Of a stretch of DNA of 64,000 nucleotides, positions 1-64,000 are shown one piece after another. Both the position numbers and the translations under genes were made by a program. Numbering within the stretch: position 1 is the stretch's first letter; each line of letters starts with the position of its first letter. The DNA comes from a virus. The notes beneath the pieces were generated by a model. The model did no database searches. It was not told where the DNA came from and was given only the letters and a program-made list of their open reading frames with translations. The DNA lies in the IMG/VR virus record IMGVR_UViG_3300045988_183533; one strand, 5' to 3'.

Positions 1-283
1 GTCAACGACAACATTCACATCCGGCGGCGCAATTTTAGCCAGACCATAGTTCAAGAAGAACGAGCCGGGAATGTCATCGACATCGCCCCAGTTCCAGCAA
101 CCACAGTTGATTTCAAGCTGTCGTTTGCCTTCGTCCGTCTTGAGATAATCTTTGATTGCGCCGCGCAGGACGCTTTCCGGGTCATGGATTTGCTCCGGAT
201 TATAGCTGAATTGCATCAGCGTGCATTCCGTTGTGGATAAGCCAATGGCCTCATTGGCAACAATTGTAAAAAGCTTTGTCATA
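1..283 (-). CDS. Hypothetical protein, 5' part only (gene continues beyond window start)
   Basis: Minus-strand ORF starts at ATG 283 (MTKLFTIVANEAIGLSTTECT...) with AGGAGG RBS 7 nt upstream (cctcct at 285-290). It runs off the window edge and is not in the supplied track because it is partial. Confidence 0.5.
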
Positions 284-304
284 GTAATCCTCCTCAATAA
301 ACAG

Positions 305-760
305 TCAGGCACAACGAACGCGAATGACATTATCATCATTCGACAAGCAAACAATCACGTCCACATCCGGTCCCTCTTTCTCAAGAGCACCTTCAAGGAT
401 TGGCTTTATTTTGTGCCATTGATTTTCTGTGATTTTGCAGCCGGGGCTCATAAGCAGAATATTTGCTTCGGCCAGCTTTGCTTTCATGACCACTTGCAGG
501 AAACAACCGTATAGGTATCCGTAATTCACCTTGTTACTTTCAAGACAAATCATATCTGCTATTACGGTCCTTTTATTGCCATAGCAGTTCACAACATGTC
601 CCAAGTGATGCTCAGATTTGTCATACCGTACCTTGGCATCCGGAAACATGCTTTCAATAAATTCGTTTTTGAAAACACCACTGCTATCACAAAAAACACA
701 AACGATATTTTTGCCGGAAAACTCCTGACTTGATAAACAGCTTTTTGTCTTTTTTATCAA
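305..760 (-). CDS. Hypothetical protein (151 aa), probable TTG start
   Basis: ORF-track ORF; TTG at 760 preceded by a GGA-rich RBS. An A-type promoter (866-897) lies about 100 nt upstream. Confidence 0.45.
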   Translation of the reverse strand: MIKKTKSCLSSQEFSGKNIVCVFCDSSGVFKNEFIESMFPDAKVRYDKSEHHLGHVVNCYGNKRTVIADMICLESNKVNYGYLYGCFLQVVMKAKLAEANILLMSPGCKITENQWHKIKPILEGALEKEGPDVDVIVCLSNDDNVIRVRCA

Positions 761-865
761 TTCTTCTTCATCATCCTTTCGGCGATAACAAAAAATACCG
801 CCACCTCTTACGAGATAGCGGTATGTTGATTTTGAATTGTAATTGTATTTTATCTATCGAATATA

Positions 866-897
866 CTTAGTATATCGATTTTGCAGCAATTTGCAAG
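866..897 (-). promoter_or_regulatory. A-type sigmaA promoter-like element, copy a (TTGCAA-N16-TATACT read on the minus strand) with palindromic core TTGCAgcaatTTGCAA
   Basis: -35 at 891-896, -10 at 869-874, spacer 16. One of six copies of a conserved ~60-bp element. Confidence 0.5.
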
Positions 898-953
898 CGC
901 AGCTATTTAGTGGCGCTTCAACTTTTTCCGGGGGTTTTATTTTTTCGCTTTAC

Positions 954-1751
954 TTACAGCAAACTCATCTCTGCACGATATGCATCGGCATCGTAGCCCC
1001 AGATATTACAAGCAAAATCGATTGCTGCGTTACCTTCGCTGGGATAACCGTCGTCAACAAAATCTCCTTTGCAAAGCGCATACCAACCACAATTACTTCC
1101 GATATCCTCATCCGCATATTCTACACGAATATTGGCGTGTGGAAATTTACGGCTCAGTTCGACAATGGCGCATGTAGGCGTATTCCAAGGAGTCTTAAAG
1201 TTAACAGTGATTTCCGTATCATTTGTTCTACGGATACTCACATCGAAGACATCCCACTTTACGCCCCAATTTGCGACACGCCAATAATACCACGAGGCAT
1301 ATCCATAGCTTACGGCGTTTTCCAATGTACGTTCCGCCACAGCGTCGAACTCCTCGATATTATAGGGGATACGTTTCAGGTTGATGAGTTTGCTATCTTT
1401 CACATGTTCCAGTTTGGAGCGAGCTTCCGCAGCTTCCTTGCAAACACCAACCATATCTGATGCAGTAAGTTTTTCCTTCCTGTGCAGGAGAAAAGTTTCT
1501 CTGCAAATAGCCTTTCTTACGTTTTCCGGATACTTCTCCGGGTCAATTCCGTATTTATTTACGGCCGCCCATGCGAGCATCCTGTCACATGGCGATACGA
1601 TTTGCAGTGATTCCGGCATAGGAACAACAGACTGAAGCGAAAAATCTTTTTCGCCATCATCGTCTTTTCCCTTGACACGATTCAGAAAATCCTCCAACTC
1701 TGCCTGAGAATTGAAAGAAACAAACATGATATTCATGATATTGTTTGCCAT
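954..1751 (-). CDS. Conserved hypothetical protein (265 aa) with W-rich motif (YGYASWYYWRVANWGVKWDV); possibly DUF1281/Api92-like
   Basis: Long ORF with ATG start; family assignment is from motif recall only. Confidence 0.55.
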   Translation of the reverse strand: MANNIMNIMFVSFNSQAELEDFLNRVKGKDDDGEKDFSLQSVVPMPESLQIVSPCDRMLAWAAVNKYGIDPEKYPENVRKAICRETFLLHRKEKLTASDMVGVCKEAAEARSKLEHVKDSKLINLKRIPYNIEEFDAVAERTLENAVSYGYASWYYWRVANWGVKWDVFDVSIRRTNDTEITVNFKTPWNTPTCAIVELSRKFPHANIRVEYADEDIGSNCGWYALCKGDFVDDGYPSEGNAAIDFACNIWGYDADAYRAEMSLL

Positions 1752-1768
1752 TTATTTTCTCCTTTGTC

Positions 1769-1957
1769 TTACGCGGGTACGCGTACGCAAGAATAGTGGC
1801 AAGCTCCACAATTCAGGAACTTTGCCCGCTTCATCGCCTCATCCAAGCTGAACCGCGTCGCTTCGTTAATGTTGGCAGTATCACTCTTACACTCTACGTA
1901 AAAACGCACATCTCCAAAAAACGGGTCTTTACGGCTTAGCGCATACATATTTTCCAA
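1769..1957 (-). CDS. Small Cys-containing protein (62 aa; CGACHYSC)
   Basis: TTG start at 1957 with AGGAGG RBS (1965-1970). This is the intact copy of a duplicated cassette. Confidence 0.45.
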   Translation of the reverse strand: MENMYALSRKDPFFGDVRFYVECKSDTANINEATRFSLDEAMKRAKFLNCGACHYSCVRVPA

Positions 1958-1984
1958 AATAAGTCCTCCTCAAATATACTTCTC

Positions 1985-2065
1985 TCAGAACTTCTCGAAT
2001 TCCTCGCTCGGCATCTGTGCTTCCGCTTCATCCAGCAGTCTTTTGTAGGAATCGCTGGAAACATT
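1985..2065 (-). pseudogene. 3' fragment (about 27 codons, ...VSSDSYKRLLDEAEAQMPSEEFEKF*) of a paralog of the 2554..3294 gene
   Basis: About 85% nucleotide identity to 2556-2640. It has no start codon and is preceded by in-frame stops. Confidence 0.5.
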
Positions 2066-2094
2066 TCCTTTCCTTATTAGGGTATTTATTTTCG

Positions 2095-2436
2095 TCAAAT
2101 GATAACGGCTTCCAATGCTACAGCACCAGACCCAATTTCATCAGCAACTTTTGATGCTGTTGCAAAATCGTGGTGAGCATATGGCCCTTGCGAATCCATA
2201 TAAGTGACTCGGTAGGCATAATCTGGCTCAAATGATGGGCTTACAATAATGTAAATACCAGTATTTAACTGATATGTGATGGCATCAGCTTTTTCGATTT
2301 GAGCGATGATTTCCTTTCGACGCTTAGCTTCCGACTGCAAGTATTCAGATGCTGCCTCTTTAATAGGGTCACAAAGGAAAATATCGTCTGGATTACCCGT
2401 AATCGGGGGTAGGTCACCCGGATAATAGGATATCAT
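2095..2436 (-). CDS. Hypothetical protein (113 aa), inserted between the two cassette copies
   Basis: ATG 2436 with GGAG RBS; sits exactly between the duplicated segments. Confidence 0.55.
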   Translation of the reverse strand: MISYYPGDLPPITGNPDDIFLCDPIKEAASEYLQSEAKRRKEIIAQIEKADAITYQLNTGIYIIVSPSFEPDYAYRVTYMDSQGPYAHHDFATASKVADEIGSGAVALEAVII

Positions 2437-2505
2437 GCTTTCATCTCCTTCTTTTTGTCTTCAGCGATGACTTTTTGGAACACGTTAATGTTGGTAGTAT
2501 CGCTC

Positions 2506-2541
2506 TTACGCTTTACGGCTCAACACATACATATTTTCCAA
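2506..2541 (-). pseudogene. Truncated second copy of the small Cys ORF (MENMYVLSRKA*), cut short by an approximately 36-nt deletion
   Basis: Same AGGAGG-TTG start context as 1957 and identical first 5 codons. The deletion relative to the 1769..1957 copy creates a stop. Confidence 0.4.
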
Positions 2542-2553
2542 AATAAGTCCTCC

Positions 2554-3294
2554 TCAAATGTACCTCTCCCAGAACTTTTCGAATTCCTCGCTTGGCATCT
2601 GTGCTTCCGTTTCATCCAACAGTCTTTCGTAAGAATCACTGGAAACATCGGTGCCAATAAAATCGGCAACGGCATCATGACCGCGCTGCATCAAGGCGTC
2701 TTTCAGAATCGCCCAACGACATTCGTGAATGGCATCATCCAGCGTTTTGTTGCCAGCAGGCTGCCAATACTCGTCTGTCTGCTGAATTCGATAAAACTCA
2801 TCCAGCGCATCATCAACATTGTTTTCGCTAAGAATATCGTCAATAAAATTGACAGGATAATCCTTGCCGTTGATTTCCACTTCTGCATAACTGAAACAGT
2901 CGTCATCACACGGCATTGCTGCACAGGTGACATCGAAAATTTCGTGCGTTTCCTTGTTTACCTTGCAAGGCAACTGGAACGTTGCTCCTGACTCGAAGTA
3001 AGAAAAGACGACCGCTTCCTCAACATCGTTGTCGGGGCATTTCGCAGACTGGATGAATTCCGGCATAGACAGCACATCAATACTCTCTCTTCGGTCGCCC
3101 ATGGCAGGATAAACCTTCATGATTGTATAACCATCATGCTGCAGCTTTCGGATAGCACGGCACAGGTCGAGATGCATTTCATGAAGACTGATGTCACTGC
3201 CTCGCCCGTCTTTTTTGGTATAGATTTCGACAACTACATCTTCAGAGGTGGTCTGAACAACATAATAGGTCTTATCATTACAAATCTTAAACAT
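2554..3294 (-). CDS. Hypothetical acidic protein (about 246 aa)
   Basis: ATG at 3294 with GGGAG RBS is preferred over the track TTG at 3315. Its C-terminus is duplicated as the fragment at 1985-2065. Confidence 0.6.
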   Translation of the reverse strand: MFKICNDKTYYVVQTTSEDVVVEIYTKKDGRGSDISLHEMHLDLCRAIRKLQHDGYTIMKVYPAMGDRRESIDVLSMPEFIQSAKCPDNDVEEAVVFSYFESGATFQLPCKVNKETHEIFDVTCAAMPCDDDCFSYAEVEINGKDYPVNFIDDILSENNVDDALDEFYRIQQTDEYWQPAGNKTLDDAIHECRWAILKDALMQRGHDAVADFIGTDVSSDSYERLLDETEAQMPSEEFEKFWERYI

Positions 3295-3315
3295 AGCACT
3301 TATCTCCCTTCTCAA

Positions 3316-3513
3316 TCAAACAAAAGCCAGAAAATCGTTGGCCGGAATCTGTCGCTGAGCATCGTAAGCGGTGCCGTAGACATCATCACCCCAACTGATT
3401 TGCACATCCTTCGTCCACAGAGCAAGCTCGGACATTTTTGCTGCCACGGCTTTTGCGGAGCTGCAGATATACTTCTTGACGGCGTTGTTTTCTTTTACGT
3501 TAATTGTAAACAT
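3316..3513 (-). CDS. Small hypothetical protein (65 aa)
   Basis: ATG 3513 with perfect AGGAGG RBS. The track's N-terminal extension would run through a terminator hairpin, so it is rejected. Confidence 0.5.
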   Translation of the reverse strand: MFTINVKENNAVKKYICSSAKAVAAKMSELALWTKDVQISWGDDVYGTAYDAQRQIPANDFLAFV

Positions 3514-3533
3514 TTCAATTTCCTCCTTAACAC

Positions 3534-3567
3534 AACAAAAAAACAGCCATCTCGATTGAGATGGCTG
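3534..3567 (-). terminator. Rho-independent terminator (10-bp stem CAGCCATCTC/GAGATGGCTG, T7 run)
   Basis: Hairpin plus T-run on the minus strand, lying between A-promoter copy b and the RBS of the 3316..3513 gene. Confidence 0.6.
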
Positions 3568-3629
3568 CACGAACAGATTTTGAACTAAAACAAGTCAAGG
3601 AATTGATACTTTGATTTATCTTAGTTTCT

Positions 3630-3660
3630 TAATTATATCTACTTTGCAGCAATTGACAAG
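3630..3660 (-). promoter_or_regulatory. A-type promoter-like element, copy b (TTGTCA-N16-TATAAT)
   Basis: -35 at 3654-3659, -10 at 3632-3637. Confidence 0.5.
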
Positions 3661-3689
3661 ATAGCCACAACAGGAATGCAACATCGTAT

Positions 3690-3911
3690 TCACGGTACTT
3701 TTTCAACGACATCTTCACCGTAAACCACGAACAGACCAGAGCCGTTATCCCAGCGAACCATGATACTGCCGGTATCGTCTATACCTGAAACTGTGCCGAG
3801 TGTTCCAATAGGCGGAGCCTGAATATCATCCATTTTCAGCAGTTTCACGCGTGTTCCGGCTGGATATTCGGCACGGAGCGCAGCAACGATTTCTCGATTT
3901 GGAAAAATCAT
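3690..3911 (-). CDS. DUF4314 family protein (73 aa)
   Basis: PGTRVKL...MDD..AP.P.GT.GTV..IDD.G.I.V.WDNG.S pattern typical of DUF4314, a family common on Firmicutes mobile elements. GAGGTG RBS. Confidence 0.6.
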   Translation of the reverse strand: MIFPNREIVAALRAEYPAGTRVKLLKMDDIQAPPIGTLGTVSGIDDTGSIMVRWDNGSGLFVVYGEDVVEKVP

Positions 3912-3927
3912 AAATACACCTCGCCTC

Positions 3928-4476
3928 TTAGTATGTCACGGTGTCAAAGAACTCCTGACATTCCTCATCGTTCAACACAACACCAAAGTAGGCAACACGC
4001 TCGACGGTGGTTTCCCACACCTTAACGGTACGCGTCATAGGCTGAACGACCCACGAATGCTGTCGCCAAAGGCCATCTTCACTCAGGGCATATCCGGTCG
4101 CAATCTGACATCTGCCACGATTTGCATCCCACAGATAAGCAGCGTTCTGATGGCAACGACAATCTTCGCCCTTCTTCATGTACCTGGAGTTATAAAAAAA
4201 CTGTCCTCGTTCCAGCACTTTCTCCGCATCTTCGTCACGAGTATTGAGCAAAACCTCATCGCCACCGAAAGTTAAAATTCTGTCACGCAGAGCACGCAAA
4301 GTCTTTTTCATTTCGTTTGTGAGCCAAGGCGCGGTGGCGTCCTCGTTGTACAGCTGCATTGCCTCTACTCGTTTTTTCCATTCCTTATCCATTGGATTCC
4401 AGCGGACAGGGTTCGCAACCATATCAGGAGAGGTCATGGGCGTTTTGGCATTCCAACTAAATTTCTTATTTGCCAT
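3928..4476 (-). CDS. Hypothetical protein (about 182 aa)
   Basis: ATG 4476 with AAAGGAG RBS is preferred over the track start at 4497. Confidence 0.55.
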   Translation of the reverse strand: MANKKFSWNAKTPMTSPDMVANPVRWNPMDKEWKKRVEAMQLYNEDATAPWLTNEMKKTLRALRDRILTFGGDEVLLNTRDEDAEKVLERGQFFYNSRYMKKGEDCRCHQNAAYLWDANRGRCQIATGYALSEDGLWRQHSWVVQPMTRTVKVWETTVERVAYFGVVLNDEECQEFFDTVTY

Positions 4477-4490
4477 TATAATACTCCTTT

Positions 4491-4532
4491 TCAACAAAAC
4501 CGCTTACCTTTTTCAGGTAAGCGGTTATATTT
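4491..4532. terminator. Bidirectional hairpin terminator (CCGCTTACC/GGTAAGCGG with flanking T/A runs)
   Basis: 9-bp stem with T-rich runs on both sides. Confidence 0.5.
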
Positions 4533-4535
4533 TGA

Positions 4536-5189
4536 TTATGCGAGCATGGGATATATTTCTTTCTTTACCGCCCTCATAAGAGCGGCAGCATGTGCAGCGT
4601 TTTGTGCATTGCCAACACCTGCGCGAGATATTTTTGGATTCACACGCTCAATGAAATTTTTCTTATACGGGGCAGAAATGCTCCTTGCAGCATCGATAAT
4701 CTGTTTCATGTTTTCAGCGTCGATTTTTTGCTGAACGCATAATTCTTGTAACCGTGTGCAAAAAGCGTCTTTGTTGTCCCGTACAGAAGTAGAATGATTT
4801 TTTGTTTCTTTATGTGGGATGACTGCCTCACAGGCTATCCGTTTAACGCTTAACCATTTACTGCACATGGTCTGAATAAGCCCGTCATATCCCTTGTCTG
4901 CCGACACGATGATATAATTACTTTTCTTTCCTGTTGTGCAAAGACTACCAAGTTTAGCAACAACGTGGAAATCCATGCTGTTTTTCCCTGCATTGGAGAC
5001 GCAGAACTCTACTTGGTTGACTGGGTACTTTGCCAGAAAAACCTGCAATTCTTTAAGTGACATGTATGTGGCTTCCGGACCGATGAAGATAATCAGCTTG
5101 TCCTTTTTGGTTTTAAAATGCACTACATTTAGCCATTTCTTTTGGACATTCTCGGTATCTATCAGCCAAATGGTTCGAGTGCAGCTCAC
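4536..5189 (-). CDS. NYN-domain (LabA/PIN-like) putative nuclease
   Basis: IWLIDTENV ... NYIIVSADKGYDGLI motifs resemble the NYN D-x-E-N and SxD acidic clusters. Start is uncertain: GTG at about 5189 after GGGGGTGA. Confidence 0.5.
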   Translation of the reverse strand: MSCTRTIWLIDTENVQKKWLNVVHFKTKKDKLIIFIGPEATYMSLKELQVFLAKYPVNQVEFCVSNAGKNSMDFHVVAKLGSLCTTGKKSNYIIVSADKGYDGLIQTMCSKWLSVKRIACEAVIPHKETKNHSTSVRDNKDAFCTRLQELCVQQKIDAENMKQIIDAARSISAPYKKNFIERVNPKISRAGVGNAQNAAHAAALMRAVKKEIYPMLA

Positions 5190-5194
5190 ACATT

Positions 5195-5491
5195 TCACCC
5201 CCACACTTCGGTGACTTTTCTGGGGATTCCGTGCTTGTCGATACACTGCCGGTAAATTGTAAACTTACTGTTCGGGTGCGCCTTCATATAGTCAGCGCGT
5301 GCCGCGTCCGTGTTCGCAATCAGCAGATTTTTATCAGCAATAAGAACGCTTTCCCATCCGGAATCGAGAAGCGTACTGGCAACATCCTTGAAAGATACGT
5401 CTGCAGGCGTGTCGCACTTACAAACCCCTCGTGCGATAGGATGCGCAGTGGCAATGATTTTTGCTGCCGTTATCACAGTCTCGTAACTCAT
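5195..5491 (-). CDS. Hypothetical protein (98 aa)
   Basis: ORF-track ORF in an operon with neighbouring genes. Confidence 0.5.
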   Translation of the reverse strand: MSYETVITAAKIIATAHPIARGVCKCDTPADVSFKDVASTLLDSGWESVLIADKNLLIANTDAARADYMKAHPNSKFTIYRQCIDKHGIPRKVTEVWG

Positions 5492-5503
5492 AGTGTCCTC
5501 CTA

Positions 5504-5761
5504 TCACGCCACCTCGAAATACTTTTCGACATCGCTGTTGATAGAACGCGCAGGAACACCCTTGGTCTTCTCACTGTAGTAGCCACGCTTTTTCAGCGTG
5601 TTCTTAACAATAGAAATGCTCTTGTCGCTGCGCATGGTACGCTTTCTCTTTTCGATGCGTGCAGAACGAATGCGCTTTTCGTACTTCTGCATACGAACAG
5701 CGTCCATAATGATAGGAGCAGTAGTCTCCGCGACATACTCGTTAAAAGTTTTCATATTCAC
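5504..5761 (-). CDS. Small basic hypothetical protein (85 aa)
   Basis: ATG 5761 with GGAGGA RBS. Confidence 0.5.
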   Translation of the reverse strand: MNMKTFNEYVAETTAPIIMDAVRMQKYEKRIRSARIEKRKRTMRSDKSISIVKNTLKKRGYYSEKTKGVPARSINSDVEKYFEVA

Positions 5762-5785
5762 ATATCCTCCGTAATATATTATTTT

Positions 5786-5830
5786 TCTAAATAAAAAAGG
5801 CAGCTATTTTCTCAAAAATAGCTGCCTTTA
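5786..5830 (-). terminator. Rho-independent terminator (14-bp stem AAGGCAGCTATTTT, T-run)
   Basis: Strong hairpin plus TTTTTTATTT on the minus strand, downstream of A-promoter copy c. Confidence 0.65.
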
Positions 5831-5915
5831 GTACATTGTGATTGGCGATAATTCAATCATACACGCCCATAAAACTCTGGTACGATGCATTGTGTGATTT
5901 TATTTATCGGATAAC

Positions 5916-5947
5916 TATATATTATTAACTTTGCAGCAATTTGCAAG
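5916..5947 (-). promoter_or_regulatory. A-type promoter-like element, copy c (TTGCAA-N16-TAATAT)
   Basis: -35 at 5941-5946, -10 at 5919-5924. Confidence 0.5.
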
Positions 5948-6002
5948 TACAGGATACAATAAAAAGCGCCTCCCATATTACGGGGAAGCGCCTTAGTGTT
6001 AT

Positions 6003-6602
6003 TTATTCTTTGTTGTCCGAAGAAATTTTCGGAGACTTCTTCTTCTCAACGAAAGCATCAATCGTTCGGCCGAAACGATTAAGAAGCATTGCGCCAAGAT
6101 AAAGAATGATGCCGCTAATCATGATACCAACATCAAGCGTCTCAAATCCTGCAAAACTCTTGCAATAAATAGAACTAACTGCGAGAGCGCCAAGCGTTGG
6201 CAGCGAAGCAATCGTTACCGTAAGTGCCGCATACACAACACTATTCAGAACAGTACCAATACTTGCAATGATGCCGCGCTTTTTAAAAGTGCGCTGCTTA
6301 TCGTAGGACATCTGATAAGCCCCGATAAGACTTGGTTCACGAATAATGTCGCGCAGATGCAGCAGACACCACGCCAAAACAGCACACCCGATGCCGCAGC
6401 CGACCTTATAGGCGCTCATGCGAGAACCCAACAGGTCATTTGCGTTGACGGGAACGATGAACGCCAGAATGTTGAACAGGACGGCAAACAAGACGAACAT
6501 TGCCATGTGGGGATTCTTGGCAGTGTTGCGAGCCTCGTTCTTTGCCTTACTTGCGACTTCCTCGGTCTGATTGTGAATTTTCACATTGAGAATCTTTTCC
6601 AT
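6003..6602 (-). CDS. Integral membrane protein (199 aa, 4-5 TM)
   Basis: Hydrophobic segments with ATG start. Confidence 0.55.
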   Translation of the reverse strand: MEKILNVKIHNQTEEVASKAKNEARNTAKNPHMAMFVLFAVLFNILAFIVPVNANDLLGSRMSAYKVGCGIGCAVLAWCLLHLRDIIREPSLIGAYQMSYDKQRTFKKRGIIASIGTVLNSVVYAALTVTIASLPTLGALAVSSIYCKSFAGFETLDVGIMISGIILYLGAMLLNRFGRTIDAFVEKKKSPKISSDNKE

Positions 6603-6649
6603 TTTTTACCTTTCCTTTCGTGCGAACGATTTAGTTATAAATCGTTTTT

Positions 6650-6961
6650 TTAGTCGTGATAGCGGTGCGAAATACCGTATATGATTGCGAGCGCTAATGC
6701 AATGTAGATATAAAGATATCCCTTCTCAATCATGTTCAGAATCGCAATAGTTAAGTACGAAAAAGCACCGCAAGAAGAAGCGGCACTCATTTTGCCGAAA
6801 AAGAACATCACCATCTGGGAAGCGATTGCTGCAGGAATGGTAATCTGGAAGCACCAAGCCTCAATGATTCCGTTCCAGTCGAGAGCGGCGATGAAGCTGA
6901 CTCCCATGGCAAAAGTCCATAAAAACGCGGCAACGAGAACGATACTGTCAAACACATTCAT
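6650..6961 (-). CDS. Small membrane protein (about 103 aa, 3 TM)
   Basis: ATG 6961 with GGAGG RBS is preferred over the track start at 6976. Confidence 0.55.
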   Translation of the reverse strand: MNVFDSIVLVAAFLWTFAMGVSFIAALDWNGIIEAWCFQITIPAAIASQMVMFFFGKMSAASSCGAFSYLTIAILNMIEKGYLYIYIALALAIIYGISHRYHD

Positions 6962-7011
6962 AGTAAATACCTCCATAATTTAAAGAGTTGTAAACATCGG
7001 ACATCTATATA

Positions 7012-7053
7012 AACAGCAAAAAGCCGCCGATGGAACAATCCATTGGCGGCTCA
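7012..7053 (-). terminator. Rho-independent terminator (12-bp stem AGCCGCCGATGG)
   Basis: Hairpin plus TTTTTGCTGTTT on the minus strand. Confidence 0.6.
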
Positions 7054-7102
7054 GTTGCCGATTGCAATAATACAGTTAAATCATTTGATTTATGTTATGT
7101 TT

Positions 7103-7133
7103 CAATTATATTAACTTCGCAGCATAATGCAAG
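7103..7133 (-). promoter_or_regulatory. A-type promoter-like element, copy d (TTGCAT-N16-TATAAT)
   Basis: -35 at 7127-7132, -10 at 7105-7110. It directly abuts the sortase stop codon. Confidence 0.5.
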
Positions 7134-7139
7134 TGTTTT

Positions 7140-8111
7140 TTAAAAAACCTGGTCAAGCTTTGCGCATACGATAAAACGAGTATCGTAATTATCACTGCCG
7201 GAACAGGTAGACAAAATCAAAACCTTATCATTCAATCCAACTTCTGTGGCGTACTGATTGTAAGAATAAGCTTTCATACTTGCAATCTCTGTCAGGAAAT
7301 ACGAATCGTCCGGATTCGCAATGGTATAACTTGGGTCAATAGGATAATCGGCAACAGCAAAGATTTTCCATCGTGTCTGCTGTTCACCCAAGGTAAGATA
7401 AATATACCGATGTTCCTTTGCAAAGTTGACATCGCGAAAGTATTTCAAAACACTGAATTTCTTGTGCATACTATTTCCGTTGCTATGTCCAAAAATAACA
7501 GTTACTCTGTACATATCGTCAACATTGCTGACATTCCATTCGGAAGGAACAAAATAAGCGCCCCAGATACTTTCCCTATCGAACTCATTGTGAGTCAGGT
7601 AATAATCATCGTCTGTGGGATGCTGCAAAATGGGCTCATCTGTAACATCAACGCCGGGAACGGTTAAGTAACCAATGGTGTTTTTGGAATACGCTGGCTT
7701 TGGTGTCGGTTCCGGTTCTGAATCACTCTCACTTGAATTAGAAGACGGGATAAGAATCGAGGGAGTAGAGACGGGTTCTTCTACATCGTCGGAGATGTTT
7801 CCTGTCTCATATGCAGGGATATGATAGTAATCATACGCCTTCCATCCAATATAGCCAATCATGGCAATAAGAACGATGCAAATTACGACCAACAAAACTG
7901 TCCAGATGGAAAATCGCCGTTTCTCTTTGTCCTCTGACGCGTCCATCGCATCCATCGATTCATTGTCATCCTCGTCATGACTTGCCTTTTGATGAGGGAA
8001 GTTTTCACCAGTTCCATCATCCTCATCATTTGGAATGTAATTGTACGCACCAAGTTCCTGCTCGAAATGTTCTTCTTCAGGCAGTGGTGGAATAATAGGT
8101 GTTTTTGCCAT
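7140..8111 (-). CDS. srtB: Sortase-family transpeptidase, class B-like (323 aa; N-terminal acidic tail, one TM, catalytic domain)
   Basis: Catalytic motifs VIFGHS (His), LILSTCS (TLxTC Cys) and downstream TRF (Arg). Start has an AAGGTGA RBS. Confidence 0.75.
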   Translation of the reverse strand: MAKTPIIPPLPEEEHFEQELGAYNYIPNDEDDGTGENFPHQKASHDEDDNESMDAMDASEDKEKRRFSIWTVLLVVICIVLIAMIGYIGWKAYDYYHIPAYETGNISDDVEEPVSTPSILIPSSNSSESDSEPEPTPKPAYSKNTIGYLTVPGVDVTDEPILQHPTDDDYYLTHNEFDRESIWGAYFVPSEWNVSNVDDMYRVTVIFGHSNGNSMHKKFSVLKYFRDVNFAKEHRYIYLTLGEQQTRWKIFAVADYPIDPSYTIANPDDSYFLTEIASMKAYSYNQYATEVGLNDKVLILSTCSGSDNYDTRFIVCAKLDQVF

Positions 8112-8122
8112 AATACATCACC

Positions 8123-9286
8123 TTATTCAGCTGCGGCAGACCGCTCGTACACATCAATGCAGTAGTTGCCCATAATCTTGTTGTACATGCACTCCTGTGC
8201 CAAAGGACCTGCCCCATAGGTATCAACGGCGTTATCGTAGTTACTACCAATATAAGCTTTCACTTCATCGACAGACGGTTTATAGTCCTGTTCCTCTGCC
8301 AGATACTGCGCAACAAGGCTCAGTAAAACATTTTCTTCCGTCTGACTACGAAGACTTTCTGAATACTCCTCCGAGGTCTTATAATTGCTGTATGTCTGAA
8401 CGAATGTCTCCAAGTCCATATTGTAGGCAGTTGCTTCGTTTTCGACATACTTCAAGTTGGTTTCAAGACTCAGGTTGACAAGGTCTGTCGTATCCTTTTT
8501 GAGTTTTACATTGTCAATGAAATACTGTTCAATCTCATTCTGAATCTTATTCATCCGAAGATTCTCTTCAACATATTCACGAAGCAGAGCTACTGTGGTT
8601 ACAGCAGTGCCGTCTTGCAGCTTGTAGCCACTCATGATACCGGCAACATCAGCATCTGTCATGCTATATTGAGAAATTTTATTAAGCGTTACATGGAAAA
8701 CAGCTTCCTTGTTGGCGAGTTCGATAGTCTGCTCGCCTGTAGTTCTATCTGTTGTACTGCTATATCCATCAGGGAATGTTACCGTAACATCAAACGAATC
8801 CCCCGTGTTATGCCCGACGATTTGCTCTTCAAATCCGTCAATAAAGGTATTGGAACCGAGTTCCAAATCGTAGTCTTCTGTTGTTCCACCGGTAAAAGCA
8901 ACACCATCAACCGTACCCTCATAGTCAATGTTCACAACATCGCCTTCCTGTGCGGCGCGGTCTGTTACCTCTGTCGTCAGCTTGTAATTGGACTGAAAAT
9001 AATCCAACTCGCTTTGAATCTCCTCGTCTGTAACGGCGTATACATCTTTGCTGACCGTATACTTCTTATAATCCTTGGGCATCTTTATGTATTTGGACGC
9101 AGTCACATCACGAAAATACCCGTCATCATCAAGACCGAGGTCATACTCAACAGCGGAAGCTGTTTCGGAGGTGGCTGTTTCCGCAGTCTCAGATGCACTT
9201 GTATCGGCCGTATCTTTACTGCACGCAGTCAATGCAATACACGCAGCACTGATGACCGCCAGAATCATTTTTGCGTTTTTCTTCAT
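8123..9286 (-). CDS. Lipoprotein with trigger-factor-like FKBP PPIase domain and TF C-terminal-like domain (extracytoplasmic foldase candidate)
   Basis: Start MKKNAKM at 9286 with AAAGGAGA RBS. Signal peptide plus lipobox LTAC. GDVVNIDYEGTVDGVAFTGG...LELGSNTFIDGFEEQIVGHNTGDSFDVTVTFPDGY closely resembles the trigger factor PPIase region. The track's N-terminal extension is rejected. Confidence 0.65.
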   Translation of the reverse strand: MKKNAKMILAVISAACIALTACSKDTADTSASETAETATSETASAVEYDLGLDDDGYFRDVTASKYIKMPKDYKKYTVSKDVYAVTDEEIQSELDYFQSNYKLTTEVTDRAAQEGDVVNIDYEGTVDGVAFTGGTTEDYDLELGSNTFIDGFEEQIVGHNTGDSFDVTVTFPDGYSSTTDRTTGEQTIELANKEAVFHVTLNKISQYSMTDADVAGIMSGYKLQDGTAVTTVALLREYVEENLRMNKIQNEIEQYFIDNVKLKKDTTDLVNLSLETNLKYVENEATAYNMDLETFVQTYSNYKTSEEYSESLRSQTEENVLLSLVAQYLAEEQDYKPSVDEVKAYIGSNYDNAVDTYGAGPLAQECMYNKIMGNYCIDVYERSAAAE

Positions 9287-9300
9287 GAAAATCTCCTTTA

Positions 9301-9338
9301 TAAAAATACCCCGGCAGACAGGTTGCCTACCGGGGCAG
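9301..9338 (-). terminator. Rho-independent terminator (12-bp stem with two G-U pairs, TATTTTTAT)
   Basis: Lies after the SecE-like stop at 9343. Confidence 0.55.
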
Positions 9339-9342
9339 TATT

Positions 9343-9594
9343 TTAAACGAACAGGAACGGAACGTGAAGCAACAGAGCGTATGCCGCATCCATAATGCCA
9401 ATAATAACGGCGGATACAGCACTCACAACAAGAACTGCTCCGGTTCGATGGAGCGTGTTGTGCATACTCGGCCAAGTCACATTTTTGGGTGCAACCAAAT
9501 TGTGCAGCTTCTTAGGCGTGCTCTTGACGAAAGAAGGAATTGCCTTCACGAAATTCGCAATAGCCGTTCCTACCTTTTTCAGTTTATATTTCAT
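9343..9594 (-). CDS. secE: SecE-like small translocon subunit (83 aa)
   Basis: Start MKYKLKK with AGGAGG RBS; ATGA overlap with the upstream gene. KNVTWPS...TGAVLVVSAVSAVIIGIMDAAY matches the SecE C-terminal TM signature. Confidence 0.6.
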   Translation of the reverse strand: MKYKLKKVGTAIANFVKAIPSFVKSTPKKLHNLVAPKNVTWPSMHNTLHRTGAVLVVSAVSAVIIGIMDAAYALLLHVPFLFV

Positions 9595-9845
9595 GCCGCG
9601 CCTCCTACTCCGGTTACTACGAACATGATGATTGCGATAACAAGCAGAATAGCTGTACATACAGCAACCAGTTTATTTGCGGACGTTTTCGTGCTGTCTT
9701 TAGCACTCGAGCGCATTGTATCACTGATTCCGGTGATAACACTAAGACTGTTCTTGTCAGCCTTATCCATGGAAAGCGTAACCGCACAAACCAGAACAGA
9801 AACCAGCAGAATCAAGATGCACAGAATGATTTCATAAATTGCCAT
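9591..9845 (-). CDS. SecG-like small membrane protein (84 aa, TM-loop-TM)
   Basis: GGGAGGG RBS. Topology and the ...TAILLVIAIIMFVV TM2 resemble SecG/Asp5. Confidence 0.45.
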   Translation of the reverse strand: MAIYEIILCILILLVSVLVCAVTLSMDKADKNSLSVITGISDTMRSSAKDSTKTSANKLVAVCTAILLVIAIIMFVVTGVGGAA

Positions 9846-9860
9846 TGTGTTGCCCTCCCG

Positions 9861-11201
9861 TCAATTCAAGAAACCCTTGTGATGGCGAACCACCAAATGG
9901 CTGTTAAGAGAATCGATAACTTCAAGCGTAACACCTGTGACAATCAACAGACTGGTACCGCCAAAGTGCATGTTCAGACCTGTAACCGCAGTTGCCAAGA
10001 TAGGCACACATGCAATAACCGAAAGAACAAATGCTCCCGAACCGGCGAGAGAATGGCAAGCATTGCGCAGATAATCACTGGTAGCTTTGCCTGCTCGAAT
10101 ACCGGGGATACTGCCGCCGTTCTTACGCAGGTTGTTTGCCATTTCGATGGGGTCAAATGTGATGTCGATGTAGAATAAGTTGAATGCAAAAATCAGGGCT
10201 ACATACGCAACATCATAAATCCAATTCCGCGAATTCCAAGATGCCAGCGCCATATACAGGCTGGGGTGCTTGTTGTAATCGAGGAACATCGTCACGAGAG
10301 ACGGCATACTGCAAATGGTGGACGAGAAAATAATCGGCATAACACCCGACATAATCAGTTTGATGGGGATATAACTGGACTGACCAGTAGATGCTTTGTT
10401 TCCTACATTTTTACCGGCATACTGAACAGGAACGCGGCGCTCTGCATCGCTTGCGAAAACGACATAGAAGGTGGCCGCCAAAACAAAGAGGATGACGCCG
10501 GGAATCATCAGATAATACCACCATCCATTTTCTTTGCCCATTGCAATAGAGTTCTGGAACAACGAGATGACGGCATCCCATCTGGAAATGATACCGGTAA
10601 AGATGATAAGGGAAATACCGTTGCCAATACCTTTTTCGTCAATCAGCCATCCAAGCCAGATGACGATTTGAGAACCAGCAGTCAGAATGGCAATAACAGT
10701 AATGGCTTCCACGACCTGCGAAATGCCGGAAGTGTATTTCATCGCACCGTAGTTCTTCATAATAAAGAAGTACCCGATAGCTGTTACAGCCGCCAAACCA
10801 CAGCCAACATACTGCGTGATTTTATTGATTTGCTTCTGCCCGCCGATGTCCTTGCTGATTTCTTCCAGTTTCGGAATCGCAACAGTCAAAAGCTGGATAA
10901 TGATGCTTGCGTTGATGTATGCAGATACGCCAATCGCAAATACCGCACACTGAGAAAGTGCGCCACCGGAAACCAGATTGTAATAATCCAGTACAGAGGT
11001 GCTTCCGAACATAGTCTGAAGCGCAGCGGTGTTTACGAACGGAATCGTAATACCGCAACCCAGACGATAAATCAGAAGACAAAGGATGGTGAAGAGAATC
11101 TTGTTGCGAACATCATCCACCATCAGCTTCTGAAAGATGGTGCTGTTCGAATAAGACTTTTTGAGTTTCGGCTTTTTCGCCGGATTTTTAATGTTGTCCA
11201 A
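9861..11201 (-). CDS. secY: SecY family preprotein translocase subunit (446 aa), a non-ribosomal-operon copy
   Basis: Full-length 10-TM SecY with GITIPFVNTAALQ, YINASIIIQLLT and plug/hinge regions. TTG start with GGAAGGAG RBS. No rplO/adk/map neighbours. Confidence 0.85.
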   Translation of the reverse strand: MDNIKNPAKKPKLKKSYSNSTIFQKLMVDDVRNKILFTILCLLIYRLGCGITIPFVNTAALQTMFGSTSVLDYYNLVSGGALSQCAVFAIGVSAYINASIIIQLLTVAIPKLEEISKDIGGQKQINKITQYVGCGLAAVTAIGYFFIMKNYGAMKYTSGISQVVEAITVIAILTAGSQIVIWLGWLIDEKGIGNGISLIIFTGIISRWDAVISLFQNSIAMGKENGWWYYLMIPGVILFVLAATFYVVFASDAERRVPVQYAGKNVGNKASTGQSSYIPIKLIMSGVMPIIFSSTICSMPSLVTMFLDYNKHPSLYMALASWNSRNWIYDVAYVALIFAFNLFYIDITFDPIEMANNLRKNGGSIPGIRAGKATSDYLRNACHSLAGSGAFVLSVIACVPILATAVTGLNMHFGGTSLLIVTGVTLEVIDSLNSHLVVRHHKGFLN

Positions 11202-11225
11202 TGCTTACTCCTTCCGCGACTGAGA

Positions 11226-11501
11226 TTATCGAGCAAAGAAAGCAACGATGATTCGCATCAGAAAGGCTACAACGGCCAACTTCGTTGCAAGCCACATGAA
11301 CCAATCGAGTTTGTCGATACCTTCGTCGAATACATTTGTTGCGGCAGCATCTTTTTTGTTACTGTCGCAATCCCCGTCAACATGGTTTTTCTTGATTTTG
11401 TTGCGATTAAGCACAAACAAAGTTCGAAACAAAGCCCATGTTGCAATACAGAATCCGTATACGATTAGAAGCTCGATACAGAAACTGTGCAAAGACGACA
11501 T
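11226..11501 (-). CDS. Small 2-TM membrane protein (91 aa)
   Basis: Translationally coupled to the upstream gene (TAATG overlap). Confidence 0.45.
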   Translation of the reverse strand: MSSLHSFCIELLIVYGFCIATWALFRTLFVLNRNKIKKNHVDGDCDSNKKDAAATNVFDEGIDKLDWFMWLATKLAVVAFLMRIIVAFFAR

Positions 11502-12178
11502 TAAGCGGATGCGCCGTTGGCGTCAGGAGTCGTATTGGAGGAGGTCTCGGCAACGGCCTCTACCGGAGTTTCCGTGACAGTCTCTGCGGGAGAAGTGATA
11601 TCCCCGGTGATTGCGGGGACATTGGCATCTTCTGCGACCGACTCATTGACGGGCGCTTCAATAACCGCATCCTTGACTCCATCAGCAGTCACTTTCTTTG
11701 CTGCGATTTTTGCGAAGTGCTCATTGCGCTTTTCACGGCAAGCCTTGCAGCGGGTGGGGAGCTTGTAGTCATGGACGACATACCAGTACAGCTCGCGATT
11801 GGTAAACTGCAGCTTCTGACCGCAATCTGCGCAGGTGTCTTCCAGACCGATGTTATCCAGCCCGCGCTTCACGAAGTCGCGATGAATTTTGCGGCATTCC
11901 GGGCAGCGGTTCGGCAGAGAATAACCGTGACTCTCGAAGAAATCGCGGTCACGATTGGTGATGTCGAATTCATGACCGCAGTCAACGCACTTGCGGGTCT
12001 CAAACACCTCATTGCTCTTTGCATCAGCTTCCTTGCGAGCTTCATCCTCTGCGCGGCGCTTTGCGAAATCGTCACGCATACGACACTCGCGGCACAGCAC
12101 CTCGCTCTCATTGGCGGTGCTGAACGGCTTGTTGCACTTCTCACAGGTCTTGCGGAATTTCTTTGCTGCATCTTTCAT
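11501..12178 (-). CDS. Triple zinc-ribbon protein (three CxxC-N17-23-CxxCR units, FmdB-like) with acidic C-terminal tail
   Basis: ATG with AAAGGAGA RBS. Units: CEKCN..CRECR, CVDCGHEF..CPECR, CADCGQ..CKACR. Confidence 0.55.
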   Translation of the reverse strand: MKDAAKKFRKTCEKCNKPFSTANESEVLCRECRMRDDFAKRRAEDEARKEADAKSNEVFETRKCVDCGHEFDITNRDRDFFESHGYSLPNRCPECRKIHRDFVKRGLDNIGLEDTCADCGQKLQFTNRELYWYVVHDYKLPTRCKACREKRNEHFAKIAAKKVTADGVKDAVIEAPVNESVAEDANVPAITGDITSPAETVTETPVEAVAETSSNTTPDANGASA

Positions 12179-12222
12179 GGTTTAAGTCTCCTTTATGGTA
12201 AAAAAATTAAAATAATGATTGA

Positions 12223-12738
12223 TTAGGCGTTGGGACCAGAAAAAGAATCGATAATTTCATCAACGTGGACGTTCAAGTCGGACTTGTCATCATCTTTCTT
12301 GGCGGGCTGTTTTACAGGAACAACGATATCAGGCTCATTCTTCTTTTCCTCCGCCGCCTTTTCTTCAACAGGCTTCTCTGCGGATTCATCCTTGGCCTTA
12401 GTGACCTCGGACGCGTTATCGGAATCTGCCTTGGCGGATTCATCCTTATCGGCATCAGGATTCGCTTCGGTTGCCTTATCAGTATCCTTTTTCGCTTCGT
12501 CATGCTGGCGCTCTACACGGATGACATGAACGGCAGTCACAGGCGCGTGATGAATATCATCGATGCAATCGTCACAGCCGCAGCAGTCATCACAGTCATC
12601 GCAGTCGTCGTCATCATGAAGATAGCCGTCATCCTCCAACTCCTTGATGACCTCATGCTTGACATACTTGGTCGTGAGTTTCAGGGCAACGGCTGCAACG
12701 GTGGCGGCACCAATAACGGACAGAATGTTCTTCTTCAT
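12223..12738 (-). CDS. Membrane-anchored or secreted protein with dense Asp/Cys cluster (DDDDCDDCDDCCGCDDCIDD) and K/E/D-rich tail
   Basis: N-terminal signal anchor; AAAGGAGA RBS. First gene of the SecYEG operon, directly downstream of B-type promoter 12780-12814. Confidence 0.55.
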   Translation of the reverse strand: MKKNILSVIGAATVAAVALKLTTKYVKHEVIKELEDDGYLHDDDDCDDCDDCCGCDDCIDDIHHAPVTAVHVIRVERQHDEAKKDTDKATEANPDADKDESAKADSDNASEVTKAKDESAEKPVEEKAAEEKKNEPDIVVPVKQPAKKDDDKSDLNVHVDEIIDSFSGPNA

Positions 12739-12779
12739 AAATTTCTCCTTTGACTAAAAAACAATGTTTCGCTTGGAAT

Positions 12780-12814
12780 ATTTATATTATACCACATAAA
12801 TATAATGTGGTCAA
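12780..12814 (-). promoter_or_regulatory. B-type sigmaA promoter (TTGACC-N17-TGTGGTATAAT) overlapping palindrome CCACATAAATATAATGTGG
   Basis: -35 at 12809-12814; extended -10 at 12786-12791 with TRTG. Confidence 0.7.
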
Positions 12815-12825
12815 TACAAATTGCG

Positions 12826-12860
12826 AATAAAAAAATGCCCCGCCGAAGCAGGGCATGAAA
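12826..12860 (-). terminator. Rho-independent terminator (ATGCCCTGC-TTCG-GCGGGGCAT, T7)
   Basis: Hairpin plus T-run downstream of the 12874 gene. Confidence 0.65.
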
Positions 12861-12873
12861 AATCAGAAATGTT

Positions 12874-13527
12874 TTAACGAATACCGTATCCCATATCTTG
12901 CCGTACAAGCTTTATCTCCGAGGTGTCCTTTAGACTGTCGGGGAATATCTCCTTGATATAATCCTGATAGCGTTTCGTAACATACTTTACGCCGAGCTCC
13001 TCCGGCTTGATACCTTCAGCCGCTTTTCTGATACGCTGATTCGATGCGCGGGAAGCACATTTCTTGCACAAGCAAAGTGCGACATTAGAGATACCTTCAC
13101 TGCCGCAGACAGCGCATTTTGCATGCACTTTATCTCTGTCCCATTCCTTTATTTCTTTTCCGTTTTCCGGGTCTATCACAAGGCGGTTGCGCTTACAACG
13201 ACGCACGTAAAACACACTTTGGCAACAGGCAACACACAAGCCTAAATCTCTGCGGTAGTGAGAAGAACGTCCATCTGTGACTTCACCGCACAAAAGACAC
13301 TTGTTCTGAGAAACAATGCTCTGGTACTTGAGAACCTTATTCACCAATAACCTTTTTATAAGTTCACCGGTCAAATCGGGTTTCGGAGGATACATGTCCC
13401 ACCCATTTACTGGGAACAAGCTGGTGAAATCGCTCCATTCATCATCGGAAAACGAGCAGCCGACAGGCTTGAGCACCTTTGGAAGCTTGTTGGACCATAC
13501 TTTTTCGGCATTGGATTTCTTCGGCAT
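12874..13527 (-). CDS. Cys-rich zinc-finger protein (about 217 aa)
   Basis: Multiple CxxC pairs (CLLCGE, CVACC, CAVCG, CLCKKC). ATG 13527 with GGAG RBS is preferred over 13584. Confidence 0.5.
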   Translation of the reverse strand: MPKKSNAEKVWSNKLPKVLKPVGCSFSDDEWSDFTSLFPVNGWDMYPPKPDLTGELIKRLLVNKVLKYQSIVSQNKCLLCGEVTDGRSSHYRRDLGLCVACCQSVFYVRRCKRNRLVIDPENGKEIKEWDRDKVHAKCAVCGSEGISNVALCLCKKCASRASNQRIRKAAEGIKPEELGVKYVTKRYQDYIKEIFPDSLKDTSEIKLVRQDMGYGIR

Positions 13528-13558
13528 ACAGATTGCTCCTTTGAGGGGGGTGACAAAA

Positions 13559-14983
13559 TCAATATTCTGCCACGATGTTATCATCGGGTTTTTTCTTTAT
13601 CAAAGAGTCCCCGAATCGATTTACATGTTCTTTCGGCGGTTCAATGACCTCGATATCGACATCCTCCACTTTTTCGATTTCGTCAGAGGATTCATCGCCC
13701 TTTTCGTCCTGAACACTATCCGATGGATTGGTGGTTTGTGCGTCCTCCTTTGCGACATCCGAAAGCAAATCAAATGTCAGCTGAGAATTTGAAGACGCTG
13801 GTTTCTTTTCTCTTTTTTTGGTTGTTTGGCGTTTTTTGGAAGTCCTTTTGGGTTTTACATGTTCACTGGAACCAACCTCACTTACTGCAGAACTTATTGT
13901 GCTTGTATCGGCAACAATGTCCACGGAAGCTGTGCCCTTGTCTGTTTCGGTTATAGGTTCTTGAACTTCTTCGTTTTTCGGTAAATCACCTTTATCAGGT
14001 TGCCTTGCTTTTAAGGCAGAAGGCTTCTGCACGTTCGCTTCCGGTTCTTCTTGCACCACGGCCTCTTCCTTGACTGGAATCTTGGCGGCTCCTTTTTGCA
14101 AAAGGCCATCGATTGCTACAACGGCCTCAGATTTCTTTTCTTCGGACTCCGCCTTCTGTACTGCACAGCGAATCGCCTCGGCTTTTTCTTTCTTTTCTTT
14201 TTCTGCTGATGCGGTATTTTCGCTTTCTTTTATCTCAGCAGGCACATTCATGTCGGATTTCGAGTTCCACCACTTTTCAATAGTAGTAATCGTTCTCTCT
14301 ACTAATATTATACCACAAAATTTGTGGTTTGACAACTTGCGGCTCGGTACGAAGCATACGATGCCACACAGAGAAGTAACCAATAAAACGATAGCAAACC
14401 CCGTGTCAAAGATGAAGCAGATGAACGATACCGGAATCAGCAGTTCGCAAATGCCGCGCATAATAAATGCCGCTTTATCTCCTTGGTCTTTTCGGTTTTG
14501 CATAAAACTGTCTCTCCCCTTCTGTGGGTGATAAGACAAACCACTTAATAAGCCATTTGTTGCCCAATCACAAGGTATCTCGTAGGTCTTTTCTCCTAAG
14601 CAGTCTGTGTACTGAATTACGGTAATATCGAAGTAATCACCATTCTTTTGCGATGCCAAGAATGTCTGTAAGAATTCCTTTCCAACAGACCGAGCAGGAA
14701 CGATGATTGTTTCGATGCCGTCAGAATCTTTTGCAGCGATATCTACCACATAGGTATCATCTTCACCGCGCCATACGTTCTGCACAATACCGCGCACCAA
14801 TATGCCACGCTTATGAACACGCCTCCCCATAAAAGTAAAGGAGTTTTCAGAATACCATGTATTTACCATGCAATACGCAGCAATAATAAGCAATGTAAGG
14901 TACTTAACATTTATGGTGATAATGCTTAAAGAAAAAATATACGGAACGAGCATCAGCAAGATGAATGATACAAAGCTATTCAC
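13559..14983 (-). CDS. Membrane protein (474 aa): N-terminal 2-TM plus beta-rich domain, second TM block, long K/E-rich low-complexity C-terminus
   Basis: GTG start with GAAGGCGGTGA RBS. The N-terminal module is paralogous to that of the 14980..15654 protein. Confidence 0.5.
14305..14336 (-). promoter_or_regulatory. B-type promoter sequence embedded inside the 13559..14983 coding sequence (TTGTCA-N17-TGTGGTATAAT, palindrome CCACAAATTTTGTGG)
   Basis: Perfect extended -10 and -35 sit within codons ...[11 protein letters not shown]... An in-frame ATG (MNVPAEI) lies about 55 nt downstream. Confidence 0.4.
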
Positions 14984-15654
14984 TTTGAATCACCGCCTTC
15001 ACCAAATCCATCCAAAAAGACGAGGTTGTCTTTGGTGTGTTTCTTTTTTTGCTCAACAACTTCTTTTTCGGCTTCTTGTTTGACTTTATTGTACGCTTCC
15101 AACGGACTCATGGAAGGTGCTGATTTTTGCGTATCAGCGGGGACGATAGTATCATCGTTTTTGACGGCTGTCGTTACACGACTGCAGGTTACGAGATTTC
15201 TGTCATTAAACGCAGTTACGCCATCCTCATTTGATTTAAAAATAAAGTCATACATAGCACCAACGAAGAAAGAGTTTTTAACGTTTTTCTTTGATTCGTT
15301 GACGCTGAGGAAAAAATCGTATTTTCCGTTTTTGTCGATAAACTCTCCGTCCTCATTGACAGGGATGATTCGATAGGTTGAAATCTGCTGGCGAATCATA
15401 TTTTTGCTGGACTCATCGGATACAACAATTCCCTTAACAGTCTTATACCGTTCATTTTTTTCATCATTATGAATCTCATAAATTTGAAAAATAAAATAAG
15501 CAGCGCACATCAAGCCGATAAGAAGAATCTTCCACTCCTGCATTACAACAACACCGAAAATAGAAGCAATCAAGAACAGAATAGCGATAAGCCCATTCTT
15601 CACATACATAGATGTGATAAGAGATTTGCAATCCGGATGATAAATCTTAGACAT
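14980..15654 (-). CDS. Membrane protein (about 224 aa), paralog of the N-terminus of the 13559..14983 protein
   Basis: ATG 15654 with GGCGGTGA RBS. 2 TM, then [11 protein letters not shown] motif similar to [16 protein letters not shown] in the neighbouring gene. Confidence 0.5.
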
Positions 15655-15655
15655 T

Positions 15656-16642
15656 TTATTCACCGCCTTCTACGTTAGAATCTTTATCTGCGCTGTTTGT
15701 CGTACTGGCAGACTGTAAAATGCTTGCACCCTGCTCATTCAGAACATCCTCGATTGTCTTGTTGCGTAGTTTGATGCTGGACAAAACGACATCGTAAGAC
15801 CCCCCAGACGAAGTAGTTACCCGTGCGATATATTGAATGGTCGTATCCCCAGCAAGCAATGCGCCGTCTATTGTTTGCTTCTGACGATTTCCATCCTTAT
15901 CTTCGGTTTCAACCACATACATATCCTGTGACGCTTTTTGTGCAGATACAGAAGACGTCATAACAATATCTCCGGCCTTCATATCAGAGGTCGCGAACTT
16001 ATTTACGATGGAACCTGTTCTATCCACAAAGAACACAGGAGTATCCTGCTGCATCTTCCCATCGCCATCTACGAAATGCGAACCGCATAAGGATTCGTAT
16101 TCGTTGACACTCAAAGTCTTATAGCTGAGTTCTGAATCCTCGATGGTATCCCCGGAAGGAATATCCACATTTACGACAGCGACCTTATACTCTCCGGTAA
16201 GCTGTCCACTGATTTGGACCCAATTTGTGTATACGAAGAAGCCAATAGCGATGGCGACAACGGCAACAATGAACATTGCGATACCGATGTTACGCTTGTT
16301 GTTGTTTTTGATGATTTGTGCCTGTTCAAGGATTTCTTTGCTGGCATGCTTAGTATCTTTAAGCGTCTGGTTTGCTTCATCCAGTGTATCGCTTGTCTTT
16401 GTAAGCACTTCGTAAGCTTTGGTTTCTCTATGGCCGACATTCACATTCAGCCCTTTTGCGCCATTGTTATTGGCAGACTTTGCGTTGTTGTATTCGGCGC
16501 GAAGCGTTTCCACAACAGAATCGTCAAGCGTCATCTGTTCCCCGTTAGGCAGAATTACCGTACCATCATCATAGACATCGAAAACACGTTCTTTGCCTTC
16601 ATACATGGCGCGTACCTGACCGATAACATAATGTTCGTTCAT
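15656..16642 (-). CDS. Bitopic membrane protein with possible SAF-like domain (CpaB/FlgA-type fold)
   Basis: ATG 16642 with AAGGGGTG RBS. TM at about residue 140, then YKVAVVNVDIPSGDTIEDSEL...GDIVMTSSVS. Confidence 0.4.
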   Translation of the reverse strand: MNEHYVIGQVRAMYEGKERVFDVYDDGTVILPNGEQMTLDDSVVETLRAEYNNAKSANNNGAKGLNVNVGHRETKAYEVLTKTSDTLDEANQTLKDTKHASKEILEQAQIIKNNNKRNIGIAMFIVAVVAIAIGFFVYTNWVQISGQLTGEYKVAVVNVDIPSGDTIEDSELSYKTLSVNEYESLCGSHFVDGDGKMQQDTPVFFVDRTGSIVNKFATSDMKAGDIVMTSSVSAQKASQDMYVVETEDKDGNRQKQTIDGALLAGDTTIQYIARVTTSSGGSYDVVLSSIKLRNKTIEDVLNEQGASILQSASTTNSADKDSNVEGGE

Positions 16643-16656
16643 GTTTATCACACCCC

Positions 16657-17151
16657 TTATCTCTTGTACTTTTCGAACACCTTGCGCGAAGGAGCTCTCG
16701 GACCGCACATCTTGCACTTTTTACTCTGCTCAACATAATCAATGAGCATCTGACGTTCCCATTCAAGGTATTCGTCCATATTTTTTTCTTTCCATGAATC
16801 GAATTTGCCGTATGAAACACCGAGATAACTGGCGAATATGCTGACAGCATTCAGCATATAATCATTCGGGATTACAACCCTTTTTCCGTCCAGATTGTAA
16901 GCATGTCCCGTAGTGATTTTATTTCTTGTCTGTCCTATCTTCATTCGCCTCGTTTCTGTGTTCTTCTTTACCTGAGTTTCTCTTCTTAGGGTACTGCAGA
17001 ACTTACAATATTGAGTGTTTTTGGCGGTAGAATAAAAAATCCTGCCGCATTCCTTGCATTTGCGCTCGTACGTTATGGTTTTAGGAGTTGTACTTTGTTT
17101 TTGGGTTTCTGTATGGTTGATGTTTTCAGAAGTACAATGATTCCGAGCCAT
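16657..17151 (-). CDS. Basic zinc-ribbon protein (164 aa; CKECG...CKFC; CKMCG)
   Basis: AGAGGT RBS. Confidence 0.5.
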   Translation of the reverse strand: MARNHCTSENINHTETQKQSTTPKTITYERKCKECGRIFYSTAKNTQYCKFCSTLRRETQVKKNTETRRMKIGQTRNKITTGHAYNLDGKRVVIPNDYMLNAVSIFASYLGVSYGKFDSWKEKNMDEYLEWERQMLIDYVEQSKKCKMCGPRAPSRKVFEKYKR

Positions 17152-17167
17152 AATCTGTACCTCTTAT

Positions 17168-18229
17168 TTAAACGCGAGCGTCAATCAGGCAATTAAGCAG
17201 CCCGTTCGCGTCACAGCCAAACAATAAGCATCCGAACACACCAATGGCATGTCCTTTTCTGGTAGAGAATGTTCCTGCCGTAACACCAAGATGCCCGGCA
17301 ATCTGCTCATCTGTCCAGTTGTACTTTTTCCCCTCAATCATTGCAAGGATAACGTCATAATAACGTTGGCCAAGCGGGAACTGTTTCATGATTTCGATAG
17401 CCCCTCGTACGAGTTTTACATACTCCACAATGAGATAGGCATCGCTTCTGTTTTTATCAGAAACTTTGATTTTACTCAAATCTTCGTACGAAGAAGACCC
17501 AAGCAGCTTCATGGCGGGGTCCTTTGACCGTGAGGCACGATACAGAATACGCGTGTATTCCGTAAGGAGCAGCGGAACATTATGATAAAGGCTTGCTTCT
17601 TCTACCCCGTCCACATCACTGCTTGTCATCAGGATTTTATAATATTCCTTGATAACACTACCTGCTGTATTGTAAACGGATTCAATGCACCGCTCGCAAT
17701 ACTTCATGATTTTAATGCGGCCATTCTTCGGAAGAACAGCGGGATTCAGAAAACAGTCAAATACCTCCCGCATGCTGGAACAGTAGTCGACTTCGTACAA
17801 AAGCTCTGACCGCGATTCCTCAATAGCATCGAGAAGCATCTGACAACTTTCGAAGTATTCTTTGCGTTTTCTGAAATGCAAAGACTCTTCCTCAATGTTC
17901 GGAGCCAGCCAGCTCTGGATGCGGCGCAGACGGGAAATGGCTTCGACGTCGCACATCTCATCGTCGTGAACGCTTTCACAGTTCTGCATCATGACATCAA
18001 GGTCTTTCGCCTGCATCATCCATTTGAGTGCCGGATACAATATCATCAGAACAGCCGCTTCTTTCAGTTCCGGCCGCTCTTCCACGACACGATTTACACA
18101 CTTCGTCAGCACATAAGAATTGGGGATGTCTCCGCCAAAGCTTCTACGCAGAACAATGTTGTCATGCATAATGGCATCGAGCAATGCGTAAAGCTGCTGT
18201 TCTTGGGCTTTATTCAATGCTTCGGACAA
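17168..18229 (-). CDS. Putative transcription regulator with C-terminal sigma-70 region-4-like HTH
   Basis: C-terminus WTDEQIAGHLGVTAGTFSTRKGHAIGV resembles sigma-70 region 4.2. TTG start at 18229 with AAAGGAGGG RBS is preferred over the track start at 18274. Confidence 0.5.
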   Translation of the reverse strand: MSEALNKAQEQQLYALLDAIMHDNIVLRRSFGGDIPNSYVLTKCVNRVVEERPELKEAAVLMILYPALKWMMQAKDLDVMMQNCESVHDDEMCDVEAISRLRRIQSWLAPNIEEESLHFRKRKEYFESCQMLLDAIEESRSELLYEVDYCSSMREVFDCFLNPAVLPKNGRIKIMKYCERCIESVYNTAGSVIKEYYKILMTSSDVDGVEEASLYHNVPLLLTEYTRILYRASRSKDPAMKLLGSSSYEDLSKIKVSDKNRSDAYLIVEYVKLVRGAIEIMKQFPLGQRYYDVILAMIEGKKYNWTDEQIAGHLGVTAGTFSTRKGHAIGVFGCLLFGCDANGLLNCLIDARV

Positions 18230-18669
18230 TTTGTCTTCCCTCCTTTCGCAAGATTCGTTTCGATGTAAATGCACGTGTTGTCATGTACGGTTTCGGATAA
18301 AAGGCCACTGTAATAGAACATGACCTTGTATTTCTTTGCGGTACAGGCATATTTGAGCCGCGCCCAAAGGTCTTTGTTATGGCTGGGCTCAGTGTCTCCG
18401 TCCTCTACCCCAAAAGAGGCACCGGTGCGTGCAATCACACTATCACTGCTGAATACTGCGATTTGAGACCCTGTCGGCAATCCGATATTCTCAATAATGC
18501 GACAAAGCTCTGCCAATTTCAGCCTCGTATAACCAATCGGAGCGGCCATAAAGTAAGTATCCTTCTGCCTATCCGACTTGGCGGAAGGATTTACGACAAA
18601 ACTGTGGACGCACACCTCACCGTTCAACTCCGGCGTTTTGACGATATCAAGATAGATAATAGCGGCCAT
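18214..18669 (-). CDS. Hypothetical protein (151 aa)
   Basis: ATG 18669 with GGGGGAG RBS. Confidence 0.5.
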   Translation of the reverse strand: MAAIIYLDIVKTPELNGEVCVHSFVVNPSAKSDRQKDTYFMAAPIGYTRLKLAELCRIIENIGLPTGSQIAVFSSDSVIARTGASFGVEDGDTEPSHNKDLWARLKYACTAKKYKVMFYYSGLLSETVHDNTCIYIETNLAKGGKTNCPKH

Positions 18670-18703
18670 AAACTGCTCCCCCTAACGTACAGTAATTGAC
18701 TTT

Positions 18704-18740
18704 TTCGCGTTTTTGTGGTATTATATAAGTGCAGTAAAGG
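18704..18740 (+). promoter_or_regulatory. Plus-strand sigmaA promoter (TTGACT-N17-TGTGGTATTAT) in a divergent control region; IR ATTACCGG-N18-CCGGTAAT lies downstream at 18766-18799
   Basis: Its -10 overlaps face-to-face with a minus-strand TATAAT at 18729-18734. Confidence 0.55.
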
Positions 18741-18823
18741 TATAATTTATATTACCGGTTACAAAGATTGTTGCTCCCGGTAATTGTATGAACTTGTCTA
18801 TCAAACCAAACAGGAGGGGAATT

Positions 18824-19486
18824 ATGAGTAATAACATCAATGAGAACTCCAAGCCAGTAGAGAACATCTTCGACGCTTTCTCAATGGGGAGCAAGATGAA
18901 TACCGCTTCAAAACAAGAACGAGCCAAAATTGTGGCTGCATTTATGGAACAGGCAAAATCTTGCTTTGTTGACACGGAGAATACCGTGAAATATCTGAAC
19001 GTCCTGATGGAAAGAACGAGACTCCGCTACGGGTTTTCCGCTGATGAGTTCGCGGCAATGCTGGGATTCAGTAGCACTGCTGCCTACAACAAGACATTCA
19101 TGCAACCCAATGCGAACTTTGGAACTGTGTTATTCCCCTATGTGGTTCAGTTTTGCTATCTGTTTGGCTATAATCTGTCAATTCCGGATTCCGTATCTAC
19201 TCCGCAGACGGTAGCAGACCTGTACTCTTTGGAACTGGCCTCTTTTCTGATTTCTCTTGGCCCTGATGCAATGGATGATATTTCAAGAACATTGGTCGGT
19301 GCCGAATACCTTGACCCGAATTTAAGAAAACTGAGTTCTCAAATCCTTTCAAAGGCAAAGAAATACTTCTATGGTAACAATGGTGAAGCGCTACCTAATG
19401 AAATCCAGTATCGCAACAGATTAGATAACGCCGAAAGTAGGATTGAGCGTCTCGAGAAAGTAGAGAAGGCCAATCTTGATAAATGA
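18824..19486 (+). CDS. Putative HTH regulator (XRE-like helix-turn-helix near residues 75-110)
   Basis: ATG 18824 with AGGAGGGG RBS; RLRYGFSADEFAAMLGFSSTAAYNK HTH-like segment. One of only two plus-strand genes. Confidence 0.5.
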   Translation: MSNNINENSKPVENIFDAFSMGSKMNTASKQERAKIVAAFMEQAKSCFVDTENTVKYLNVLMERTRLRYGFSADEFAAMLGFSSTAAYNKTFMQPNANFGTVLFPYVVQFCYLFGYNLSIPDSVSTPQTVADLYSLELASFLISLGPDAMDDISRTLVGAEYLDPNLRKLSSQILSKAKKYFYGNNGEALPNEIQYRNRLDNAESRIERLEKVEKANLDK

Positions 19487-19951
19487 TTAACCGCCAAACA
19501 TATCGGCTAACTGTAATGCAAGCATCGCCTCTTCCGAAATGGGAGGCGGTGCTTCTTCTGCTTTGGGGGTTGCGTTAATGATTTGTGTGTCTGTGATGTT
19601 TTGGGAGGAGTAGTTTGAGGTTTGCGCAGCTACCGCAATTCCGTTCTTCTGAATGCTGCTGGTCACCGCATCCACAATCTGGGGAATGCAACTTCTGATT
19701 TCTTCAGCTATCGTATTTTGCAGTTCCTCTTTTAGAGCGGACTGCGCCTCCTGCATCTCATGCTGTTTTGTGGCCTTGTCGATTATTGCATTTACAACCG
19801 CATCGGTTTTTCCACCGCGCTGCAAGCTGTTCAGGTAATCGTATACGAGTACATGATTATCCTTGCTTAAATCGAAAACAAGTGTGGTTCGTACCGTCGT
19901 GCCAACGGTCTCTTTTTCTGTTTCGTTCTTCTTGGGGCGTCCACGCGGCAT
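19487..19951 (-). CDS. ParR-like partition adaptor candidate (154 aa, N-terminal MPRGRPKK)
   Basis: Lies immediately downstream of the parM-like gene in the same operon; basic N-terminus. Confidence 0.4.
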   Translation of the reverse strand: MPRGRPKKNETEKETVGTTVRTTLVFDLSKDNHVLVYDYLNSLQRGGKTDAVVNAIIDKATKQHEMQEAQSALKEELQNTIAEEIRSCIPQIVDAVTSSIQKNGIAVAAQTSNYSSQNITDTQIINATPKAEEAPPPISEEAMLALQLADMFGG

Positions 19952-19984
19952 TCGGTACTCACCACGCTTTCACAATCAGTGTTT

Positions 19985-20944
19985 TTAAATCTCACCGTTC
20001 ATGGTCAGCTTAGCACGAGCCATGATTTCATATCCCTTTGCGTTTGCCGTTACATCCGTCAAGAAGAAGAGGTTCTTGGTATCGATAGCCCGCTCGATGC
20101 TTTCACGCATCATGGCAGAACCGCCGCCCATAAAAATGAAATAGGATGTCTTGAAATCATCCTTGATTTTCTCCGAAATCGTACGAATCAATGCTGTTGC
20201 ATAATTGTCTGCGGTCTCCTTGGCAATCTTTACAGCATTTTCATCAACCAGCATGTTGTTGTTCCCCGCGAGAATTGCTTCGGCCATGTAGTCATCGACC
20301 GACAGAGAACAATGCACACGCAGTTCGCTCTCGACAGTGCTCAGGAGCTCAATGACGCCACGGTCATAGCTTTCGCAGAAAGAAAGGTCCGGAGCGTAAG
20401 TGTTGCCACGACCAGAGAAACGAATCACATCCGTTGTATACCCGCCGATGTCTACAACATAAGAACGGGGATAGCGCTTGATTTCCTTCTGAATTTCGCC
20501 TGCTGCCGTAATAGAAAAGCCCTGAGGATAGACAAAGACATGCTTGACAGTAATCTCGAACGGGATATCTTTGTACATGAAATTGATGAGTTTCCCGTTT
20601 TTGCCGAAATATTCATCGTACTTCGCTTTCAGGGACATATGCTGCGGGGGCAAACCCATCGCGAGGCATACATCGTATTTGTAGAACTTCTGATTGGGAT
20701 ACTTCTTCATGAGGTTCTTTGCTACAGCAATCAGCGTCAGCAAAAAGTAAGTATCATCCTTCGTCTTATCTTGCTGATAAGGCGTGCGGCTGTCATTGAG
20801 GGAATAATACTTCCCCATGTAGCACATCGTCTCTCCCTTGATAGCCGGTTCAGTCGTACCATGACGAACAAGACCAGTAGGAAACGGCTCACAGCCAGGC
20901 GTCTTCATTGCCTTGTTTCCAGTATCTACTCCAATAATCTCCAT
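19985..20944 (-). CDS. parM: ParM/StbA-family actin-like segregation ATPase
   Basis: Start MEIIGVDTGNKAMKT at 20944 with GGAGGA RBS. Actin-fold motifs IGVDTGN, VVDIGGYTTDV, FMGGGSAMM. The track's N-terminal extension is rejected. Confidence 0.7.
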   Translation of the reverse strand: MEIIGVDTGNKAMKTPGCEPFPTGLVRHGTTEPAIKGETMCYMGKYYSLNDSRTPYQQDKTKDDTYFLLTLIAVAKNLMKKYPNQKFYKYDVCLAMGLPPQHMSLKAKYDEYFGKNGKLINFMYKDIPFEITVKHVFVYPQGFSITAAGEIQKEIKRYPRSYVVDIGGYTTDVIRFSGRGNTYAPDLSFCESYDRGVIELLSTVESELRVHCSLSVDDYMAEAILAGNNNMLVDENAVKIAKETADNYATALIRTISEKIKDDFKTSYFIFMGGGSAMMRESIERAIDTKNLFFLTDVTANAKGYEIMARAKLTMNGEI

Positions 20945-21061
20945 AAAAAATCCTCCGAACGAGTCGCAATATAGTTGAAAGTACGAATTTTGGGATACTC
21001 TGCGTGATAAAATATAAGTGTCTACCAGATAACAATGGGACTCACTGACTGATGCATAGCG

Positions 21062-21162
21062 GTTGTTAAAACGGAAAGAACAACTAATATACAACTGCCT
21101 GTTGTTATCATGATACCACATATGCAGTTGTCCGGCAACGAACTTTTGTTCGCGTAGACAAC
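21062..21162. promoter_or_regulatory. Cluster of GTTGT...ACAAC inverted repeats (candidate parC centromere or XRE operator) between parM and the divergent XRE gene
   Basis: GTTGTTaaaacggaaagaACAAC; ACAACtgcctGTTGT; GTTGTCcggcaacgaacttttgttcgcgtaGACAAC. Confidence 0.45.
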
Positions 21163-21181
21163 AAAAAGAAAGGAGTTATTT

Positions 21182-21412
21182 ATGCCATCCACCTTTGACA
21201 CTATGGTAGGAAAGCGAATCAAAAAGCAACGAATGGAAATCAATTACAGCCAAGAACAGTTGGCGGCGAGTACAAATTGTTCCTATCGCTGCATCCAGAA
21301 ATGGGAGTCAGGAAAGACGCTGCCGCGAGCTCAGATGCTATGCAATTTAGCAAAAGCCTTACATGTTTCGTCTGACTGGCTGCTGGGCATTTCCAATGAC
21401 AGAAACGGTTAA
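21182..21412 (+). CDS. XRE-family (Cro/CI-type) HTH transcriptional regulator (76 aa)
   Basis: IKKQRMEINYSQEQLAASTNCSYRCIQKWESGKTLPRAQMLCNLAKALHVSSDWLLG is canonical HTH_XRE. AAAGGAG RBS. Confidence 0.8.
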   Translation: MPSTFDTMVGKRIKKQRMEINYSQEQLAASTNCSYRCIQKWESGKTLPRAQMLCNLAKALHVSSDWLLGISNDRNG

Positions 21413-22758
21413 TCGTTTACCGGGAAAACCAGCGTCTTAGCGATTGTCTCGGCAAGGTCCTGAAACTCACTCTCAACGTGCTCCGGGATAAAACCGATAG
21501 CAGCTTCCCTCTTCAAAACGTCGATAGCCTTCGTAAACTGAGAACGGGTGTACGAATACCCCCAACGAAGACCATCGGCGTTTTGCTGTAGAATTTCGCA
21601 AAGCGGGTCCAGCACAACAAACATGATTTCCTTCACGTTGTTTTCCGTGCAGATACGCATAGCCTCGATAGCTCCGGCAAAGCCGTATTCCCATTCATCA
21701 CTCGTGTGCCCGCACATGCCGTGAATGACCCGTTTGTCACCCATATCAACTACGATACCGTAAGCGCCTTCGCGCGTCTCGTCGTTGTAAACGCAGGTGA
21801 GAAATACATTCGTACGGAATGCATTTGATGCCTTCATGGCGGAATCATATTTTGAACCACGGTCGCTCTTCATCGGAACAATGCCGGTAATGGAAAGCTT
21901 GTCTGTCTTAGGCTTCTCCATCTGCATACCAGACTGTCCACGAGCCATGATTGCACTATTCCCTTTCTGAGGAGATTCTGTGCGCTGTGCAGGCTGTAAA
22001 ACAGGCTTCTGAACGGGTTTCGCCTCTGACTTCATTTCCGGTGCAGAAACCGTCTTATCCGTCACGGGCTTTTTATCCTTAGCCGGAATGACAGGAGGCT
22101 TGGGCTGTTCCGAAATCTGTTCGGAAACAGGAGGCTTTGCAATCACCGGAGCAACCTTCTTCTGTTCCGGTTCGGCATCTTTCGGCCTCTGTTCGCTCTC
22201 TTCCGTTTTATTCAGAACCGTTTCAAAAATATGGAGCGCTTCCTGCGTTTTAGACTCGGTAGCCTCATTCTTGGATTCGTTCTTTGCAGGAAGAGATTTT
22301 TCTTTTACGGGTTCATCCTTTGTTGCAGGCTTGACGGCGGGATTTGATTGCGGTTTCGGTTCTTTCTTAGCGGTGACACCGAAAAGGTTTGCGAGACGTT
22401 CTTCCTCTTTCTTCTTCCTTTCAGCTTCCTGCTTCTTGCGTTCTTCCGCAAGCTTACGTTCCTGCTCTGCCTTTTCGGCTTCTTCCTTTTCAATTTGCTT
22501 GCGCATCTTTGCGCGGCGAGCTTCCTCGATGCGCTTTGCTTCTTCTTCTTCTTTCTTTTTCTTTTCGAGATACTCAGAGTGAATCGGACGAGATGTCGTG
22601 GGCGCTGCCTGCAGAGGCTTCTTTGCTTCCACCTGTTCCCCCTTATTCTCCTCTTTCTTGAGTTTTTCCTTTTCTGCGGCATCAACTTTGCGCTGTGTCA
22701 TATTGTTAAACAGCTTATTCAACGCCTCAGACTCGGCGATATAAGACTCCTTACTCAT
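21409..22758 (-). CDS. Protein with K/E-rich coiled-coil N-terminus, P/K-rich linker and C-terminal RNase H-like domain
   Basis: C-terminus GAYGIVVDMGDKRVIHGMCGHTSDEWEYGFAGAIEAMRICTENNVKEIMFVVLD fits the RNase HI-like fold. AAGGAGG RBS. Confidence 0.5.
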   Translation of the reverse strand: MSKESYIAESEALNKLFNNMTQRKVDAAEKEKLKKEENKGEQVEAKKPLQAAPTTSRPIHSEYLEKKKKEEEEAKRIEEARRAKMRKQIEKEEAEKAEQERKLAEERKKQEAERKKKEEERLANLFGVTAKKEPKPQSNPAVKPATKDEPVKEKSLPAKNESKNEATESKTQEALHIFETVLNKTEESEQRPKDAEPEQKKVAPVIAKPPVSEQISEQPKPPVIPAKDKKPVTDKTVSAPEMKSEAKPVQKPVLQPAQRTESPQKGNSAIMARGQSGMQMEKPKTDKLSITGIVPMKSDRGSKYDSAMKASNAFRTNVFLTCVYNDETREGAYGIVVDMGDKRVIHGMCGHTSDEWEYGFAGAIEAMRICTENNVKEIMFVVLDPLCEILQQNADGLRWGYSYTRSQFTKAIDVLKREAAIGFIPEHVESEFQDLAETIAKTLVFPVND

Positions 22759-24421
22759 TACCGGTTGCCTCCTTTTTTGTGATGAGTGTATAGATTAACT
22801 CCTCTGTAAGAGGAATAGATGTAACATTGGGCAGATGCTCGAATCGAATACCACGAGCCTTACAAATCTGCTTCGCCTTTCCGTACAAAGAATGACTCAT
22901 CTGTGTAACACGGAAAATAACAATGTCACTGTTTGCGATAAGCGCATCGCAGGTAGCCAGATTACACTGGTCAACATACGAGATGTCCGGCTGTGCATTG
23001 CGAAGCATGTTGACAAAGTTCTGCTGTCCACCGCAGAAAACAATTTTCTTGTTCTTTGCCATCTGATTCAGCTCTTTATGATAGTCAATGACTTCTGTTT
23101 CCTGTTCACAGATACCTGCATCAGAATCATCAAAGTCATCAAACTCGGAAGTTTCTGGCCGAAGCTGAATGAGTTTTCGCTCTGCGTTCGCCAACAGCTT
23201 TTCAAGTTCATGGATTCTACTCTCGGCATCATCGTTCTTTTTGCGCAAAGCCGTTTCTCGTTTCATGGATGTGGCCTTGAAATCGTAAAGTTCTTTCTTG
23301 ACCTTTTCCAGTTTGGCGTTTGTGCTTGCCTCAGCCACTTCCTTTTTGACTTCGGAAGCCTTTTGCTTTAGCTGCTCCTCGTATTTTTTGTTTTCGAGTT
23401 CGCGTTTTCTCAGCTTTCTCTGGTTATAGATTGTAGTGCTCTTTTCGAGAATCGCATTCTTTTGCTGCTTTTCTCCAAAAGAAGAAACAACATATTGCCA
23501 GACAAGAGCAATATAAGCATCACGAATCCCTCTGTCAATAGACGCTCTATGTACCATCTTTCTCGGGTCTACTGTGCAGCTCATTGCCATAATTGCACAA
23601 ATTCGCTCTTTCATTTTCTCAGTGATAGGGAACTTATAAAGCGAATGATGATTGACACCGATACTGGTAGAAATCCGGAAAGAACTCATACACATATCGA
23701 TACGCGGACGACTGGACATATTTAACGGAGGCGCTGGAGCAACGCCATTCTTGACGGCTTGCGTAAAGAAATCCGCCATTTCCGGCATATCCCAGCTGTT
23801 ACAGTCACTGTCGTATCGCAGCGCATAAATCATATCGCCGAGTGTGGCGACATCCCAGATATCGGATACTGCTTCTTTTACAAAGGCCATCATCGCTTCC
23901 GTGCCGCTGTCAGAGAAGGAGTTATCGAAATCTTTGACGATTTTCCTAATACTGTCTCCGTCTTTCACAGATGCTGCCTGAAAAATGTCCAATGCAGCCT
24001 TAAATCCACGCGTGATGGTCCTCTTACTCAAATCATTCTCGTGGAACATCTTTTCGAATAGCTTATCTGATTCGCCGTCGATTTTCTTTACAATCTGGTA
24101 CAGCGTGGGATTCGTCTTATCGGCTTTGATGACCAGATACGAAAGAATATCAAGTGCCGTATCTGTCAATCCATCATTCCCTGCAAGAATGATGGTAAGG
24201 TCATTTTCGCCTTTAAGGATTTTCCTTTTCATCTTCTGGCAATCGTTGTCTGACTGAGCCAGTTCAATGATTTCTTTCCTCAGAGGGAAGCACTCGATTA
24301 GAAAAGCAATTCGCTGATACACGAAATCAACGGTGCTGATTTTAAATTCTCTCGGGAAATCCCTGATTTCAGCAATATCATCAGGAATTACAAAGCCGTT
24401 AATCACATTCTGTGTAACCAA
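22751..24421 (-). CDS. Coiled-coil protein (556 aa) with DUF2325-like C-terminal domain
   Basis: TTG start with GAAGGAG RBS. C-terminus KIVFCGGQQNFVNML...ADIVIFRVTQMSHSLYGKAK resembles DUF2325. Confidence 0.45.
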   Translation of the reverse strand: MVTQNVINGFVIPDDIAEIRDFPREFKISTVDFVYQRIAFLIECFPLRKEIIELAQSDNDCQKMKRKILKGENDLTIILAGNDGLTDTALDILSYLVIKADKTNPTLYQIVKKIDGESDKLFEKMFHENDLSKRTITRGFKAALDIFQAASVKDGDSIRKIVKDFDNSFSDSGTEAMMAFVKEAVSDIWDVATLGDMIYALRYDSDCNSWDMPEMADFFTQAVKNGVAPAPPLNMSSRPRIDMCMSSFRISTSIGVNHHSLYKFPITEKMKERICAIMAMSCTVDPRKMVHRASIDRGIRDAYIALVWQYVVSSFGEKQQKNAILEKSTTIYNQRKLRKRELENKKYEEQLKQKASEVKKEVAEASTNAKLEKVKKELYDFKATSMKRETALRKKNDDAESRIHELEKLLANAERKLIQLRPETSEFDDFDDSDAGICEQETEVIDYHKELNQMAKNKKIVFCGGQQNFVNMLRNAQPDISYVDQCNLATCDALIANSDIVIFRVTQMSHSLYGKAKQICKARGIRFEHLPNVTSIPLTEELIYTLITKKEATGNE

Positions 24422-24445
24422 GTTATCAACTCCTTCACCGGCAGT

Positions 24446-24727
24446 TTAAGTTCGATGGACTTTATTTTTCATACAACAAGGAAGGCAACAGATGCCGTAT
24501 GTGTTATTGCCCCACTCGCAGTGCGCCCGACTGCAAATAACACCGCGTTGGGCTTTGACGGTTTTCTTCTCTTCTTTCTTCTTTTCGATTTCGCCTTCCC
24601 GAAGGATGGTCTTTACTTCCTTTGTTGTGATACCATACTTTCTGGCAATCTGAACGACCGTTTTTCCTCCGTTGAATTCCTCTACAGCCTGTTCATGTGT
24701 TACGCCACAACCAAATTTTCCGTACAT
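24446..24727 (-). CDS. Small protein with N-terminal HTH-like segment and C-terminal Cys cluster (93 aa)
   Basis: GAGGG RBS; GKTVVQIARKYGITTKEVKTIL; CSRAHC...CCLPCC. Confidence 0.45.
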   Translation of the reverse strand: MYGKFGCGVTHEQAVEEFNGGKTVVQIARKYGITTKEVKTILREGEIEKKKEEKKTVKAQRGVICSRAHCEWGNNTYGICCLPCCMKNKVHRT

Positions 24728-24811
24728 GATTTAACCCTCACTCTAAATACGGCAAAAAGGCCATGCGCTCTATTTCCTATAAGAAATGGCGGTATGGCCT
24801 GTTTGCCTCGC

Positions 24812-25330
24812 TTAAATAATCGAGAACTTACGCTTTTTGTTTGTGAACTCAACAATCATAGAAGGACGACGACTGCCGATAGTCTCTTTCCGATTCTCAG
24901 AGTCAATGAACAGATAAGGGTTCGTCATCTTGATTCTGGCTGGCAGAAACTTTACCCTTACTCCCTGCTGTCCATAAATGTATCTCTGGAACCAGTCAGA
25001 GTCCGTAGAAACGGGTAAAAGCATGACGACCGTGGTATTCTTTTTCCTTGACTCCTCGTACGCCTTGCGCACCCACAACTTAAAGGACTTATGCCCTGTC
25101 GGGGGATTGCAAAATACTGTTTCACCTTTCCAGTCCTGCAAGAGACCATCGACACGCTCCGTGTAATATTTCTTGCATTTATGATTTTTGTCCGATGCAG
25201 CCGCATCCAGAGTGAAACCGTATTCCTTGTTCAGGTCATCGAAAAGCCCCTGAGGCGTCTCCCATTCCTGTTTGTGAGTATTCTTGACTGCATAAGCCTT
25301 ATCCGTTGTTTTCGTTTCTACGCTGTTCAT
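24812..25330 (-). CDS. Phage-type DNA N6-adenine methyltransferase (Dam family, 172 aa)
   Basis: WETPQGLFDDLNKEYGFTLDAAAS...GLLQDW...VFCNPP...VVMLLPVSTDSDWF are diagnostic of phage Dam-type N6A methyltransferases. Confidence 0.75.
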   Translation of the reverse strand: MNSVETKTTDKAYAVKNTHKQEWETPQGLFDDLNKEYGFTLDAAASDKNHKCKKYYTERVDGLLQDWKGETVFCNPPTGHKSFKLWVRKAYEESRKKNTTVVMLLPVSTDSDWFQRYIYGQQGVRVKFLPARIKMTNPYLFIDSENRKETIGSRRPSMIVEFTNKKRKFSII

Positions 25331-25359
25331 GGCAATCTTCCCCTTACGATTGATGATGT

Positions 25360-25998
25360 TTATTTCGTGGTCTTTGGGCCTTTTAAAAGCCCCTTGGTTC
25401 TGAGAATGTTCCGCACATATGCAAGGCGTCTTCTGCCAAAACCATGTGCATTCTGCTTACTTTTGTTTTCGGCATAAGCCATATCAGAATACTTGATGCC
25501 GTCTTTGTAATGCTTCAAGAGATAATCTGTAACAGTCGTATCTCTGATTGCAAGAATAGCATCGACAATTCTCGCTTCTTCTTTTTTCGAATAAGGATAA
25601 TCATCGATGTTATACCTGACCCCGTCCAGCCCGCAAATGATATTCACGGGCCAACCCTTACGGAAGGCAATGTTTGCTTCGCGGATATTCCGTTCTGTCA
25701 TGACATCGCCGGTCTTATCTCTTCTGTGCCTATACAATGTTCGCTGCGCACAGGCTTTGCATACGCCACGCGCATATATGATAGAAAGCCTATTACAAAT
25801 AGGACATTCTTCGATTCGGACATGCTTTCCTGACTTAACGGTTTGATAATCCAATCCGTTGATGTAAGTCTTATTGTTAAAGGTGATTGTTTCCGCACCC
25901 TTGTATTCAGGGAACTCATCTCCCGTATAAGTTCCCTTCATCTCTGCGGGGAGGGTATCTGCGTCGCTTTGAAGTACGTAGAATTTCTTTTTGCTCAT
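25360..25998 (-). CDS. Zinc-ribbon-containing hypothetical protein (212 aa)
   Basis: CPICN-N12-CKACAQR. Confidence 0.5.
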   Translation of the reverse strand: MSKKKFYVLQSDADTLPAEMKGTYTGDEFPEYKGAETITFNNKTYINGLDYQTVKSGKHVRIEECPICNRLSIIYARGVCKACAQRTLYRHRRDKTGDVMTERNIREANIAFRKGWPVNIICGLDGVRYNIDDYPYSKKEEARIVDAILAIRDTTVTDYLLKHYKDGIKYSDMAYAENKSKQNAHGFGRRRLAYVRNILRTKGLLKGPKTTK

Positions 25999-26017
25999 GG
26001 TCTACCACCGTTTCTGC

Positions 26018-26737
26018 TTATCCTGCGATGCTGCTTTCAGCAACCTCGAATGGCTTTACATCAACAAGCCTTACAGAAACAATGGTAGCAAGCAGGTCTT
26101 TGGTGCTATTGAAGATGATGTTCTTCTTCTCGCCAAAGGTATCATAGAACTGAGCAGAGCAGCGATTCGGATTGTCATCGGTATCCAGCATTTTGAATCC
26201 GCTCTCTCCTCTGCACAGCATCGTGGTAATATAACTACCCATATTGCAGAAGAAATCGGTTGTAGTGAACCGGAATACCGGAGGCGTTTTCTTACGGATG
26301 GTGATGTACCGCTCGTAAAGTTCTCCGTTGATTTCCGTAACCATCAGAAGTTCAAAGGTACAGACGAACTGCCCTGCTGTCGGTGCCGGAATTCCGTGTG
26401 TAGGCGTTCCCTTGTGCTGTGCTGCACTCTCCGCCTCGTACATGATTCCGTACTGCGTAACATTGACGGTGCCGAGGTTGTCAATCTTCTTGACAGTCTG
26501 ATGCTTGACGAGATAGCCATCGTACATAAGACGGTCAATGATTCTCTCGCCCTTGGCTTTCAGATTGTCGCCCTCAATCGTTGAAACGACTTCGTCAGAA
26601 CCCTCGTACTGATAGCCAACGACACGACCAAAACATGCAGGCGCATCGTTTTCACTTTCTACTTTCAGGGACATAACTGACCCGAAAGGGCAATACTCCG
26701 GAATTCTTTTCTTTGCTACATAACGTTTTTCTACCAT
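26018..26737 (-). CDS. Hypothetical protein (239 aa)
   Basis: GGGGGA RBS. Lies downstream of two tandem B-type promoters (26786-26814 and 26900-26931). Confidence 0.5.
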   Translation of the reverse strand: MVEKRYVAKKRIPEYCPFGSVMSLKVESENDAPACFGRVVGYQYEGSDEVVSTIEGDNLKAKGERIIDRLMYDGYLVKHQTVKKIDNLGTVNVTQYGIMYEAESAAQHKGTPTHGIPAPTAGQFVCTFELLMVTEINGELYERYITIRKKTPPVFRFTTTDFFCNMGSYITTMLCRGESGFKMLDTDDNPNRCSAQFYDTFGEKKNIIFNSTKDLLATIVSVRLVDVKPFEVAESSIAG

Positions 26738-26899
26738 TGAATCTGTCCCCCGTGTTTGCTTGTTGATTCGTATGATATTGCCTATTTATTCTAATATAGT
26801 CAACATCAAAAAACTGCGTAAAAAATCGCACAGATGTTCTTCTGCGCTGTTCCACCATAGAAATATCACCGATATTCCCTGTTCATCTTGAACATATCT

Positions 26900-26931
26900 A
26901 TATTATACCACATTAAAACAAGGTAGTCAAC
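26900..26931 (-). promoter_or_regulatory. B-type promoter (TTGACT-N17-TGTGGTATAAT); a second weaker copy lies at 26786-26814 (TTGACT-N17-CAATAT)
   Basis: -35 at 26925-26930, -10 at 26902-26907. Confidence 0.65.
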
Positions 26932-26939
26932 GACAAAAA

Positions 26940-26992
26940 CCGTCGCAAATGTTAGTTTTCGCATTTACGACGGCTGAAGTTATATTTTTTTG
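26940..26992 (-). terminator. Rho-independent terminator downstream of the flotillin gene (about 12-bp stem CCGTCGTAAATG/CATTTGCGACGG)
   Basis: Hairpin followed by a T-run on the minus strand. Confidence 0.55.
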
Positions 26993-26998
26993 AGCAAA

Positions 26999-28534
26999 TT
27001 ATTTTATATCGCTTGCGTTTTCGTCAGGTTCGATGTGTGCATTGTCATCAGCCTTCTCGATTACAGGCAAACCGTGAATGTTGATATTGCGGTCAGTCTT
27101 AGCATTGATACTATTCGCACGAACGATATCGGCCATATCAATACCGGTAGCTTCCTTGACGGTCTGCATGGTCTGTGCCATCAGCACGGGAACATTCCCG
27201 GACACGCCGGACACGCCAGATGCATCGCCGCCGATGATAGATACCTTATCGATTGCGGACAAGGGCTGAGCCACATTCTTAGCAATATCAGGCAGGACTT
27301 TGATAAGCATTTCAGCGACAGCGGCATCGTTGTACTGCTTGTAAGCCTCCGCCTTTTGCTTCATAGCTTCGGCTTCAGCAATACCCTTCTGACGGATAGC
27401 CTCAGCTTCTGCCTTACCTACAAGGGCAATACCTTCGGCTTCCTGCTGCTTTGCAAATTTCTGAGCCTCAGCAGCGCGTTCGGCTTCGTATTTTTTTGCT
27501 TCTGCTTCTTTTTGGCGTTTATACAATTCGGCATCCGCAGCTTTGCGAACCTCTGCATCCAGTTTTCTCTGCTGAACCTCGGCTTCCTGTGCAGCAAGGT
27601 CGACCATCTTCTTCTGCTTTGCGATTTCCGCATCAGCTTCGGCTTCCTTGATTTCCTTGGCGCGAAGATTTGTCTGAATCTGTCCTGCAGCGTTGGCATC
27701 AGCAGCAGCCTTGTCAGCCTCGGCCTTCAATTTGGCCTTTGCCAGCTGCAATTCATTGTTGCGCTGTGCAATAGCAGTCTGGGCTTCAACTTCCTTTTCA
27801 TTGGCTGCCATTTCAGCGTCAGCCTTTGCGCGAGCAATATCACGAGCGGCTTCGGCACGAGCAATCTCTGCACGTTTCTTGACGGCTTCTTCCTGCTCAA
27901 TACCAATAGCCTCAATGACGCCGTGATTGTGACCCTGCGCATCAACGGCGTCTTTTACATCCTGCACATTGAAGGTTACAACTTCGAGGCCCATCTTTGC
28001 AAGGTCAGGACGGGCATTTTCGATTACTGACAGCGCCATTTGTTTACGATTTGTGAGAATCTGGTCAACCGTCATATCCGAAACGATTTCGCGCAGGTTG
28101 CCTTGCAAGACATCATTTACTTTGTCATTGATGCCTTTTTCGTCCATACCAAGGAAGTTCGAAATAGCCGACTGCTGACGACCCGTAATATATTCTTTGA
28201 CATCCTTTGCACCAGATGCCTGAACCTCAGAGTCGAGAACAGTAGAATTATCGCTGTATACCTGAATCGTTACAACAGAATCAATCCAGAGCGATACGCC
28301 TTCTTTTGTCTTGACACCCGTCTCGGGGGTTTTGACATCAATTTTCAGAAGACGCATATTCAGCTTATCTGCACGCTGCAGCACAGGGATGACAAATGTA
28401 CCCTTTCCACAAACGACCTTGGGCTTTTTCAAGCCAAATCCAGTCACAACGATGGCTGCTGTGGGAGGCGCTTTTTTGTAGCATGTGAATGCGAACAAAA
28501 CAAACAATACGACAATGATGATTCCTAAAAACAT
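26999..28534 (-). CDS. floT: Flotillin / SPFH (band-7) family protein (511 aa)
   Basis: N-terminal TM, SPFH domain, long A/E/K-rich coiled coil (EA repeats) and a C-terminal domain. Architecture and length match FloT/YuaG. AAAGGAG RBS. Confidence 0.7.
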   Translation of the reverse strand: MFLGIIIVVLFVLFAFTCYKKAPPTAAIVVTGFGLKKPKVVCGKGTFVIPVLQRADKLNMRLLKIDVKTPETGVKTKEGVSLWIDSVVTIQVYSDNSTVLDSEVQASGAKDVKEYITGRQQSAISNFLGMDEKGINDKVNDVLQGNLREIVSDMTVDQILTNRKQMALSVIENARPDLAKMGLEVVTFNVQDVKDAVDAQGHNHGVIEAIGIEQEEAVKKRAEIARAEAARDIARAKADAEMAANEKEVEAQTAIAQRNNELQLAKAKLKAEADKAAADANAAGQIQTNLRAKEIKEAEADAEIAKQKKMVDLAAQEAEVQQRKLDAEVRKAADAELYKRQKEAEAKKYEAERAAEAQKFAKQQEAEGIALVGKAEAEAIRQKGIAEAEAMKQKAEAYKQYNDAAVAEMLIKVLPDIAKNVAQPLSAIDKVSIIGGDASGVSGVSGNVPVLMAQTMQTVKEATGIDMADIVRANSINAKTDRNINIHGLPVIEKADDNAHIEPDENASDIK

Positions 28535-28549
28535 GGTATACTCCTTTTC

Positions 28550-28780
28550 TTATCTGCAATGTGATTTGCAATACTTTGACACTTTGCTGGCGACCTCTTT
28601 CTTGAATGCATATTCATCACATTGTGCCAAACGCATTTTATATATCTCCTGCTGTTTGGCAACACGAGCCGAATAGCCTTCGCATATGGAATGACATCCA
28701 GCTTTGCGATGTGGGCATTGATAACAGGTTCTAAAAATGTCGTGTTCGCTCGCACTTCCAGTATTGCTGTTCGATGTCAT
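28550..28780 (-). CDS. Small Cys-rich protein (76 aa), co-operonic with the flotillin gene
   Basis: GGGGGA RBS; CYQCPHRKAGCHSICEGY ... CKSHC. Confidence 0.5.
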   Translation of the reverse strand: MTSNSNTGSASEHDIFRTCYQCPHRKAGCHSICEGYSARVAKQQEIYKMRLAQCDEYAFKKEVASKVSKYCKSHCR

Positions 28781-28816
28781 AAATGGAATTCCCCCTGTCT
28801 TTCCAATTGATATATT

Positions 28817-28848
28817 ATATTATACCACAAATAAGCAAGCGAATCAAT
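28817..28848 (-). promoter_or_regulatory. B-type promoter (TTGATT-N17-TGTGGTATAAT)
   Basis: -10 at 28819-28824, -35 at 28842-28847. Confidence 0.6.
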
Positions 28849-28898
28849 CAAAAAGACGAGTAAGATACTTCTCACTCGCCTTCTACTCTTTTGTATTG

Positions 28899-29987
28899 TT
28901 AGGTTTCTTCGCTGTCTTCGCTATCTTCTTCTTTGCGACTATCCTTAGAGAACCCAACAAAACCGCATGCGCCTGCAGAAATTCCAAAGATTACTGCCAT
29001 GATGGGCATGATGAGTCTGTTTCGATATACAGCGCCTACAATGAAATTGGCGTTAGCTACCTGCTCCAATACATAGTGTGCAATCGCACAAATCGTAAGT
29101 TCGGAAGCATTACCGAACGATTCATCAAGACCGATGCTGAGCAGCGACATGGAATAGGTTGCGCTGGCTACATACTTGATTTCGATAGGTGCAGCGGTTT
29201 CATATACAGCTACATAACTCTTGCCTGTGTTCTTTTGGCCGTAGATAGACAGTGTACGGTAGAAACCACCCTCTGCTCTCGCCACCGGGCCGCTCGTCCA
29301 TTTACCGCCTGTGATTTTGTAGGAATCACTACTCAGACCGATGGCAGACATCAAGTCATTCTTATATCCATCCCAGAGCGGCGTGGCGGGGTTGTATGGA
29401 TGGATTTTTCCGAGATAGACATATGCGGTGGCACCTTCCGGAATTACGACTTGTCCATCAATCGTGAAATCGACCCATGTATCGGTGTCCTCGACTTCAT
29501 TGACCTCTTTCAGAACGCCTTCAACTTCCGTACCATCATCAAGAGTGAAGGTCTTGTTTTGCGGGGCGTTCGGTTTTTTGTCTTCGCCCTTGTACTCCAC
29601 TGTCATTTCCGTAGGAATATCCGCCTGCTCCTCCGTATACTGAACATCTTCGAGCGGCAACTCATACTGTTCTCCACCCAGCGTTACAGTATAGGTCTGA
29701 GGAACTTCTTTTACAGTCAAATCCGTATATTCTACGGTTTCTTGATACTTGGTATTGAGTTCCCTTTGCTGATAATCTACGCTGTCTTCGTCGAGGACAT
29801 AGGTATTGCCGTTCTCCTCAATTTCCTTCGGAAGAGGATTGGCATCGGCTTCTTCTTGGTCCTTGTAATTGAACTCACGAGTGATATCAATATCAACATC
29901 GCCAAGAGAAGTCAACGCTTGTGTAGAAATACATCCTACACAAAGCAGCGCACTTACAAAAGCAAGCACTCTCATTACATTTTTCAT
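28899..29987 (-). CDS. Secreted protein with C-terminal TM anchor and acidic tail (about 363 aa)
   Basis: Preferred start is MKNVMRVLAFVSALL (signal peptide), but the RBS is weak and the track's longer start at 30104 cannot be excluded. Confidence 0.45.
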   Translation of the reverse strand: MKNVMRVLAFVSALLCVGCISTQALTSLGDVDIDITREFNYKDQEEADANPLPKEIEENGNTYVLDEDSVDYQQRELNTKYQETVEYTDLTVKEVPQTYTVTLGGEQYELPLEDVQYTEEQADIPTEMTVEYKGEDKKPNAPQNKTFTLDDGTEVEGVLKEVNEVEDTDTWVDFTIDGQVVIPEGATAYVYLGKIHPYNPATPLWDGYKNDLMSAIGLSSDSYKITGGKWTSGPVARAEGGFYRTLSIYGQKNTGKSYVAVYETAAPIEIKYVASATYSMSLLSIGLDESFGNASELTICAIAHYVLEQVANANFIVGAVYRNRLIMPIMAVIFGISAGACGFVGFSKDSRKEEDSEDSEET

Positions 29988-30049
29988 AGCTTTTTTGGGC
30001 GTCTTAGCAGCTTGTCTGCTTGTACGCCGCCTCCTTTCGAATTCTCCTT

Positions 30050-30080
30050 TTATTGTATCTACTTTGCAGCAAATAGCAAA
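30050..30080 (-). promoter_or_regulatory. A-type promoter-like element, copy e (TTGCTA-N16-TACAAT)
   Basis: -35 at 30074-30079, -10 at 30052-30057. Confidence 0.45.
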
Positions 30081-30126
30081 GAAAAAAGCCGAGCGGCTTA
30101 TCACCGCTCGGCATCCCCATCACATA

Positions 30127-30678
30127 TCAATCTTCATCGACGTCTTCGTTGACAGTCGTGTTTACTCGTTCCTCTTTCGGAATGTACTTAGGTGTGGGCT
30201 CACAACGACATTTGAGTACATATTCACTATCACCAAACGCAAGTTCCATCAATGCTAACGGGTAGGCAAAAAATAGTTTCTTGGCAAACGCTTCATCCTT
30301 ATCAAATGCTTTGGCAAGCTTCTTGTAAAAAAACCAACAATAAATCGCCAATGCAATGGTACAGACTACATAATCGCAATCCAAAATCGTAAAGCGTGGA
30401 TGTTGAACTCTATCCATAAAGAACGCAATCCAAAAGAACGACGGAATGCATGGGGCAATAGAACCGACACCGTATACTATGGGATATACACCGTAAGAGC
30501 CGTATGCGAAAATTAACGGCGATGCGCCTTTCTTGTACGCTTTATAAGACATTTTCATAACGCATACAAAAACAGTTATGAGCACGGCGTAAATCGGGAG
30601 TATGGCGATGACATGGAAAATACCGAGCTCTCTTGTAAAGGTGTACAAAAGTGTGCTTAAAAATAAAATAACTGGCAT
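30127..30678 (-). CDS. Polytopic membrane protein (183 aa)
   Basis: GAGGAGG RBS; B-type promoter 30699-30730 directly upstream. Confidence 0.5.
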   Translation of the reverse strand: MPVILFLSTLLYTFTRELGIFHVIAILPIYAVLITVFVCVMKMSYKAYKKGASPLIFAYGSYGVYPIVYGVGSIAPCIPSFFWIAFFMDRVQHPRFTILDCDYVVCTIALAIYCWFFYKKLAKAFDKDEAFAKKLFFAYPLALMELAFGDSEYVLKCRCEPTPKYIPKEERVNTTVNEDVDED

Positions 30679-30698
30679 TTTTATTCCTCCTCTTTTTT

Positions 30699-30730
30699 AT
30701 ATTATACCACATTTCGCTTTAATGGTCAAC
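30699..30730 (-). promoter_or_regulatory. B-type promoter (TTGACC-N17-TGTGGTATAAT)
   Basis: -10 at 30701-30706, -35 at 30724-30729. Confidence 0.65.
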
Positions 30731-30740
30731 TTGCATAATA

Positions 30741-30776
30741 CAAAAAAGATAGCCACCCATTTCTGAGCGGCTATCT
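30741..30776 (-). terminator. Rho-independent terminator (GATAGCC...GGCTATC, T6)
   Basis: Lies downstream of the lipoprotein gene ending at 30926. Confidence 0.5.
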
Positions 30777-30925
30777 GAAGATTTGAGGTCCGCATTCAGT
30801 GCCTAAACACTGTTTTGTCTCCCTGATGACTGGTTTTATCGTTGCTCACCAACCGCAGGTCTATACATCCTGCATCGCACTTGAGAAAATAATCGAGTTT
30901 ATGTGCCAGCCTCACAAGGTGTCTT

Positions 30926-31582
30926 TTAGCCTACTGCAGTTTCGTCAGCAGGGGCCTCGGACTCAGCAGCAGAATCAGCCTCGGCAGTATCCTCAGAGGA
31001 AGCCTCCTCAGTGGATTCGGCGGCATCGCCATCAGTCTCGGTGCTTTCAGCCTCGCTGTCGGAAGTCTCACTGTCAGCAGCTTCAGATTCAGCAGTGCTC
31101 TCAGTCTCGGATGCGGCCGCTTCCTCAGCAGGCACGGAGGTAGCCACCAGCAGATTGCCCTCGGCGTCAGCCTGACCACAGTTGTACAGATATGCGAACG
31201 CGGCGCTCAGATTGTCGAACTTGGACAGGTCAGGGACCTCAACGGTAGAACCGTCCTCAGCGGTCTTGGTGCCGTCGAAATGAACGCTGCCATCCTCGTC
31301 ATAGCGAACGGCGACAGTGTAACCATCGCTTGCCAGAGCTTCGGTCATATAAGCGGCATAAGCGTTCATGGTGGTCTTCATCTGGTCCTCACTCAGAGAA
31401 ACACCATCGGGCATCTCAGTCAGCTTGCTGTTATCCAGAACCTCAACTGCGGACTCACTGGTCGCGCCGCTTGCACTGGCAGCATCATCCTTCTTGCCAC
31501 AACCAACAAATGCAGTGCAGGCCATTGCCATAGCGAGACACAGCGCAGCACCCTTCTTTACAGAACTCTTGTTAACCTTCTG
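30926..31582 (-). CDS. Lipoprotein with acidic S/T/E/D-rich C-terminal tail
   Basis: Start MQKVNKSS at 31582 with AAAAGGAGAAG RBS; lipobox FVGC. Confidence 0.6.
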   Translation of the reverse strand, partial: QKVNKSSVKKGAALCLAMAMACTAFVGCGKKDDAASASGATSESAVEVLDNSKLTEMPDGVSLSEDQMKTTMNAYAAYMTEALASDGYTVAVRYDEDGSVHFDGTKTAEDGSTVEVPDLSKFDNLSAAFAYLYNCGQADAEGNLLVATSVPAEEAAASETESTAESEAADSETSDSEAESTETDGDAAESTEEASSEDTAEADSAAESEAPADETAVG

Positions 31583-31651
31583 CATGAGTAACTTCTCCTT
31601 TTTCATGTGTGTTTGTTTGACGTGCATAAACAAGCTTCATGCACTATGCTT

Positions 31652-31683
31652 ATATTATACCACCAAAAGCATAAATAGTCAAC
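31652..31683 (-). promoter_or_regulatory. B-type promoter (TTGACT-N17-TGGTGGTATAAT)
   Basis: -10 at 31654-31659, -35 at 31677-31682. Confidence 0.65.
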
Positions 31684-31761
31684 AAAGAATAGCGCCCCAC
31701 AGATTTACCTGTGGAGCGCTATATGTTATCTCTTACGCGGAGTAGAGATTATTTCAGTTGG

Positions 31762-34700
31762 TTACTGCTTCTTTTCCTCGGTTTTATCCTCGGTCTTTTC
31801 AGCAGCTTTTTCTTCGCTATCGCCCTTCTTCTTCTTAACGATGACAAATGCGCCAACGCCAATCAGAGCAACAACAACGATAACAGGAACGATGATGTCT
31901 GCGCCAAAACCAACGCCAGTCTTGTAGTTGACTACAACAGGTGCCGGAGTGGGAGCGGGTTCATTCTTGACTACAGGAGTCGGAGTCGGTCTGCTTTCTT
32001 CCGGAGGATTCTCCAGCTTAACACTTGCTACCCGAACATCACCGTAGTTGCCTGCCTTATCGACTGTACGGGTCACAATGTAACCAGTCCAATCGGGGCT
32101 CAGCTTGAAGGTAACATAACCGTTGTCCTTATCAATGTTTGTAACATTGACAGTCTCGAACTTGGTTTCGTCGAAGGTGTAATCGCCATCAGCACTCTTG
32201 GCAATAGCAGAACCATTGACCTTGTAATACTGAATCTTAGCGACACCGGAGTTGTACTCGCCATCCAGAGCGGAGATAGCAGGAACGGAATCCTTGACCT
32301 TTACAACAGGCACGAAGTCGGGGTCTTCGGTATCATCCTTGCCACCGTTTTCGTCGGGAGTAGCAACGACATCGTTACCGTTTTCATCACCGGTCTCGTC
32401 GCCGGTTGTGAAGAGAGCGGGCTTACCATGAGCAATACGAAGCGTAGTGGCTTCGGTCTTGTCATTGGTCGTTTCGGTCTTTTCGGACTCGGCGGGAACC
32501 TTCTCATCTGTACCGGATTCGGTTTCATCCTTCTTACCGGAATCTTCCTTCTTGTCGGTATCGTCCTTCTTATCGTCGTCCTTTTCGGGAGCCTTGCCAG
32601 TCTCTTCACCAGTAATGAACACATTGATGGTGCTCTCGAACTTGACGAACTTCTCGTTCAGCAAATCGGTCTTATTGGTGGAATCAACCTTATCGGCAGC
32701 GAAAGCAGAAGCAACGACAGGAGCTTCGGTATCAACAGATGTGGTGATAGTTCCCATCTCGGTAATGGCACCGGTCTTCAGGTCAATCAGGTAATAGGTA
32801 GAAGTAACCTTCTCACTATTAGCGGAAATGACCATCTTCTCGGCCCACTCAGCATCGGTCAGGGAATCGCTGGTTCCGATTGCGTAACCCTTAGGAGCGA
32901 TAACTTCAACCTTAGAGTTGAAGTACAGGCCACTCAGGTCATCAGTCGTCTTCTTGGTAACCTCAACAGGCTTACCGGTCTTTTCGTCAGCCACAGTACC
33001 AACGATAGTTGCGGGCTCTACATCGGAAAGATGCAGACGCTGAACTTCGAGGTCTCCGGTGGTAGGCAGGTAATTGTAGTTGTCGTAAGCGCCGCCAACA
33101 TACTTGAAAGCGTCCTTCGTCAAGCCAACATTACCGAAAATACCATCGATGCTGGAAGCAACAATGAGTTCGAAGGAAGGCAACTTAACGGTTTCAGCAG
33201 TCTCGTCGAAAGCGTAACCACTGGTCTTGATTTCGGGAATCTCCGTCTTGGTGCCATACAGCTTGACGACGGGGTTCGGGTCGAGAGTAACCGTCAGGTC
33301 TTTGCGAGCGATAACGAACTGACCATCGGCTTCGTTCTTATCAGCATCAACGACCTTGATGGTTACTGCGTAATTCTGCTCGACAGCGGCATCATAATCA
33401 GAGGTAACGGTGTAGGTGTAAGTACCAGCGTTCTTGACGTTTTCAGTCTTGAACTGGCTGTCACTCTCCACGCCGTCATCGCCGCTTGCGATATCAGGAG
33501 TCAGAGTCGCCTTTGCATCAGCAGTCAAGGGAGCAGTCTGTGCATTGTCGGTGGTCTTGTCGTTCTCGAAAGGAGTATAAACAAGTGCCATTTTCAGGCC
33601 CAGAGAATCAGGCTTGACAGCTGCACCGTGCGTACCATCGCCATTGGTGGCAACAGCATTTACGGTAAAGTCGGGGTTGGTGGTGTCGCCGTAAACGATA
33701 TCCTTCGGCTCGGTGACAGTGACTTCGACCAGACGCTCGCCAATGGTGTAGACGCCATTGACAATCGTAATCAGATAGTCATCGTTGTCATAAGAACCGA
33801 CCATATCGTAAGCGCCGTAGTCCTTCACGGACTCGGGCACGCTCTCCGCAACCAGAGAAGCAGCACCATCAACAGACTTCATGGAAATCTCTTCGGCAAC
33901 CGCATTCTCAACATCCTTCTTGGTGATGCTGATAATAGCTTTCAGGTCATCGCCATTCACGATAGTCTTCTTATCGGCATCGCCAGTATAGGTGAGGGTA
34001 TTGCTCAGTTCGGCCATTTCATTGCCGTAGACAGAACCAACAGTGCCGATGGTCCAAGTCAGAGGACGCTGAGTGACCGTGTAAGTGCCGTTCATGGCAG
34101 TTACCAGATAATCCTGATAAGAAGCCTGACCGACGCGGTGAGCCAGACCGGAGAAGGAAGGAACGATGTCGTAGCCTCCGACATGGCTTGCAGAAGTGAC
34201 GAGGCACAGGTTCGTGCCTTCCAGAATATCACCATTGACCAGAGCTGCCTTGGCAGTGTCGCCAGTGTATTCCAGAACGTTCACTGTGCCGTAATCAGAC
34301 CAATCTTCAACAGCAACATCGTCGCCATAGATGGAAGTCTGGGGCTTAGCAGTGATAGTGATGGGACGCTTGTTGATAACGAAATCAACAGGGGCGTAAA
34401 CAAAGGTGTAGTTGTTTGCGGCGGCATTCTCAACATTTGCAGGAACGACCTTGCCGGTACCAGCGTGAGAAGCTACCGTTGCAGGAGCACCCTCAGCGTC
34501 AGTAAAGTTGAAGGTCAGGTTCGCAACGCTCAGAACACCAGCGTCATCAGGAGTAGTGTTGCCCTTGACGGGTTTTACAACGAATCCATCGAAAATCAGG
34601 TTATCGCCGGAGAGAACAGGGTTCTCATCGCCGTAAATCTTGCTCTGAGCTGCCAGAGTGACATTCAGAGTAGCAGGAGTGATTTCGAAGGTGTTGTTTA

Positions 34701-37700
34701 CGCGGGTGATGTTGAAGTTGACATCGTCACCTTCAATAATCATCGGATGCTTGCCGACATCCTCACCAGCATCGGTGCCAGCGTCAGGGCGAACAACCTT
34801 CAGGTTTGCGAGGTCACCTGCATTCTTGCTTACATAGTAAGCGCCGTCGCCAGTTGCAGTCCAAGTCAGTTCGGGGTCAGCCTCGCCGTAGACCTTCTTC
34901 TGGCCTTCATCAACAACCACGATTACATCGCGCTTATCGACATGCAGAGAACCATCCACATAGACGATGGGGTCATAGTTCTTTGCGCCATTGTTTTCCA
35001 GACCGCTCATGGTGATGACATAATCGCCAGCAGCAGGACGAGCGGGAATCTCGGACAGAGAACCGTCAGCATTCTTGATGTTGTAGACAACCGAGCCAGT
35101 GAATGCGGAAGCAACGGTGTCATTGTTCTTCAAGCCAGTAACGGTGTAGCTGAACGTGGGAACGGTGCCGCCATAAATCATGGAATAACCGCCAGCCACA
35201 GTAAAGGTGACCTTAACGGGCTTGATGGTCAGAGTAGCAACTTCCATAGCTTCGGGCTCGGTGGTGGAAGAACCAACGTCGACGGAAGTGCCGGAGCCAG
35301 TCACGATGGTGATGGCGTAGTTGCCGTACTTGTTGTACAGAGTGGAGCTGATGGGGTATTCACCAACATCCTCACCGGCTTTGCGAGTGACAGAGCCGCT
35401 CAGAGCACCAGTAGTCAGTTCCAGCGTATTCTTCTTCAGACCATCGTTGGAAATGTTGCCGGAAATCTCGCTGTAAGAGAATGCGGGGTCTGCATCGCCG
35501 TAATCCTTCTCGTAGTTGGAGAAAGTCAGGGTGATGGGACGAGGAGTGATGGTGATGGTAGAATCAATCACCGTCAGGTCGTAGTTGGCAGGCTGTGCGT
35601 AGATAGCTTTCAGAGCATAAGTGCCAACGCTTGCGGAAGCAGAAGTTGCACCGGAAGTCAGGGTAATGCCCTTAAGAATCTTTTCGGCTTCTGCTGCCTG
35701 AACATCAGTAGTAGTCAGCAGACCAGTGCCGCCCTTGATGTAATCCTTCACGTTCATAGAAGTGAGGGTCTCACCATAGGTCTTTTCGGTTTCGAGCAGG
35801 TTGATAACGGCAGTACGCTTATTGATGGTGAAGCGAACATCATTGGTGAAGCTGATACGATAGTTCTTTGCCATCGTCTGCTCATAGATGTTACCGCTGT
35901 AAATCGGATAAGTGCCAGCGTTCTCGCCTGCTTCACGGCTCAGACGAGCCTGTGCAAAGTCGGCCTTGGGTTCTGCGAAGCTGGTGGTGTTGTAGTCGAA
36001 GATGACATAGGTATCGTTGACTGCAAAGCTGGGGTCAGTCTCGCCGTAAGTCTTGGACAGACCATAGCGAGGAGTGATGGTCAGGGGCATCTGATGAACA
36101 ATCAGCATGTTCTTGCCATCGGGCTCAGACAGCTTAACGCTGTTTGCAGGCTGGTTATCCAGACGGAAGGTCAGGTTGTAAGAGCCTGCATCGTACAGAC
36201 CAGAAGCGTTCGCAGTAGCCTCAACAGCGATACGAACAACGCCCAGAGAAACATCCTTGCCGTCCATCTTGATATTGACGGTTTCGCCATCGTGGTAAAT
36301 CTGAGTGCCATCGGAGGTATTCACGTTGACGGAAACTTCCTTGGCGATGGTATCGGGCTTCTTCTCACCGTAAGTAGTCTGCAGTGCGTTGAAGGTGACA
36401 GAGACATCAGCCTCGGTAACTTGGAACGTGGCCTGCGGAGCAATCGTTACGATGTAGTTGGGGTTCTCATCATAGGAGATGGTAGCTTCATAGTTGCCGA
36501 CAACCGTAGTGGGGTCTTCCCACTTGGTCAGGTCGATGTGGATGTTCAGCGGGCTGCCCTGCGGGTCAACCACATTGATAGCCTGAGAACCGGTCTCGTC
36601 ATACAGCGCATAGCTGGGGGTATTCTTACCGGCAACGCCGTACTTACGGACGCTGTTGGTAGTACCCTTGATGGTGACAGGCAGTGCATTGATAGTCAGC
36701 GTACCGCTTGTACCATCGCTGTAAGTTCCGGTATAAACGATGTTGTAGTTGGGGTTGGTGTAACCGGAAACAACAATAGGATAGGTACCGACACCAGTCA
36801 GCTTACCAACAGTATTGTCAACGCCATACTTGATGGTGACAGTGCCGCCCAGAGAAGCGACGGTATCATGGATGCCGATTTCATCGTTGCTTGCGAAGTT
36901 CTTGTATTCCAGTGCGCCGGTAATGTCGGCATCGCTGGGATTCTCGGAACCATACAGACGTTCACGGTTCGGAACGGTGATAGTCAGAGTACGCTTGGTG
37001 ATAGTGTACTTATCGGGGGCATTGAAGGTGATGTCGTAGTTCTTGGCGATTTCAGCAGTCTGGAACTGTGCATCGCTGTAAGCGTAAGAACCAACGGTCT
37101 CGCCGACCTCACGGGTCACAACGCAGCCAGCAAAGTCGGAACCAACACGGCCGCCCTTGCCATTGACGGGGTCAAGAGTAAAGGCAACGCCGCCCTTGGC
37201 ATCACTGTCGCCGTAAACCTTCGTCTGACCACCCATCACATTGATGGCGATAGGACGCTTGGTGACGGTCAGCTTGCTGCTGACAAAACGAACCAGATAG
37301 TTGTCGTAACGGTCGTAGTTCTTGCCATCGGCATTGGGGTCCCAGTCAGAAGACCAACGCTCCTGAGAAGCACCCTGCACAGATGCGCTGACGGTGTATT
37401 CGCCAACATTGGCTGTTGTAGGAGTACCGCTGTTGCCAGCCGCATCTACCATAGTAAAGCCAAGCTTGTCCTCGGTCAAACCGATGCTTGCCTGTGTATC
37501 GTTCAGCTTGAAACCTTCGATGGATTTAATCTTACCGGAACGAGCAGCGCCATACATTGCGGACAGGTCATCGAGAGTAACAGTCAGCATTGCGGGATGG
37601 ATGATGTACTTGCTGTTGATGACCTTGACGTCATAGTAAGCAGTGCATGCAGGGGGGACTTCGACAGTCATCGGATATTCGCCAACATTCTTATTGTCGA

Positions 37701-39771
37701 TATCCTGACGCTGTGTTGTCAGAACCATGCTGACCAGCTTGTTCACACCGTCATCAGCGGTGATGTCGGAACCGGCGACAATACGCTTATCGGAGGCCAC
37801 TGCCTGAGCAGCACCGTTATAAGCAACAGCGTCGAAGGTAATGGTGGAAGACTTGCCCTTTTCAGCCTCACCATAGATGGCATCAATCTGGTCGTTGGTG
37901 ATGGTTACGTTACGCTTGGTAATCTCAAACGTTGCGGTAGCAAGGTTGATGTTATAACCATTGATAGGCGCATTCGTCTGGATATTGCCGATTGTAACAG
38001 TGTAGCCACCGGGAGCAGAGGTGATGCTGGGCAGAACAACGGTGGGTTCACCGCTCAGGCCAAGCATTTCTTTCAGAGCAACTGCGTTGGACTTGTGTTC
38101 ATTATTGGTCTTATACTCGAAATTGGTTTTATCGGTATCAGACCAACCGGTAATCACGAAGTCAACCTGAGGATTCTGCTGACCATACTGACGAGTGGCT
38201 TTGCTGCCGGTCGTCTGTACGCCATCATTGCCCTTGAAGACAAATACGGGAGTCAGGGTCAGAGTCTTTTCGGAAACGACAACATACACATCGCCGGTAT
38301 TGGGCTGAATGTCGATGTTGTAGTTCGTGTTGCTCTTCGCGGAGGAACCTAAGATGATTTTGTAAGAACCGGTAGTGTCCTTATCAAAGTTCTCTGTGGT
38401 CAGAACATCCGCAGGAAGCAGGTCGCCGTCAACCAGACCACCATTGGTATCCATAACGGTGTAGTTAATCTGGCTGATAGTATTGCCCTTCGTAACATAG
38501 GTGGTATGAGGGACAATGTAAATCTGACGTTTGTTGATAGTCACACCCGTGTCATTGCGGATATTCTTGGAGGAATCCAAGTTAGAACCGTCAATGATGG
38601 TATAGTTCAGACCATTCACAGTAACACTTGTTGCACCCGTATCGACATAAGTCGGATAAGTACCGGCATTGCAATGAATGTCTGTAGGATTCTGGCCGTC
38701 GCCGTCAGCCGGAGCGTACATGATGAAGCTCAGACCGTCGATAGCTGCCTGAATATCCTTTTCAACTTCCTGAGAAGTACGGGAATCAGCAGTGCTGTAT
38801 TCGATGGTCAGGCCCTTGGACTTGAAGGAATCACCGTAGGTGTAGGTAACAGTCTGGGGCAGGATACGAATAACGTTTTCCTGACCGCCAATCTTGGTGT
38901 ACTGAATACCAGTACCAGCGGCAATCTGCTTACCAGTCTCAGCGGCAGTGATTGCCTGATAGTCACCGATGACAGTGGTTGAACCGCCGCCACCAAATGC
39001 GCTGGCACCGCTTGTGTCTATGGGGTTTTCCTGACGGTCACAAACCTGCAGATACAGGTCAGACATATCAAGGTATGCATTCATGACGGGCTCGGCGACC
39101 TGCTCATCCTCGCTCAGAGAATAATACATGTCCTCAATGGGTTCCCAGTCATAAACTGCATCCAGTTCCTCAGTGCGACGCGTGACCATCGCATCAAGAA
39201 CCGCATTTTCCTTGTCAGCCTGCCATGCCTTGCTTGCAAGGCCGAAGTTGTTTGCAGCAGTCAGAATTTCATCTTTACGGCTTACGAGAGCGTTGGCCGC
39301 ATCGATAAATGCCTGTGCCGCTTCGCTGATGTTGCTGCCAGTGGTAGAAGCTTCGCTGGAAGTGCTGGTGCTTGCACCAGTATCAGAGGCAGCACTGTTT
39401 GCGGAGGCAGTGGTCGTCTCGGCCCCTGCCTGACTTGTAGCCTCAGAAGCAACATTGCTCGTTACAGAAGTATCGTTGGACGCGGAACTTGCTGTGTCGG
39501 TAACATCGCTTTTCGGCGCGGGAGTAGTAGCGGAAGAGTCGGAGTTTGTTGTCGTAGTGCTGAGCGCATCAGTTTCCTTCGGAGCTTCCTCACTCTGCGT
39601 GATTCCACTCGCGCTCTCTACTGCATAAGCAGTGACAGGAGCAAACTGAGACAGGCACATTGCTACGGCGACAATCGCACTCAAAAACCGCTTACGAGGT
39701 TTCTGCATGTTAGTTGCCCTCCTAATAATGTGAGTGTTCTGTGGCTTGACCACAGTCGGATTTATATACAC
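31762..39771 (-). CDS. Giant cell-wall-anchored surface protein (2669 aa): signal peptide, S/T-rich stalk, at least 14 MBG-type YGD-motif repeats, Ig-like domains, C-terminal sorting signal VNYKTGVGFG plus TM plus KKKK
   Basis: Repeated K-x-YG-D/E-x-D/N-P ... TY ... NY-x-I core motifs. The C-terminal tripartite sorting signal matches that of the 7323-aa protein. Confidence 0.8.
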   Translation of the reverse strand: MYINPTVVKPQNTHIIRRATNMQKPRKRFLSAIVAVAMCLSQFAPVTAYAVESASGITQSEEAPKETDALSTTTTNSDSSATTPAPKSDVTDTASSASNDTSVTSNVASEATSQAGAETTTASANSAASDTGASTSTSSEASTTGSNISEAAQAFIDAANALVSRKDEILTAANNFGLASKAWQADKENAVLDAMVTRRTEELDAVYDWEPIEDMYYSLSEDEQVAEPVMNAYLDMSDLYLQVCDRQENPIDTSGASAFGGGGSTTVIGDYQAITAAETGKQIAAGTGIQYTKIGGQENVIRILPQTVTYTYGDSFKSKGLTIEYSTADSRTSQEVEKDIQAAIDGLSFIMYAPADGDGQNPTDIHCNAGTYPTYVDTGATSVTVNGLNYTIIDGSNLDSSKNIRNDTGVTINKRQIYIVPHTTYVTKGNTISQINYTVMDTNGGLVDGDLLPADVLTTENFDKDTTGSYKIILGSSAKSNTNYNIDIQPNTGDVYVVVSEKTLTLTPVFVFKGNDGVQTTGSKATRQYGQQNPQVDFVITGWSDTDKTNFEYKTNNEHKSNAVALKEMLGLSGEPTVVLPSITSAPGGYTVTIGNIQTNAPINGYNINLATATFEITKRNVTITNDQIDAIYGEAEKGKSSTITFDAVAYNGAAQAVASDKRIVAGSDITADDGVNKLVSMVLTTQRQDIDNKNVGEYPMTVEVPPACTAYYDVKVINSKYIIHPAMLTVTLDDLSAMYGAARSGKIKSIEGFKLNDTQASIGLTEDKLGFTMVDAAGNSGTPTTANVGEYTVSASVQGASQERWSSDWDPNADGKNYDRYDNYLVRFVSSKLTVTKRPIAINVMGGQTKVYGDSDAKGGVAFTLDPVNGKGGRVGSDFAGCVVTREVGETVGSYAYSDAQFQTAEIAKNYDITFNAPDKYTITKRTLTITVPNRERLYGSENPSDADITGALEYKNFASNDEIGIHDTVASLGGTVTIKYGVDNTVGKLTGVGTYPIVVSGYTNPNYNIVYTGTYSDGTSGTLTINALPVTIKGTTNSVRKYGVAGKNTPSYALYDETGSQAINVVDPQGSPLNIHIDLTKWEDPTTVVGNYEATISYDENPNYIVTIAPQATFQVTEADVSVTFNALQTTYGEKKPDTIAKEVSVNVNTSDGTQIYHDGETVNIKMDGKDVSLGVVRIAVEATANASGLYDAGSYNLTFRLDNQPANSVKLSEPDGKNMLIVHQMPLTITPRYGLSKTYGETDPSFAVNDTYVIFDYNTTSFAEPKADFAQARLSREAGENAGTYPIYSGNIYEQTMAKNYRISFTNDVRFTINKRTAVINLLETEKTYGETLTSMNVKDYIKGGTGLLTTTDVQAAEAEKILKGITLTSGATSASASVGTYALKAIYAQPANYDLTVIDSTITITPRPITLTFSNYEKDYGDADPAFSYSEISGNISNDGLKKNTLELTTGALSGSVTRKAGEDVGEYPISSTLYNKYGNYAITIVTGSGTSVDVGSSTTEPEAMEVATLTIKPVKVTFTVAGGYSMIYGGTVPTFSYTVTGLKNNDTVASAFTGSVVYNIKNADGSLSEIPARPAAGDYVITMSGLENNGAKNYDPIVYVDGSLHVDKRDVIVVVDEGQKKVYGEADPELTWTATGDGAYYVSKNAGDLANLKVVRPDAGTDAGEDVGKHPMIIEGDDVNFNITRVNNTFEITPATLNVTLAAQSKIYGDENPVLSGDNLIFDGFVVKPVKGNTTPDDAGVLSVANLTFNFTDAEGAPATVASHAGTGKVVPANVENAAANNYTFVYAPVDFVINKRPITITAKPQTSIYGDDVAVEDWSDYGTVNVLEYTGDTAKAALVNGDILEGTNLCLVTSASHVGGYDIVPSFSGLAHRVGQASYQDYLVTAMNGTYTVTQRPLTWTIGTVGSVYGNEMAELSNTLTYTGDADKKTIVNGDDLKAIISITKKDVENAVAEEISMKSVDGAASLVAESVPESVKDYGAYDMVGSYDNDDYLITIVNGVYTIGERLVEVTVTEPKDIVYGDTTNPDFTVNAVATNGDGTHGAAVKPDSLGLKMALVYTPFENDKTTDNAQTAPLTADAKATLTPDIASGDDGVESDSQFKTENVKNAGTYTYTVTSDYDAAVEQNYAVTIKVVDADKNEADGQFVIARKDLTVTLDPNPVVKLYGTKTEIPEIKTSGYAFDETAETVKLPSFELIVASSIDGIFGNVGLTKDAFKYVGGAYDNYNYLPTTGDLEVQRLHLSDVEPATIVGTVADEKTGKPVEVTKKTTDDLSGLYFNSKVEVIAPKGYAIGTSDSLTDAEWAEKMVISANSEKVTSTYYLIDLKTGAITEMGTITTSVDTEAPVVASAFAADKVDSTNKTDLLNEKFVKFESTINVFITGEETGKAPEKDDDKKDDTDKKEDSGKKDETESGTDEKVPAESEKTETTNDKTEATTLRIAHGKPALFTTGDETGDENGNDVVATPDENGGKDDTEDPDFVPVVKVKDSVPAISALDGEYNSGVAKIQYYKVNGSAIAKSADGDYTFDETKFETVNVTNIDKDNGYVTFKLSPDWTGYIVTRTVDKAGNYGDVRVASVKLENPPEESRPTPTPVVKNEPAPTPAPVVVNYKTGVGFGADIIVPVIVVVALIGVGAFVIVKKKKGDSEEKAAEKTEDKTEEKKQ

Positions 39772-39850
39772 CCTTACCTACTCCCTAGTGTGCAGCCTTG
39801 ATTGTAGATAAGAAAGTATATCAAAACACAGGCAATCAAATTGCATATTT

Positions 39851-39882
39851 ACAATATGCCACAAAAAGACATAAAAGTCAAT
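39851..39882 (-). promoter_or_regulatory. B-type promoter for the MBG-repeat giant gene (TTGACT-N17-TGTGGCATATT)
   Basis: -10 at 39853-39858, -35 at 39876-39881. Confidence 0.55.
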
Positions 39883-39895
39883 CAAAAATTTCGGC

Positions 39896-39958
39896 ACAAA
39901 AAGGCCACCCATGAGCGCATAATCGTATTTCGTATGGACATGGATGGCTGAAACATTA
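39896..39958 (-). terminator. Hairpin with T-run (CCATCCATG...CATGGGTGG, about 30-nt loop); weak terminator or structured RNA element
   Basis: Sits between A-promoter copy f and the B-type promoter of the 31762..39771 gene. Confidence 0.35.
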
Positions 39959-40008
39959 ACACAGAACCTGCTTGACTATTATTTATTCTGAAAAATTTGA
40001 TGCTGTAT

Positions 40009-40039
40009 TTATATCTATTATATTACTCACTTTGCAGCA
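40009..40039 (-). promoter_or_regulatory. A-type promoter-like element, copy f (TTGACC-N16-TAATAT)
   Basis: -35 at 40033-40038, -10 at 40011-40016. Confidence 0.45.
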
Positions 40040-40079
40040 GCGGTCAATAATAATTCTGAAAAACAGAAGTTTTTTATGC

Positions 40080-40117
40080 AAAAAAAAGAGCGGCGGCTCT
40101 TTCGAACCACCGCTCTA
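40080..40117 (-). terminator. Rho-independent terminator of the 7323-aa gene (10-bp stem AGAGCGGTGG/CCGCCGCTCT, T8)
   Basis: Lies directly after the stop at 40130. Confidence 0.65.
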
Positions 40118-40129
40118 TTGTTTTACCGC

Positions 40130-43100
40130 TTATTCAGCGGAATCATCCTTATGGTTATCTTTGTTGTCGTTTTCGTCCTTCTTGCGCTTGTGGTTTACTA
40201 CCACCAGAGCAGCGACGCCAATGCCAACCATTGCTGCCAGACCAACAATGCTCTGTGCAAATCCGATACCAGTCTTCTTATTGCTCGTGAAGATAGAGAA
40301 GAGGGAGAAGGGTTTGCCGTCTACCTTGAAGATATCGAGCCAGCCAATCGGCGGGGTCTTGGGCTTCTCAGTAGGAACAGGTGTCGGAGTAGGCTTCGGG
40401 TTGTCGGGAGTCGGAGTCGGCTTAGGCTCGTCAGGCGTTGTGGGAGTAGAGGGCTTCACAACAGGGACTTTTACCTCGTTGGAAGGTTTCTCTACATCTT
40501 CATCAATCGGCTTGGACGGGTCCTTACCATGACCCGGATTCTCGGGGTCTTCGGGATTCTGACCCGGAGCCTTAGCGACAGCCACGTTAATGACATCGTG
40601 TCCGGCATCCGCGTCAACGGCAACATAAGAATAGGTCAGAGTGAAGGATTCGCCAACGGGGATACGAGCAATAGTGAACGTTGTCGTTGCGCTATCGTAA
40701 GTATATCCATCACCGTTCTTGGCTTCAATATGGCTTGCGCCGTCATTGTTGTCCTTTACGGTTACATTGACAAGGTCTACCTCACCGGTATTGGTTACTA
40801 CCACACGATAATTGATGGTTTCACCGACATTGACTTTCGTCTTGTCAGCACTCTTCACAATCGTGAGGCTCTTTTCCAGCGGGATGTCAGTTTCCGTACC
40901 GGAACCCGGAACTTCCACATCAACCTTGTTGGACGGAATATCCGTATCAGGGTCAATCGGTTTCGTCGGGTCTTTACCCTGTCCGGGATTCTCCGGGTCT
41001 TCAGGGTTCGTGCCGGGAACATGAATCGTCGCTACGTTTTCGAGGATGTGCGTAGTCACATCGGCGATACCAACAGTATAAGCGTAGTGGACAACCACAT
41101 CGCCGCCAGCAGGAATCGTGTCGATGGTGAATACACCATTCTCATAGTGATAACCAGCGCCATCCACTGCGAAGATGCTTCCGGAGAAGTTATTCTCATC
41201 AGTCAGAGCAGCATTCTGAATATCGTGGTTTTTGCCATTGTGTACCGTTACGGTATAGGTGACAGTCTCACCCGGCTTTGCGACAGTCTTGTTTGCAGAC
41301 TTCCAGATGGTGACAACGCCATCATCAGGCTTCTTCACATCGACTGTATTGGACGGGATATTATACTGCTCGCCATCGTGCGTGTACTTAATGGCTGCGG
41401 TATTTTCCATAACGCTCTCATCGGTCGTCTCTACCGTATAGGTATAAACGATATCAAGAGCCTCACCGGCATCCAGATAACCGATAGTCCAAGTACCGTC
41501 TCCGTTATAGGTATAGCGGTTAGAACTCTCAGCCGTAACATCACCCGCAAAGTTGTTATGGTCTGCGACAGTGATATCGTTTACGGTTTCGTCTGTCGTG
41601 TTCTTCACCGTAATGGTGTAGGTCACAACATCCGTCACCTTAGCAATATACTTATCGGCATCCTTTTCAACATCGATAGGCGGTGTCGGGTCTTTCACAA
41701 CAGCAGCGTTCAGGACCTTAGGAGCATCAGCGGTAACTACCACATAGGTAAAGTTAAGCGTTACGCTCTCACCAGCCTTTACAGTGCTGATGGTATAGGA
41801 GTTGTCGCCGTTATCCGCAACGCCATCCATGGGCACAAAGTTGAGCGTTCCGTTGCCATCGAAGAAGTCTTCGACCACAACATTTTCCGCATCAGCCTTG
41901 CCCTTGTTGGCGACAGTAACCGTATAGTTGAGCGTATCGCCAACCTTAGCTTCTGCCTTATCAACGGACTTGGTGATTTCGATTACAGGAATCTCTGTTT
42001 CGGTTTCAGAGCCGGGAACTTCCACATCAACCTTGTTGGACGGAATCTCCGTATCGGGGTCAATGGGTTTCTCGGGGTCTTTACCGTGACCCGGATTATT
42101 CGGGTCTTCGGGATTCGTGCCGGGAACATGGATTGTTGCAATGTTTTCGAGAATCTGCGTGGGCACATCAGCAATTTCAACCGTATAGGTGTAGTGGATA
42201 ACCACATCACCGCCTGCGGGAATCTTATTGATTGTGAATTCGCCGTTCTCGAAGGTGTAATCCGCACCGTCAACGCTTACGATTTCACCAGCAAAGTTGT
42301 TGGTGTCTGTCAGACGAGCGTTTTCGATGTCGTGATTCTTTCCGTTATGAACCGTGACGGTATAGGTTACAACCTCACCCGGCTCAGCCTTTGTCTTATC
42401 TGCAGCCTTGCGGATGGTGACAACACCATCATCAGGCTTTTCGACATCGACGGGGTTAGAGGGGATATTGTAATCTGTGCCATCCTTGCTGTAAGTCACA
42501 TTTGCAATGTTTTCGATGACGGTGGCATCCTCAGCCTGCATCGTATAGGTGTAGGTGATATGGATGGTCTCGCCAGCGGCAATAGTCGGAATAGTCCATG
42601 TCTTATTGCCATTGTAAGTGTACTTGTCAGCGTTTTCGGCCTTGATTTCGCCCTTGAAGTTGTTAGTATCGGTGACAGTTACATTGTCAACAGGCTCAGA
42701 AGTGGTGCTCTTCACGGAAATCGTGTAGGTTACAACCTCATCTACCTTTGCAATGTGCTTGTCGGCTTCCTTCTCGACATCAATAGGCGGTGTCGGGTCT
42801 TTGATTACTGCGGCGTTCAGTACGAGAGGTTCGTCTCCTTCAACTACAACATAGCTGAAACGAAGCTTTACGCTCTCCCCTGCTTTGACCGTAGAAATAG
42901 TGTAGGTGTTGTCTCCGTTATCTGTCACACCATCCATGGCCTTGAAGTTCAGCGTTCCGTTTCCGTCAAAGAAATCCTTAATCAGGATATTCTCAGCATC
43001 CGCGTTACCGCCGTTCTTGACAGTGACGGTGTAGTTTAGCGTATCACCAATCTTGGCAGTAGGCTTATCTACAGACTTGGTAATAGAGATTTCCGGAATC

Positions 43101-46100
43101 TCGGTCTCAACTTCGGAACCGGGGACTTCCACTTCGACCTTATTGGACGGAATGTCCGTATCGGGGTCAATAGGTTTATCCGGGTCCTTGCCGTGTCCGG
43201 GATTTTCAGGGTCTTCCGGATTCGTGCCGGGCACATGTGCCGTGGCAACATTTTCCAGAATGTGAGTGGGTACATCTGCAATCTGCACCGTGTAGGTGTA
43301 GGTCAGAACAGCGTCTGCACCTGCAGCAATCTTGTCGATTACAAAGTGTCCGTCAACGAACTTGTAGCCGACACCATTCGAGCCTGTAATCGTTCCAGCA
43401 AAGTTGTTGGAATCGCTTACGACCACGTTGGTGATGTCATGCGCCTTGCCGTTGTGAATCGTAACCGTGTAGGTCACGACCTCACCGGGCTCTGCAATCT
43501 TCTTGTCACCGCTCTTGACAATCGTAACTTCGCCATCCTTCGGGACAACGACTTCAACGGGGTCTGCCTTGATGACATACTCGCCGTCATCGGTCGTGTA
43601 GCGAACATCAGCTTCGTTGACCAGCGTAGAGGGGTCGGTAGTCTTCACCGTATAGGTGTAGAGAATATCGATGCTCTCACCAGCCTTGATGCTGGGGATA
43701 GTCCAAGTATGGTTGCCATTGTAGGTGTACTTGGCGTTGTCTTTAGAGGCGATTGCACCTGTAAAGTTGTTGGTGTCGCTGACCAGCAGGTCGGTAACGG
43801 CCTTATCGGTCGTGTTCTTCACCGTGATGGTGTAGTTGACGACTTCATCGACCATTGCTACATGCTTGTCTGCGGTCTTCTCGATGTCAACGGGAGGAGT
43901 CGGGTCTTTCACAACAGCAGCGTTCAGGACCATCGGCGCATCTCCGGCAACGACCGTGTAAGTGAAGCGGAGCGTAATGCTCTGACCCTTCTCCACATTC
44001 GCAACCGTGTAGGTGTAATCACCGTTATCCGTCACACCGTCCATCGGAACGAAGTTCAGGACACCGTTACCGTCAAAGAAATCCTTGACGACAGCGTTCT
44101 TGACTGCCTGTCCGCCAACATTCGTCAGCGTAATCGTGTAGTTCAGCGTATCGCCAACCTTGGCTTCCGTTTTGTCTACACTCTTAACGATTTCGAGCTT
44201 GCCTTCCGGCACATCAACATGCGTGCCGTCACCGGGAACTTCAACATCGACCTTGTTGGAAGGAATCTCCTCGTCAGGGTCGCCGGGGTTCTTGCCGGGG
44301 ACATGAGCCGTTGCAACATTCTCAAGAATCTTAGTCGGAACATCGGAAATCTGGACTGTGTAGGTGTAGTGAACCACTGCGTCACCGCCAGCAGGAATCT
44401 TGTCAATGACAAATTCGCCGTTGATGAACTTGTAGCCAGCACCGTCAACGCCCTCAATCTTGCCCGCGAAGTTGTTCGCGTCAGTCAGACGGACATTCTT
44501 GATGTCGTAATCCTTACCGTTGTGAATTGTAACTGTATAGGTAACGACCTCGTTCGGTTCAGCCTTGGTCTTGTCGGCAGTCTTAAAGATGGTAACGACA
44601 CCATCGTTAGGCTTCTCAACATCAACCGGGTTGGACGGAATATCGTAGTCAGTACCGTTGTGGCTATAACGCACATCGGCAGTGTTTTCAATCACGGTTT
44701 CATCGCTTGCCTGCATCGTATAGGTGTAGGTAATGTCGATGGACTTGCCGGATTCGAGCGTTGCGATGGTCCAAGTCTTATCACCGTTGTAGGTGTAGCC
44801 CTTGCCATCCTTGGCTTCGATTTCGCCCTTGAAGTTGTTCGTATCGCTTACCAGCAGATTCGTCAGCGTGTCCTTAGAATTGTTCTTCACCGTGATGGTG
44901 TATGTAACAATCTCATTGACCTTGGCGATATGCTTGTCTGCGCTCTTCACAATATCCGTGGGCGGTTCGGGAGTTGTGATGACTGCCGCGTTCAGAACCT
45001 CAGGTGCGTCACCGTCAACCACCACATAGGTGAAGTTAAGCGTTACGCTCTCGCCAGCCTTGACGCTTGCAATCGTGTAGGTGTTGTCACCGTTATCGGT
45101 GACGCCATCCATAGCCACGAAGTTCAGTGTGCCCTTGCCGTCGAAGAAGTCCTTGACTGTGACATTCTCAGCATCGCCCTTGCCGTTGTTCTTGACAGTA
45201 ATCGTGTAGTTCAGAGTATCACCGACAACGGCTTCATTCTTATCCACACTCTTTGTCAGAACAAGGTCAGGAATCTTGGTTTCAGTCTCGGAACCCGGAA
45301 CCTCAACATCGACAGGATTCGAAGGAATCTTCTCATCGTTATCGATAGGCTTGTTCGGGTCTTTACCGTGACCGGGGTTGTTCGGGTCTTCGGGATTCGT
45401 TCCGGGAACATCAGCCGTAGCGATATTCTCCAGAATCTGAGTAGGCACATCACCAATTTCAACCGTGTAGGTGTAGGTCAGAGTGACCGAAGCGCCTGCG
45501 GCAATCTCAGCAATATGGAACTCACCGTTCTCGAAGGTGTAATCTGCGCCGTCAACGCCAGTGATTTTACCAGCGAAGTTATTAGCATCGGTTACTACAA
45601 CATCGTGAACATCGAAGCCCTTGTTGTTAGTAACGGTGACATTGTAGGTGACGACCTCACCCGGCTTAGCCATCTTCTTGTCCGCTTCCTTGTGGATGGA
45701 GACAGTGCCCTTATCGGGTACGACCACATCAACAGTCGGCGTATCAAGTTTCACGGTATCGCCGTTCTCGGAATACGTCACATCAGCCTTGTTCTCGAGG
45801 AGCTTCTCATCATTGCTCTGTACCGTGTAGGTATAGGTAATGTCGATGGTCTCCCCTGCTCCGATTTCCGGAATCGTCCAAGTATTATCGCCGTTATAGG
45901 TGTACTTGTCTGTATTGGTGGCATTGATGCTGCCAACAAAGTTATTGGTATCCTTGACAGTGACATTCGTCTTTGCCTTGGTGTCGGGGTTATACACGCT
46001 GATGGTGTAAGTCACGATTTCATCGACAAATGCGAACTTCTTGTCAGCCGTCTTGGTGGGTTCGAGCGGCGGGTCAACGGGCGGTGTCGTGACGACAGCG

Positions 46101-49100
46101 GTGTTCAGGACCTCAGGCTCATCGCCTTCCACGATAACATAGGTGAAGCGGAGCTCCATGAATGTACCGGCAGGCAGTTTGTTGATGGTGTAAGTGCCAT
46201 CACCGTTCACTACAACACCGACAGCCGGGATGTAGTTGAGTTTACCGTGTCCATCGAAGAAGTCTTCGACCAGAATATTTTTCAGTTCGCCATCGCCAAC
46301 ATTAGACACCTTAACGGTGTAATGCAGCATATCGCCAACAGAAGCACTCTTCTTGTCTACGAATTTCTCGACTTTCAACTTGCCCTCGGGCGGGTTGACA
46401 GGAACAGGTACATCACTGCCGGGAACCTTGACGGTGACCTCGTTAGAAGGCTTCGTCTTTTCATTCTCAGGAGTCTGGTCTTCGTCAGCGAACCAGTAAT
46501 GCAGCGTAGCCACATTCTTCAGCTCGTTGTAAGTATCCTGACCCTTACCGGCATCGGTGTTTAGCACAATGTAATCATACTCTACCGTGACAGTCTTGCC
46601 AGCCGGAATAGTGCCGACCTTGATGACTGCGGAACCGGCAGATGCAGATTCCAGAGTGCCGTTCTTGACATTCGTGATAACGCCGTTGAAGTTGTTCTTG
46701 TCGTACAGCGCTGCATTCACATAGTCAACAGTGTCATTGTTGTGCATGACGACAGTGTAATGCACCGTATCGCCGATGTTTGCAATGGCCTTATCTGCCT
46801 GTTTCACAACGGTGGGTCCGACATGTTCCGGCGTGGGAGTTTCGGGGATGATAGGGATATCAACCTCATTGGAAGGAATCTTTACCTTGCCAGAATCCGT
46901 CACATATGTCATTTCGGCGTTATTGACAAGCATGGTATTAGGAGCATCTTCATTCATTACCGTGTAGGTGTAGACAATGTCTACGCTCTCACCAGCGCCG
47001 ATAGAAGAAATATTCCAGACCTTGTCGCCAATATAGCTTACAACATCAGTGTTTTCGGCAGGCGTGATAACACTCGTGAAGTTGTTTGTATCCTTGACCT
47101 CAACATTCGTCTTGGTCTCGTTAGTCGTATTGGTAACGGTAATGGTGTAAGTCACCACCTCGCCAACCACTACGGTCTGTTTATCTGCCTTTTTCTCGAT
47201 TTTGGGAACTTCCGGAATCTCGACAGCAGCATTGTTTACGGTGCCCTTGTCGCCTTCCTGTACGGTATAGGTGACAGGAATCTCAACGACCTCACCAGCC
47301 GCAATTTCTGCGATGGTGAAGGAATGAGTCGCTGCGTCATAGGTGTACTTGTCGGAACTTGCAGCATTGATTTCACCAATGCCATCATTGAAGTCGCGCA
47401 CAACTACATTCTGAGCAGTCATTGTACCGTTGTTCGTAACGGTAATGGTGTAGTGAATGGTATCGCCAATCATCACACTGGATTCAAGAGAAGCCTTCAC
47501 AACGCGAATATCGCGGTCAGGCACTTCGCCTACATGGACAGTCTCAGTATCGGGGTCGCTCGTAACAGTCTTGTTGTCGGGGTTCTTGCCCTCAGCAACA
47601 GCTGTATTCACGATGTTACCGTTATCGAGGTTCATGTCCTCTGCCACAGCAGTATAGACATAAGTGATTTCAACGGAATCGCCTGCGTTCAGCTCAGGAA
47701 TCATCCACTTGCCGTTTCCGTCATACATCAAATCGCCAGTGTACTCGACAGTGCCGTTGCCGTTGGATGTATCGGTAACGATAACATTCGTCAGCTTGGT
47801 ATTGCCACTGTTCTTAACGGTCAGAGTATAGGTTACGGTCGTGTCATTGCCGTTCATATCAACGAAACTCTTGTCAGCGTTCTTTACGATGGTCAGTTCA
47901 TCACGGAGCACATCAACCTCAACAGGTTTAGAAGGTTCTTCGATGTCCTTGTCACCCGGAATCTCAGTATTGGGATTCTTGGGAGCGTGAGCAGTAGCTA
48001 CGTTGATAATCGTTTCGGGGTCACCGTTCTGCACAATATACAGGTAATTCAGAGTAACGGAATCACCGACATTCAGAGCAGGAATGGTGAACAATCTGGT
48101 TTCGGGGTTATAGGTATATCCGTCGCCGGTAGAGACGATAAACATACCCAGAGCATTGGTGTTATCGGAGACGGTAACATTCGTCATATCGACAGTGCCG
48201 TCGTTCGTGACAGTGACCTGATACTTGACGACTTCGCCGGGATAAGCGTGGTCGCGGTCTGCAGACTTGACAATCGTCAGGTGCTTGTAGTACAGCGGCA
48301 CGATTACTTCGTTGGAATCGACAGGTTTCTCAGGAATAGTCGGGTCTTTGCGAGCAGGAATCGTTGCGGTAGCAATGTTATCCAGCTTGCCGTTTGTGAG
48401 GTCATCTGCGACAACCGTGTACTTATAGGTGATGGTTACGGACTTACCAATGCCAAGGCTGGTGATTGTCCATGTTCCATCATCGTTGACACGATAGCCG
48501 AAGTGGAGCTTCGTGTTCTCGACAGGCTCGCCCATGAAGTTGTTCGTATCCTTTACGACAACATTTTCAAGCTTCGTGTTGCCCGTATTGGTGACTTTCA
48601 GCGTGTAAGTGACGACATCACCTACGCCAGCCTCAGTCTTATCAGCACTCTTTTCGATGGTCAGATTCTGACGGATGATTTCCACATCAACATCAGGAGT
48701 CTCAACCAACCATTCCTTGTTAGGCTCGGTATAGTTCGGAGTGGTGCTGCCATCAGGGTTCTCAGTATAGCTCTCGACTACCTTCATATCGGTAATCTTG
48801 GCGTTGTTTTCGAGGATATCGTTGTTGTTGGTGCCGTGGTCGGTCGGGTCTACCGTGTAGGTATAGGTGAACGTTACGGCATTGGTATGGGTTTCATCGC
48901 GCAGATGGGAAATCTCTGCGATAACGAACTCGCCCTTCTCTGCATCATAGGTCACACCGTTTGCCTGAGACAGGACAGGAACACCAACGAAGTTGTTGGT
49001 ATCTTTAACGATGACGTTGTGCAGGTCATGACTGGTCGCGTTCGTAACGGTAATCGTGTAGCGAATCACATCGTAATCCGTAGCGCGTTCACGGTCAGCA

Positions 49101-52100
49101 GATTTCTCGATAGAGACAATTTCCTTATCGCGAACGGTCAGAGTACCATCCACATACTTGATGATGTAGTTGGCATTGCTGCCGCTGCCATCTTCGGTGT
49201 TGATGATAACTGCATCGCTGGGAACGTTCTTGCTGGAACCCACTTCGGTCTGAGAACCGGTTACGGTCACGGAATCCATCTTATCGTGAATGCCAAGCAG
49301 GTCGTTATCTACGAGTTCCGGAGCGTAGGTATAGCCGGGTTCCGTCAACGGAGTGCCGTCATATACCTTTTCTGCGGAGTTTGCAGTAATGGTTACCTCA
49401 CGCGGGTCAATGAAGAAATGTCCGGGAGTTACTGTGCCAATCTCAATATTATCTACCTCGGTATAGGTAGGAACAATGGAATAGCCGGGGTTCTCAGTAC
49501 GAACATTCTCACCCGGAACACGAGCCGCATCCAGATTCAGGGCACGGTCGATATAATCGCGCAGGTCCTTATCCGGAGTGTAAGGCTCATCTTTCTCGTT
49601 CGTGAGCGTATAGGAAACATTGAACTTGTCGGGGTCGTTATCGCCGTAGGTCTTGCGGTCGTCCTCCGCCTTGATGTTAATAATCAAGGGTTTGACGGTC
49701 AACTTACCATCGATGTAAACGAAATCGTAGTTCGGGTTATGGAAAGTAGAATCCTTGGCAGATACAGGATATTCACCAACAGGGCTCCACTTCTCTGCGT
49801 CCGTCTTGGTCTTGAGCGCATCCTTGCCACCGATATCATCGATGGTATCACCGCGCTTATAGCCGGTAATGGTTACGTTGGGTTTCGGGTTATCTTCGCC
49901 GAAATACTTTTCGTCATCAATAACCGTAACAACGATAGTTGCAGGAACGATGGTCAGAGTACCGGGAGTGGTAATGATTTCATAGTTGCCGGACGGGTCA
50001 GTACCATCAATGGTGATGGGATACTTGCCTACCTGCTCACCGTCATCAGTATCAGCACCGGGACGCTTCGTGGTGATATCGAAGAAGTCCTTGTCGCCTG
50101 GATTGACCAGTTCTTCGGGGTCAGTAATCGTCCAAGTCAGCGGGTCGGGGTCTTTCTCTCCGTAAACCTTCTGCTGGTCATCTGCCTTCACATGGATAGG
50201 TTTCTTACCAATCGTCAGGTCACCGCCAACATAGATAAACTTGTAATTGCTGTTGTCAGCAACCAACTGCTGTCTATCGTAGTTGATGGGATAATTACCA
50301 ACTTTCGTCTTATTCGTTACGGGATTGCCAGCGTTATCGTTGCAGTACATTGTGGCAGTACCGGAAACCTTGGATTCGTCATCCTTGATACCGGTGCCGG
50401 TTTCATCCTTAACGTCACGACCGACAAAGCCAGTGATGGAGTAAGTGAATTCGGGAATCTCATCGCCGTAGGTGGTCTTGTATCCGCCATCGACCGTAAC
50501 AGTAAGTGTTGCGGGGACGATTTTCAGAGAACCATCGTATACGGTGACGGTATAGTTCTTGTTGTTTGTATCGTACTTTGCGGAAATGAGGTAATCGCCA
50601 TCATAGAGGGTGGTTCCCCACTTATTGAGAGAATCGGCTGCGGTAACATCGCCGCGCACAACATTCTCACCCTTGGTGCGGTACAACTCAACGTTCAGTG
50701 GGCTGTTTTCGGGGTCAATCAGGCCAATCACATTGCCAGCATTGTCTTCGTAATGGAAGGTAAATGCCGGGTCAGCGGTGCCGTAGGTCTTGACCTTATG
50801 GTCAATGCGAACAATCAGTTCCTTCGGGTTAACAGTGATATCGCCATTGACATAGCGGATAACATAGTTCTTCTCGAAGTTTGTGTTGCTCTTGACTTCG
50901 AAAGTGGAGCCGATATGCTCTTCACCGTCTTCCAGAACAACGCAATCCGGGTTCACCGCATCCTCATTGTTGTTGCCAGCAGTTACAATGTACTTGCCAG
51001 CGTCAGACAGGTCGAAGCACAGAGTAGCGAAGCCAAGTTCACCGTTCAGAACGGTTTCCTTCGTGTCATCACGCTTGAAGCCGGTAATATCGGCATCAAA
51101 TGCGGGATTCTCTTCGCCATAGGTCTTGGAATAGCCACCCTTTACGGTAACAACCAGCTCAGCCGGAGTAATCGTAAAGTTGCCATTCTCCATGGTAATA
51201 ACGTAGTTGGTGATACCATCCTTGCTGACAGGGCTGATATCGTTGGCGTTGATGGCGTAAGCCTTGCCGAACGAATGCTCGCCAGTCCAGACATCTTCAC
51301 CGGGTTCACGAGTCACGCCAGTACCTTCGAGGTCGCCGGGCTGGACAGGCACATCCGCGCCTTCCTTCTCGGTGAGAACGGGACCGTTTGCGTACTCGAT
51401 GTAGTAGTTGCCATCTTCGCCACGGACACCGTCATGGAGCGTGTACTTCAATTCGGGGTCAGCATCGCCGTAAACCTTGGTGTTATCCGCAGCAATAACG
51501 GAAACGGGGCGAGGAATGATAGTCAGGTTGCCAGCTGTAATCGTGATGTCGTCATCATCATAGATGGTGCTGTGGACACCGGACAGGCTGATGCAATTCT
51601 TGTAGGTTCCGCTGGAACTGGTCTGCGTATCCAGATGCGTGAAGGTGAAGGTGGAGGTATTGAGTCCTGCCTCTTCTGCCGTGATTTCAACAGCTTCGCC
51701 GTTTTCTACCTTGAACACATGATATGTGTAATCGGAAGAACCATCGTAGAAGCGGTTGACACGGTCGCCGTAATAGCGAACCTTATCATCCACGGTAATC
51801 ATCAGACCCTGACGCTTGACAATGAGGTCGTTTGCGTAACGATATTCAAAGTCATAGTTCGGGTTATCCAGCTCAAGCTGTTTCTGGTCATTTGCTGCGA
51901 GGTTTCCAATCTGACGGTCCTGCGGCGTGGAGTAGACGGGATAAGAACCGACTTCTTCACCCTCTGCACGAACCAGATTGAAGACGATGGGAACCTTATC
52001 GGGGTTCACAACAACGCTTGCATCCGTGATGCGGCTGCCTGCGCCGAGCTTCTGCTGACCATTTACGGAATTATGGGTAATCATATCGGTCAGGGTGAAG

Positions 52101-55100
52101 TCCTGAACCTTATCAGCATCGCCCAGTTCCTTCTGCCAGCCAGTGACTTCCAGCAGCATCGGACGAGGTTTGATAGTCAGAACACCGGGCGTGTAGTTCG
52201 CAATCGTATAGTTATAACCGCCATCTGCGTTTTCACGAGGTACGAGAATCGTATGCTCTTCGCAGTAACTCTTATCGCCATACAAGTAATTGGAACCGAC
52301 ATCGGTGTACTTGTTGTAAGTCAGGTTGATGTAATCGCTCAGAACATTCTTTGCGGTTTCAAGAACCTTCGCGGTTGCGCCATCGTTATTCTTCAAAGCA
52401 ACATCAGCAGTATCGCCGTGCTTCAAGCCAACAACGGTCAGCGTGTAGTCGTTTTTGTTATCTTCGCCGTAGTAACGCTCCTGATTACCAAATACGATTG
52501 TCAGCGGGACAGGCGTAATGGTCATCTTAGCGTCGTTCGTTTCGACGATATAGTTGCTTGCTGTGCTCTTTTCGTAAGAAATACGGATGGTATATCCTTC
52601 GTCACGGACATTCTCGCCGCTGTCACGAACTGCCTTGATGCCGAACATTTCGCTGGTAGGCTTAATGATTTCGCCATCGACAGTCCACTTCAATGCGGGT
52701 TCCGTGCCGCCGTATGCTTTCGTTGCATCCAGAGCCGCAATGCGAATCAGACGAGGATGTACTTTCAGAACATTGGACTCATAAACGAGTTCGTAGTTGG
52801 AAACTACCTGTCCTTCACTGTTCGTGACGGTCTTGATGCCAAGAGTATTGCCGTAACCGGTGTTTTCGTTCACGGATACAGGATATCCATTTACGGGAAC
52901 ATGGGTATGCGGGTGGTCGCCGTCATGATAATGCTCATGACCCTTGTGCATTTCGTTGTATTTCTCCAAGCAGTAAGCACATTCTTCTTCGGGAACATCC
53001 GTCTGATAGATTACATCACTGCTCTGTGTAGCGGTTGTCAGATAAGGCAGATTAGAAGTGCCGTTCTTGAATGCCAGAGCGGTGCGAGAAGCACCGTTTA
53101 CGACTTCAACCACATTACCGATGGTATCATTACCAATCAGATGCATGTTGTTGTAATCAACGGTAGCGTCATCGCCCAGAACGGTCCAGTTGTTCTCGTC
53201 CGAAACATCCAGTTCATTGCCTTGGTCATCTGTGCCAAGAACCTTGAATGTGGAGTTGAAGAACGGGTTCGTTGTACCGTAAATCTTCTGGCTTTCGTCA
53301 ACGGAAATCATAATCTTGCGGGGCTTGACCTCGATAGAACCGGGGTCTTCCGTGACAACATAGTTTTTCAATACATCATAGTTGAACTCGTTCAGACCAA
53401 TGTAAGATACAGGGTAAGAACCAGCATCCGTCGTCTCGCTCGGTACTACATTGTATACGAATTTACTCTGATAATTGTTTGTCTTTTTCGCTTTCAGGTC
53501 GAGTTTTTCGTCGTCCGAAGAAGCGGTCTTATGGTCTTCGACCAGACCTTCCATGGTCAGCCAGCTATCAGAACCCTTATTCCAGTAGTAGACATCGTCT
53601 GCATACGGAAGTTTGATATTCTTGAAGCCATGTCCATAAGTGGTGCTTACGCTCTTGACCTGCGCACGCAGCGTCGTACGGTAAATACCACCGCTGAAAG
53701 TCTTGTCTGCGATATAGTAGTCGTTGTAGTTATTGTTCACAAGGTACATTTCATTGTTCTGTTCAATGTCACGCACCAGTGCGTTCGTATCATCGATATC
53801 CTGTACAGTGTACTCGAATACGATGTTTACTGTGCCGCCAACTGGAATTGTGTCAATGTAGAACTCTGTGCCCTGCTGATTCATACGAATGCCATTTGTG
53901 GATTTCAGGGTGATGGGACCATTACCTGCAAATCTGCTCTTCAGACGCAGGTTCTGGATGGCAACAGGAGCAACATAGTTGTTTTGTGCGGCCAGACCAT
54001 ATCCGGTATCCTTGTTCGTAACTGCAATCGTAACAGTCATCTTCTGACCAACCTGCGGGGTGGTCGTGCTGTAGCTGTACTTTACAGAATACGGCAGATG
54101 GCGAATCGTATTCATCGAAAGACCATTGTAACGGTCTTCCTTGATGACACCATTGTCGCCGTTTGCATCATACCCGGTCAGCTGTTCGCCAGCATTGCTG
54201 TCAGCATAAGAACCAACATAGGTCTGAGCATTCAGTTCAACGGAATCATAGTTGGTGATATTATCAATATAGATATTTCCCTGTCCTTCTTCACCGATAT
54301 TGGCGTTGTAGTAGGAATCATATACCTTGATGTTGTTCGGATTCACTACCGTGTTCTGGTAGTTATCCTGTTCGGTCTTGGTATAGCGGGTAATATCGAT
54401 GTTTTCCTGTTTACCAGCAAGAATCATTTCATATGCCTGCTCGATAGTCACATTCTGATTATCGTAGACAGTCGTATCTGTCAGATACTTGCCGTTTCCG
54501 ATATCATTGGAGTTACCATCGTAGTTCCACTTGTATTTGTTCACATCATGATACTGACTGTGAACATACAGAGGACGAGGATTGATGGTACCAGTGAAAT
54601 CTTCACTTGCAATATAATAGTTGTCGAACGGGTTGTTAATCAGTTCAAGAATCGTAACGGTCTTGATACTGTGCAGACCCGTGTGGATGGACTCTCTGAA
54701 ACTCGTCTTTGCGAAGTCCTCAGGAGCATAGTTTTCGCAATAATAGCCGTAAGCCAGTGTACTGTTCAGCGCGACAGTATCGCCGTGAACAATACCGGAA
54801 TCAGCAGTTGCTGCTTTGATTTTAATATCAGATACCTTTGCGGTGCTGATATTGTCGTAAATCTTATTGTTGTCATAGCTGTAAAGATGCAGCGGGCGCG
54901 GATAAATATCGAAGTATACGACATTACCGTTGCCGGATACATATTCATCAGGTGTAGTGCTTTCTCCACGGACTACATAAGTCTTGCCGGGCTTCGTGTT
55001 CTCCCAGCAGAAAGTAACTTCGTACTTGCCCGTGTAGGTTGCCGTAGCAGTGTAGGAGCCGGTACGAACGAGAGGCTTCTTCTTGCTATCGGTAGTAGCG

Positions 55101-58100
55101 TTTGTAGGATATGTGATGTTGGGAGATTCGTTGTTCGAATAGGTGATGTTTACGCCACGCAGGATTTCCTGTTCATCGATACCTGCATCGGTATCGCCGT
55201 CCCATACAACGTGTGCGGCAACAGTCAACTGGTTGCCGTCGTACATCTTGTTAGCAACAGTCAGCATGACCTTGGCACGAGTAGGAGTGCATTCGTTTGC
55301 ATCCTCGAAGCCAATATCCATTGCGTTCTTACCAACGCGACGATACAGACGTTTGTTCAGGTCAACGACCTTGATTTTTGCACGACCAGCCTGACCAATA
55401 CCGGAACCGGCACCGTCATTCAGCTGGTCTGCACCAGTGACGTTTGCTTTAATGATGATGTTGCCGTTGTCAAGGTTTTCACCAACAGAAGCGGCATAAG
55501 AAGAACCACGCAATGCACCATCGGTAGAAGCAGACTGCCAACCAGAACCGCCGCCGTTTTCGTGCAGTGTGTTGTTGTAGCCTTCCTCGTCTTCTCGCTG
55601 CATTTTGATATCACTGCTGTGGGTGCCACTGTAAGTCCAGCCACAGATATCGCCATGATGGTATTCGTAGCCGTCGCTGAAGACCTTGTCTTCCTTTAAT
55701 GCACAGTGATAACGCTGACCACTGTTGTTTGAACCAGAACCGCCGACACCGCGCGTGGTGTATCCGTTGCCGGAAATTATTGCAGCACCGGAACCACCGC
55801 CAGCAACGCCGAACATCGACGAACCGTCACCGTAGTTCTTCAGCTGTCCGTCACCGATAAGGCCAAAAGCAACCGTGGTAGCGCCACCACCACCGCCAAA
55901 GCCTATGGGAGAATTGCTGTGGTAGCTGTGGTCAGGGTCGCCTCCCCCTTTATAGCAGTCATAGAACACTGCGCCGACACCACCGGAACCACCGCCGTTA
56001 TAGCCACCGGAACCACCGGAACCACTGCCGGTAGAACCGCCACCGGAACCACCACCGGAACCGCCACCGCCTGCACCGCCAGCGACAAAGTAGAGGGTCG
56101 TGCCTTCCTTAATGTCTGCTGTGATAATGGTGTGGCTGCCGGAGTTGCCGCTGATACCATCTGTCATACTTGCATTGCCGCCGCCAGCACCCCACAGGTC
56201 AATCTGATAGGTTGCATCGAACGGAGCGGTCCAAGAAGAAGTGGGATTGTTTCCGTCATTGGCTTTGAACGACTTGTCGGCCGCACGAACATTCTTTTCA
56301 TCGATGTAGAAGAAAACCTGTTCGTTGGTGCCGTCAAACTCTTCCATGTCGTAGCAATGATACTGGATAGCATTGCGCCAGAACCATTGCCAGATTTCCT
56401 TCGGGTAAGAATAATCGGACCATAATGCATAGCCGTGGTCCAGATAAGGTGCATAGTCCTCGTTGTTCTTGTCCAGATATCCGCGTTCATCGAGAGAAAT
56501 GCCAAGTTCAGCCATCGTTTTGCCCTGAACATCAATCTGAGAAGGATTGCCGTTCATGTCATAGCGAGTAACGGTTGTCATTTGTCCCTGATACGGGGTA
56601 TTGAGGTTAACACTCAGATGGTCGCTCTGGCTGAACACGGTACGAGAAGTGTCTCTGTGCTTGCCGTACGGGAACTCATTCACAATCTGATAGCGGGACA
56701 TAATGTACCGAAGTCCATTAGGCGCTTCAATTGTCAGTTCGGGATACATGAAAATAGAGTGTTTATCAACGCCACAACTAACAAGATTGCGCTCGTTTGC
56801 ATGGATACTGATATTGTAATCCAGCCACAACTCTGCACCAGTGTCGGTGTTATCTTCATCGATACCGCCATTCACATAGTCAAAGTTATGAGCAAGGGTA
56901 TTTGTGATGGTCTGACTCTTCAGTTTCGTGCTGTTGTAGCCACGAATGTATTCCAGATATGGTTTGCACTGGAAATAGAAGTGCTCAGTACCAAAATCCA
57001 TCGGGTTCGTTGCGGATTCGATATGCAGGCTTGTGGTAATACTCCACTTCGCATATGCGCTGTTGATGTCGAACGGCTGACCGTTCAGCATCGTATCCTC
57101 AACAGGTCTGATATCATCAATGGTGATGTAGGCAGTAAACTTACCGAACGGAGAACCGGAGTGCTCGGTTTCGATTGCGTCAACAACCTGCTTCATTACA
57201 GAACTGTCATCTGTATTGATGTCGTATCTGGTTTTGACGATATTTGCCCAGTCTTTGTAGTTTTCGGTGGTCAATCCGTTTCCGCCATTTGCATACCCGT
57301 TGATATTGATGGGGGCAATGACAGGCTTATAGTCGGTGGATTCCGAATTCAAGTCGTCTTGGAATCCCCACTGCAATACAGGGGTAAGAATACGGTTTCC
57401 AGATTCCGTCAATTTACCGGGGGAGAATGTGATAGTCGTTGTATAAACGGCCACGTTCTTATCGGAAATCAACGGGTTATTAGAACCACCTCTGCTGGCA
57501 TTCCAGTTATCTACTTGGTCCTGTGTAGTCTCAACAGACCAGTAATTCTGACCAAAATCGCCAGTCGCATCGCCCTCGCTGTTATGCTCCTGCATCATCA
57601 ATGCACGGGCTTCCAGCATAGTTGCGGAAACGAAAGGTGCATCGACCTGCAACAGGCCATAACGGGAAGTATCGAACCCTGCATTGTCAGCATCGCCGAT
57701 TGCGCTGTAGGAGTTCTCGACCTTGGTTCTCTTTTCGTTAAAGCGATAGCTTGCAACGATACGGAAATAATATCCGGACCAGTTGTAATCTGCCGCGTGC
57801 AGAGTAAGGGTGATAGTAGTGTGTTTCTGAGCACACTGCTGGTCAGTGAAACCATCAGGACGCCAGAAATCGGCAGGCAGCCATTTGTTGTCATGAATCA
57901 TACTTGCGGTCTCTTTCCCCTTTGCGAGGGTATCGACCGTATGTGCTTCGATGTCAACCTTGTTTACCTGACTATTATCTACGGTATTCAGTGTATAAGT
58001 ACCGCCGAATGTGACGGATGTAGCAAGAGTCTGCCAATCGTCATCATGGGGGTCTTTGTACTGAACATCGTAGCTGTAGCCCTTGTCATCAAGGCCCTTC

Positions 58101-61100
58101 CAGTAATCTGTTTCAAACACGAAGGTTGCTTCGTCCTGAGTCATAACACGCTGATTCGGTGCCTGCGTCATGGACATGGGGCGCTCTTCGATTTGAATGA
58201 TACCGGAAGCTTCCGGAGTGATTACGCCGGGGTCGATGGTGGAATAAGTTTTGCCCTCAACCTCGTAGTCTGTACGAAGCTGAATAGCGTTTCCTGTATA
58301 TGCCAGCATTTGCAGCTGTACATCCACGGAACTGTGCGGGTAATTATATACACCATCATTACCGTCATGGAATACCGGCGTTTTGATGATACCTGTTACG
58401 GCACCGTCTTCGGTAGTGAACTGACCGTAATGACCAATCTTGACCCAGTCGCTCAGAGCATTATTGGTATTACGCAGGTCAACCACGCGGTAATACCATG
58501 TTACGGATTCATTGCTGATGGGCTGATTGTAGATGATACCGGAACCTTCGAGAACCTTGGTGGTCTCGCCTTCCCAGTAACGGTAGTTCTCAATAGGTGT
58601 TGCTTCGATTGTCAGCAGTTCCAGAGGAACCGTTTCACAGTCGTTCCAGAAATGAGGAGGAACCTTTGCAACGATAGGACCGTATTTAGTGACTTCGTTG
58701 CCAGCCTTGTCATATACGCGGGCACGAAGAATCGTTTTGCCGCCTACATAGATACAAGGCAGGTTAGAAATACAATACTGGTCTACGTTGTTGACTACGC
58801 AGCTGAAGTCGTCGCCTTCCTGCAGCAGCGCAGTATTGTCCTCATACCGGATATGGACGGTGTATCCCTCGTGAACCTGACCATCGTTGAACAACTTTGC
58901 GTCGCTCAGCTTGCCGTAGATACGAGCGATACCGGTGGTACGAACGGACGGAGAGCTGTTACCGCTGTCCTTAAAGACAGTGTCCCAGCCTTTCAGTCTA
59001 TCAGTACCAAGGTTCCAGTCGTTGCCGTCTCCGGTACGGTATGCACCCAAATCACCGGTGGTGTTATCGAACAGAGCACCGTTTTTGGGGACTTTTACAT
59101 CGAAGTATTTGCTGTTCCAGTGACCTGTGAAGTTCTTGATAGGCTTCCAAGTCGTGGAATCAAAGCCCAGCTTCGTCAGGTCGAGGTCTTCCATCAGTTC
59201 GTAGCAATCGCTCAGAGGATACCAGTAGCTGCCGCCATTGGCGAGAGCTGTCAGAATCTTCTTGGCGTTTGCTGCATTGACACGATGGACGAAGTGCGTC
59301 ATCTGCTGGTCGGCTTGGTCAGCGGCACAGACTTCACACTGCTTGCGCTGAGAAATCCACATCAGGGTGTTGACGCAAAGTTGCATTTCTTGAGGAGAAG
59401 CGCGGTTAATATGACCACCGCCATCATCCAAAGGAAGGTGACCAATCTGGTTCATAACAAAGTTGCCGGAACCAGCCAGATAGAAGTTATTGGTGCCGCT
59501 GCGTCCATCGACGGTGGGCTCATACAGCTTACCAAGGCCAGCATTTGTGAAATCAGATGCGCAGCCGTTGTACTGAACCCAGATATCGTCGAATGCGACC
59601 TGACCATTACTGTGTGTCAGAGCAGCAGGGACTGTCTGCCCTACACTGAACTTATAAGGCCAGTTAGTCGGTGTACGGTGCTTGATGTCGGGGTTGACCA
59701 TTGCCTCTTCGTATGTGAAACCACCATTAGAACGGATACGAAGACTTTCAGAACCGTAGATTGTTGTCTTTAAGAACGGCCCATGCGAACCACCGGAAGA
59801 CATAATAGCGGAAGGTACAGTCAGCGGGTCAACAATCCAGCCGAAATACGCTTCATCGCTTGCAGAGTAGTAGCCGGAACCAACGAGTGTGTTGGAATTG
59901 TTTTCACCCATCAGAGCGTTCATATTCCAGTGACCACCGCTGACTTCCCAGCTATTTACCTGATAATAACGAGTAGCAGTATCGTTCGGGTCAATCTTTC
60001 TTTCGTCATAAATGTTGTTGGGGTAGCCACGGCCACCGCCATGTGCATCGAACCAGGCACCGGCATAGGCGTACATGGTATCGTGACCAATACCAAAGCC
60101 GTAACCATTGCCAATATAGTTCTTCAAGGCATAATAGGCTTTGCCAGACAAGTCAGGTTCCGAAAAATAGCATGTTCCCCAGTATACAGAATCGACTCGA
60201 TAATTTCCTTCTGCATCCTTTAAATATCTGTCAGGGTCGACGTTAAAATCGTTGCACGAAACTGTATTCAAAGTGATGTGAGCCATACCATTCTGAGAAT
60301 AACCATTTGTCATGGCTTGATTTACATATTCTTTAATGGTAAGGGGAAATGTCCTTCCATCTTCCTCCTTGGTATAGCAGAACAGAACCTGAACAGCATC
60401 CTTGTAGGAAGTGCCGCGACCAGATGCGGGAATAGAAACCGCTGCACCAGTAGCAGTGTTACCTACGATATTGCTATTGTGATAACGGAAGTAAACTGTT
60501 TTGCCGTACCATTCGGAGTTGATTTCGAGTTTGTTGCCGTCCGTGAGCGCAAACGATTTATATTTTCTTGTTCCTCCGGTTGGTTTCCCTTCCGAATCAA
60601 GTTCGTTTGCATTGGCATTGCCATTAAAATTGCCGCCAATATACGACCACATGCGGTCGGCTTGCTGTCCTGTGATTTCGCCGTTTGCAAGCCAACCGCT
60701 TTTGCCGTCTTGTCCATAAATCTTGGCATACATATCAGCTGTCAGGTATTCCATGCCAGCAGACAGACCGGTCACCCACTGAGGATTTGTCTGGCTGTCA
60801 AGTTGGACGCCTGCTGCATAGGTAGCAATGCCAGAAAGGGCAAGACGCTGTTTCAACTTGTCCTCTACAGACAAGTCATTGTACATTTCGTCTTCACTCT
60901 TTTCCATCGACGGGATAGAAACAGTGATTTCTGTTGTGATGGTATTGTCGAGTGTATCATCGGTGAGCTTGTTTTCATCTGCGCCGTTTGCAATCAGTTC
61001 TTCCTTGGCGGCAGCAATATAATTGTCGTCATCGATAGTGATTACACAGCGGTAAGTGGTGTAAGCATCATACTCATCGATGGTATGAGTGTAGGTATCA

Positions 61101-62101
61101 GAAGTTGCTCCCTCAATAGCTTCCCATCCATTGGCCGTAAGAGTATCCTGACTCTCCTCACTTTGTTCGGTTTCTGCCGACTGCACAGCGACATCATTTG
61201 TCGTGCTCTCGGTAAAAACAAATTCATTGTTTTCATTCAGCGTTGCGGAAGCATGTTCGTTACCCTTGTCAGCAGAAATAACGATATTGCCGTCCACGTT
61301 TGCTGCGGTGATTTCGAATCCTTCCAGCGCATAGTTGCGGGTATTGAATTCGATGTTAATGTTGCTGGCGTCTGCTCCGATTGCAGCCATTGCATCGGCA
61401 ACTGCACGATATAACTCGATACCGGACCAAGTAGCATCCGGATTGTCTGCCAATGTTTCGGCAGGAGTTTTATCATCGTTCAGATAACCGTATGTAGTAG
61501 GCTCTGCATCGCTGTAATCGTACTCCATCACATCCATATCGTAATCGGTATCCTGAGGCTCAATGAACCTCTTGTACCACTGATAGTGGAGATTGACGTC
61601 ATTACGATTTACGTGAGCATTGAAAGTGACTTCATCGCCAATTTCGGCCTCGACTTGACCTTCGGTCGCATCATCAGCCAAACTGACAGCCACAAAATCA
61701 CTTTCATCAACGTCAGGAGTTTCCGTTGCTTCCGGAACTTCTGTAGGCTCAGGCGTAGCCGTCGCATCAGGAGTTTCGGTGGGTTCCGGAGTGGATGTTG
61801 GAACCTCGGTGGGCTCCGGAGTCGCCTCCGGTTCTGAGGAATCCGTTTCATCAGGCATTTCTGTGGGGACGGGTGTCCCTACAGGTTCGGTAATCTCTTC
61901 TTCAGACGAAGAAGAGCTGGCAGAGTCTAACGCTTCAACAGTCTCAGTAGAAGTGCTTTCGGATACGGCATCCGTAACAAGACTACTGTCAGTCGTGATG
62001 GGTTCTGCTGCATAAGCGATTGTGGAGCTAAATGTAGACATCGTCATCATGACTGCCAAAACTGCTGAAGCGACACGCTGCCATGTTTTGCCTTTTTGCA
62101 T
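40130..62101 (-). CDS. Giant cell-wall-anchored surface protein (7323 aa): signal peptide, T/P/E-rich linker, glycine-rich insert, MBG-type repeats, about 25 DUF11/Ig-like beta-sandwich repeats joined by PGTNPEDPENPGHGKDP linkers, C-terminal sorting signal SNKKTGIGFA plus TM plus KRKK
   Basis: Single uninterrupted 21,972-nt ORF with AAAGGAGAACGCT RBS and B-type promoter 62199-62230. Tandem DNA repeats of about 1.1 kb. Confidence 0.85.
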   Translation of the reverse strand: MQKGKTWQRVASAVLAVMMTMSTFSSTIAYAAEPITTDSSLVTDAVSESTSTETVEALDSASSSSSEEEITEPVGTPVPTEMPDETDSSEPEATPEPTEVPTSTPEPTETPDATATPEPTEVPEATETPDVDESDFVAVSLADDATEGQVEAEIGDEVTFNAHVNRNDVNLHYQWYKRFIEPQDTDYDMDVMEYDYSDAEPTTYGYLNDDKTPAETLADNPDATWSGIELYRAVADAMAAIGADASNINIEFNTRNYALEGFEITAANVDGNIVISADKGNEHASATLNENNEFVFTESTTNDVAVQSAETEQSEESQDTLTANGWEAIEGATSDTYTHTIDEYDAYTTYRCVITIDDDNYIAAAKEELIANGADENKLTDDTLDNTITTEITVSIPSMEKSEDEMYNDLSVEDKLKQRLALSGIATYAAGVQLDSQTNPQWVTGLSAGMEYLTADMYAKIYGQDGKSGWLANGEITGQQADRMWSYIGGNFNGNANANELDSEGKPTGGTRKYKSFALTDGNKLEINSEWYGKTVYFRYHNSNIVGNTATGAAVSIPASGRGTSYKDAVQVLFCYTKEEDGRTFPLTIKEYVNQAMTNGYSQNGMAHITLNTVSCNDFNVDPDRYLKDAEGNYRVDSVYWGTCYFSEPDLSGKAYYALKNYIGNGYGFGIGHDTMYAYAGAWFDAHGGGRGYPNNIYDERKIDPNDTATRYYQVNSWEVSGGHWNMNALMGENNSNTLVGSGYYSASDEAYFGWIVDPLTVPSAIMSSGGSHGPFLKTTIYGSESLRIRSNGGFTYEEAMVNPDIKHRTPTNWPYKFSVGQTVPAALTHSNGQVAFDDIWVQYNGCASDFTNAGLGKLYEPTVDGRSGTNNFYLAGSGNFVMNQIGHLPLDDGGGHINRASPQEMQLCVNTLMWISQRKQCEVCAADQADQQMTHFVHRVNAANAKKILTALANGGSYWYPLSDCYELMEDLDLTKLGFDSTTWKPIKNFTGHWNSKYFDVKVPKNGALFDNTTGDLGAYRTGDGNDWNLGTDRLKGWDTVFKDSGNSSPSVRTTGIARIYGKLSDAKLFNDGQVHEGYTVHIRYEDNTALLQEGDDFSCVVNNVDQYCISNLPCIYVGGKTILRARVYDKAGNEVTKYGPIVAKVPPHFWNDCETVPLELLTIEATPIENYRYWEGETTKVLEGSGIIYNQPISNESVTWYYRVVDLRNTNNALSDWVKIGHYGQFTTEDGAVTGIIKTPVFHDGNDGVYNYPHSSVDVQLQMLAYTGNAIQLRTDYEVEGKTYSTIDPGVITPEASGIIQIEERPMSMTQAPNQRVMTQDEATFVFETDYWKGLDDKGYSYDVQYKDPHDDDWQTLATSVTFGGTYTLNTVDNSQVNKVDIEAHTVDTLAKGKETASMIHDNKWLPADFWRPDGFTDQQCAQKHTTITLTLHAADYNWSGYYFRIVASYRFNEKRTKVENSYSAIGDADNAGFDTSRYGLLQVDAPFVSATMLEARALMMQEHNSEGDATGDFGQNYWSVETTQDQVDNWNASRGGSNNPLISDKNVAVYTTTITFSPGKLTESGNRILTPVLQWGFQDDLNSESTDYKPVIAPININGYANGGNGLTTENYKDWANIVKTRYDINTDDSSVMKQVVDAIETEHSGSPFGKFTAYITIDDIRPVEDTMLNGQPFDINSAYAKWSITTSLHIESATNPMDFGTEHFYFQCKPYLEYIRGYNSTKLKSQTITNTLAHNFDYVNGGIDEDNTDTGAELWLDYNISIHANERNLVSCGVDKHSIFMYPELTIEAPNGLRYIMSRYQIVNEFPYGKHRDTSRTVFSQSDHLSVNLNTPYQGQMTTVTRYDMNGNPSQIDVQGKTMAELGISLDERGYLDKNNEDYAPYLDHGYALWSDYSYPKEIWQWFWRNAIQYHCYDMEEFDGTNEQVFFYIDEKNVRAADKSFKANDGNNPTSSWTAPFDATYQIDLWGAGGGNASMTDGISGNSGSHTIITADIKEGTTLYFVAGGAGGGGSGGGSGGGSTGSGSGGSGGYNGGGSGGVGAVFYDCYKGGGDPDHSYHSNSPIGFGGGGGATTVAFGLIGDGQLKNYGDGSSMFGVAGGGSGAAIISGNGYTTRGVGGSGSNNSGQRYHCALKEDKVFSDGYEYHHGDICGWTYSGTHSSDIKMQREDEEGYNNTLHENGGGSGWQSASTDGALRGSSYAASVGENLDNGNIIIKANVTGADQLNDGAGSGIGQAGRAKIKVVDLNKRLYRRVGKNAMDIGFEDANECTPTRAKVMLTVANKMYDGNQLTVAAHVVWDGDTDAGIDEQEILRGVNITYSNNESPNITYPTNATTDSKKKPLVRTGSYTATATYTGKYEVTFCWENTKPGKTYVVRGESTTPDEYVSGNGNVVYFDIYPRPLHLYSYDNNKIYDNISTAKVSDIKIKAATADSGIVHGDTVALNSTLAYGYYCENYAPEDFAKTSFRESIHTGLHSIKTVTILELINNPFDNYYIASEDFTGTINPRPLYVHSQYHDVNKYKWNYDGNSNDIGNGKYLTDTTVYDNQNVTIEQAYEMILAGKQENIDITRYTKTEQDNYQNTVVNPNNIKVYDSYYNANIGEEGQGNIYIDNITNYDSVELNAQTYVGSYADSNAGEQLTGYDANGDNGVIKEDRYNGLSMNTIRHLPYSVKYSYSTTTPQVGQKMTVTIAVTNKDTGYGLAAQNNYVAPVAIQNLRLKSRFAGNGPITLKSTNGIRMNQQGTEFYIDTIPVGGTVNIVFEYTVQDIDDTNALVRDIEQNNEMYLVNNNYNDYYIADKTFSGGIYRTTLRAQVKSVSTTYGHGFKNIKLPYADDVYYWNKGSDSWLTMEGLVEDHKTASSDDEKLDLKAKKTNNYQSKFVYNVVPSETTDAGSYPVSYIGLNEFNYDVLKNYVVTEDPGSIEVKPRKIMISVDESQKIYGTTNPFFNSTFKVLGTDDQGNELDVSDENNWTVLGDDATVDYNNMHLIGNDTIGNVVEVVNGASRTALAFKNGTSNLPYLTTATQSSDVIYQTDVPEEECAYCLEKYNEMHKGHEHYHDGDHPHTHVPVNGYPVSVNENTGYGNTLGIKTVTNSEGQVVSNYELVYESNVLKVHPRLIRIAALDATKAYGGTEPALKWTVDGEIIKPTSEMFGIKAVRDSGENVRDEGYTIRISYEKSTASNYIVETNDAKMTITPVPLTIVFGNQERYYGEDNKNDYTLTVVGLKHGDTADVALKNNDGATAKVLETAKNVLSDYINLTYNKYTDVGSNYLYGDKSYCEEHTILVPRENADGGYNYTIANYTPGVLTIKPRPMLLEVTGWQKELGDADKVQDFTLTDMITHNSVNGQQKLGAGSRITDASVVVNPDKVPIVFNLVRAEGEEVGSYPVYSTPQDRQIGNLAANDQKQLELDNPNYDFEYRYANDLIVKRQGLMITVDDKVRYYGDRVNRFYDGSSDYTYHVFKVENGEAVEITAEEAGLNTSTFTFTHLDTQTSSSGTYKNCISLSGVHSTIYDDDDITITAGNLTIIPRPVSVIAADNTKVYGDADPELKYTLHDGVRGEDGNYYIEYANGPVLTEKEGADVPVQPGDLEGTGVTREPGEDVWTGEHSFGKAYAINANDISPVSKDGITNYVITMENGNFTITPAELVVTVKGGYSKTYGEENPAFDADITGFKRDDTKETVLNGELGFATLCFDLSDAGKYIVTAGNNNEDAVNPDCVVLEDGEEHIGSTFEVKSNTNFEKNYVIRYVNGDITVNPKELIVRIDHKVKTYGTADPAFTFHYEDNAGNVIGLIDPENSPLNVELYRTKGENVVRGDVTAADSLNKWGTTLYDGDYLISAKYDTNNKNYTVTVYDGSLKIVPATLTVTVDGGYKTTYGDEIPEFTYSITGFVGRDVKDETGTGIKDDESKVSGTATMYCNDNAGNPVTNKTKVGNYPINYDRQQLVADNSNYKFIYVGGDLTIGKKPIHVKADDQQKVYGEKDPDPLTWTITDPEELVNPGDKDFFDITTKRPGADTDDGEQVGKYPITIDGTDPSGNYEIITTPGTLTIVPATIVVTVIDDEKYFGEDNPKPNVTITGYKRGDTIDDIGGKDALKTKTDAEKWSPVGEYPVSAKDSTFHNPNYDFVYIDGKLTVKPLIINIKAEDDRKTYGDNDPDKFNVSYTLTNEKDEPYTPDKDLRDYIDRALNLDAARVPGENVRTENPGYSIVPTYTEVDNIEIGTVTPGHFFIDPREVTITANSAEKVYDGTPLTEPGYTYAPELVDNDLLGIHDKMDSVTVTGSQTEVGSSKNVPSDAVIINTEDGSGSNANYIIKYVDGTLTVRDKEIVSIEKSADRERATDYDVIRYTITVTNATSHDLHNVIVKDTNNFVGVPVLSQANGVTYDAEKGEFVIAEISHLRDETHTNAVTFTYTYTVDPTDHGTNNNDILENNAKITDMKVVESYTENPDGSTTPNYTEPNKEWLVETPDVDVEIIRQNLTIEKSADKTEAGVGDVVTYTLKVTNTGNTKLENVVVKDTNNFMGEPVENTKLHFGYRVNDDGTWTITSLGIGKSVTITYKYTVVADDLTNGKLDNIATATIPARKDPTIPEKPVDSNEVIVPLYYKHLTIVKSADRDHAYPGEVVKYQVTVTNDGTVDMTNVTVSDNTNALGMFIVSTGDGYTYNPETRLFTIPALNVGDSVTLNYLYIVQNGDPETIINVATAHAPKNPNTEIPGDKDIEEPSKPVEVDVLRDELTIVKNADKSFVDMNGNDTTVTYTLTVKNSGNTKLTNVIVTDTSNGNGTVEYTGDLMYDGNGKWMIPELNAGDSVEITYVYTAVAEDMNLDNGNIVNTAVAEGKNPDNKTVTSDPDTETVHVGEVPDRDIRVVKASLESSVMIGDTIHYTITVTNNGTMTAQNVVVRDFNDGIGEINAASSDKYTYDAATHSFTIAEIAAGEVVEIPVTYTVQEGDKGTVNNAAVEIPEVPKIEKKADKQTVVVGEVVTYTITVTNTTNETKTNVEVKDTNNFTSVITPAENTDVVSYIGDKVWNISSIGAGESVDIVYTYTVMNEDAPNTMLVNNAEMTYVTDSGKVKIPSNEVDIPIIPETPTPEHVGPTVVKQADKAIANIGDTVHYTVVMHNNDTVDYVNAALYDKNNFNGVITNVKNGTLESASAGSAVIKVGTIPAGKTVTVEYDYIVLNTDAGKGQDTYNELKNVATLHYWFADEDQTPENEKTKPSNEVTVKVPGSDVPVPVNPPEGKLKVEKFVDKKSASVGDMLHYTVKVSNVGDGELKNILVEDFFDGHGKLNYIPAVGVVVNGDGTYTINKLPAGTFMELRFTYVIVEGDEPEVLNTAVVTTPPVDPPLEPTKTADKKFAFVDEIVTYTISVYNPDTKAKTNVTVKDTNNFVGSINATNTDKYTYNGDNTWTIPEIGAGETIDITYTYTVQSNDEKLLENKADVTYSENGDTVKLDTPTVDVVVPDKGTVSIHKEADKKMAKPGEVVTYNVTVTNNKGFDVHDVVVTDANNFAGKITGVDGADYTFENGEFHIAEIAAGASVTLTYTYTVEIGDVPTQILENIATADVPGTNPEDPNNPGHGKDPNKPIDNDEKIPSNPVDVEVPGSETETKIPDLVLTKSVDKNEAVVGDTLNYTITVKNNGKGDAENVTVKDFFDGKGTLNFVAMDGVTDNGDNTYTIASVKAGESVTLNFTYVVVDGDAPEVLNAAVITTPEPPTDIVKSADKHIAKVNEIVTYTITVKNNSKDTLTNLLVSDTNNFKGEIEAKDGKGYTYNGDKTWTIATLESGKSIDITYTYTMQASDETVIENTADVRYSHNGTDYDIPSNPVDVEKPNDGVVTIFKTADKTKAEPNEVVTYTVTIHNGKDYDIKNVRLTDANNFAGKIEGVDGAGYKFINGEFVIDKIPAGGDAVVHYTYTVQISDVPTKILENVATAHVPGKNPGDPDEEIPSNKVDVEVPGDGTHVDVPEGKLEIVKSVDKTEAKVGDTLNYTITLTNVGGQAVKNAVVKDFFDGNGVLNFVPMDGVTDNGDYTYTVANVEKGQSITLRFTYTVVAGDAPMVLNAAVVKDPTPPVDIEKTADKHVAMVDEVVNYTITVKNTTDKAVTDLLVSDTNNFTGAIASKDNAKYTYNGNHTWTIPSIKAGESIDILYTYTVKTTDPSTLVNEADVRYTTDDGEYVIKADPVEVVVPKDGEVTIVKSGDKKIAEPGEVVTYTVTIHNGKAHDITNVVVSDSNNFAGTITGSNGVGYKFVDGHFVIDKIAAGADAVLTYTYTVQIADVPTHILENVATAHVPGTNPEDPENPGHGKDPDKPIDPDTDIPSNKVEVEVPGSEVETEIPEISITKSVDKPTAKIGDTLNYTVTVKNGGNADAENILIKDFFDGNGTLNFKAMDGVTDNGDNTYTISTVKAGESVKLRFSYVVVEGDEPLVLNAAVIKDPTPPIDVEKEADKHIAKVDEVVTYTISVKSTTSEPVDNVTVTDTNNFKGEIKAENADKYTYNGNKTWTIPTIAAGETIHITYTYTMQAEDATVIENIANVTYSKDGTDYNIPSNPVDVEKPDDGVVTIRKAADKTKAEPGEVVTYTVTVHNGKNHDIENARLTDTNNFAGEIVSVDGADYTFENGEFTINKIPAGGDVVIHYTYTVEIADVPTQILENIATIHVPGTNPEDPNNPGHGKDPEKPIDPDTEIPSNKVDVEVPGSETETEIPVIEITKSVDKAEAKVGDTLNYTVTVANKGKADAENVVVEDFFDGNGTLNFVPMDGVADNGDNSYTISTVKAGESVTLNFTYVVVTADAPKVLNAAVVKDPTPPIDVEKDADKYIAKVTDVVTYTITVKNTTDETVNDITVADHNNFAGDVTAESSNRYTYNGDGTWTIGYLDAGEALDIVYTYTVETTDESVMENTAAIKYTHDGEQYNIPSNTVDVKKPDDGVVTIWKSANKTVAKPGETVTYTVTVHNGKNHDIQNAALTDENNFSGSIFAVDGAGYHYENGVFTIDTIPAGGDVVVHYAYTVGIADVTTHILENVATIHVPGTNPEDPENPGQGKDPTKPIDPDTDIPSNKVDVEVPGSGTETDIPLEKSLTIVKSADKTKVNVGETINYRVVVTNTGEVDLVNVTVKDNNDGASHIEAKNGDGYTYDSATTTFTIARIPVGESFTLTYSYVAVDADAGHDVINVAVAKAPGQNPEDPENPGHGKDPSKPIDEDVEKPSNEVKVPVVKPSTPTTPDEPKPTPTPDNPKPTPTPVPTEKPKTPPIGWLDIFKVDGKPFSLFSIFTSNKKTGIGFAQSIVGLAAMVGIGVAALVVVNHKRKKDENDNKDNHKDDSAE
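40500..46100 (-). repeat. About five tandem copies of an approximately 1.1-kb intragenic DNA repeat, each encoding about 370 aa (three DUF11-like domains plus linker)
   Basis: Repeat landmarks at 40937, 42036, 43150, 44262 and 45318 (ggaat..tccgtatcggggtcaat..gg..tctttaccgtgacccgg...) at 80-90% identity. Confidence 0.7.
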
Positions 62102-62198
62102 AGCGTTCTCCTTTCAAAATATTGCCAAGTTATACCTTTACGCAATCTTGTTCACATATCTGCACATATATTTGCAAAATTGCATAATCAGCACACTT

Positions 62199-62230
62199 GG
62201 CGGTATCTATATTATGCCACATTTGGGCGC
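62199..62230 (-). promoter_or_regulatory. B-type promoter for the 7323-aa gene (TTGACT-N17-TGTGGCATAAT)
   Basis: -10 at 62201-62206, -35 at 62224-62229. Confidence 0.6.
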
Positions 62231-62252
62231 AATAGTCAATCAAAATTGCAAG

Positions 62253-62288
62253 AAAATAAAAGAAAAAGTCCGTCTAAAAAAGACGGAC
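62253..62288 (-). terminator. Rho-independent terminator (GTCCGTCT-T6-AGACGGAC, long T-run)
   Basis: Ends transcripts coming from the lipoprotein gene or mini-array region before the giant-gene promoter. Confidence 0.6.
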
Positions 62289-62331
62289 CTGAAAACTGAA
62301 GTATCTGTTATAGTGTATTTGCCATTGCTGT

Positions 62332-62432
62332 ATTTCAATCTAACGCAACCAATGCGGGTTGCAACGGTCTCAGCACTCAGACCATCAGGCACAACACCAT
62401 TTCAATCTAACGCAACCCATGCGGGTTGCAAC
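62332..62432 (-). CRISPR. Mini-CRISPR array: two 34-nt repeats (GTTGCAACCCGCATGGGTTGCGTTAGATTGAAAT on the minus strand; the distal copy has one mismatch) and one 33-nt spacer; type I-C-like repeat architecture
   Basis: Repeats at 62399-62432 and 62332-62365; spacer 62366-62398. The repeat has a 7-bp palindrome GCAACCC/GGGTTGC and the ATTGAAAT 3' end typical of I-C repeats. The degenerate copy is at the leader-distal end. Confidence 0.5.
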
Positions 62433-62622
62433 AGCAAACTTGTACAAACGAAGCAATAAGTTGTCATGCATTCTGTACAATGTTTGTCTGTTTTTTGACC
62501 AAACAATATGGTCAGATACTACTTACTGCAATGGAATCATATCCTTTCTTTATATAATACTTGGTGCGAAGAAGCCAGCCGCAAAAGCGATGCATTATCA
62601 CCTTCTTACTTTCTTTAATTTT

Positions 62623-63876
62623 TTAGTTATCGATATCATAAGAATTTTCCTCACTCCCACAAGATTTATCCTGCGTCCAGTCAGTTCCGGACCACTGTCC
62701 GAAGTCCTTATAACGATTATCGTAATCTTCTGTACTACCCGGTACAATATCCCCACCGCTCGGCTGCTGCTGTGCCTGCTGCTGTGCCTGCTGCTGTGCC
62801 TGCTGGGCTGCCTGCTGCTGAGCCTGCTGGGCAGCGGCCTGTGCGGCTGCCTGAGCAGCAGCCTGCTTCTGCGCAGCGGCCTTCTGGTCAGCTGCCTTTA
62901 CCGGGCAGTTGCTGCTGGTGTGACCGGTCTGGCCACAGTAGCTGCAGGTGACTGCCTTTACCGTAAGCTCGTAAGTGGAGCTTACATCCCCATCAGAATT
63001 GACTGCCATAATGGTCACATTCCCAGTGTCCTTGGCGGTCACATTGCCTTCCGCATCTACAGTAGCAATGGACTCATCGCTGCTCTTCCAAGTAACGGCC
63101 TTGTCCGTAGCATCCTCCGGGAACACGGTTGCTTTGATGGTGTGCGTGTTGCCAACGGTCAGAACGCCTTCATTGGAATCCAGCGTAATGGACTCGATTG
63201 CCTTACCGACGGTGACCTTGGTCTCGGCCTTAGCGTTTTCGGGAACGACCAGCATCTCGCTGTCCACACCGGCGTCCTCTGCCGTAGCAGTGGTGTCTGC
63301 CACGATGGTAGTGGTGATGGTGCATTCGCCAACGCCTACTGCGGTGACATTACCGGACTCATCCACGGTCGCTACCGACTCATCGCTGCTCAAGTAAGCA
63401 AGCTTGACATCGGTGGCGTCCTCGGGAGTCATCTTAGCACCCAGCGCCTTGGTAGCCTCACCGTTGAGTTCCAGACTCAGAGTTTCGGGGGCTTCTACTC
63501 CGGTGGGGAGAATCACGACCTTGATATGGGTCGTGGAAGAAATATTGGCATCTGCAACAGATACTGTGATATCAGCCTCACCGGCACCGACTGCAGTGAC
63601 CAGACCAGTTTCATCAACCGTGGCAACCTCTTCGTCGGAGGAGGACCAGGTGAGATTCAGTTTGGATGCTGCCTCGGCAATCTTTTCCTGCTCGGCCTTG
63701 TCGTCGGTACCATACTCGATATTGAGCTGCTGGGTCTCACCCTTTTCCAGCACAATGTCGGTGGGCAGCCCCACTGAGGTGATATCGACGCCGCAGCCAA
63801 CCAGACTGACGGCCATCGCGACTGCCATAATCAGGCACGCGATACGGGTAAATACCTTAACGGACATAGTCTTCAT
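62623..63876 (-). CDS. Lipoprotein with three Big_2 (bacterial Ig-like group 2) domains, CCHC zinc-knuckle-like motif and Q/A-rich C-terminus
   Basis: Start MKTMSVK at 63876 with AAAAGGAGAA RBS; lipobox LVGC. Repeated ATVDE-GLVTAVG-GEADITV Big_2 signatures; CSYCGQTGHTSSNC. Confidence 0.7.
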   Translation of the reverse strand: MKTMSVKVFTRIACLIMAVAMAVSLVGCGVDITSVGLPTDIVLEKGETQQLNIEYGTDDKAEQEKIAEAASKLNLTWSSSDEEVATVDETGLVTAVGAGEADITVSVADANISSTTHIKVVILPTGVEAPETLSLELNGEATKALGAKMTPEDATDVKLAYLSSDESVATVDESGNVTAVGVGECTITTTIVADTTATAEDAGVDSEMLVVPENAKAETKVTVGKAIESITLDSNEGVLTVGNTHTIKATVFPEDATDKAVTWKSSDESIATVDAEGNVTAKDTGNVTIMAVNSDGDVSSTYELTVKAVTCSYCGQTGHTSSNCPVKAADQKAAAQKQAAAQAAAQAAAQQAQQQAAQQAQQQAQQQAQQQPSGGDIVPGSTEDYDNRYKDFGQWSGTDWTQDKSCGSEENSYDIDN

Positions 63877-63983
63877 AGAGTTTCTCCTTTTTATGTAAAT
63901 TGTATTTTTGGTTTCGAACATCTTTTGCCATGCGCGAACCTCCTTTATGTTTATGGAGGGCCTATCTCTTACCCTCTGTCTAT

Positions 63984-64000
63984 ATTATACCACATTTATA
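63984..64000 (-). promoter_or_regulatory. Partial B-type promoter (TGTGGTATAAT extended -10; -35 lies beyond the window end)
   Basis: Identical 14-mer ATGTGGTATAATATA as in the other B-type copies. Confidence 0.45.

Follow-up and report, generated by a model that had tools for sequence, protein, structure and literature searches.

The six intergenic repeats in the 64,000-nucleotide stretch of DNA analysed here (the window) are best read as one regulated promoter class of the "Hodor" megaplasmid, each promoter being followed in most cases by a short leader RNA whose read-through into the next gene would depend on a factor, by attenuation or antitermination. We give this reading a probability of about 45%. 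Because the leader RNA ends at a terminator just before a gene in most copies, dozens of plasmid genes probably share one previously undescribed control system. Judged from the sequence, the most likely arrangement would be a plasmid-wide regulon that combines an operator-like site in the promoter with attenuation or antitermination in the leader.

The window is part of a Hodor plasmid, a conjugative megaplasmid of human-gut Bacillota. These megaplasmids were first described in 2026, are widespread in human gut metagenomes, and are recognised by replicons above 300 kb, a SecY/SecG/SecE/trigger-factor/sortase module and proteins of ~7300 and ~2640-2650 aa (PMC12934698). The window encodes ORFs of 7323 and 2669 aa along with SecY, an FKBP/trigger factor, SecE and a weak match to SecG (E 0.0024); MBG domains are present in its proteins, and orthologues of its genes lie on contigs of 270-382 kb. 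The 323-aa ORF at 7140-8111, adjoining the trigger-factor gene, had no Pfam match. For 20 kb of window sequence, BLAST found no match in phage and plasmid collections, an exact-protein lookup of the ParM-like gene returned nothing on record, and a PHROGs comparison of ten window proteins was uninformative. The main text of the Hodor description is silent on promoters, terminators, intergenic elements, regulation, sigma factors and antitermination (PMC12934698).

The repeat is present in the window far beyond chance. All six copies proposed by the sequence-only reading were recovered, at 866-897, 3630-3660, 5916-5947, 7103-7133, 30050-30080 and 40009-40039, every one on the minus strand and every one intergenic. 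The 12-mer TTGCTGCAAAGT occurs with at most one mismatch at 878-889, 3641-3652, 5928-5939, 30061-30072 and 40029-40040, five sites where simple arithmetic predicts ~0.28 (128 kb, two strands), and with two mismatches at 7114-7125. The composite pattern GCTGCAAARTNNNTAYAAT has eight matches compared with 2.0 ± 1.3 in shuffled sequence, a count reached in 0 of 100 shuffles, and its six top matches are these same six copies. A profile built from the copies of relatives only located exactly the six sites (E 1e-12 to 6e-4) and none besides.

Copy 1 (869..896, minus strand) consists of a -35 hexamer TTGCAA (891-896), the core TGCTGCAAAAT (878-888) and a -10 hexamer TATACT (869-874). The core TGCTGCAAAGT is shared by four minus-strand copies: copy 2 (3632..3659; TTGTCA, core at 3641-3651, TATAAT at 3632-3637), copy 3 (5919..5946; TTGCAA, core at 5928-5938, TAATAT at 5919-5924), copy 5 (30052..30079; TTGCTA, core at 30061-30071, TACAAT) and copy 6 (40020..40047; TTGACC, core at 40029-40039, TAATAT). 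Copy 4 (7105..7132, minus strand), with hexamers TTGCAT and TATAAT (7105-7110), carries TGCTGCGAAGT (7114-7124), one mismatch away from the 11-mer core.

The DNA of relatives yielded 47 distinct cassettes, at least 31 of them on one 346-kb contig, and their logo reads tcTTGc-N2-tT-TGCTGCAAAGT-N3-TAtAmT. The original interpretation of the repeat as a promoter holds up well in this larger set, which has the -35/-10 geometry of sigma-A: T-12, A-11 and T-7 are each present in 47/47 cassettes, the TTG positions in 46-47 of 47, and the spacer is fixed at 16 bp. A sigma-70-type consensus scan of the window also lists copies 1 and 2. Seven nucleotides past the -10, an A preceded by a pyrimidine is conserved in 39 of 47 cassettes, and we take it as the probable transcription start. 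In nearly all cassettes (46/47) an ORF with a Shine-Dalgarno sequence starts in the same orientation less than 450 nt downstream. Relatives with a SecY at 74% and 59% identity to that of the window also carry cassettes. In distant relatives the motif drifts to TGTTGCAAAGT and TGTGACAAAGT.

An invariant 11-13-mer, the site tTTGCTGCAAAGT, takes up nearly all of the 16-bp spacer. Because the spacer 11-mer is conserved more strongly across the 47 cassettes than either hexamer, it can reasonably be regarded as a conserved protein-binding site inside the promoter, that is, an operator; its likely ligand would be a plasmid-encoded DNA-binding factor. The palindrome TTGCA-N5-6-TGCAA, to which operator function had been attributed, is perfect in only two of the six window copies and in 17/47 family members. 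What the family conserves is a different dyad, TTTGC-T-GCAAA, within the invariant core. The two XRE genes put forward as sources of the binding protein are present at 21182-21412 and 18788-19486; no cassette adjoins either, and nothing ties the two to the site. Local phmmer searches with sigma regions 2 and 4, NusG, RfaH and SigF against the ORFs of ~0.9 Mb of relatives' DNA, which represents part of the plasmid, gave no match, and these sigma-factor and NusG/RfaH queries thus named no candidate regulator there.

Several other promoter types were considered for the same sequence. A sigma-54 promoter does not fit the GG/GC spacing, a MerR-type spacer activator needs 19-20 bp where the spacer here has 16, and the TG of an extended -10 is absent at -15/-14. 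A single-strand (Frpo-like) promoter is at odds with a -35 that lies outside any hairpin. Two further candidates concerned the box downstream of the -10: a T4-late-type TATAAATA promoter, for which the first T is absent in most copies and the box covaries as RNA, and a tandem second promoter, for which there is no -35 at the correct distance. A motif scan of genome contigs gave 49 matches, essentially all of them single chance matches in coding DNA of unrelated phyla; one promoter in a Clostridia MAG (L069) fits the full consensus, and about one such match is expected by chance. A literature search for the TGCTGCAAAGT string returned unrelated PCR primers only.

A leader of 60-125 nt follows the promoter in ~80% of cassettes, including five of the six in the window. 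It ends at an intrinsic terminator with a stem of 9-14 bp and a run of 5-8 U (about 38 of 47 classes and 5/6 window copies), and a co-oriented gene has its ribosome-binding site 10-60 nt further on; the terminator apex often takes the form YYAUCUC-loop-GAGRUGG. In the window, a hairpin and U-run lie within 45-125 nt of five of the six copies, a feature that the sequence-only reading had overlooked. The position of the terminator directly upstream of the gene changes the functional reading that had been given to the repeat. The box described about 10 nt downstream of the -10 was indeed found in five copies (GATAGATAAAATACA, GATAAATCAAA, GATAAATAAAATCA, CATAAATCAAA and ATATAAATACAG) and is absent at 30050-30080. 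It does not stand as a DNA box: it is the 5' end of the short leader RNA and in many cases forms the 5' side of a hairpin that covaries.

Leaders fall into forms that differ at the 5' end. In subfamily a, the box forms the 5' side of a hairpin (P1) starting at +1 to +4, and all 11 leaders of this subfamily fold a 5'-terminal stem in this way (z -1.5 to -4.5). Among 17 distinct sequences, 95.6% of cells pair, compared with 35-44% when partners are slid, and 15 of 24 pairs are changed on both sides, a value reached in 0/500 shuffles, in an alignment that was fitted to the model structure and hence favours it. Only the base of the P1 stem is conserved; its loop and interior differ among leaders both in sequence and length (14-50 nt). 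Subfamily b lacks the 5' hairpin, so that the RNA features differ across the family. Leaders carry a single-stranded UUCAAAAUC box, and its AUUCAAAAUC form is likewise kept single-stranded; the A-rich form of the box at the leader 5' end reads (A)AGAUAAAU(C/A)AAA.

The leaders of the window, all on the minus strand, illustrate this range. Copy 1 would produce a subfamily-b RNA of ~74 nt (789..862, from the predicted start A862) with an A-rich box at 844-858, single-stranded AUUCAAAAUC at 828-837, a terminator stem-loop at 795-824 with the apical sequence CUAUCUC-GUAA-GAGGUGG, and a U-run at 789-794 (fold z -5.7); the ORF that follows is 305-760. The 89-nt leader of copy 2 (3537..3625; 107.5 bits) belongs to subfamily a and comprises P1 (3612-3625 with 3584-3597), single-stranded UUCAAAAUCUG (~3574-3584) and a terminator at 3543-3568 (CCAUCUC-AAUC-GAGAUGG) with its U-run, AAGGAGG and an ATG lying ~20 nt past the leader. 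For copy 3 the leader is ~122 nt long (5790..5912; fold z -4.7), its box CCGAUAAAUAAAAUC pairs with UUAUCG further downstream, the terminator (5796-5829) is followed by a U-run, and GGAGG with an ATG comes ~30 nt later. The box of copy 4, ACAUAAAUCAAAUGAUUUA, forms a small 5' hairpin in a leader of ~81 nt (7018..7098; fold z -5.3) that ends at a terminator (7022-7051) and U-run, followed by GGAGG and the ATG at 6976. Copy 6 would give a leader or short RNA of ~115 nt (39898..40013) with the box AUAUAAAUACAG, a hairpin GCCAUCCAUG...CAUGGGUGGC (39904-39948) and a U-run. Copy 5 has neither box nor leader terminator and runs directly to an ORF with a lipoprotein-like signal peptide (ATG at ~29985). 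Across copies 1-4 the fold z of the leaders ranges from -4.7 to -6.2. A consensus terminator scan located 824-795, 3568-3543 and 5829-5796, and a consensus scan for sigma-70-like sites found none between terminator and start codon in copies 1-4. The apical terminator pattern occurs within the window at copies 1 and 2 only.

No conserved alternative (antiterminator) pairing was found in the leaders. The classical 2:3 antiterminator was rejected for strands that are not complementary, the 3' strand of P1 and the 5' arm of the terminator both being pyrimidine-rich and unable to pair. A riboswitch does not fit an unconserved P1 interior, leader-peptide attenuation does not fit leaders with no AUG or Shine-Dalgarno sequence, and CRISPR-repeat-like, guide-like or RNA anti-CRISPR elements have a different order of box and hairpin, the gap here being only 3-10 nt. 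The Rfam 15 covariance models gave nothing at gathering score over the whole window, and at E<=5 only chance-level matches in 700-7300.

Promoter and leader are tightly coupled. In IMG/VR, 45 of 62 distinct matches have the box 19-20 nt from the core, and the remaining spacings represent chance matches in coding DNA. The pattern of linker plus apical terminator occurs there in Hodor contigs only, with the core promoter motif 52-67 nt upstream in 30 of 30 distinct cases. A second promoter class, class B, has the form TTGAC-N14-TGTGGTATAAT, with no spacer site and no leader terminator; about ten such promoters in the window run straight into genes, and the leader module is never found behind them. 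Duplication of whole cassettes could explain part of this linkage. Genes behind the leader include nrdD, thyX and many of unknown function.

Put together, these elements suggest the following course of events, in which start sites, termination efficiency and read-through are all predicted. A sigma-A-type promoter (TTGc, 16 bp, TAtAmT), present at no fewer than 31 sites on one plasmid, would start transcription at the conserved A. In ~80% of copies the first product would be the 60-125-nt leader, ending at a strong intrinsic terminator. With no other promoter between terminator and gene, the default output would be this short terminated RNA, and the gene would be expressed by read-through only. 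The factor responsible may be recruited to the DNA site in the promoter, as lambda Q is at PR', or to the conserved boxes of the leader RNA. The roughly 20% of promoters in the repeat class that lack a leader terminator count against this account, as do the uneven RNA features and the failure to find a conserved antiterminator pairing.

Of the competing explanations, the most substantial is that the repeats form a global repressor regulon only: the spacer site would be a plasmid-wide operator, like those of KorA of IncP or C1 of P1, and the leader terminators would be constitutive leaky attenuators or insulators that also block read-in from upstream genes, with no antitermination factor. We find this unlikely, but it has real merits. 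As in a repressor operator, a conserved site recurs at many promoters and overlaps core promoter elements, so that a protein bound there would keep RNA polymerase out; the hexamers by themselves resemble a competent sigma-A promoter, and the dyad TTTGC-T-GCAAA would suit a dimeric binder. Moreover, the genes upstream of copies 1, 2 and 4 lack a terminator of their own and could use the leader terminator as well. The terminators, however, with GC-rich stems of 11-14 bp and 5-8 U, do not look leaky, and insulation alone would explain neither the conservation of the boxes and the specific apical hairpin across diverged paralogues nor the strict absence of the leader module behind the other promoter class. 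The KorA/KorB operators of IncP RK2/RP4 and the C1 operators of phage P1 are dispersed global repressor sites and, like the cassettes, place a short site of 11-17 bp at many promoters across a replicon-wide regulon, overlapping core elements. The cassette site differs in filling the -35/-10 spacer, in being partly symmetric (TTTGC-T-GCAAA plus an invariant GT), in serving 30 or more promoters and, unlike the sites of those systems, in being linked to a terminator in the leader.

It is improbable that the cassettes are instead small RNA genes whose products, a large family (60-125 nt), act in trans, with the single-stranded UUCAAAAUC or A-rich regions as seed or protein sponge and the downstream genes incidental. 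Their anatomy is classic for such RNAs (promoter, 5' hairpin, conserved single-stranded stretch, intrinsic terminator), and in a few cases (window copy 6 and classes 20, 26, 27, 29 and 36) the next gene is distant or has its own promoter; for copy 6, a class-B promoter TTGACT-N14-TGTGGCATATT (~39853-39885) lies between the leader and the 2669-aa gene. A minority of this kind could thus be separate transcription units, as a small RNA gene should be, but most classes are not, having a Shine-Dalgarno gene 10-60 nt past the U-run and no promoter of its own. The same promoter also drives genes directly in classes 34 and 43-45, and target complementarity was not identified. Quite improbable, in turn, is a conserved 22-bp block that serves an alternative sigma factor of the plasmid or a dedicated polymerase. 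Conservation is stronger in the 11-mer than in the hexamers and the motif is confined to the Hodor family, genome-wide matches elsewhere looking like chance; yet the invariant TTG, the 16-bp spacing and TAnnnT reproduce exactly the geometry of the housekeeping sigma, and no sigma homologue was found in the window or in the part of the plasmid covered by relatives' DNA. The proposal of a mobilised cassette, which amounts to a mobile or REP/MITE-like intergenic repeat with an outward-facing promoter, found no backing and is highly improbable. It would account for many dispersed copies of a compact, always intergenic unit, but there are no terminal inverted repeats (the only hairpins are the terminators), conservation breaks off right before the -35, and all copies are strictly co-oriented with genes. 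Outside the functional blocks, divergence among the copies is saturated, and this speaks against recent transposition. Nor is the motif the end of a terminator or REP-like element read from the other strand, as it forms no hairpin itself and there are no opposite-strand genes at the sites.

Within the preferred reading of a regulated promoter with a factor-dependent leader, the more specific version is replicon-wide, promoter-coupled processive antitermination: a plasmid factor would be loaded at TGCTGCAAAGT and/or at the leader RNA (base of the 5' hairpin, UUCAAAAUC and the AUCUC/GAGAU hairpin) at more than 30 promoters, and only a short stable RNA would be made when the factor is lacking. 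We consider this version possible but doubtful. In the lambda PR'-qut-tR' region, the Q element lies in the promoter, 6S RNA ends at tR', and Q-dependent read-through reaches the genes. The cassettes resemble it in anatomy, with a putative factor site between -35 and -10, a conserved initially transcribed region, a predicted short default transcript and genes past the terminator. Lambdoid phages have one such promoter, whereas the Hodor plasmid has dozens; the cassettes have a covarying 5' RNA hairpin, of which Q needs none, and a clear -10-like pause element is not evident in their box, the A(U/A)AAAU at ~+6 to +12 being A/T-rich with no consistent xAxxxT register. Leader RNA elements before terminators are also known from lambda N/nut (boxA, boxB), HK022 put RNA and the pLS20-type conAn1/conAn2, the last on Gram-positive conjugative plasmids, just as the cassettes are on a conjugative element of Bacillota. 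Those RNA-site systems have one or two sites per element and require no tie to promoter type, in contrast to the strictly tied cassette leader, and P1 is not boxB-like because its loop is variable where that of boxB is conserved. RfaH/ops and LoaP share with the cassettes a conserved leader element (~12 nt) that marks many operons for specialised antitermination, but ops lies in long leaders, the cassette box at +3 to +15, and no NusG paralogue was found in the part of the plasmid covered by relatives' DNA. The stoperators of mycobacteriophage L5 are likewise tens of short intergenic sites in one orientation relative to transcription; they are mostly outside promoters and block elongation, whereas every cassette site is in a promoter spacer.

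These results provide a first regulatory map of Hodor plasmids, with two sharply distinct promoter classes. The leader RNA motif is new, is absent from Rfam and would gate at least 30 transcription units, and the invariant 11-13-bp site should serve as bait to isolate a global regulator by DNA pull-down. Should read-through depend on a factor, the mobile element would carry an antitermination or attenuation regulon of unusual size, which would also offer a handle to switch plasmid genes on and off. If processive antitermination proves true, the Hodor plasmids would have extended a mechanism like that of Q or nut to an entire 350-kb replicon, with a new cis-acting RNA motif.

The shared minus-strand sequence that the sequence-only reading had reported at six sites of the window (866-897, 3630-3660, 5916-5947, 7103-7133, 30050-30080 and 40009-40039; copies 1 to 6) was borne out at all six. 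Five sites match the 12-mer TTGCTGCAAAGT with no more than one mismatch, and the sixth, at 7114-7125, has two; by arithmetic, about 0.28 matches with at most one mismatch are expected by chance on both strands of 64 kb. The composite pattern GCTGCAAARTNNNTAYAAT has 8 matches in the window versus 2.0 +/- 1.3 in shuffled sequences, and its top six matches are these same sites. A profile search, proposed in the same reading and performed here with a profile trained solely on relatives' copies (window copies excluded), recovered exactly the six sites, all on the minus strand, with E-values from 1e-12 to 6e-4. The downstream box was found in five of the six copies. The six-copy observation is thereby confirmed.

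By gene content, the window fits the Hodor conjugative megaplasmids described from Bacillota of the human gut, replicons of >300 kb that are represented in viral databases (PMC12934698). The window encodes a SecY homologue (9861-11201, minus), an FKBP/trigger-factor protein (8123-9475, minus), a PIN protein, a ParM/Alp7A-like actin, an XRE regulator, a flotillin, SecE, a weak SecG match, a Dam methylase, a 2669-aa protein with MBG domains and a 7323-aa ORF. Judging from synteny with relatives, two small minus-strand ORFs between 9343 and 9845 probably account for the Pfam matches to SecE and, weakly, SecG. The replicon thus has its own SecY and trigger-factor module, with likely SecE and SecG, within 8123-11201 (minus), the Hodor counterpart being a SecY/SecG/SecE/trigger-factor/sortase B module; Hodor plasmids also encode proteins of 7309-7704 aa and ~2642 aa (PMC12934698). 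Contigs of 270-382 kb carry SecY orthologues 90-100% identical to that of the window, and the nearest named chromosomal homologue, from Gemmiger, is 49% identical. Two plus-strand ORFs of 2213 and 2985 aa (31711-38352 and 46742-55699), antisense to the 2669-aa and 7323-aa genes, are probably shadow ORFs resulting from the repetitive composition of these giant genes. The main text of PMC12934698 does not mention promoters, terminators, intergenic sequences, regulation, sigma factors or antitermination.

IMG/VR contains 23 exact occurrences of the motif, all confined to a few large Hodor-family contigs. The pattern TGCTGCAAAGT-N16-26-GATAAAT gave 62 distinct matches with a sharp spacing peak at 19-20 nt (45 of 62), those with other spacings lying in coding DNA of unrelated contigs. 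A profile search of ~0.9 Mb of relatives' DNA yielded 47 distinct cassette classes. A single 346-kb contig, with no more than 87 kb of it covered by the search, accounts for at least 31. Cassettes are present with an exact core in relatives whose SecY is 74% identical, and with a core drifted to TGTTGCAAAGT or TGTGACAAAGT in those at 59%. Since only scattered, chance-consistent matches were found in 185,579 representative genomes, the motif is specific to this plasmid lineage. One chromosomal promoter preceding a queA-like gene in the rumen Clostridia MAG RGIG5109 (L069:7640-7700) fits the full consensus, reading TTGCAT-TT-TGCTGCAAAGT-AAG-TATAAT followed by GGATAAATGA, and has no leader terminator; the match may be meaningless, with about one such expected by chance among 49 genome matches. 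In a distant relative, a TnpB/IS605 OrfB-type gene (L077:14226-15329) lies a few hundred bases upstream of the cassettes at L077:15472 and 16677; TnpB genes are common in Hodor plasmids (PMC12934698).

The consensus of the 47 classes is tc-TTG-c-nn-tT-TGCTGCAAAGT-naa-TAtAmT. Each position of the -35 TTG is conserved in 46-47 classes, T-12, A-11 and T-7 of the -10 element are invariant, and the spacer is 16 bp throughout. An A preceded by a pyrimidine stands 7 nt past the -10 in 39 classes and is the predicted transcription start. Because this geometry is that of a housekeeping sigma factor, the sequence gives good support to the promoter assignment made earlier. The spacer 11-mer is more conserved than either hexamer, and since polymerase contacts do not explain this, it points to a site for a dedicated, putatively plasmid-borne DNA-binding factor. 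The palindrome TTGCA-N5-6-TGCAA, previously proposed as an operator, did not hold as a conserved feature: owing to variation of the -35 hexamer it is found in only 17 of 47 classes, and the conserved dyad is TTTGC-T-GCAAA, beside an asymmetric invariant GT. At 862-875 (minus), a DNA palindrome, TATACT-a-AGTATA, made up of the -10 hexamer and the bases transcribed first, spans the predicted start; many subfamily-b cassettes of relatives, only part of the family, have a start-spanning palindrome of the same kind (TATGCT-ata-AGCATA).

Downstream, the cassettes go well beyond what had been described. A strong hairpin with a U-run lies 45-120 nt past the -10 in copies 1-4, copy 6 has a hairpin and U-run with a larger loop, and such a leader terminator is present in ~38 of 47 classes. 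In nearly all classes (46/47) a co-oriented ORF behind a Shine-Dalgarno sequence begins no more than 450 nt past the predicted start, and mostly 10-60 nt past the U-run; for window copies 1-4, a consensus scan of the stretch from terminator to start codon found nothing promoter-like. The layout is therefore a promoter, a 60-125-nt leader, an intrinsic terminator, and a ribosome-binding site with its gene. Among the genes in this position are nrdD, thyX and those for a 5'-nucleotidase and a VWA protein, as well as many without a known function. A minority of cassette (class A) promoters, copy 5 among them, drive genes directly. The 5' untranslated region of copy 5 (29985-30045, minus) contains an AGGAGG that lacks a suitably spaced start codon, and a GC-rich hairpin without a U-run; the ORF behind it appears to begin at the ATG near 29985 and has a lipoprotein-type signal peptide, MKNVMRVLAFVSALLCVGC.

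The downstream box begins 2-5 nt after the predicted +1. Subfamily a, to which copy 2 belongs, has a 5' hairpin beginning at +1 to +4; its 5' strand is the box AAGAUAAAUCAAA, its downstream strand resembles UUAUCUU, and the interior between them varies. All 11 representatives adopt this fold (z from -1.5 to -4.5). In an alignment of 17 distinct sequences, 95.6% of cells pair versus 35-44% with partners slid, and both sides change in 15 of 24 pairs, which no shuffle reached; the alignment was fitted to a covariance model built from three subfamily-a members and is thus biased towards the modelled structure. Even so, the outermost pairs show UA, CG, AU and UG. The hairpin is followed by an always-unpaired AUUCAAAAUC(U/G) box and the terminator. 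Subfamily b, including copy 1, has no 5' hairpin and begins with an A-rich stretch, AUCC(G/A)A(U/A)AAAUAAAA, after which come the linker box and terminator as in subfamily a. The apical terminator sequence YYAUCUC-loop-GAGRUGG is common to 18 of 47 classes and, in the window, to copies 1 and 2 only.

Leader and promoter are tightly coupled. The leader pattern TTCAAAATC-N6-24-ATCTC-N3-7-GAGRTGG occurs across all IMG/VR on Hodor contigs only (36 stretches, 30 distinct sequences), and each is preceded by the core promoter motif at a distance of 52-67 nt. Another promoter type (class B), just as stereotyped, reads TTGAC(t/c)-N14-TGTGGTATAAT-ATA, combines a near-consensus -35 with an extended -10 and has ~10 copies in the window: 12786-12796, 14307-14317, 26902-26912, 28819-28829, 30701-30711, 31654-31664, 39853-39863, 62211-62221 and 63984-63994 on the minus strand and 18714-18724 on the plus strand. 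Class B promoters serve the two giant genes, several small ones and, on the plus strand, the gene at 18788; none of those in the window is followed by a leader terminator. In one distant relative (L073, SecY 59% identical), TGTGGTATAAT is found at four sites in 21 kb and the class A core is nearly absent; the two classes seem to be balanced differently from one plasmid lineage to another.

Sequence comparison thus defines a plasmid-specific promoter class of sigma-A type with an invariant spacer site; together with folding, it establishes a conserved leader with, in one subfamily, a 5' hairpin that covaries, and a terminator directly before the gene. A short RNA would be the default product and gene expression would need read-through, which may be factor-dependent, and a plasmid factor would bind the spacer site. 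We favor a protein-dependent mechanism because no conserved antiterminator pairing, leader peptide or aptamer-like core was found in the leaders. That the leader module is found behind a single promoter type only would fit recruitment at the promoter, as for lambda Q at PR'; an RNA-binding antiterminator would be just as compatible with the conserved RNA boxes. It is quite possible that the spacer site is a plain global-repressor operator accompanied by constitutive leaky terminators, close to the sequence-only reading. Dispersed operators of global repressors are known from plasmids and plasmid-prophages (KorA/KorB of IncP plasmids, C1 of P1) and are the closest analogues of the cassette DNA site, L5 stoperators being a looser one. 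A trans-acting small-RNA family is a plausible reading for a minority of cassettes, among them copy 6. An alternative sigma factor is a further candidate, to be set beside the housekeeping-type geometry of the promoters. The mobilised cassette suggested earlier, in effect a mobile repeat, is not supported: terminal repeats are absent, the copies strictly follow the orientation of the genes, and divergence outside the functional blocks has reached saturation.

The closest analogue of a promoter with a terminated leader is lambda PR'-qut-tR' with its 6S RNA; nut, put, conAn, ops and LoaP provide analogues for leader-encoded signals. No Rfam family matches. None of these systems, the dispersed operators and stoperators included, is a membership match, because the cassettes have no known cognate protein, their hairpin is not boxB-like, unlike that of nut, a sigma-dependent pause element as in the lambda Q system is not evident, and their copy number is far higher. 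The cassettes are a previously undescribed cis-regulatory family of a recently described megaplasmid class; the regulatory principles behind them are already known, and the family itself is new. Read-through may amount to a replicon-wide, promoter-coupled antitermination mechanism.

Follow-up and report, generated by a model that had tools for sequence, protein, structure and literature searches.

Three sites on the minus strand of a 64,000-nucleotide stretch of viral DNA (the window), here called b, c and d, are on sequence evidence copies of a lineage-specific cassette of roughly 100-160 bp. In the cassette a sigma-70-type promoter is followed by an A-rich box, then by a strong hairpin with a T-run, and then by the RBS of the next gene. 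The element that carries it is huge, phage-like, from the human gut and listed as viral in IMG/VR, with relatives' contigs of up to 346 kb; RBS and promoter style indicate a Firmicute host lineage. We tentatively favour, at slightly below even confidence, the view that the cassette is a promoter-proximal attenuator whose read-through depends on a putative element-encoded factor. If that is true, cassette-led genes would be expressed only by passing a stop signal right before them.

All units lie on the minus strand, and the same order is common to a, b, c and d and, more weakly, to f. The 21-nt promoter core has four matches in the window at three or fewer mismatches, versus 0.00 expected. The features are as follows.

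896-789, minus strand: cassette a (subfamily I), a fourth complete unit, with promoter, box 1, box 2, hairpin and T-run
896-891 and 874-869, minus strand: cassette a promoter, -35 TTGCAA, spacer ATTGCTGCAAAATCGA, -10 TATACT, predicted start A 862
857-848 and 836-828, minus strand: cassette a box 1 ATAGATAAAA and box 2 TTCAAAATC
824-795, minus strand: cassette a hairpin, ATACCGCTATCTC-GTAA-GAGGTGGCGGTAT, then T-run 794-789
760-305, minus strand: gene downstream of cassette a
3659-3537, minus strand: cassette b (subfamily II)
3659-3654 and 3637-3632, minus strand: cassette b promoter, -35 TTGTCA, spacer ATTGCTGCAAAGTAGA, -10 TATAAT, predicted start A 3625
3619-3610 and 3584-3576, minus strand: cassette b box 1 ATAAATCAAA and box 2 TTCAAAATC
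3568-3543, minus strand: cassette b hairpin, 11 bp, T-run to 3537
3528-3522, minus strand: RBS AAGGAGG of the gene after cassette b, ATG at 3513
5994-5963, minus strand: ordinary terminator upstream of promoter c
5946-5790, minus strand: cassette c
5946-5941 and 5924-5919, minus strand: cassette c promoter, -35 TTGCAA, -10 TAATAT, predicted start A 5912
5907-5898, minus strand: cassette c box 1 ATAAATAAAA
5829-5796, minus strand: cassette c hairpin, 15 bp, T-run to about 5790
5770-5766, minus strand: RBS GGAGG of the gene after cassette c, ATG at 5755
4526-4498, minus strand: hairpin between the PIN7 gene and a 182-aa gene, internal to the operon that cassette c leads
7132-7012, minus strand: cassette d
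7132-7127 and 7110-7105, minus strand: cassette d promoter, -35 TTGCAT, spacer TATGCTGCGAAGTTAA, -10 TATAAT, predicted start A 7098
7093-7084, minus strand: cassette d box 1 ATAAATCAAA, within a small 5' hairpin
About 7058-7016 (core 7053-7021), minus strand: cassette d hairpin, with T-rich tail
6974-6970, minus strand: RBS GGAGG of the gene after cassette d, ATG at 6961
About 30112-30082: ordinary terminator upstream of copy e
30079-30052, minus strand: A-type copy e, a sixth promoter copy, core only, -35 TTGCTA, spacer TTTGCTGCAAAGTAGA, -10 TACAAT
40047-39895, minus strand: A-type copy f, a fifth, weaker unit
40047-40042 and 40025-40020, minus strand: copy f promoter, -35 TTGACC, -10 TAATAT
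40012-40003, minus strand: copy f box-1-like sequence ATAAATACAG
39948-39904, minus strand: copy f hairpin, weak with a long loop, then CTTTTTG
About 39885-39850: B-type promoter between copy f and a 2648-aa gene

The hairpin of cassette a has a folding energy of -21 kcal/mol (z -4.8), and the 37 nt 5' of it are unstructured; the leader folds of b, c and d have z of -3.6 to -4.2 against dinucleotide shuffles. The fold of copy f (z only -0.84) is no better than shuffles. Copy e lacks both box 1 and a leader terminator and has an RBS directly downstream, and cassette c has no clear box 2. Taking the conserved A 7 nt 3' of the -10 as the start, the predicted leader RNAs are about 86-90 nt for b, 120-124 nt for c and 82-87 nt for d.

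The original prediction was of a promoter firing into a strong terminator ahead of the next RBS at b, c and d, giving RNAs of 75-110 nt. The arrangement is borne out, at the level of sequence, as hairpins resembling intrinsic terminators, and the predicted lengths come close to that range. All three sites are real, but three was an undercount, with unit a and the weaker f missed. Nor are they isolated cases: one 346-kb relative carries at least 52 distinct copies of the cassette, 51 of them on one strand.

Among IMG/VR relatives we collected 71 dereplicated A-type promoters. With the same terminator finder run on both classes, 59 of these (83%) showed a leader hairpin and T-run, as did 5 of the 43 promoters of the B type (Fisher p about 2e-14, a value that overstates independence, since the copies are paralogs and homologs); the pairing is specific to the A-type class. 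B-type promoters in the window show the canonical order, terminator first and then promoter. The 59 A-type hairpins (median dG -19.5 kcal/mol) start 8-152 nt and end 30-174 nt after the predicted start, with a median end at +75. Each is G+C-rich and predicted to run immediately into a U-tract, as in an intrinsic terminator: the T-run lies 0-2 nt from the stem, and nearly every hairpin is directly trailed by 4-8 T. A search in the other direction, beginning with the hairpin motif, gave 36 unique instances, 35 of them preceded by an A-type core at a distance of 72-98 nt. Only about 15 related viral contigs carry the module. At the sequence level, its architecture, class specificity and copy number are thus established, as is the absence of a competing fold or a downstream promoter, described below.

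Several sequence blocks are conserved within the cassette. The 16-nt promoter spacer holds an almost invariant palindrome, TTTGC-T-GCAAA, centred near -22. Box 1, A-rich (ATAAATAAAA), keeps a constant position of about +6 to +15 and is present in leaders b, c and d. It goes with the terminator and not with the promoter, being present in 53 of 59 copies with a terminator versus 4 of 12 without (p about 1e-4, which likewise overstates independence). Box 2 (TTCAAAATC) is present in most copies, single-stranded, 1-12 nt before the hairpin, and occurs at one or fewer mismatches in 54 of 97 cassette terminators versus 1 of 135 other terminators. The stem apex is conserved in sequence (CYATCTC/GAGRTGG; 41 of 97 versus 1 of 135). 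Box 2 and the apex are essentially exclusive to cassette terminators. The stem itself covaries, with 87.8% of cells paired versus 34-56% when the alignment is slid, and 9 of 13 pairs changed on both sides. The pattern is one of conserved blocks (box 1, box 2, apex) set between freely varying sequence and covarying outer stems. Leaders split into two subfamilies. This split, the palindromic spacer, the second box and the sequence-specific apex all went unremarked in the original prediction.

Box 2 is single-stranded, rich in A and U and immediately precedes a stable hairpin, a setting in which RNase Y of Firmicutes is reported to cleave. The hairpin is also close to the RBS, so the hairpins could be mainly mRNA processing or stability elements and not efficient terminators, cleavage in box 2 leaving a 5' hairpin that shields the downstream mRNA from 5' exonuclease. 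A stabilizer would not need the T-run that follows nearly every hairpin, however, and hairpin energies and U-tracts match those of canonical intrinsic terminators; we consider this explanation highly improbable.

A riboswitch-type attenuator does not fit the leaders. Rfam 15, scanned over the whole window, gave nothing at gathering thresholds and, at E<=1, only sub-threshold, chance terminator-like matches, and in the leader folds we found no antiterminator pairing that overlaps the terminator 5' arm. The 28 leaders of subfamily I are A-rich and unstructured, with dG about 0 over 37-41 nt; in subfamily II a 5' helix stops 14-21 nt before the terminator, and in cassette b box 1 is the 5' strand of this 5'-terminal helix in the predicted fold. 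The blank Rfam result and the lack of a structure competing with the terminator rule out a riboswitch, T-box or other cis-acting attenuator of this kind, consistent with the earlier remark that no obvious riboswitch fold was present. We also rejected an RNA-based processive antiterminator (put, EAR, conAn2, canT), as promoter and terminators are not separated by a structured RNA of the needed size, at least about 70 nt, and a mimic of CRISPR repeats, the cassette hairpin being unlike the element's own type I-C repeat TTGCAACCCACACGGGTTGCGTTAGATTGAAAT, the one repeat compared.

Every copy is co-oriented with the next start codon, at a median distance of 34 nt. An accessory-gene operon follows with its RBS; in relatives, a cassette can instead precede the leader of a mini-CRISPR array. 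The downstream genes are small and mostly uncharacterized; their proteins are intact and present in 1315-9131 metagenome blocks, and are therefore presumably expressed. In the four strong units (a-d) the gap between terminator and RBS is about 8-40 nt, and no sigma-70-like promoter was detected in it. Since no promoter fits there, the downstream genes would need read-through, and 'short RNAs and/or attenuators needing read-through', as first proposed, is a fair description. The internal hairpin at 4526-4498 (12-bp stem, weaker U-tract, -25.6 kcal/mol, z -6.05) likewise leaves too little space for a promoter ahead of the RBS that follows. Ordinary internal hairpins are also present in operons under the other class of promoter (9337-9307), and general leakiness or a general antiterminator is therefore possible.

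The leader RNAs might themselves be what the cassette is for: phage small RNAs of 70-125 nt, made from many copies, with read-through into genes secondary. Each would have a 5' box that is conserved, a middle that varies, single-stranded box 2 by the terminator hairpin and a U-tail. They could serve as sponges or decoys that occupy a host RNase or RNA-binding protein, or could regulate by base pairing. Chaperone-dependent small RNAs have their own promoter, a single-stranded A/U-rich site adjoining the terminator hairpin and a U-tail, all of which the cassette resembles. In 19 of 26 longer leaders the 5'-terminal helix is formed with differing partner sequences, as expected of a structured RNA, and both copy f and the cassettes before CRISPR leaders precede units with an actual or probable promoter of their own. 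In the giant phage 201phi2-1, termination right after a start site has been classed as giving 5'UTR-derived sRNAs (PMC11512511). Against this stand the co-orientation and short distance to the next start codon, the lack of another promoter for most downstream operons, the blank Rfam result and the dissimilarity to the type I-C repeat; in addition, sequences complementary to box 1 and box 2 are not enriched on the coding strand of the window's genes. We hold a small RNA family to be distinctly unlikely as the main function.

Upstream of the promoter two situations occur. Of 58 cassettes, 37 lack a separate terminator on the upstream side; a median of 14.5 nt lies between the end of the preceding ORF and the -35, and the leader terminator is the first that the upstream operon meets. 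In the other 21, as at promoter c, a terminator lies on each side of the promoter, and the leader terminator is therefore not merely that of the upstream operon. Cassettes also mark some differences between close relatives. Homology between variants L012 and L016 breaks exactly at the end of the cassette a terminator, and variant L011 has an extra gene directly after the cassette d leader; about 3 of about 7 breakpoints fall within 100 nt of a cassette and one exactly at a terminator end, in a small sample where intergenic sites would be favoured in any case. Over about 103 nt, paralogous cassettes from unrelated loci share 80-91% identity.

These observations would also suit a constitutive, portable module that gives each accessory gene block a strong promoter with no dedicated factor. 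Its single terminator would insulate the block from upstream transcription and permanently damp its own strong promoter, and recombination or gene conversion would keep copies similar and shuffle gene blocks. The promoter-early stem-loop (PeSL) cassettes of T4-type phages, strong sigma-70 promoters with stem-loop terminators before ORFans, drive such modular shuffling (PMC2839356, PMC4122927). The PeSL stem-loop precedes the start site, however, whereas that of the cassette, at +30 to +174, would cut its own output, for which a weaker promoter is a simpler route. In the 21 double-flanked cassettes the leader terminator would be redundant for insulation, and conserved blocks amid varying sequence and covarying stems suggest selection on the blocks and not wholesale homogenization. 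We judge this module somewhat unlikely.

In the favoured attenuator model, host RNA polymerase from the cassette promoter would halt by default at the leader terminator, as would polymerase arriving from an upstream operon, and leader RNAs of about 70-125 nt would be released. Downstream genes would be expressed through read-through only, controlled by an element-encoded factor that reads the conserved blocks. We infer such a factor because these cassette-exclusive blocks exceed the needs of a plain terminator; against it, concerted evolution could keep the blocks alike with no reader protein. It might load on polymerase at the promoter (palindrome and box 1), like lambdoid Q, or bind the nascent RNA (box 2 and the stem 5' arm) and block the hairpin, like antiterminators of the HutP or LicT type. 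Q-type loading requires a -10-like pause element. By inspection, a TAnnnT hexamer is not consistent in the initial transcribed region, which argues against such loading: TAAAAT occurs in a and c, and b, d, g and most of subfamily I have none. Start sites, termination and read-through are predictions throughout.

A regulator was sought with Pfam and PHROGs. No antiterminator, sigma factor, NusG paralog or RNA polymerase gene was recognized in the window, nor any of these four classes among the top 25 families listed for 138 ORFs of the 346-kb relative. No Q-family protein was seen in the window or in the top 25 families for those 138 ORFs, together less than half of the genome. The original prediction had suggested antitermination under local sigma-like or XRE regulators. 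The window's sole candidate of either type is a 93-aa ORF at 24446-24727 with sub-threshold matches to Mor and sigma-70 region 4 (E about 0.01); no XRE-type protein was detected in the window, and no sigma, XRE or antiterminator protein could be linked to the cassette.

Among known systems, lambdoid PR'-qut-tR' likewise has a sigma-70 promoter with conserved DNA between -35 and -10 and, no more than about 200 nt further on, a strong intrinsic terminator that yields a short RNA (here predicted). Its promoter is constitutive, and downstream genes are expressed only once Q, near the promoter, makes polymerase resistant to terminators. PR'-qut-tR' is single-copy, whereas the cassette has about 50 copies. 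A -10-like sigma-dependent pause element is not consistently present in them, no Q-family protein was seen among the ORFs scanned, and the terminator contains conserved sequence that Q does not need. HutP, LicT/SacY-RAT and GlpP systems share a leader terminator between promoter and first gene, and conserved RNA sequence next to or overlapping the terminator 5' arm, where binding could prevent the hairpin. They serve one or a few operons, versus about 50 cassettes; the cassette has neither a RAT-like alternative hairpin nor a NAG-repeat pattern, and no homolog was found among the ORFs scanned for the element.

With HK022 put, conAn2 of pLS20 and canT of Tn916 the cassette would share terminators that insulate, so that only transcripts from the proper promoter pass (PMC8191782, PMC11658703). 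These antiterminators are structured RNAs, about 70 to 600 nt long, that occur once per operon (PMC8191782, PMC11658703), whereas subfamily I leaders are 37-41 nt of unstructured A-rich RNA. In the giant phage 201phi2-1, termination sites were mapped right downstream of starts and upstream of genes, and the authors suspect antitermination (PMC11512511). That phage infects Pseudomonas and has RNA polymerases of its own; its cases are individual ones, and a shared cassette, promoter class or conserved terminator is not reported there (PMC11512511).

PeSLs (Arbiol et al. 2010, PMC2839356; Comeau et al. 2014, PMC4122927) are alike in several ways. A large phage genome holds dozens of them; the motif, conserved, intergenic and about 100 bp long, joins a strong sigma-70-type promoter to a terminator stem-loop and sits directly upstream of small accessory or ORFan genes. 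PeSLs are associated with indel and replacement breakpoints between close relatives, which the cassette may share, to judge by the small sample given above. Recombination between PeSLs yields mini-circles. They belong to an unrelated host lineage and have no sequence similarity to the cassette. The PeSL stem-loop can precede its promoter, sit inside it or come just ahead of the start site (five subclasses) and stops incoming transcription only, whereas the cassette places its stem-loop 30-174 nt inside its own predicted transcript. The cassette also differs in its palindromic spacer, in boxes 1 and 2 and in the sequence-specific apex of its stem.

Genes in this region all lie on the minus strand, and it was read as the reverse complement. 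The original prediction had placed, at three sites (copies b, c and d), a promoter firing into a terminator ahead of a ribosome-binding site (RBS), and that layout is confirmed at all three. The shared order is a sigma-70-type promoter (TTGCAA-like -35, 16-nt spacer, TATAAT-like -10), a ATAAATCAAA-type box beginning 11-12 nt past the -10, a strong hairpin running directly into a T-run, a Shine-Dalgarno sequence and a start codon. A consensus scan independently recovered the b promoter and the b and c terminators, and in the leader folds of b, c and d the terminator hairpin dominates (z = -3.6 to -4.2). Allowing up to 3 mismatches, the 21-nt promoter core matches the window four times, where shuffled sequences give an expectation of 0.00; a looser search with direct reading gives six cores of this promoter class, here called A-type:

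896-789, minus strand: copy a, a complete fourth unit with box ATAGATAAAA, a 13-bp hairpin at 824-795 and six T
3659-3537, minus strand: copy b
5946-5790, minus strand: copy c
7132-7012, minus strand: copy d
30079-30052, minus strand: copy e, promoter core only, going straight into an RBS
40047-39895, minus strand: copy f, with a box-like sequence and a weak long-loop hairpin, followed by a promoter of the second class (B-type)

The window, together with 20 near-identical metagenome loci and the IMG/VR loci, yielded 309 A-type promoters, comprising 184 unique sequences and, after dereplication at ~90%, 71 representatives. At least 52 distinct A-type promoters lie on a single 346-kb contig, 51 of them on one strand. 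The consensus runs from TTGnnn through TTTGCTGCAAAGTnnn to TAnAnT. Its spacer contains an 11-bp palindrome, TTTGC-T-GCAAA, centred near -22, which is conserved far above the last three -35 bases or the middle of the -10, in part by ascertainment, because the promoter core served as the search key. The likely start site is an A, present 7 nt past the -10 in 87% of copies. Box 1, an A-rich leader box (ATAAATAAAA and variants), follows at about +6 to +15. A leader hairpin with a T-run is present in 59 of the 71 representatives (median dG -19.5 kcal/mol), ending at a median of +75 (range 30-174), with the next start codon a median of 34 nt further on. Of these 59, 42 have box 2, TTCAAAATC, at a distance of 1-12 nt upstream of the stem. 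The apical 7 bp of the stem keep their sequence (CYATCTC / GAGRTGG), whereas the outer stem covaries: pairing holds in 87.8% of alignment cells, compared with 34-56% once the partners are slid, and changes occur on both sides in 9 of 13 pairs. That the hairpins serve mainly for processing or stability is highly improbable, since it leaves the universal T-runs unexplained; such a function is possible as a secondary role.

Leaders fall into two structural groups. In subfamily I (28 representatives, including copy a) the hairpin is preceded by an A-rich RNA stretch of 37-41 nt without structure (median dG ~0). In 19 of 26 longer leaders, copy b among them, the 5' end with box 1 pairs with the stretch that immediately precedes box 2 (median dG -10.9 kcal/mol, z -2.1), leaving box 2 single-stranded between two helices. 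The partner sequences of this 5' helix differ from copy to copy, and RNAalifold on the leader alignment recovers the terminator alone, missing the 5' helix because its 3' partner does not align. An antiterminator fold was sought and rejected: per-sequence folds are either unstructured or form the separate 5' helix, and nothing competes with the terminator in either subfamily. Rfam returned nothing at gathering thresholds, and its matches at E<=1 are chance hits on terminator hairpins. The absence of a riboswitch fold, also noted in the original prediction, thus holds, and with no competing fold and an empty Rfam search a riboswitch-type or T-box-type mechanism is excluded, as is any other known leader RNA. 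Inspection of the leaders found no conserved ATG or small ORF, which removes a leader peptide.

The B-type promoter (TTGAC-N13-TGTGGTATAATATA, with an extended -10) forms a second conserved family and serves as a control for the pairing of promoter and terminator. In the window its members are:

Ends near 63994, 62221, 39863, 31664, 30711, 28829, 26912, 14317 and 12796, minus strand: B-type promoters

They drive the giant surface proteins, a flotillin-like gene, the Sec cluster and others. Their order in the window is canonical, with an upstream terminator, the promoter, a short leader and an RBS; the promoter usually sits just behind an ordinary terminator, and the leader is short and lacks one. 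A terminator finder flags 59 of 71 A-type but 5 of 43 dereplicated B-type promoters (Fisher p ~2e-14), and box 1 tracks the terminator, not the promoter, occurring in 53 of 59 copies with a terminator against 4 of 12 without (p ~1e-4); these p-values overstate independence because copies share ancestry, yet both the sign and the magnitude of the effects are clear. In a reverse search from the hairpin motif, the A-type core was found 72-98 nt upstream in 35 of 36 unique instances, the sole exception being a reverse-strand reading of one of the same hairpins. Among 232 unique strong terminators of these elements, box 2 (at most 1 mismatch) accompanies 54 of the 97 that belong to cassettes and 1 of the 135 others, and the apical motif 41 and 1, respectively. 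Box 2 is accordingly not the generic A-tract of bidirectional terminators. A scan with box 2 and the specific hairpin matched only within the same family of contigs. Terminators flank the promoter on both sides in 21 of the 58 cassettes with a leader terminator (at copy c, 5994-5963 and 5829-5796). The B-type control, the reverse search and these 21 cassettes rule out both chance co-occurrence and the reading that the hairpin is just the terminator of the upstream gene. What the comparisons show, at the level of sequence, is a class-specific cassette with a predicted promoter ahead of its own terminator, several conserved blocks for which a plain terminator has no need, and leaders without a cis-acting alternative fold.

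The element that carries the cassette is very common in human-gut metagenomes and almost entirely uncharacterised. Exact sequences of window proteins occur in 1315-9131 public assembly blocks, and the human-gut contigs that carry them are 200-370 kb long. The strict cassette pattern turned up in viral contigs of IMG/VR as long as 345,980 bp and in 0 of 185,579 species-representative genomes, where the loose promoter core gave chance matches only, plus one unrelated Lactobacillaceae locus. A search for annotated relatives found no plasmid match, and the weak phage matches came from the DUF4314 gene only. Most window proteins are without a family; those that can be named include:

Window: Alp7A/ParM-like actin; orphan Dam methylase; DUF4314, PIN7 and DUF1281_C proteins
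9343-11201: SecY, a SecG-like ORF (sub-threshold Pfam) and SecE
8123-9286: FKBP/trigger-factor-like lipoprotein
31762-39708: giant surface/secreted protein of 2648 aa
40130-62101: giant surface/secreted protein of 7323 aa, with ~1107-nt internal repeats bearing Big_2/MBG-type domains

The Sec proteins, the lipoprotein and the giant proteins together look like an accessory secretion system for giant adhesins. The parts of the 346-kb relative that were covered encode type I-C Cas proteins, Bro-N, Ant, DnaB_2, helicases, dCMP deaminase and tRNA nucleotidyltransferase. Neither a capsid nor a terminase gene appeared in the examined parts of the element and its relative, so we call it a huge phage-like extrachromosomal element, which may be a phage or a megaplasmid; 'tail protein' PHROG matches stem from Ig domains.

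Several features of individual loci deserve mention. A 138-nt direct repeat, 91% identical (window 1927-2064 and 2511-2648), flanks a 113-aa gene (2095-2436) that is absent from variants L011, L013 and L015, as expected from recombination between the repeats. The accessory region of single variants is interrupted by insertion sequences of IS110, Y1/IS200 (with a large partner ORF) and IS605 OrfB/TnpB types (L009 12617-13488; L010 18144-20284; L016 1-148). Relatives that encode type I-C Cas8c and Cas7 also carry several mini-CRISPR arrays, which have 2-4 repeats (TTGCAACCCACACGGGTTGCGTTAGATTGAAAT) and a conserved leader of ~190 nt:

L024, 3139-3600, plus strand: mini-array
L051, 1021-1560, plus strand: mini-array
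L056, L057, L087 (minus strand) and L080: mini-arrays

In most cases a full A-type cassette with terminator lies directly upstream of the array leader; L080 has a B-type promoter there. On the reverse strand of locus L038, from ~3453 (reverse-complement coordinates), the 3' arm of a subfamily II terminator is split after GAGATG by a solitary CRISPR repeat (TTGCAACCCGCATGGGTTGCGTTAGATTGAAAT). The cassette hairpin is not a mimic of the CRISPR repeat, as the relatives' own repeat is unlike it, and box 2 bears only a loose resemblance to the antisense of the repeat's 3' end. Fourteen Lactobacillaceae species (L104-L108, L111, L114, L122, L124, L127-L129, L131) share, on small contigs, an identical promoter, TTGCAT-TTTGCTGCAAAGTATT-TATACT then TAAATAAAAG, with a ~75-nt leader, upstream of a gene starting MNLQLLTDLYEFSMAN. 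It has the cassette's palindromic spacer, without GC hairpin or T-run, and could reflect a host factor for the palindrome or a strong promoter that has been transferred. The 28-bp promoter core and a box-1-like sequence are shared by a Lactobacillaceae locus.

The remaining 37 of the 58 cassettes with a leader terminator have no separate upstream one. In these the median distance from the end of the preceding ORF to the -35 is 14.5 nt, so that the upstream operon, too, meets no terminator before the one in the leader. No promoter-like site was found between terminator and RBS, where gaps are a few to ~40 nt. Five ORFs at 5755-3690 have one or two consecutive terminators ahead of them with promoter c alone in between, and another hairpin inside at 4526-4498. 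Their products are intact and widespread and hence presumably expressed, for which polymerase must pass the terminators. Strong hairpins with T-rich tails lie inside A- and B-class operons (4498-4526 and 9307-9337, minus strand) where no following promoter would fit; with both classes affected, some read-through of ordinary terminators seems general in the element.

By default, termination would yield leader RNAs of ~70-125 nt. Their layout is sRNA-like, and giant phage 201phi2-1 offers a precedent, with termination just past start sites classed as producing 5'UTR-derived sRNAs (PMC11512511); nevertheless every copy abuts the next RBS and complementary targets are not enriched in the window, and it is unlikely that the leader products are functional small RNAs. 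We infer instead that read-through would be under the control of an element-encoded factor, which could act in two ways. A DNA-bound factor on the spacer palindrome might engage polymerase during transcription of the A/T-rich box 1, in fixed register with the promoter, and render it terminator-resistant, much as lambdoid Q does. Alternatively, a protein might bind box 2 and the conserved 5' stem arm of the emerging transcript and block the hairpin in the manner of HutP or LicT, which would explain the sequence-conserved apex and the fixed register of box 2 with the hairpin.

The original prediction had suggested sigma-like or XRE regulators, a tie that found no support: Pfam and PHROGs place no sigma, Q, NusG or XRE family among the window proteins, nor among the top 25 families listed for the 138 ORFs of the 346-kb relative. 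The only recognisable regulator-like protein in the window is a 93-aa helix-turn-helix ORF (24446-24727, minus strand) with sub-threshold matches to Mor activator and sigma-70 region 4 (E ~0.01) and a match to the PHROG 'DNA binding protein'. Behind A-type promoters that lack a terminator lie genes for membrane proteins, for lipoproteins and for one Cys-rich protein of 171-173 aa, none of them an obvious regulator. A Q-type sigma-dependent pause was rejected, there being no consistent -10-like hexamer.

We tentatively entertain the possibility that ~50 operons and the mini-CRISPR arrays form a genome-wide antitermination regulon, each gated by the same sequence-specific leader terminator and palindromic-spacer promoter and all switched on jointly by an element-encoded protein that recognises the cassette and has no detectable similarity to Q, N, NusG paralogs or known RNA-binding antiterminators. 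If true, this would be a new kind of antitermination, in which the terminator carries the address and not only the promoter or a nut-like site. A rather doubtful alternative is that the cassette is a constitutive module akin to the PeSLs of T4-type phages, repeated promoter and stem-loop cassettes upstream of ORFans that play a part in modular shuffling (PMC2839356, PMC4122927). In its favour, homology between variants is lost precisely where the cassette-a terminator ends, some variants have an extra gene right behind cassette d, and paralogous cassettes are 80-91% identical. Yet the PeSL stem-loop precedes the start site and that of the cassette lies inside the transcript, and both the pattern of conserved blocks and the cassettes flanked by two terminators speak for an action on the transcripts that start in the cassette itself.

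The cassette is a ready marker of the element family in metagenomes and, with four short conserved blocks, a compact system for finding a new transcription-elongation or RNA-binding regulator. One cassette gating ~50 accessory operons, including likely anti-defence genes and the mini-CRISPR arrays, would offer the principal way into understanding how expression of the element's accessory genome is timed or restricted. We found no published description of it. It works partly like lambdoid PR'-tR', although it has no sigma-dependent pause element and no Q was found among the proteins scanned; put, conAn2, canT (PMC8191782, PMC11658703) and EAR differ in being longer structured RNAs, one per operon. 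It would exceed a variation on known systems only if a dedicated reader is found. In organisation it resembles the PeSLs, apart from the placement of the stem-loop, and if constitutive it would extend the PeSL idea from T4-type phages, with their Gram-negative hosts, to an unrelated huge Firmicutes element with another internal order.

Follow-up and report, generated by a model that had tools for sequence, protein, structure and literature searches.

A probable surface-display module with its own SecY–SecG–SecE channel on a Hodor megaplasmid of human-gut Bacillota

The 64,000-nucleotide stretch of viral-database DNA analyzed here (the window) is a member of the "Hodor" conjugative megaplasmids of human-gut Bacillota (Yuan et al., bioRxiv 2026, PMC12934698). 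We interpret its SecY–SecG–SecE–foldase–sortase region as the conserved surface-display module of such a plasmid, through which giant proteins would be exported, folded and anchored, and give this interpretation a probability of about 60%. The channel genes are a presumed accessory translocon on an extrachromosomal element and not a housekeeping locus. This agrees with the original prediction and is supported by the extrachromosomal context and the lack of ribosomal-operon neighbors; a second secY in the host is presumed.

Identity of the element

The preprint (PMC12934698, February 2026) described 25 complete, curated genomes of ~350 kb with Rep_3, ParABM and T4SS; Hodor sizes were 211–389 kbp. 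It reported a hyp–SecY–SecG–SecE–trigger factor–sortase B module beside giant proteins of 7309–7704 aa (also given as >7300) and ~2642 aa (>2600), and proposed that the giants are exported through the plasmid's own Sec pore. The gene order in the window is identical. Its 7323-aa protein falls inside the reported size range and the protein at 31762..39771 matches the ~2642-aa protein, both having a signal peptide and a cell-wall sorting signal. ParM, habitat, proposed function and contig sizes are also shared: IMG/VR contigs of 240,696 and 345,980 bp carry SecYs with 99–100% identity, and one of 389,222 bp carries a variant with 90% identity. There is practically no difference between the window and Hodor because the window is a member. 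The module was therefore already known, and the original prediction was wrong in regarding it as not described. The expected plasmid partition genes were represented by a ParM/Alp7A-like segregation gene, which places the window in a plasmid context. Loci L004, L005, L010 and L011 have this gene in the same place, upstream of the module.

Our analysis goes beyond the main text of PMC12934698 in several respects. The "trigger factor" is an extracytoplasmic lipoprotein without a ribosome-binding domain, and is a member of a family of chromosomal proteins, one of them from Faecalibacterium. The two giants each have an N-x-K-T-G sorting signal at the C-terminus. The "hyp" gene encodes a triple zf_Tbcl protein and is kept, with its promoter, in three lineages, whereas the Asp/Cys and 91-aa ORFs are restricted to one. 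SecY–SecG–SecE cassettes occur on further, more distant elements, the window can encode no SecA, and L011, with a 59% identical SecY, probably represents a third lineage.

Table 1. Features of the module and its surroundings in the window
Feature	Coordinates	Strand	Evidence
Class-B-type sortase, 65-aa acidic cytoplasmic tail, N-terminal TM anchor	7140..8111	-	TIGR03064 77.9 bits
Trigger-factor-like FKBP lipoprotein (foldase)	8123..9286	-	FKBP_C E=1.3e-16; TIGR00115 (tig) 172 bits, profile positions 108-371 of 410
Strong intrinsic-terminator-like hairpin	9307..9337	-	14-bp stem, 8 G-C pairs, then T run; starts 6 nt past secE stop codon
SecE, single TM, 82 aa	9343..9591	-	PF00584 33.4 bits (cut-off 22.7); TIGR00964 30.8 bits (cut-off 27.55)
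SecG-like, divergent, two-TM	9591..9845	-	PF03840 E=0.0024, profile positions 1-68 of 70
SecY, canonical-type channel subunit, plasmid-borne paralogue	9861..11201	-	PF00344 E=1.1e-86; TIGR00967 329.6 bits
91-aa ORF, two hydrophobic segments	11226..11501	-	ORF call
225-aa cytoplasmic protein, three CxxC...CxxC treble-clef zinc-finger units, acidic tail	11501..12178	-	PF13451 zf_Tbcl E=2.6e-10
Membrane-anchored acidic 171-aa protein, Asp/Cys cluster, lineage-specific	12223..12738	-	ORF call
Sigma-70-like promoter, extended -10, putative	12786..12814	-	TTGACC-17-TG-TATAAT, 11/12 consensus matches
Terminator-like hairpin closing upstream gene (12874-13584)	12835..12856	-	9-bp stem, 6 G-C pairs, then T7 run
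ParM/Alp7A-like actin segregation protein	19985..21121	-	PF21522 E=2.7e-12, plus ALP_N and Alp7A_like_C
~2648-2669 aa predicted substrate	31762..39771	-	Signal peptide, 6 MBG_2 domains, C-terminal NYKTG, TM segment, KKKK
7323-aa predicted substrate	40130..62101	-	Signal peptide, MBG_2, 22 DUF11 + 19 DUF7507 repeats, C-terminal NKKTG, TM segment, KRKK

The SecY–SecG–SecE channel

All genes named in the original prediction were found in the predicted order and positions on the minus strand (Table 1). SecY is full-length, as had been proposed, and passes the TIGR00967 cut-off (253.6 bits). Its residues 28–445 align with Aquifex SecY (3DL8_G). The pore-ring positions 82/86/187/191/278/408 (E. coli numbering) are V/I/I/I/I/I, and the C5 loop retains R357. 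Between the window and locus L001, SecY had a pN of 0.058 and a pS of 0.61, and pN was far below pS in all six core genes. Together with the retained pore ring and R357, these values indicate, at the level of sequence, that the core module genes are under functional constraint. The closest chromosomal SecY, from Gemmiger, was 48–49% identical, and the GTDB species representatives contained no close relative.

The small ORFs had been predicted to be SecE-like and SecG-like. SecE scored above both cut-offs. The SecG-like protein alone was below its thresholds (PF03840, 18.4 vs 29.2; TIGR00810, 20.3 vs 30.85), with a full-length match; all five orthologues tested matched PF03840 (best E=7.7e-7). 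Its gene is always located between secY and secE. A profile search with this protein found no SecG in the PDB.

Foldase, sortase and giant proteins

The predicted lipoprotein with a trigger-factor-type FKBP PPIase domain was recovered. It consists of a signal peptide with lipobox LTA-C22, a disordered linker, the PPIase domain and a C-terminal helical arm domain, and its 172 bits fall below the TIGR00115 cut-off of 180.2. The lipobox was present in 108 of the 119 Met-starting homologues among the matches listed. The AlphaFold 2 model had a pLDDT of 85.5 with residues 1–44 disordered, and the best eight Foldseek matches in the PDB were all trigger factors (E=1e-11 to 2e-9). PDB trigger factors aligned from about residue 77 (1w26) or 125 (8p7x) onward. 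The foldase thus shares the PPIase domain and helical arm chaperone fold with trigger factor (Tig), but it has a lipoprotein signal and no N-terminal ribosome-binding domain. As a lipoprotein, it therefore acts outside the cytoplasm. Relatives are also encoded on chromosomes, including a Faecalibacterium protein annotated as "trigger factor" (P0200). PrsA and PpiD are anchored on the extracytoplasmic side of the membrane, at the exit of Sec substrates. Judged from its lipobox, the foldase is likewise anchored there, whereas its PPIase is FKBP-type and those of PrsA and PpiD are parvulin-type.

The proposed class B sortase is best called class-B-like. All nine PDB sequence matches were class B sortases, and its GHS, LSTC and TRF motifs match the positions of the catalytic His, Cys and Arg. 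Its score is below the TIGR03064 cut-off (153.75), and the Pfam Sortase family gave no match at E<0.1. Likeness to class B sortases (S. aureus/B. anthracis SrtB; C. difficile SrtB) thus lies in the closest structural-sequence matches and the His–Cys–Arg triad; the long acidic cytoplasmic N-tail is a difference. The NKKTG and NYKTG motifs of the candidate substrates resemble the NPKTG among the S. aureus/B. anthracis SrtB motifs (NPQTN/NPKTG), but the substrates predicted here are giant adhesins and not haem-uptake proteins. Nothing in the sequence of the giants forces use of the plasmid channel, which is a point against a dedicated route.

Gene organization and spread of the module

A promoter-like site was present at 12814–12786, as predicted; the label "B-type" corresponds to no recognised class, and the site is simply sigma-70-like. 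The equivalent site TTGACT-17-TG-TATAAT precedes the first gene of the module in both L001 (9069–9097) and L011 (9195–9223). The promoter is thus conserved in three lineages, and the terminator-then-promoter layout is common to them. The predicted terminator after secE is a strong hairpin in the window; no such hairpin was detected at the corresponding position of L001 and L011. The single operon was overstated: two of its ORFs are lineage-specific, and the metatranscriptome of PMC12934698 shows two separate co-transcribed sets, SecY–SecG–SecE and trigger factor–sortase B.

The zinc-finger protein is the "hyp" of PMC12934698 and the conserved first module gene. It lies immediately upstream of secY in three lineages (51–67% identity), and its family is narrow, with only 20 proteins found by homologue search. 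The 171-aa Asp/Cys protein had no significant family match and was found by tblastn only in L003–L005 (92–94% identity). The 91-aa ORF also had no family match and was found only in these near-identical loci; whether it is a real gene is doubtful. Both were absent from the two other module-carrying lineages, and only 85 nt separate the zinc-finger gene from secY in L001.

The zf–SecY–SecG–SecE–TF–SrtB linkage was found in three lineages, in which flanking genes are merely 25–37% identical. In L010 the foldase is truncated and sortase B is absent. L012 and L014 have SecY–SecG–SecE without the foldase, and L012 also has no sortase or zinc-finger gene. The link between the channel and these substrates is therefore not a strict one. 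These three incomplete modules, and the scores of SecG and the sortase below curated cut-offs, are points against our best explanation.

Alternative explanations

The plasmid SecYEG may be a supplement for general use instead of a dedicated channel for the two giants. More, or host-independent, export and membrane insertion would become available to the plasmid's whole envelope proteome (T4SS, lipoproteins, flotillin and many TM proteins), which would help a 350-kb plasmid settle in different Bacillota hosts. Consistent with this, SecY is canonical in all features tested, the Sec signal peptides of both giants look ordinary, genes for many further predicted membrane proteins and lipoproteins lie in the window, and the cassettes of L012 and L014 stand without the foldase. 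However, in three lineages the foldase and sortase B are encoded in tight linkage with the cassette. It lies within 20–30 kb of the giant genes in the window lineage, a giant MBG_2 gene lies ~6 kb upstream of it in L001, and the module genes are among the few common to both Hodor groups (PMC12934698). We consider a general supplement possible but rather unlikely.

A huge phage that remodels host secretion during infection is suggested by the IMG/VR filing, in which related contigs are classed as viral genomes, and by a phage-type Dam methylase in the window. PMC12934698 traced the cases described there to chimeric assembly or embedded prophages and found plasmid replication, partition and conjugation genes, and no capsid, portal, terminase or tail family was matched among the window ORFs scanned against Pfam. 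A phage is very improbable.

The accessory Sec system (SecA2–SecY2–Asp1–5) of streptococci and staphylococci resembles the module in having a second SecY-type channel encoded beside adhesins that are very large and anchored by sortase, and in the genes for small membrane proteins (there Asp4 and Asp5) that follow SecY. The plasmid SecY scored 145.5 and 144.9 bits against SecY2 model cut-offs of 249.6 and 353, and passes as canonical SecY; instead of Asp4/Asp5 it has homologues of SecE and SecG as partners. No window ORF other than the giant genes and their antisense shadows is longer than 556 aa, so neither SecA nor SecA2 can be encoded there, and none of the window ORFs scanned matched Asp1–3 or a glycosyltransferase. 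The original prediction had likewise seen no SecA2 or Asp1–3. The module also differs in being plasmid-borne, with an extracytoplasmic foldase and its own sortase. We rejected a SecA2/SecY2–Asp identity, which has next to no probability.

Equally negligible is the reading that the region is part of a chromosome, or the only SecYEG, a housekeeping one, of an unrecognised bacterium with a small genome: SecY passes the equivalog model and is under strong purifying selection, but the 64-kb window has no rplO, adk, map, nusG, rplK, tRNA or rRNA, no ribosomal-protein, adk, map or nusG gene adjoins the module (as originally noted), most window ORFs have no family match, and the ParM-type gene, the complete curated plasmid genomes and the distance to chromosomal SecYs all argue against it.

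Proposed mechanism

In the surface-display model, the conserved promoter would drive expression of the cytoplasmic triple zinc-finger protein and the canonical-type SecY–SecG–SecE channel. The channel appears to retain its ring of hydrophobic pore residues, as well as the C4/C5 loops on the cytosolic side, with which both SecA and the ribosome make contact in structures of the complexes. The window covers 64 kb of a ~350-kb element, and a SecA, YidC or signal peptidase may lie elsewhere on the plasmid. As no motor is encoded in the window, the channel is most likely driven by host SecA and/or co-translational targeting; the main text of PMC12934698 never mentions SecA. The giants (7323 and ~2650 aa, with MBG/DUF11 repeats and Sec signal peptides) would be threaded through this extra channel, which may spare the housekeeping translocon or free export from the host. 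The lipid-anchored trigger-factor-like FKBP chaperone, to judge from its architecture and lipobox, would take the emerging chain on the outer side of the membrane. The class-B-type sortase would then cut N-x-K-T-G and link the giants to the cell wall, a pairing suggested by the motif and the catalytic triad.

Enterococcal conjugative plasmids with PrgB/Asc10 aggregation substances use the host Sec machinery and sortase A. They offer a functional analogy, a conjugative plasmid encoding wall-anchored adhesins that may promote cell-to-cell contact, whereas channel, foldase and sortase all come with the Hodor plasmid, whose adhesins are several times larger. The displayed giants are probably adhesins that aid plasmid spread or gut colonisation.

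Gene organization of the module

All real genes in the 64-kb window were on the minus strand. The genes and signals that the original prediction had listed for the module region were all observed, and their positions are collected in the table.

Features of the module region and the partition gene in the window
Feature	Coordinates	Strand	Remarks
Terminator-like hairpin	12856-12835	-	first element of the region
Promoter, near-consensus, extended -10	12814-12786	-	TTGACC-17-TG-TATAAT, 11/12 matches
Asp/Cys-rich ORF, 171 aa, membrane-anchored	12223-12738	-	
Zinc-finger protein, 225 aa	11501-12178	-	three treble-clef CxxC...CxxC units; PF13451 zf_Tbcl, E=2.6e-10
Hydrophobic ORF, 91 aa	11226-11501	-	
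SecY	9861-11201	-	
SecG-like protein, 84 aa, two-TM	9591-9845	-	
SecE	9343-9591	-	
Strong terminator-like hairpin	9337-9307	-	after secE
Lipoprotein (TF-like), 387 aa	8123-9286	-	
Sortase-like protein, 323 aa	7140-8111	-	
ParM/Alp7A-like gene	19985-21121	-	

The terminator-then-promoter layout 5' of the first module gene was kept in all three module lineages, and the post-secE terminator was seen in the window only. In L011, a related locus on another contig, a terminator-like hairpin (9948-9971; 9-bp stem, 6 G-C pairs, T run) lies between the zinc-finger gene and secY. This hairpin, which could act as an attenuator, is absent from the window and from the related locus L001. Rfam and tRNA scans of the window gave zero matches.

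The window as a probable part of a Hodor megaplasmid

The window SecY was found at 99-100% identity on IMG/VR contigs of 88,901, 240,696 and 345,980 bp. A 90-91% variant was present on IMG/VR contigs of up to 389,222 bp, and the 90% variant also on gut metagenome contigs from ENA and Logan (270-382 kb). A SecY scan of the GTDB species representatives gave no close relative, and PLSDB and phage GenBank returned only chromosomal-type SecY (45% identity or less).

Hodors are conjugative megaplasmids of human-gut Bacillota. The preprint describes two groups, G1 and G2, from the human gut (211-389 kbp), obtained partly from IMG/VR and Hadza data, and places a module hyp-SecY-SecG-SecE-trigger factor-class B sortase among the few genes common to both (Yuan et al., bioRxiv 2026, PMC12934698). 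Next to a giant of 7309-7704 aa it places a second protein of ~2642 aa; both have a signal peptide and a sorting signal for the cell wall, and the replicon has Rep_3, ParA/ParB/ParM and a T4SS (PMC12934698). The gene order of this surface module is matched by the window, and the Hodor giants, with their MBG domains, signal peptides and sorting signals, have window counterparts of 7323 and 2648-2669 aa. A ParM/Alp7A-like gene is present in the window; Rep_3, ParA/B and VirB4 were not found within its 64 kb. Most probably the window comes from a Hodor, and the central claim has thus been published already. The original prediction had held that such a module was, as far as known, undescribed, but the same module and giants have been public since February 2026 (PMC12934698), and the window adds little beyond a further example.

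Other minus-strand genes of the window encode a phage-type DNA N6-adenine methyltransferase (24812-25330; PF05869 Dam, E=5e-31), a PIN7-domain protein (4536-5246; E=2e-20), a protein with the ferredoxin-like domain of Api92-like proteins (954-1751; DUF1281_C, E=3e-15) and a 511-aa flotillin/SPFH protein with Band_7 and Flot domains (26999-28534). One may speculate that the flotillin organises membrane microdomains near the secretion module.

Channel subunits

SecY matched PF00344 (E=1.1e-86) and passed TIGR00967 over its full length, with 329.6 bits against a cut-off of 253.6. Its residues 28-445 aligned to SecY of the solved SecYEG and SecA-SecYEG structures 3DL8 (3DL8_G) and 3DIN. Alignment with E. 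coli SecY placed the six hydrophobic pore-ring positions at V82, I86, I187, I191, I278 and I408 and indicated that the C5-loop arginine (E. coli R357) was kept. The predicted full-length SecY was upheld, and it is of the canonical type. SecE, predicted as SecE-like, exceeded both curated cut-offs (TIGR00964, 30.8 vs 27.55 bits; PF00584, 33.4 vs 22.7 bits).

The SecG-like protein alone was below both curated cut-offs (PF03840, 18.4 vs 29.2 bits; TIGR00810, 20.3 vs 30.85 bits), although its match spans the whole profile. All five SecG-like orthologues, from different lineages, matched PF03840 (best E=7.7e-7). SecG chains in PDB were not found by a profile of these five proteins. The support for SecG comes only from the Pfam matches of the orthologues, and we accept the protein as a probable divergent SecG.

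Trigger-factor-like lipoprotein

The lipoprotein gene of the module encodes a foldase that matched FKBP_C (E=1.3e-16). Against the trigger-factor equivalog TIGR00115 it scored 172 bits, below the cut-off of 180.2, and covered profile positions 108-371 of 410 only. Trigger factors in PDB aligned to it only from about residue 77 (1w26) or 125 (8p7x) onward, indicating that the ribosome-binding domain of trigger factor is missing from the foldase. A lipoprotein signal stands in place of the N-terminal domain: the N-terminus, MKKNAKMILAVISAACIALTA-C22, is typical, with a lipobox and its invariant Cys. A PROSITE-style lipobox rule was satisfied by 108 of the 119 listed foldase homologues beginning with Met, and the rest mostly had mis-called starts or an N-terminal TM anchor. 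C22 was nearly invariant in the alignment of homologues.

The AlphaFold2 model had a mean pLDDT of 85.5, with residues 1-44 disordered. When the model was searched against PDB with Foldseek, the best eight matches were trigger factors (E=1e-11 to 2e-9, 300-345 columns). The TM-scores were low (0.27-0.36), as would be expected for a flexible multi-domain protein. The model suggests that the PPIase and arm fold is trigger-factor-like. Together with the FKBP_C match and C22, these matches bear out the earlier call of a lipoprotein with a trigger-factor-type FKBP PPIase domain.

The nearest named relative is a 380-aa 'trigger factor' of Faecalibacterium prausnitzii (P0200, 39% identical). It is chromosomal (3.12-Mb contig) and has a lipoprotein signal too. 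Because of this signal, the near-invariant lipobox Cys and the lipobox-bearing homologues, the foldase is predicted to represent a membrane-tethered, extracytoplasmic trigger-factor-like family. It would act at the exit side of the channel, the working place of PrsA and PpiD, and not at the ribosome. In the main text of the preprint the protein is called a trigger factor and 'likely functions as a chaperone', and the term lipoprotein does not occur (PMC12934698). A literature search on extracytoplasmic trigger-factor-like lipoproteins gave nothing relevant apart from this preprint.

Sortase and its predicted substrates

The predicted class B sortase scored 77.9 bits with TIGR03064, below the cut-off of 153.75, and had no Pfam Sortase match at E<0.1. 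Its PDB sequence matches were all class B sortases (9/9), from C. perfringens, Listeria, C. difficile and S. aureus (5b23, E=5e-12). The GHS, LSTC and TRF motifs aligned with the catalytic His, Cys and Arg of SrtB, the Cys position being marked by the C-to-S mutant 5yfk. The class B assignment is thus supported by the PDB matches and the triad, but not by the curated family model. Residues 1-65 of the sortase (7917-8111, minus strand) form an unusually long, highly acidic cytoplasmic N-tail ahead of the TM anchor. The tail is poorly conserved, and tblastn alignments of the related loci L006-L009 and L011 begin only at about residue 68.

Both giants (40130..62101 and 31762..39771, minus strand) have ordinary Sec-type signal peptides, MBG_2 domains and NxKTG-TM-K/R tails. 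One ends in ...SNKKTG-IGFAQSIVGLAAMVGIGVAALVVV-NHKRKK and the other in ...VVNYKTG-VGFGADIIVPVIVVVALIGVGAFVIV-KKKK, so that N-x-K-T-G is common to both. Class B sortase substrates carry NPxTx-type sorting signals such as NPKTG, which NKKTG and NYKTG resemble, and N-x-K-T-G is the predicted sorting signal of the giants. The giant bodies contain MBG_2, 22 DUF11, 19 DUF7507 and CARDB domains; the Pfam scan of the 7323-aa giant was run in pieces. A giant N-terminus, MQKGKTW..., has by eye only a partial likeness to a KxYKxGKxW-type signal peptide.

Directly upstream of the 7323-aa gene is a gene for a 432-aa lipoprotein-like protein (62623-63921, minus strand; ...LVGCG). This protein contains three Big_2 Ig-like domains; it also has a zinc-knuckle-like CCHC match, and its tail is rich in Gln and Ala. 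On the far side of the ~2650-aa giant, downstream, the minus strand encodes a 235-aa lipoprotein-like acidic protein (30926-31633; ...FVGCG) and a 183-aa multi-TM protein (30127-30678), neither with a family match. The preprint reports 'three downstream neighbour genes' that are co-transcribed with the giant (PMC12934698), and these two probably belong to them. Antisense to the giant genes, the plus strand has very long ORFs, the largest of 2985 aa (31711-38352, 40076-43039, 43193-46564, 46742-55699 and 56435-59773). These are almost certainly shadow ORFs of repetitive, biased coding sequence and not genes.

Conservation and lineages

The window genes were compared by tblastn with 15 related loci. 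Three lineages keep the gene set zf-SecY-SecG-SecE-TF-SrtB. L003-L005 belong to the window type, L001 and L006-L009 to the L001 type, and L010 and L011 to the L011 type.

Protein identity between the window and related loci
Protein	L001/L002, L006-L009	L010/L011
SecY	90-91%	59%
SecG	72-77%	35%
SecE	70-72%	41%
TF-like lipoprotein	72-76%	59-60%
Sortase B	62-75%	68% (L011 only)
Zinc-finger protein	57-68%	51%
Flanking 236-aa gene	37%	25%

The Asp/Cys ORF and the 91-aa ORF were found in the window lineage only. The zinc-finger gene, by contrast, belongs to the conserved part of the module; a homologue search with its protein returned 20 proteins only, a narrow family that gave no clue to function. 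In the comparison of the window with L001, synonymous sites were near saturation (pS 0.61-0.86) and non-synonymous differences were few (pN 0.058 in SecY, 0.14-0.22 in the others). Under the 70% identity clustering rule of the preprint (PMC12934698), G1 and G2 would correspond to the window and L001 types, and the L011 type would form a third lineage.

The nearest chromosomal SecY proteins were those of Gemmiger (48-49% identical) and Subdoligranulum (45.5%). Compared with these sequences, two small deletions are common to the mobile-element copies, a hint of monophyly.

SecY-SecG-SecE cassettes without the zinc-finger or foldase gene occur on other contigs (L012 and L014). On the 120-kb contig of L012, the cassette (10001-11834; SecY 71% identical) also lacks a sortase gene. 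RRXRR, dCMP deaminase and NT5C-like genes are among its neighbours, and the element may be of another kind. In L014 (1-12296), the cassette lies beside a SpaA-domain giant (>2419 aa), a PF04203 sortase and a bactofilin. Its SecY is 55% identical to that of the window, about equidistant (54-56%) from Hodor and Gemmiger SecY, and has both small deletions. L010 (11879-13200) and L011 (11879-13983) have the same SecY (P0090), but their sequences part within the foldase gene. L010 has a truncated foldase of 212 aa and no sortase B; topoisomerase and RecG genes come next instead. Either the foldase arm and the sortase were lost in a natural rearrangement, or the assembly is chimeric.

Proposed export route and alternatives

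We propose that the plasmid-borne SecYEG would export the two giant adhesins, that the putatively lipid-anchored, TF-like FKBP chaperone would handle them on emergence, and that the class-B-type sortase would anchor them via N-x-K-T-G. We give this joint reading, drawn from sequence, a probability of about 0.6. Apart from the giants and the antisense shadows, no ORF in the 64-kb window exceeds 556 aa, so SecA or SecA2 is not encodable there. The scanned window ORFs gave no SecA or Asp family match, and the preprint's main text never mentions SecA (PMC12934698). The SecA- and ribosome-contact loops of SecY are conserved. Given these loops and the missing motor, dependence on host SecA or SRP would be the simplest reading.

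In the main alternative, the extra translocon would serve the envelope proteins of the plasmid at large. Both the cassette-only relatives and the giants' ordinary signal peptides speak for such a general service, which we consider possible but rather unlikely. A system of the accessory SecA2/SecY2-Asp type is highly improbable, as had been predicted: SecY failed the SecY2 models (TIGR02920, 145.5 vs 249.6 bits; NF009082, 144.9 vs 353 bits), and SecA2 and Asp1-3, which accessory Sec systems encode together with SecY2, were not found among the scanned window ORFs. The gene context leaves next to no room for a housekeeping locus and agrees with the predicted accessory, non-housekeeping translocon. 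A huge phage is hardly credible, since virion genes are missing from the window and the genome analysis in the preprint contradicts it (PMC12934698); a literature search on SecY in huge or jumbo phages gave nothing relevant apart from that preprint.

Beyond joint export and anchoring of the giants, the module might, more doubtfully, form a self-contained, orthogonal plasmid line that exports, folds and anchors proteins, in which a mobile SecYEG works with an exit-docked trigger-factor-like chaperone. The zinc-finger protein might then be a cytosolic adaptor steering giant precursors or mRNAs to the plasmid channel and not the host channel. Such a line might be what makes the display of proteins of >7000 aa possible in phylogenetically distant hosts, and mobile SecYEG might be more widespread in gut Bacillota than the two published Hodor groups, with at least three further lineages observed.

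Implications

The analysis adds to the published account the predicted extracytoplasmic topology of the foldase, the N-x-K-T-G signal and the apparent dependence on host SecA. The remaining value lies in the foldase topology, the conserved zinc-finger gene and a wider clade of mobile-element SecYEG. Relatives of the foldase are encoded on chromosomes of Faecalibacterium and allied bacteria, and the predicted outside lipid anchor would make it the FKBP-type equivalent of PrsA. A mobile element with its own complete SecYEG, exit-side chaperone and sortase is unusual, and so is a 7300-aa cargo. The module bears on how very large proteins can pass a membrane while the essential translocon stays free, and on how megaplasmids remain functional from host to host.
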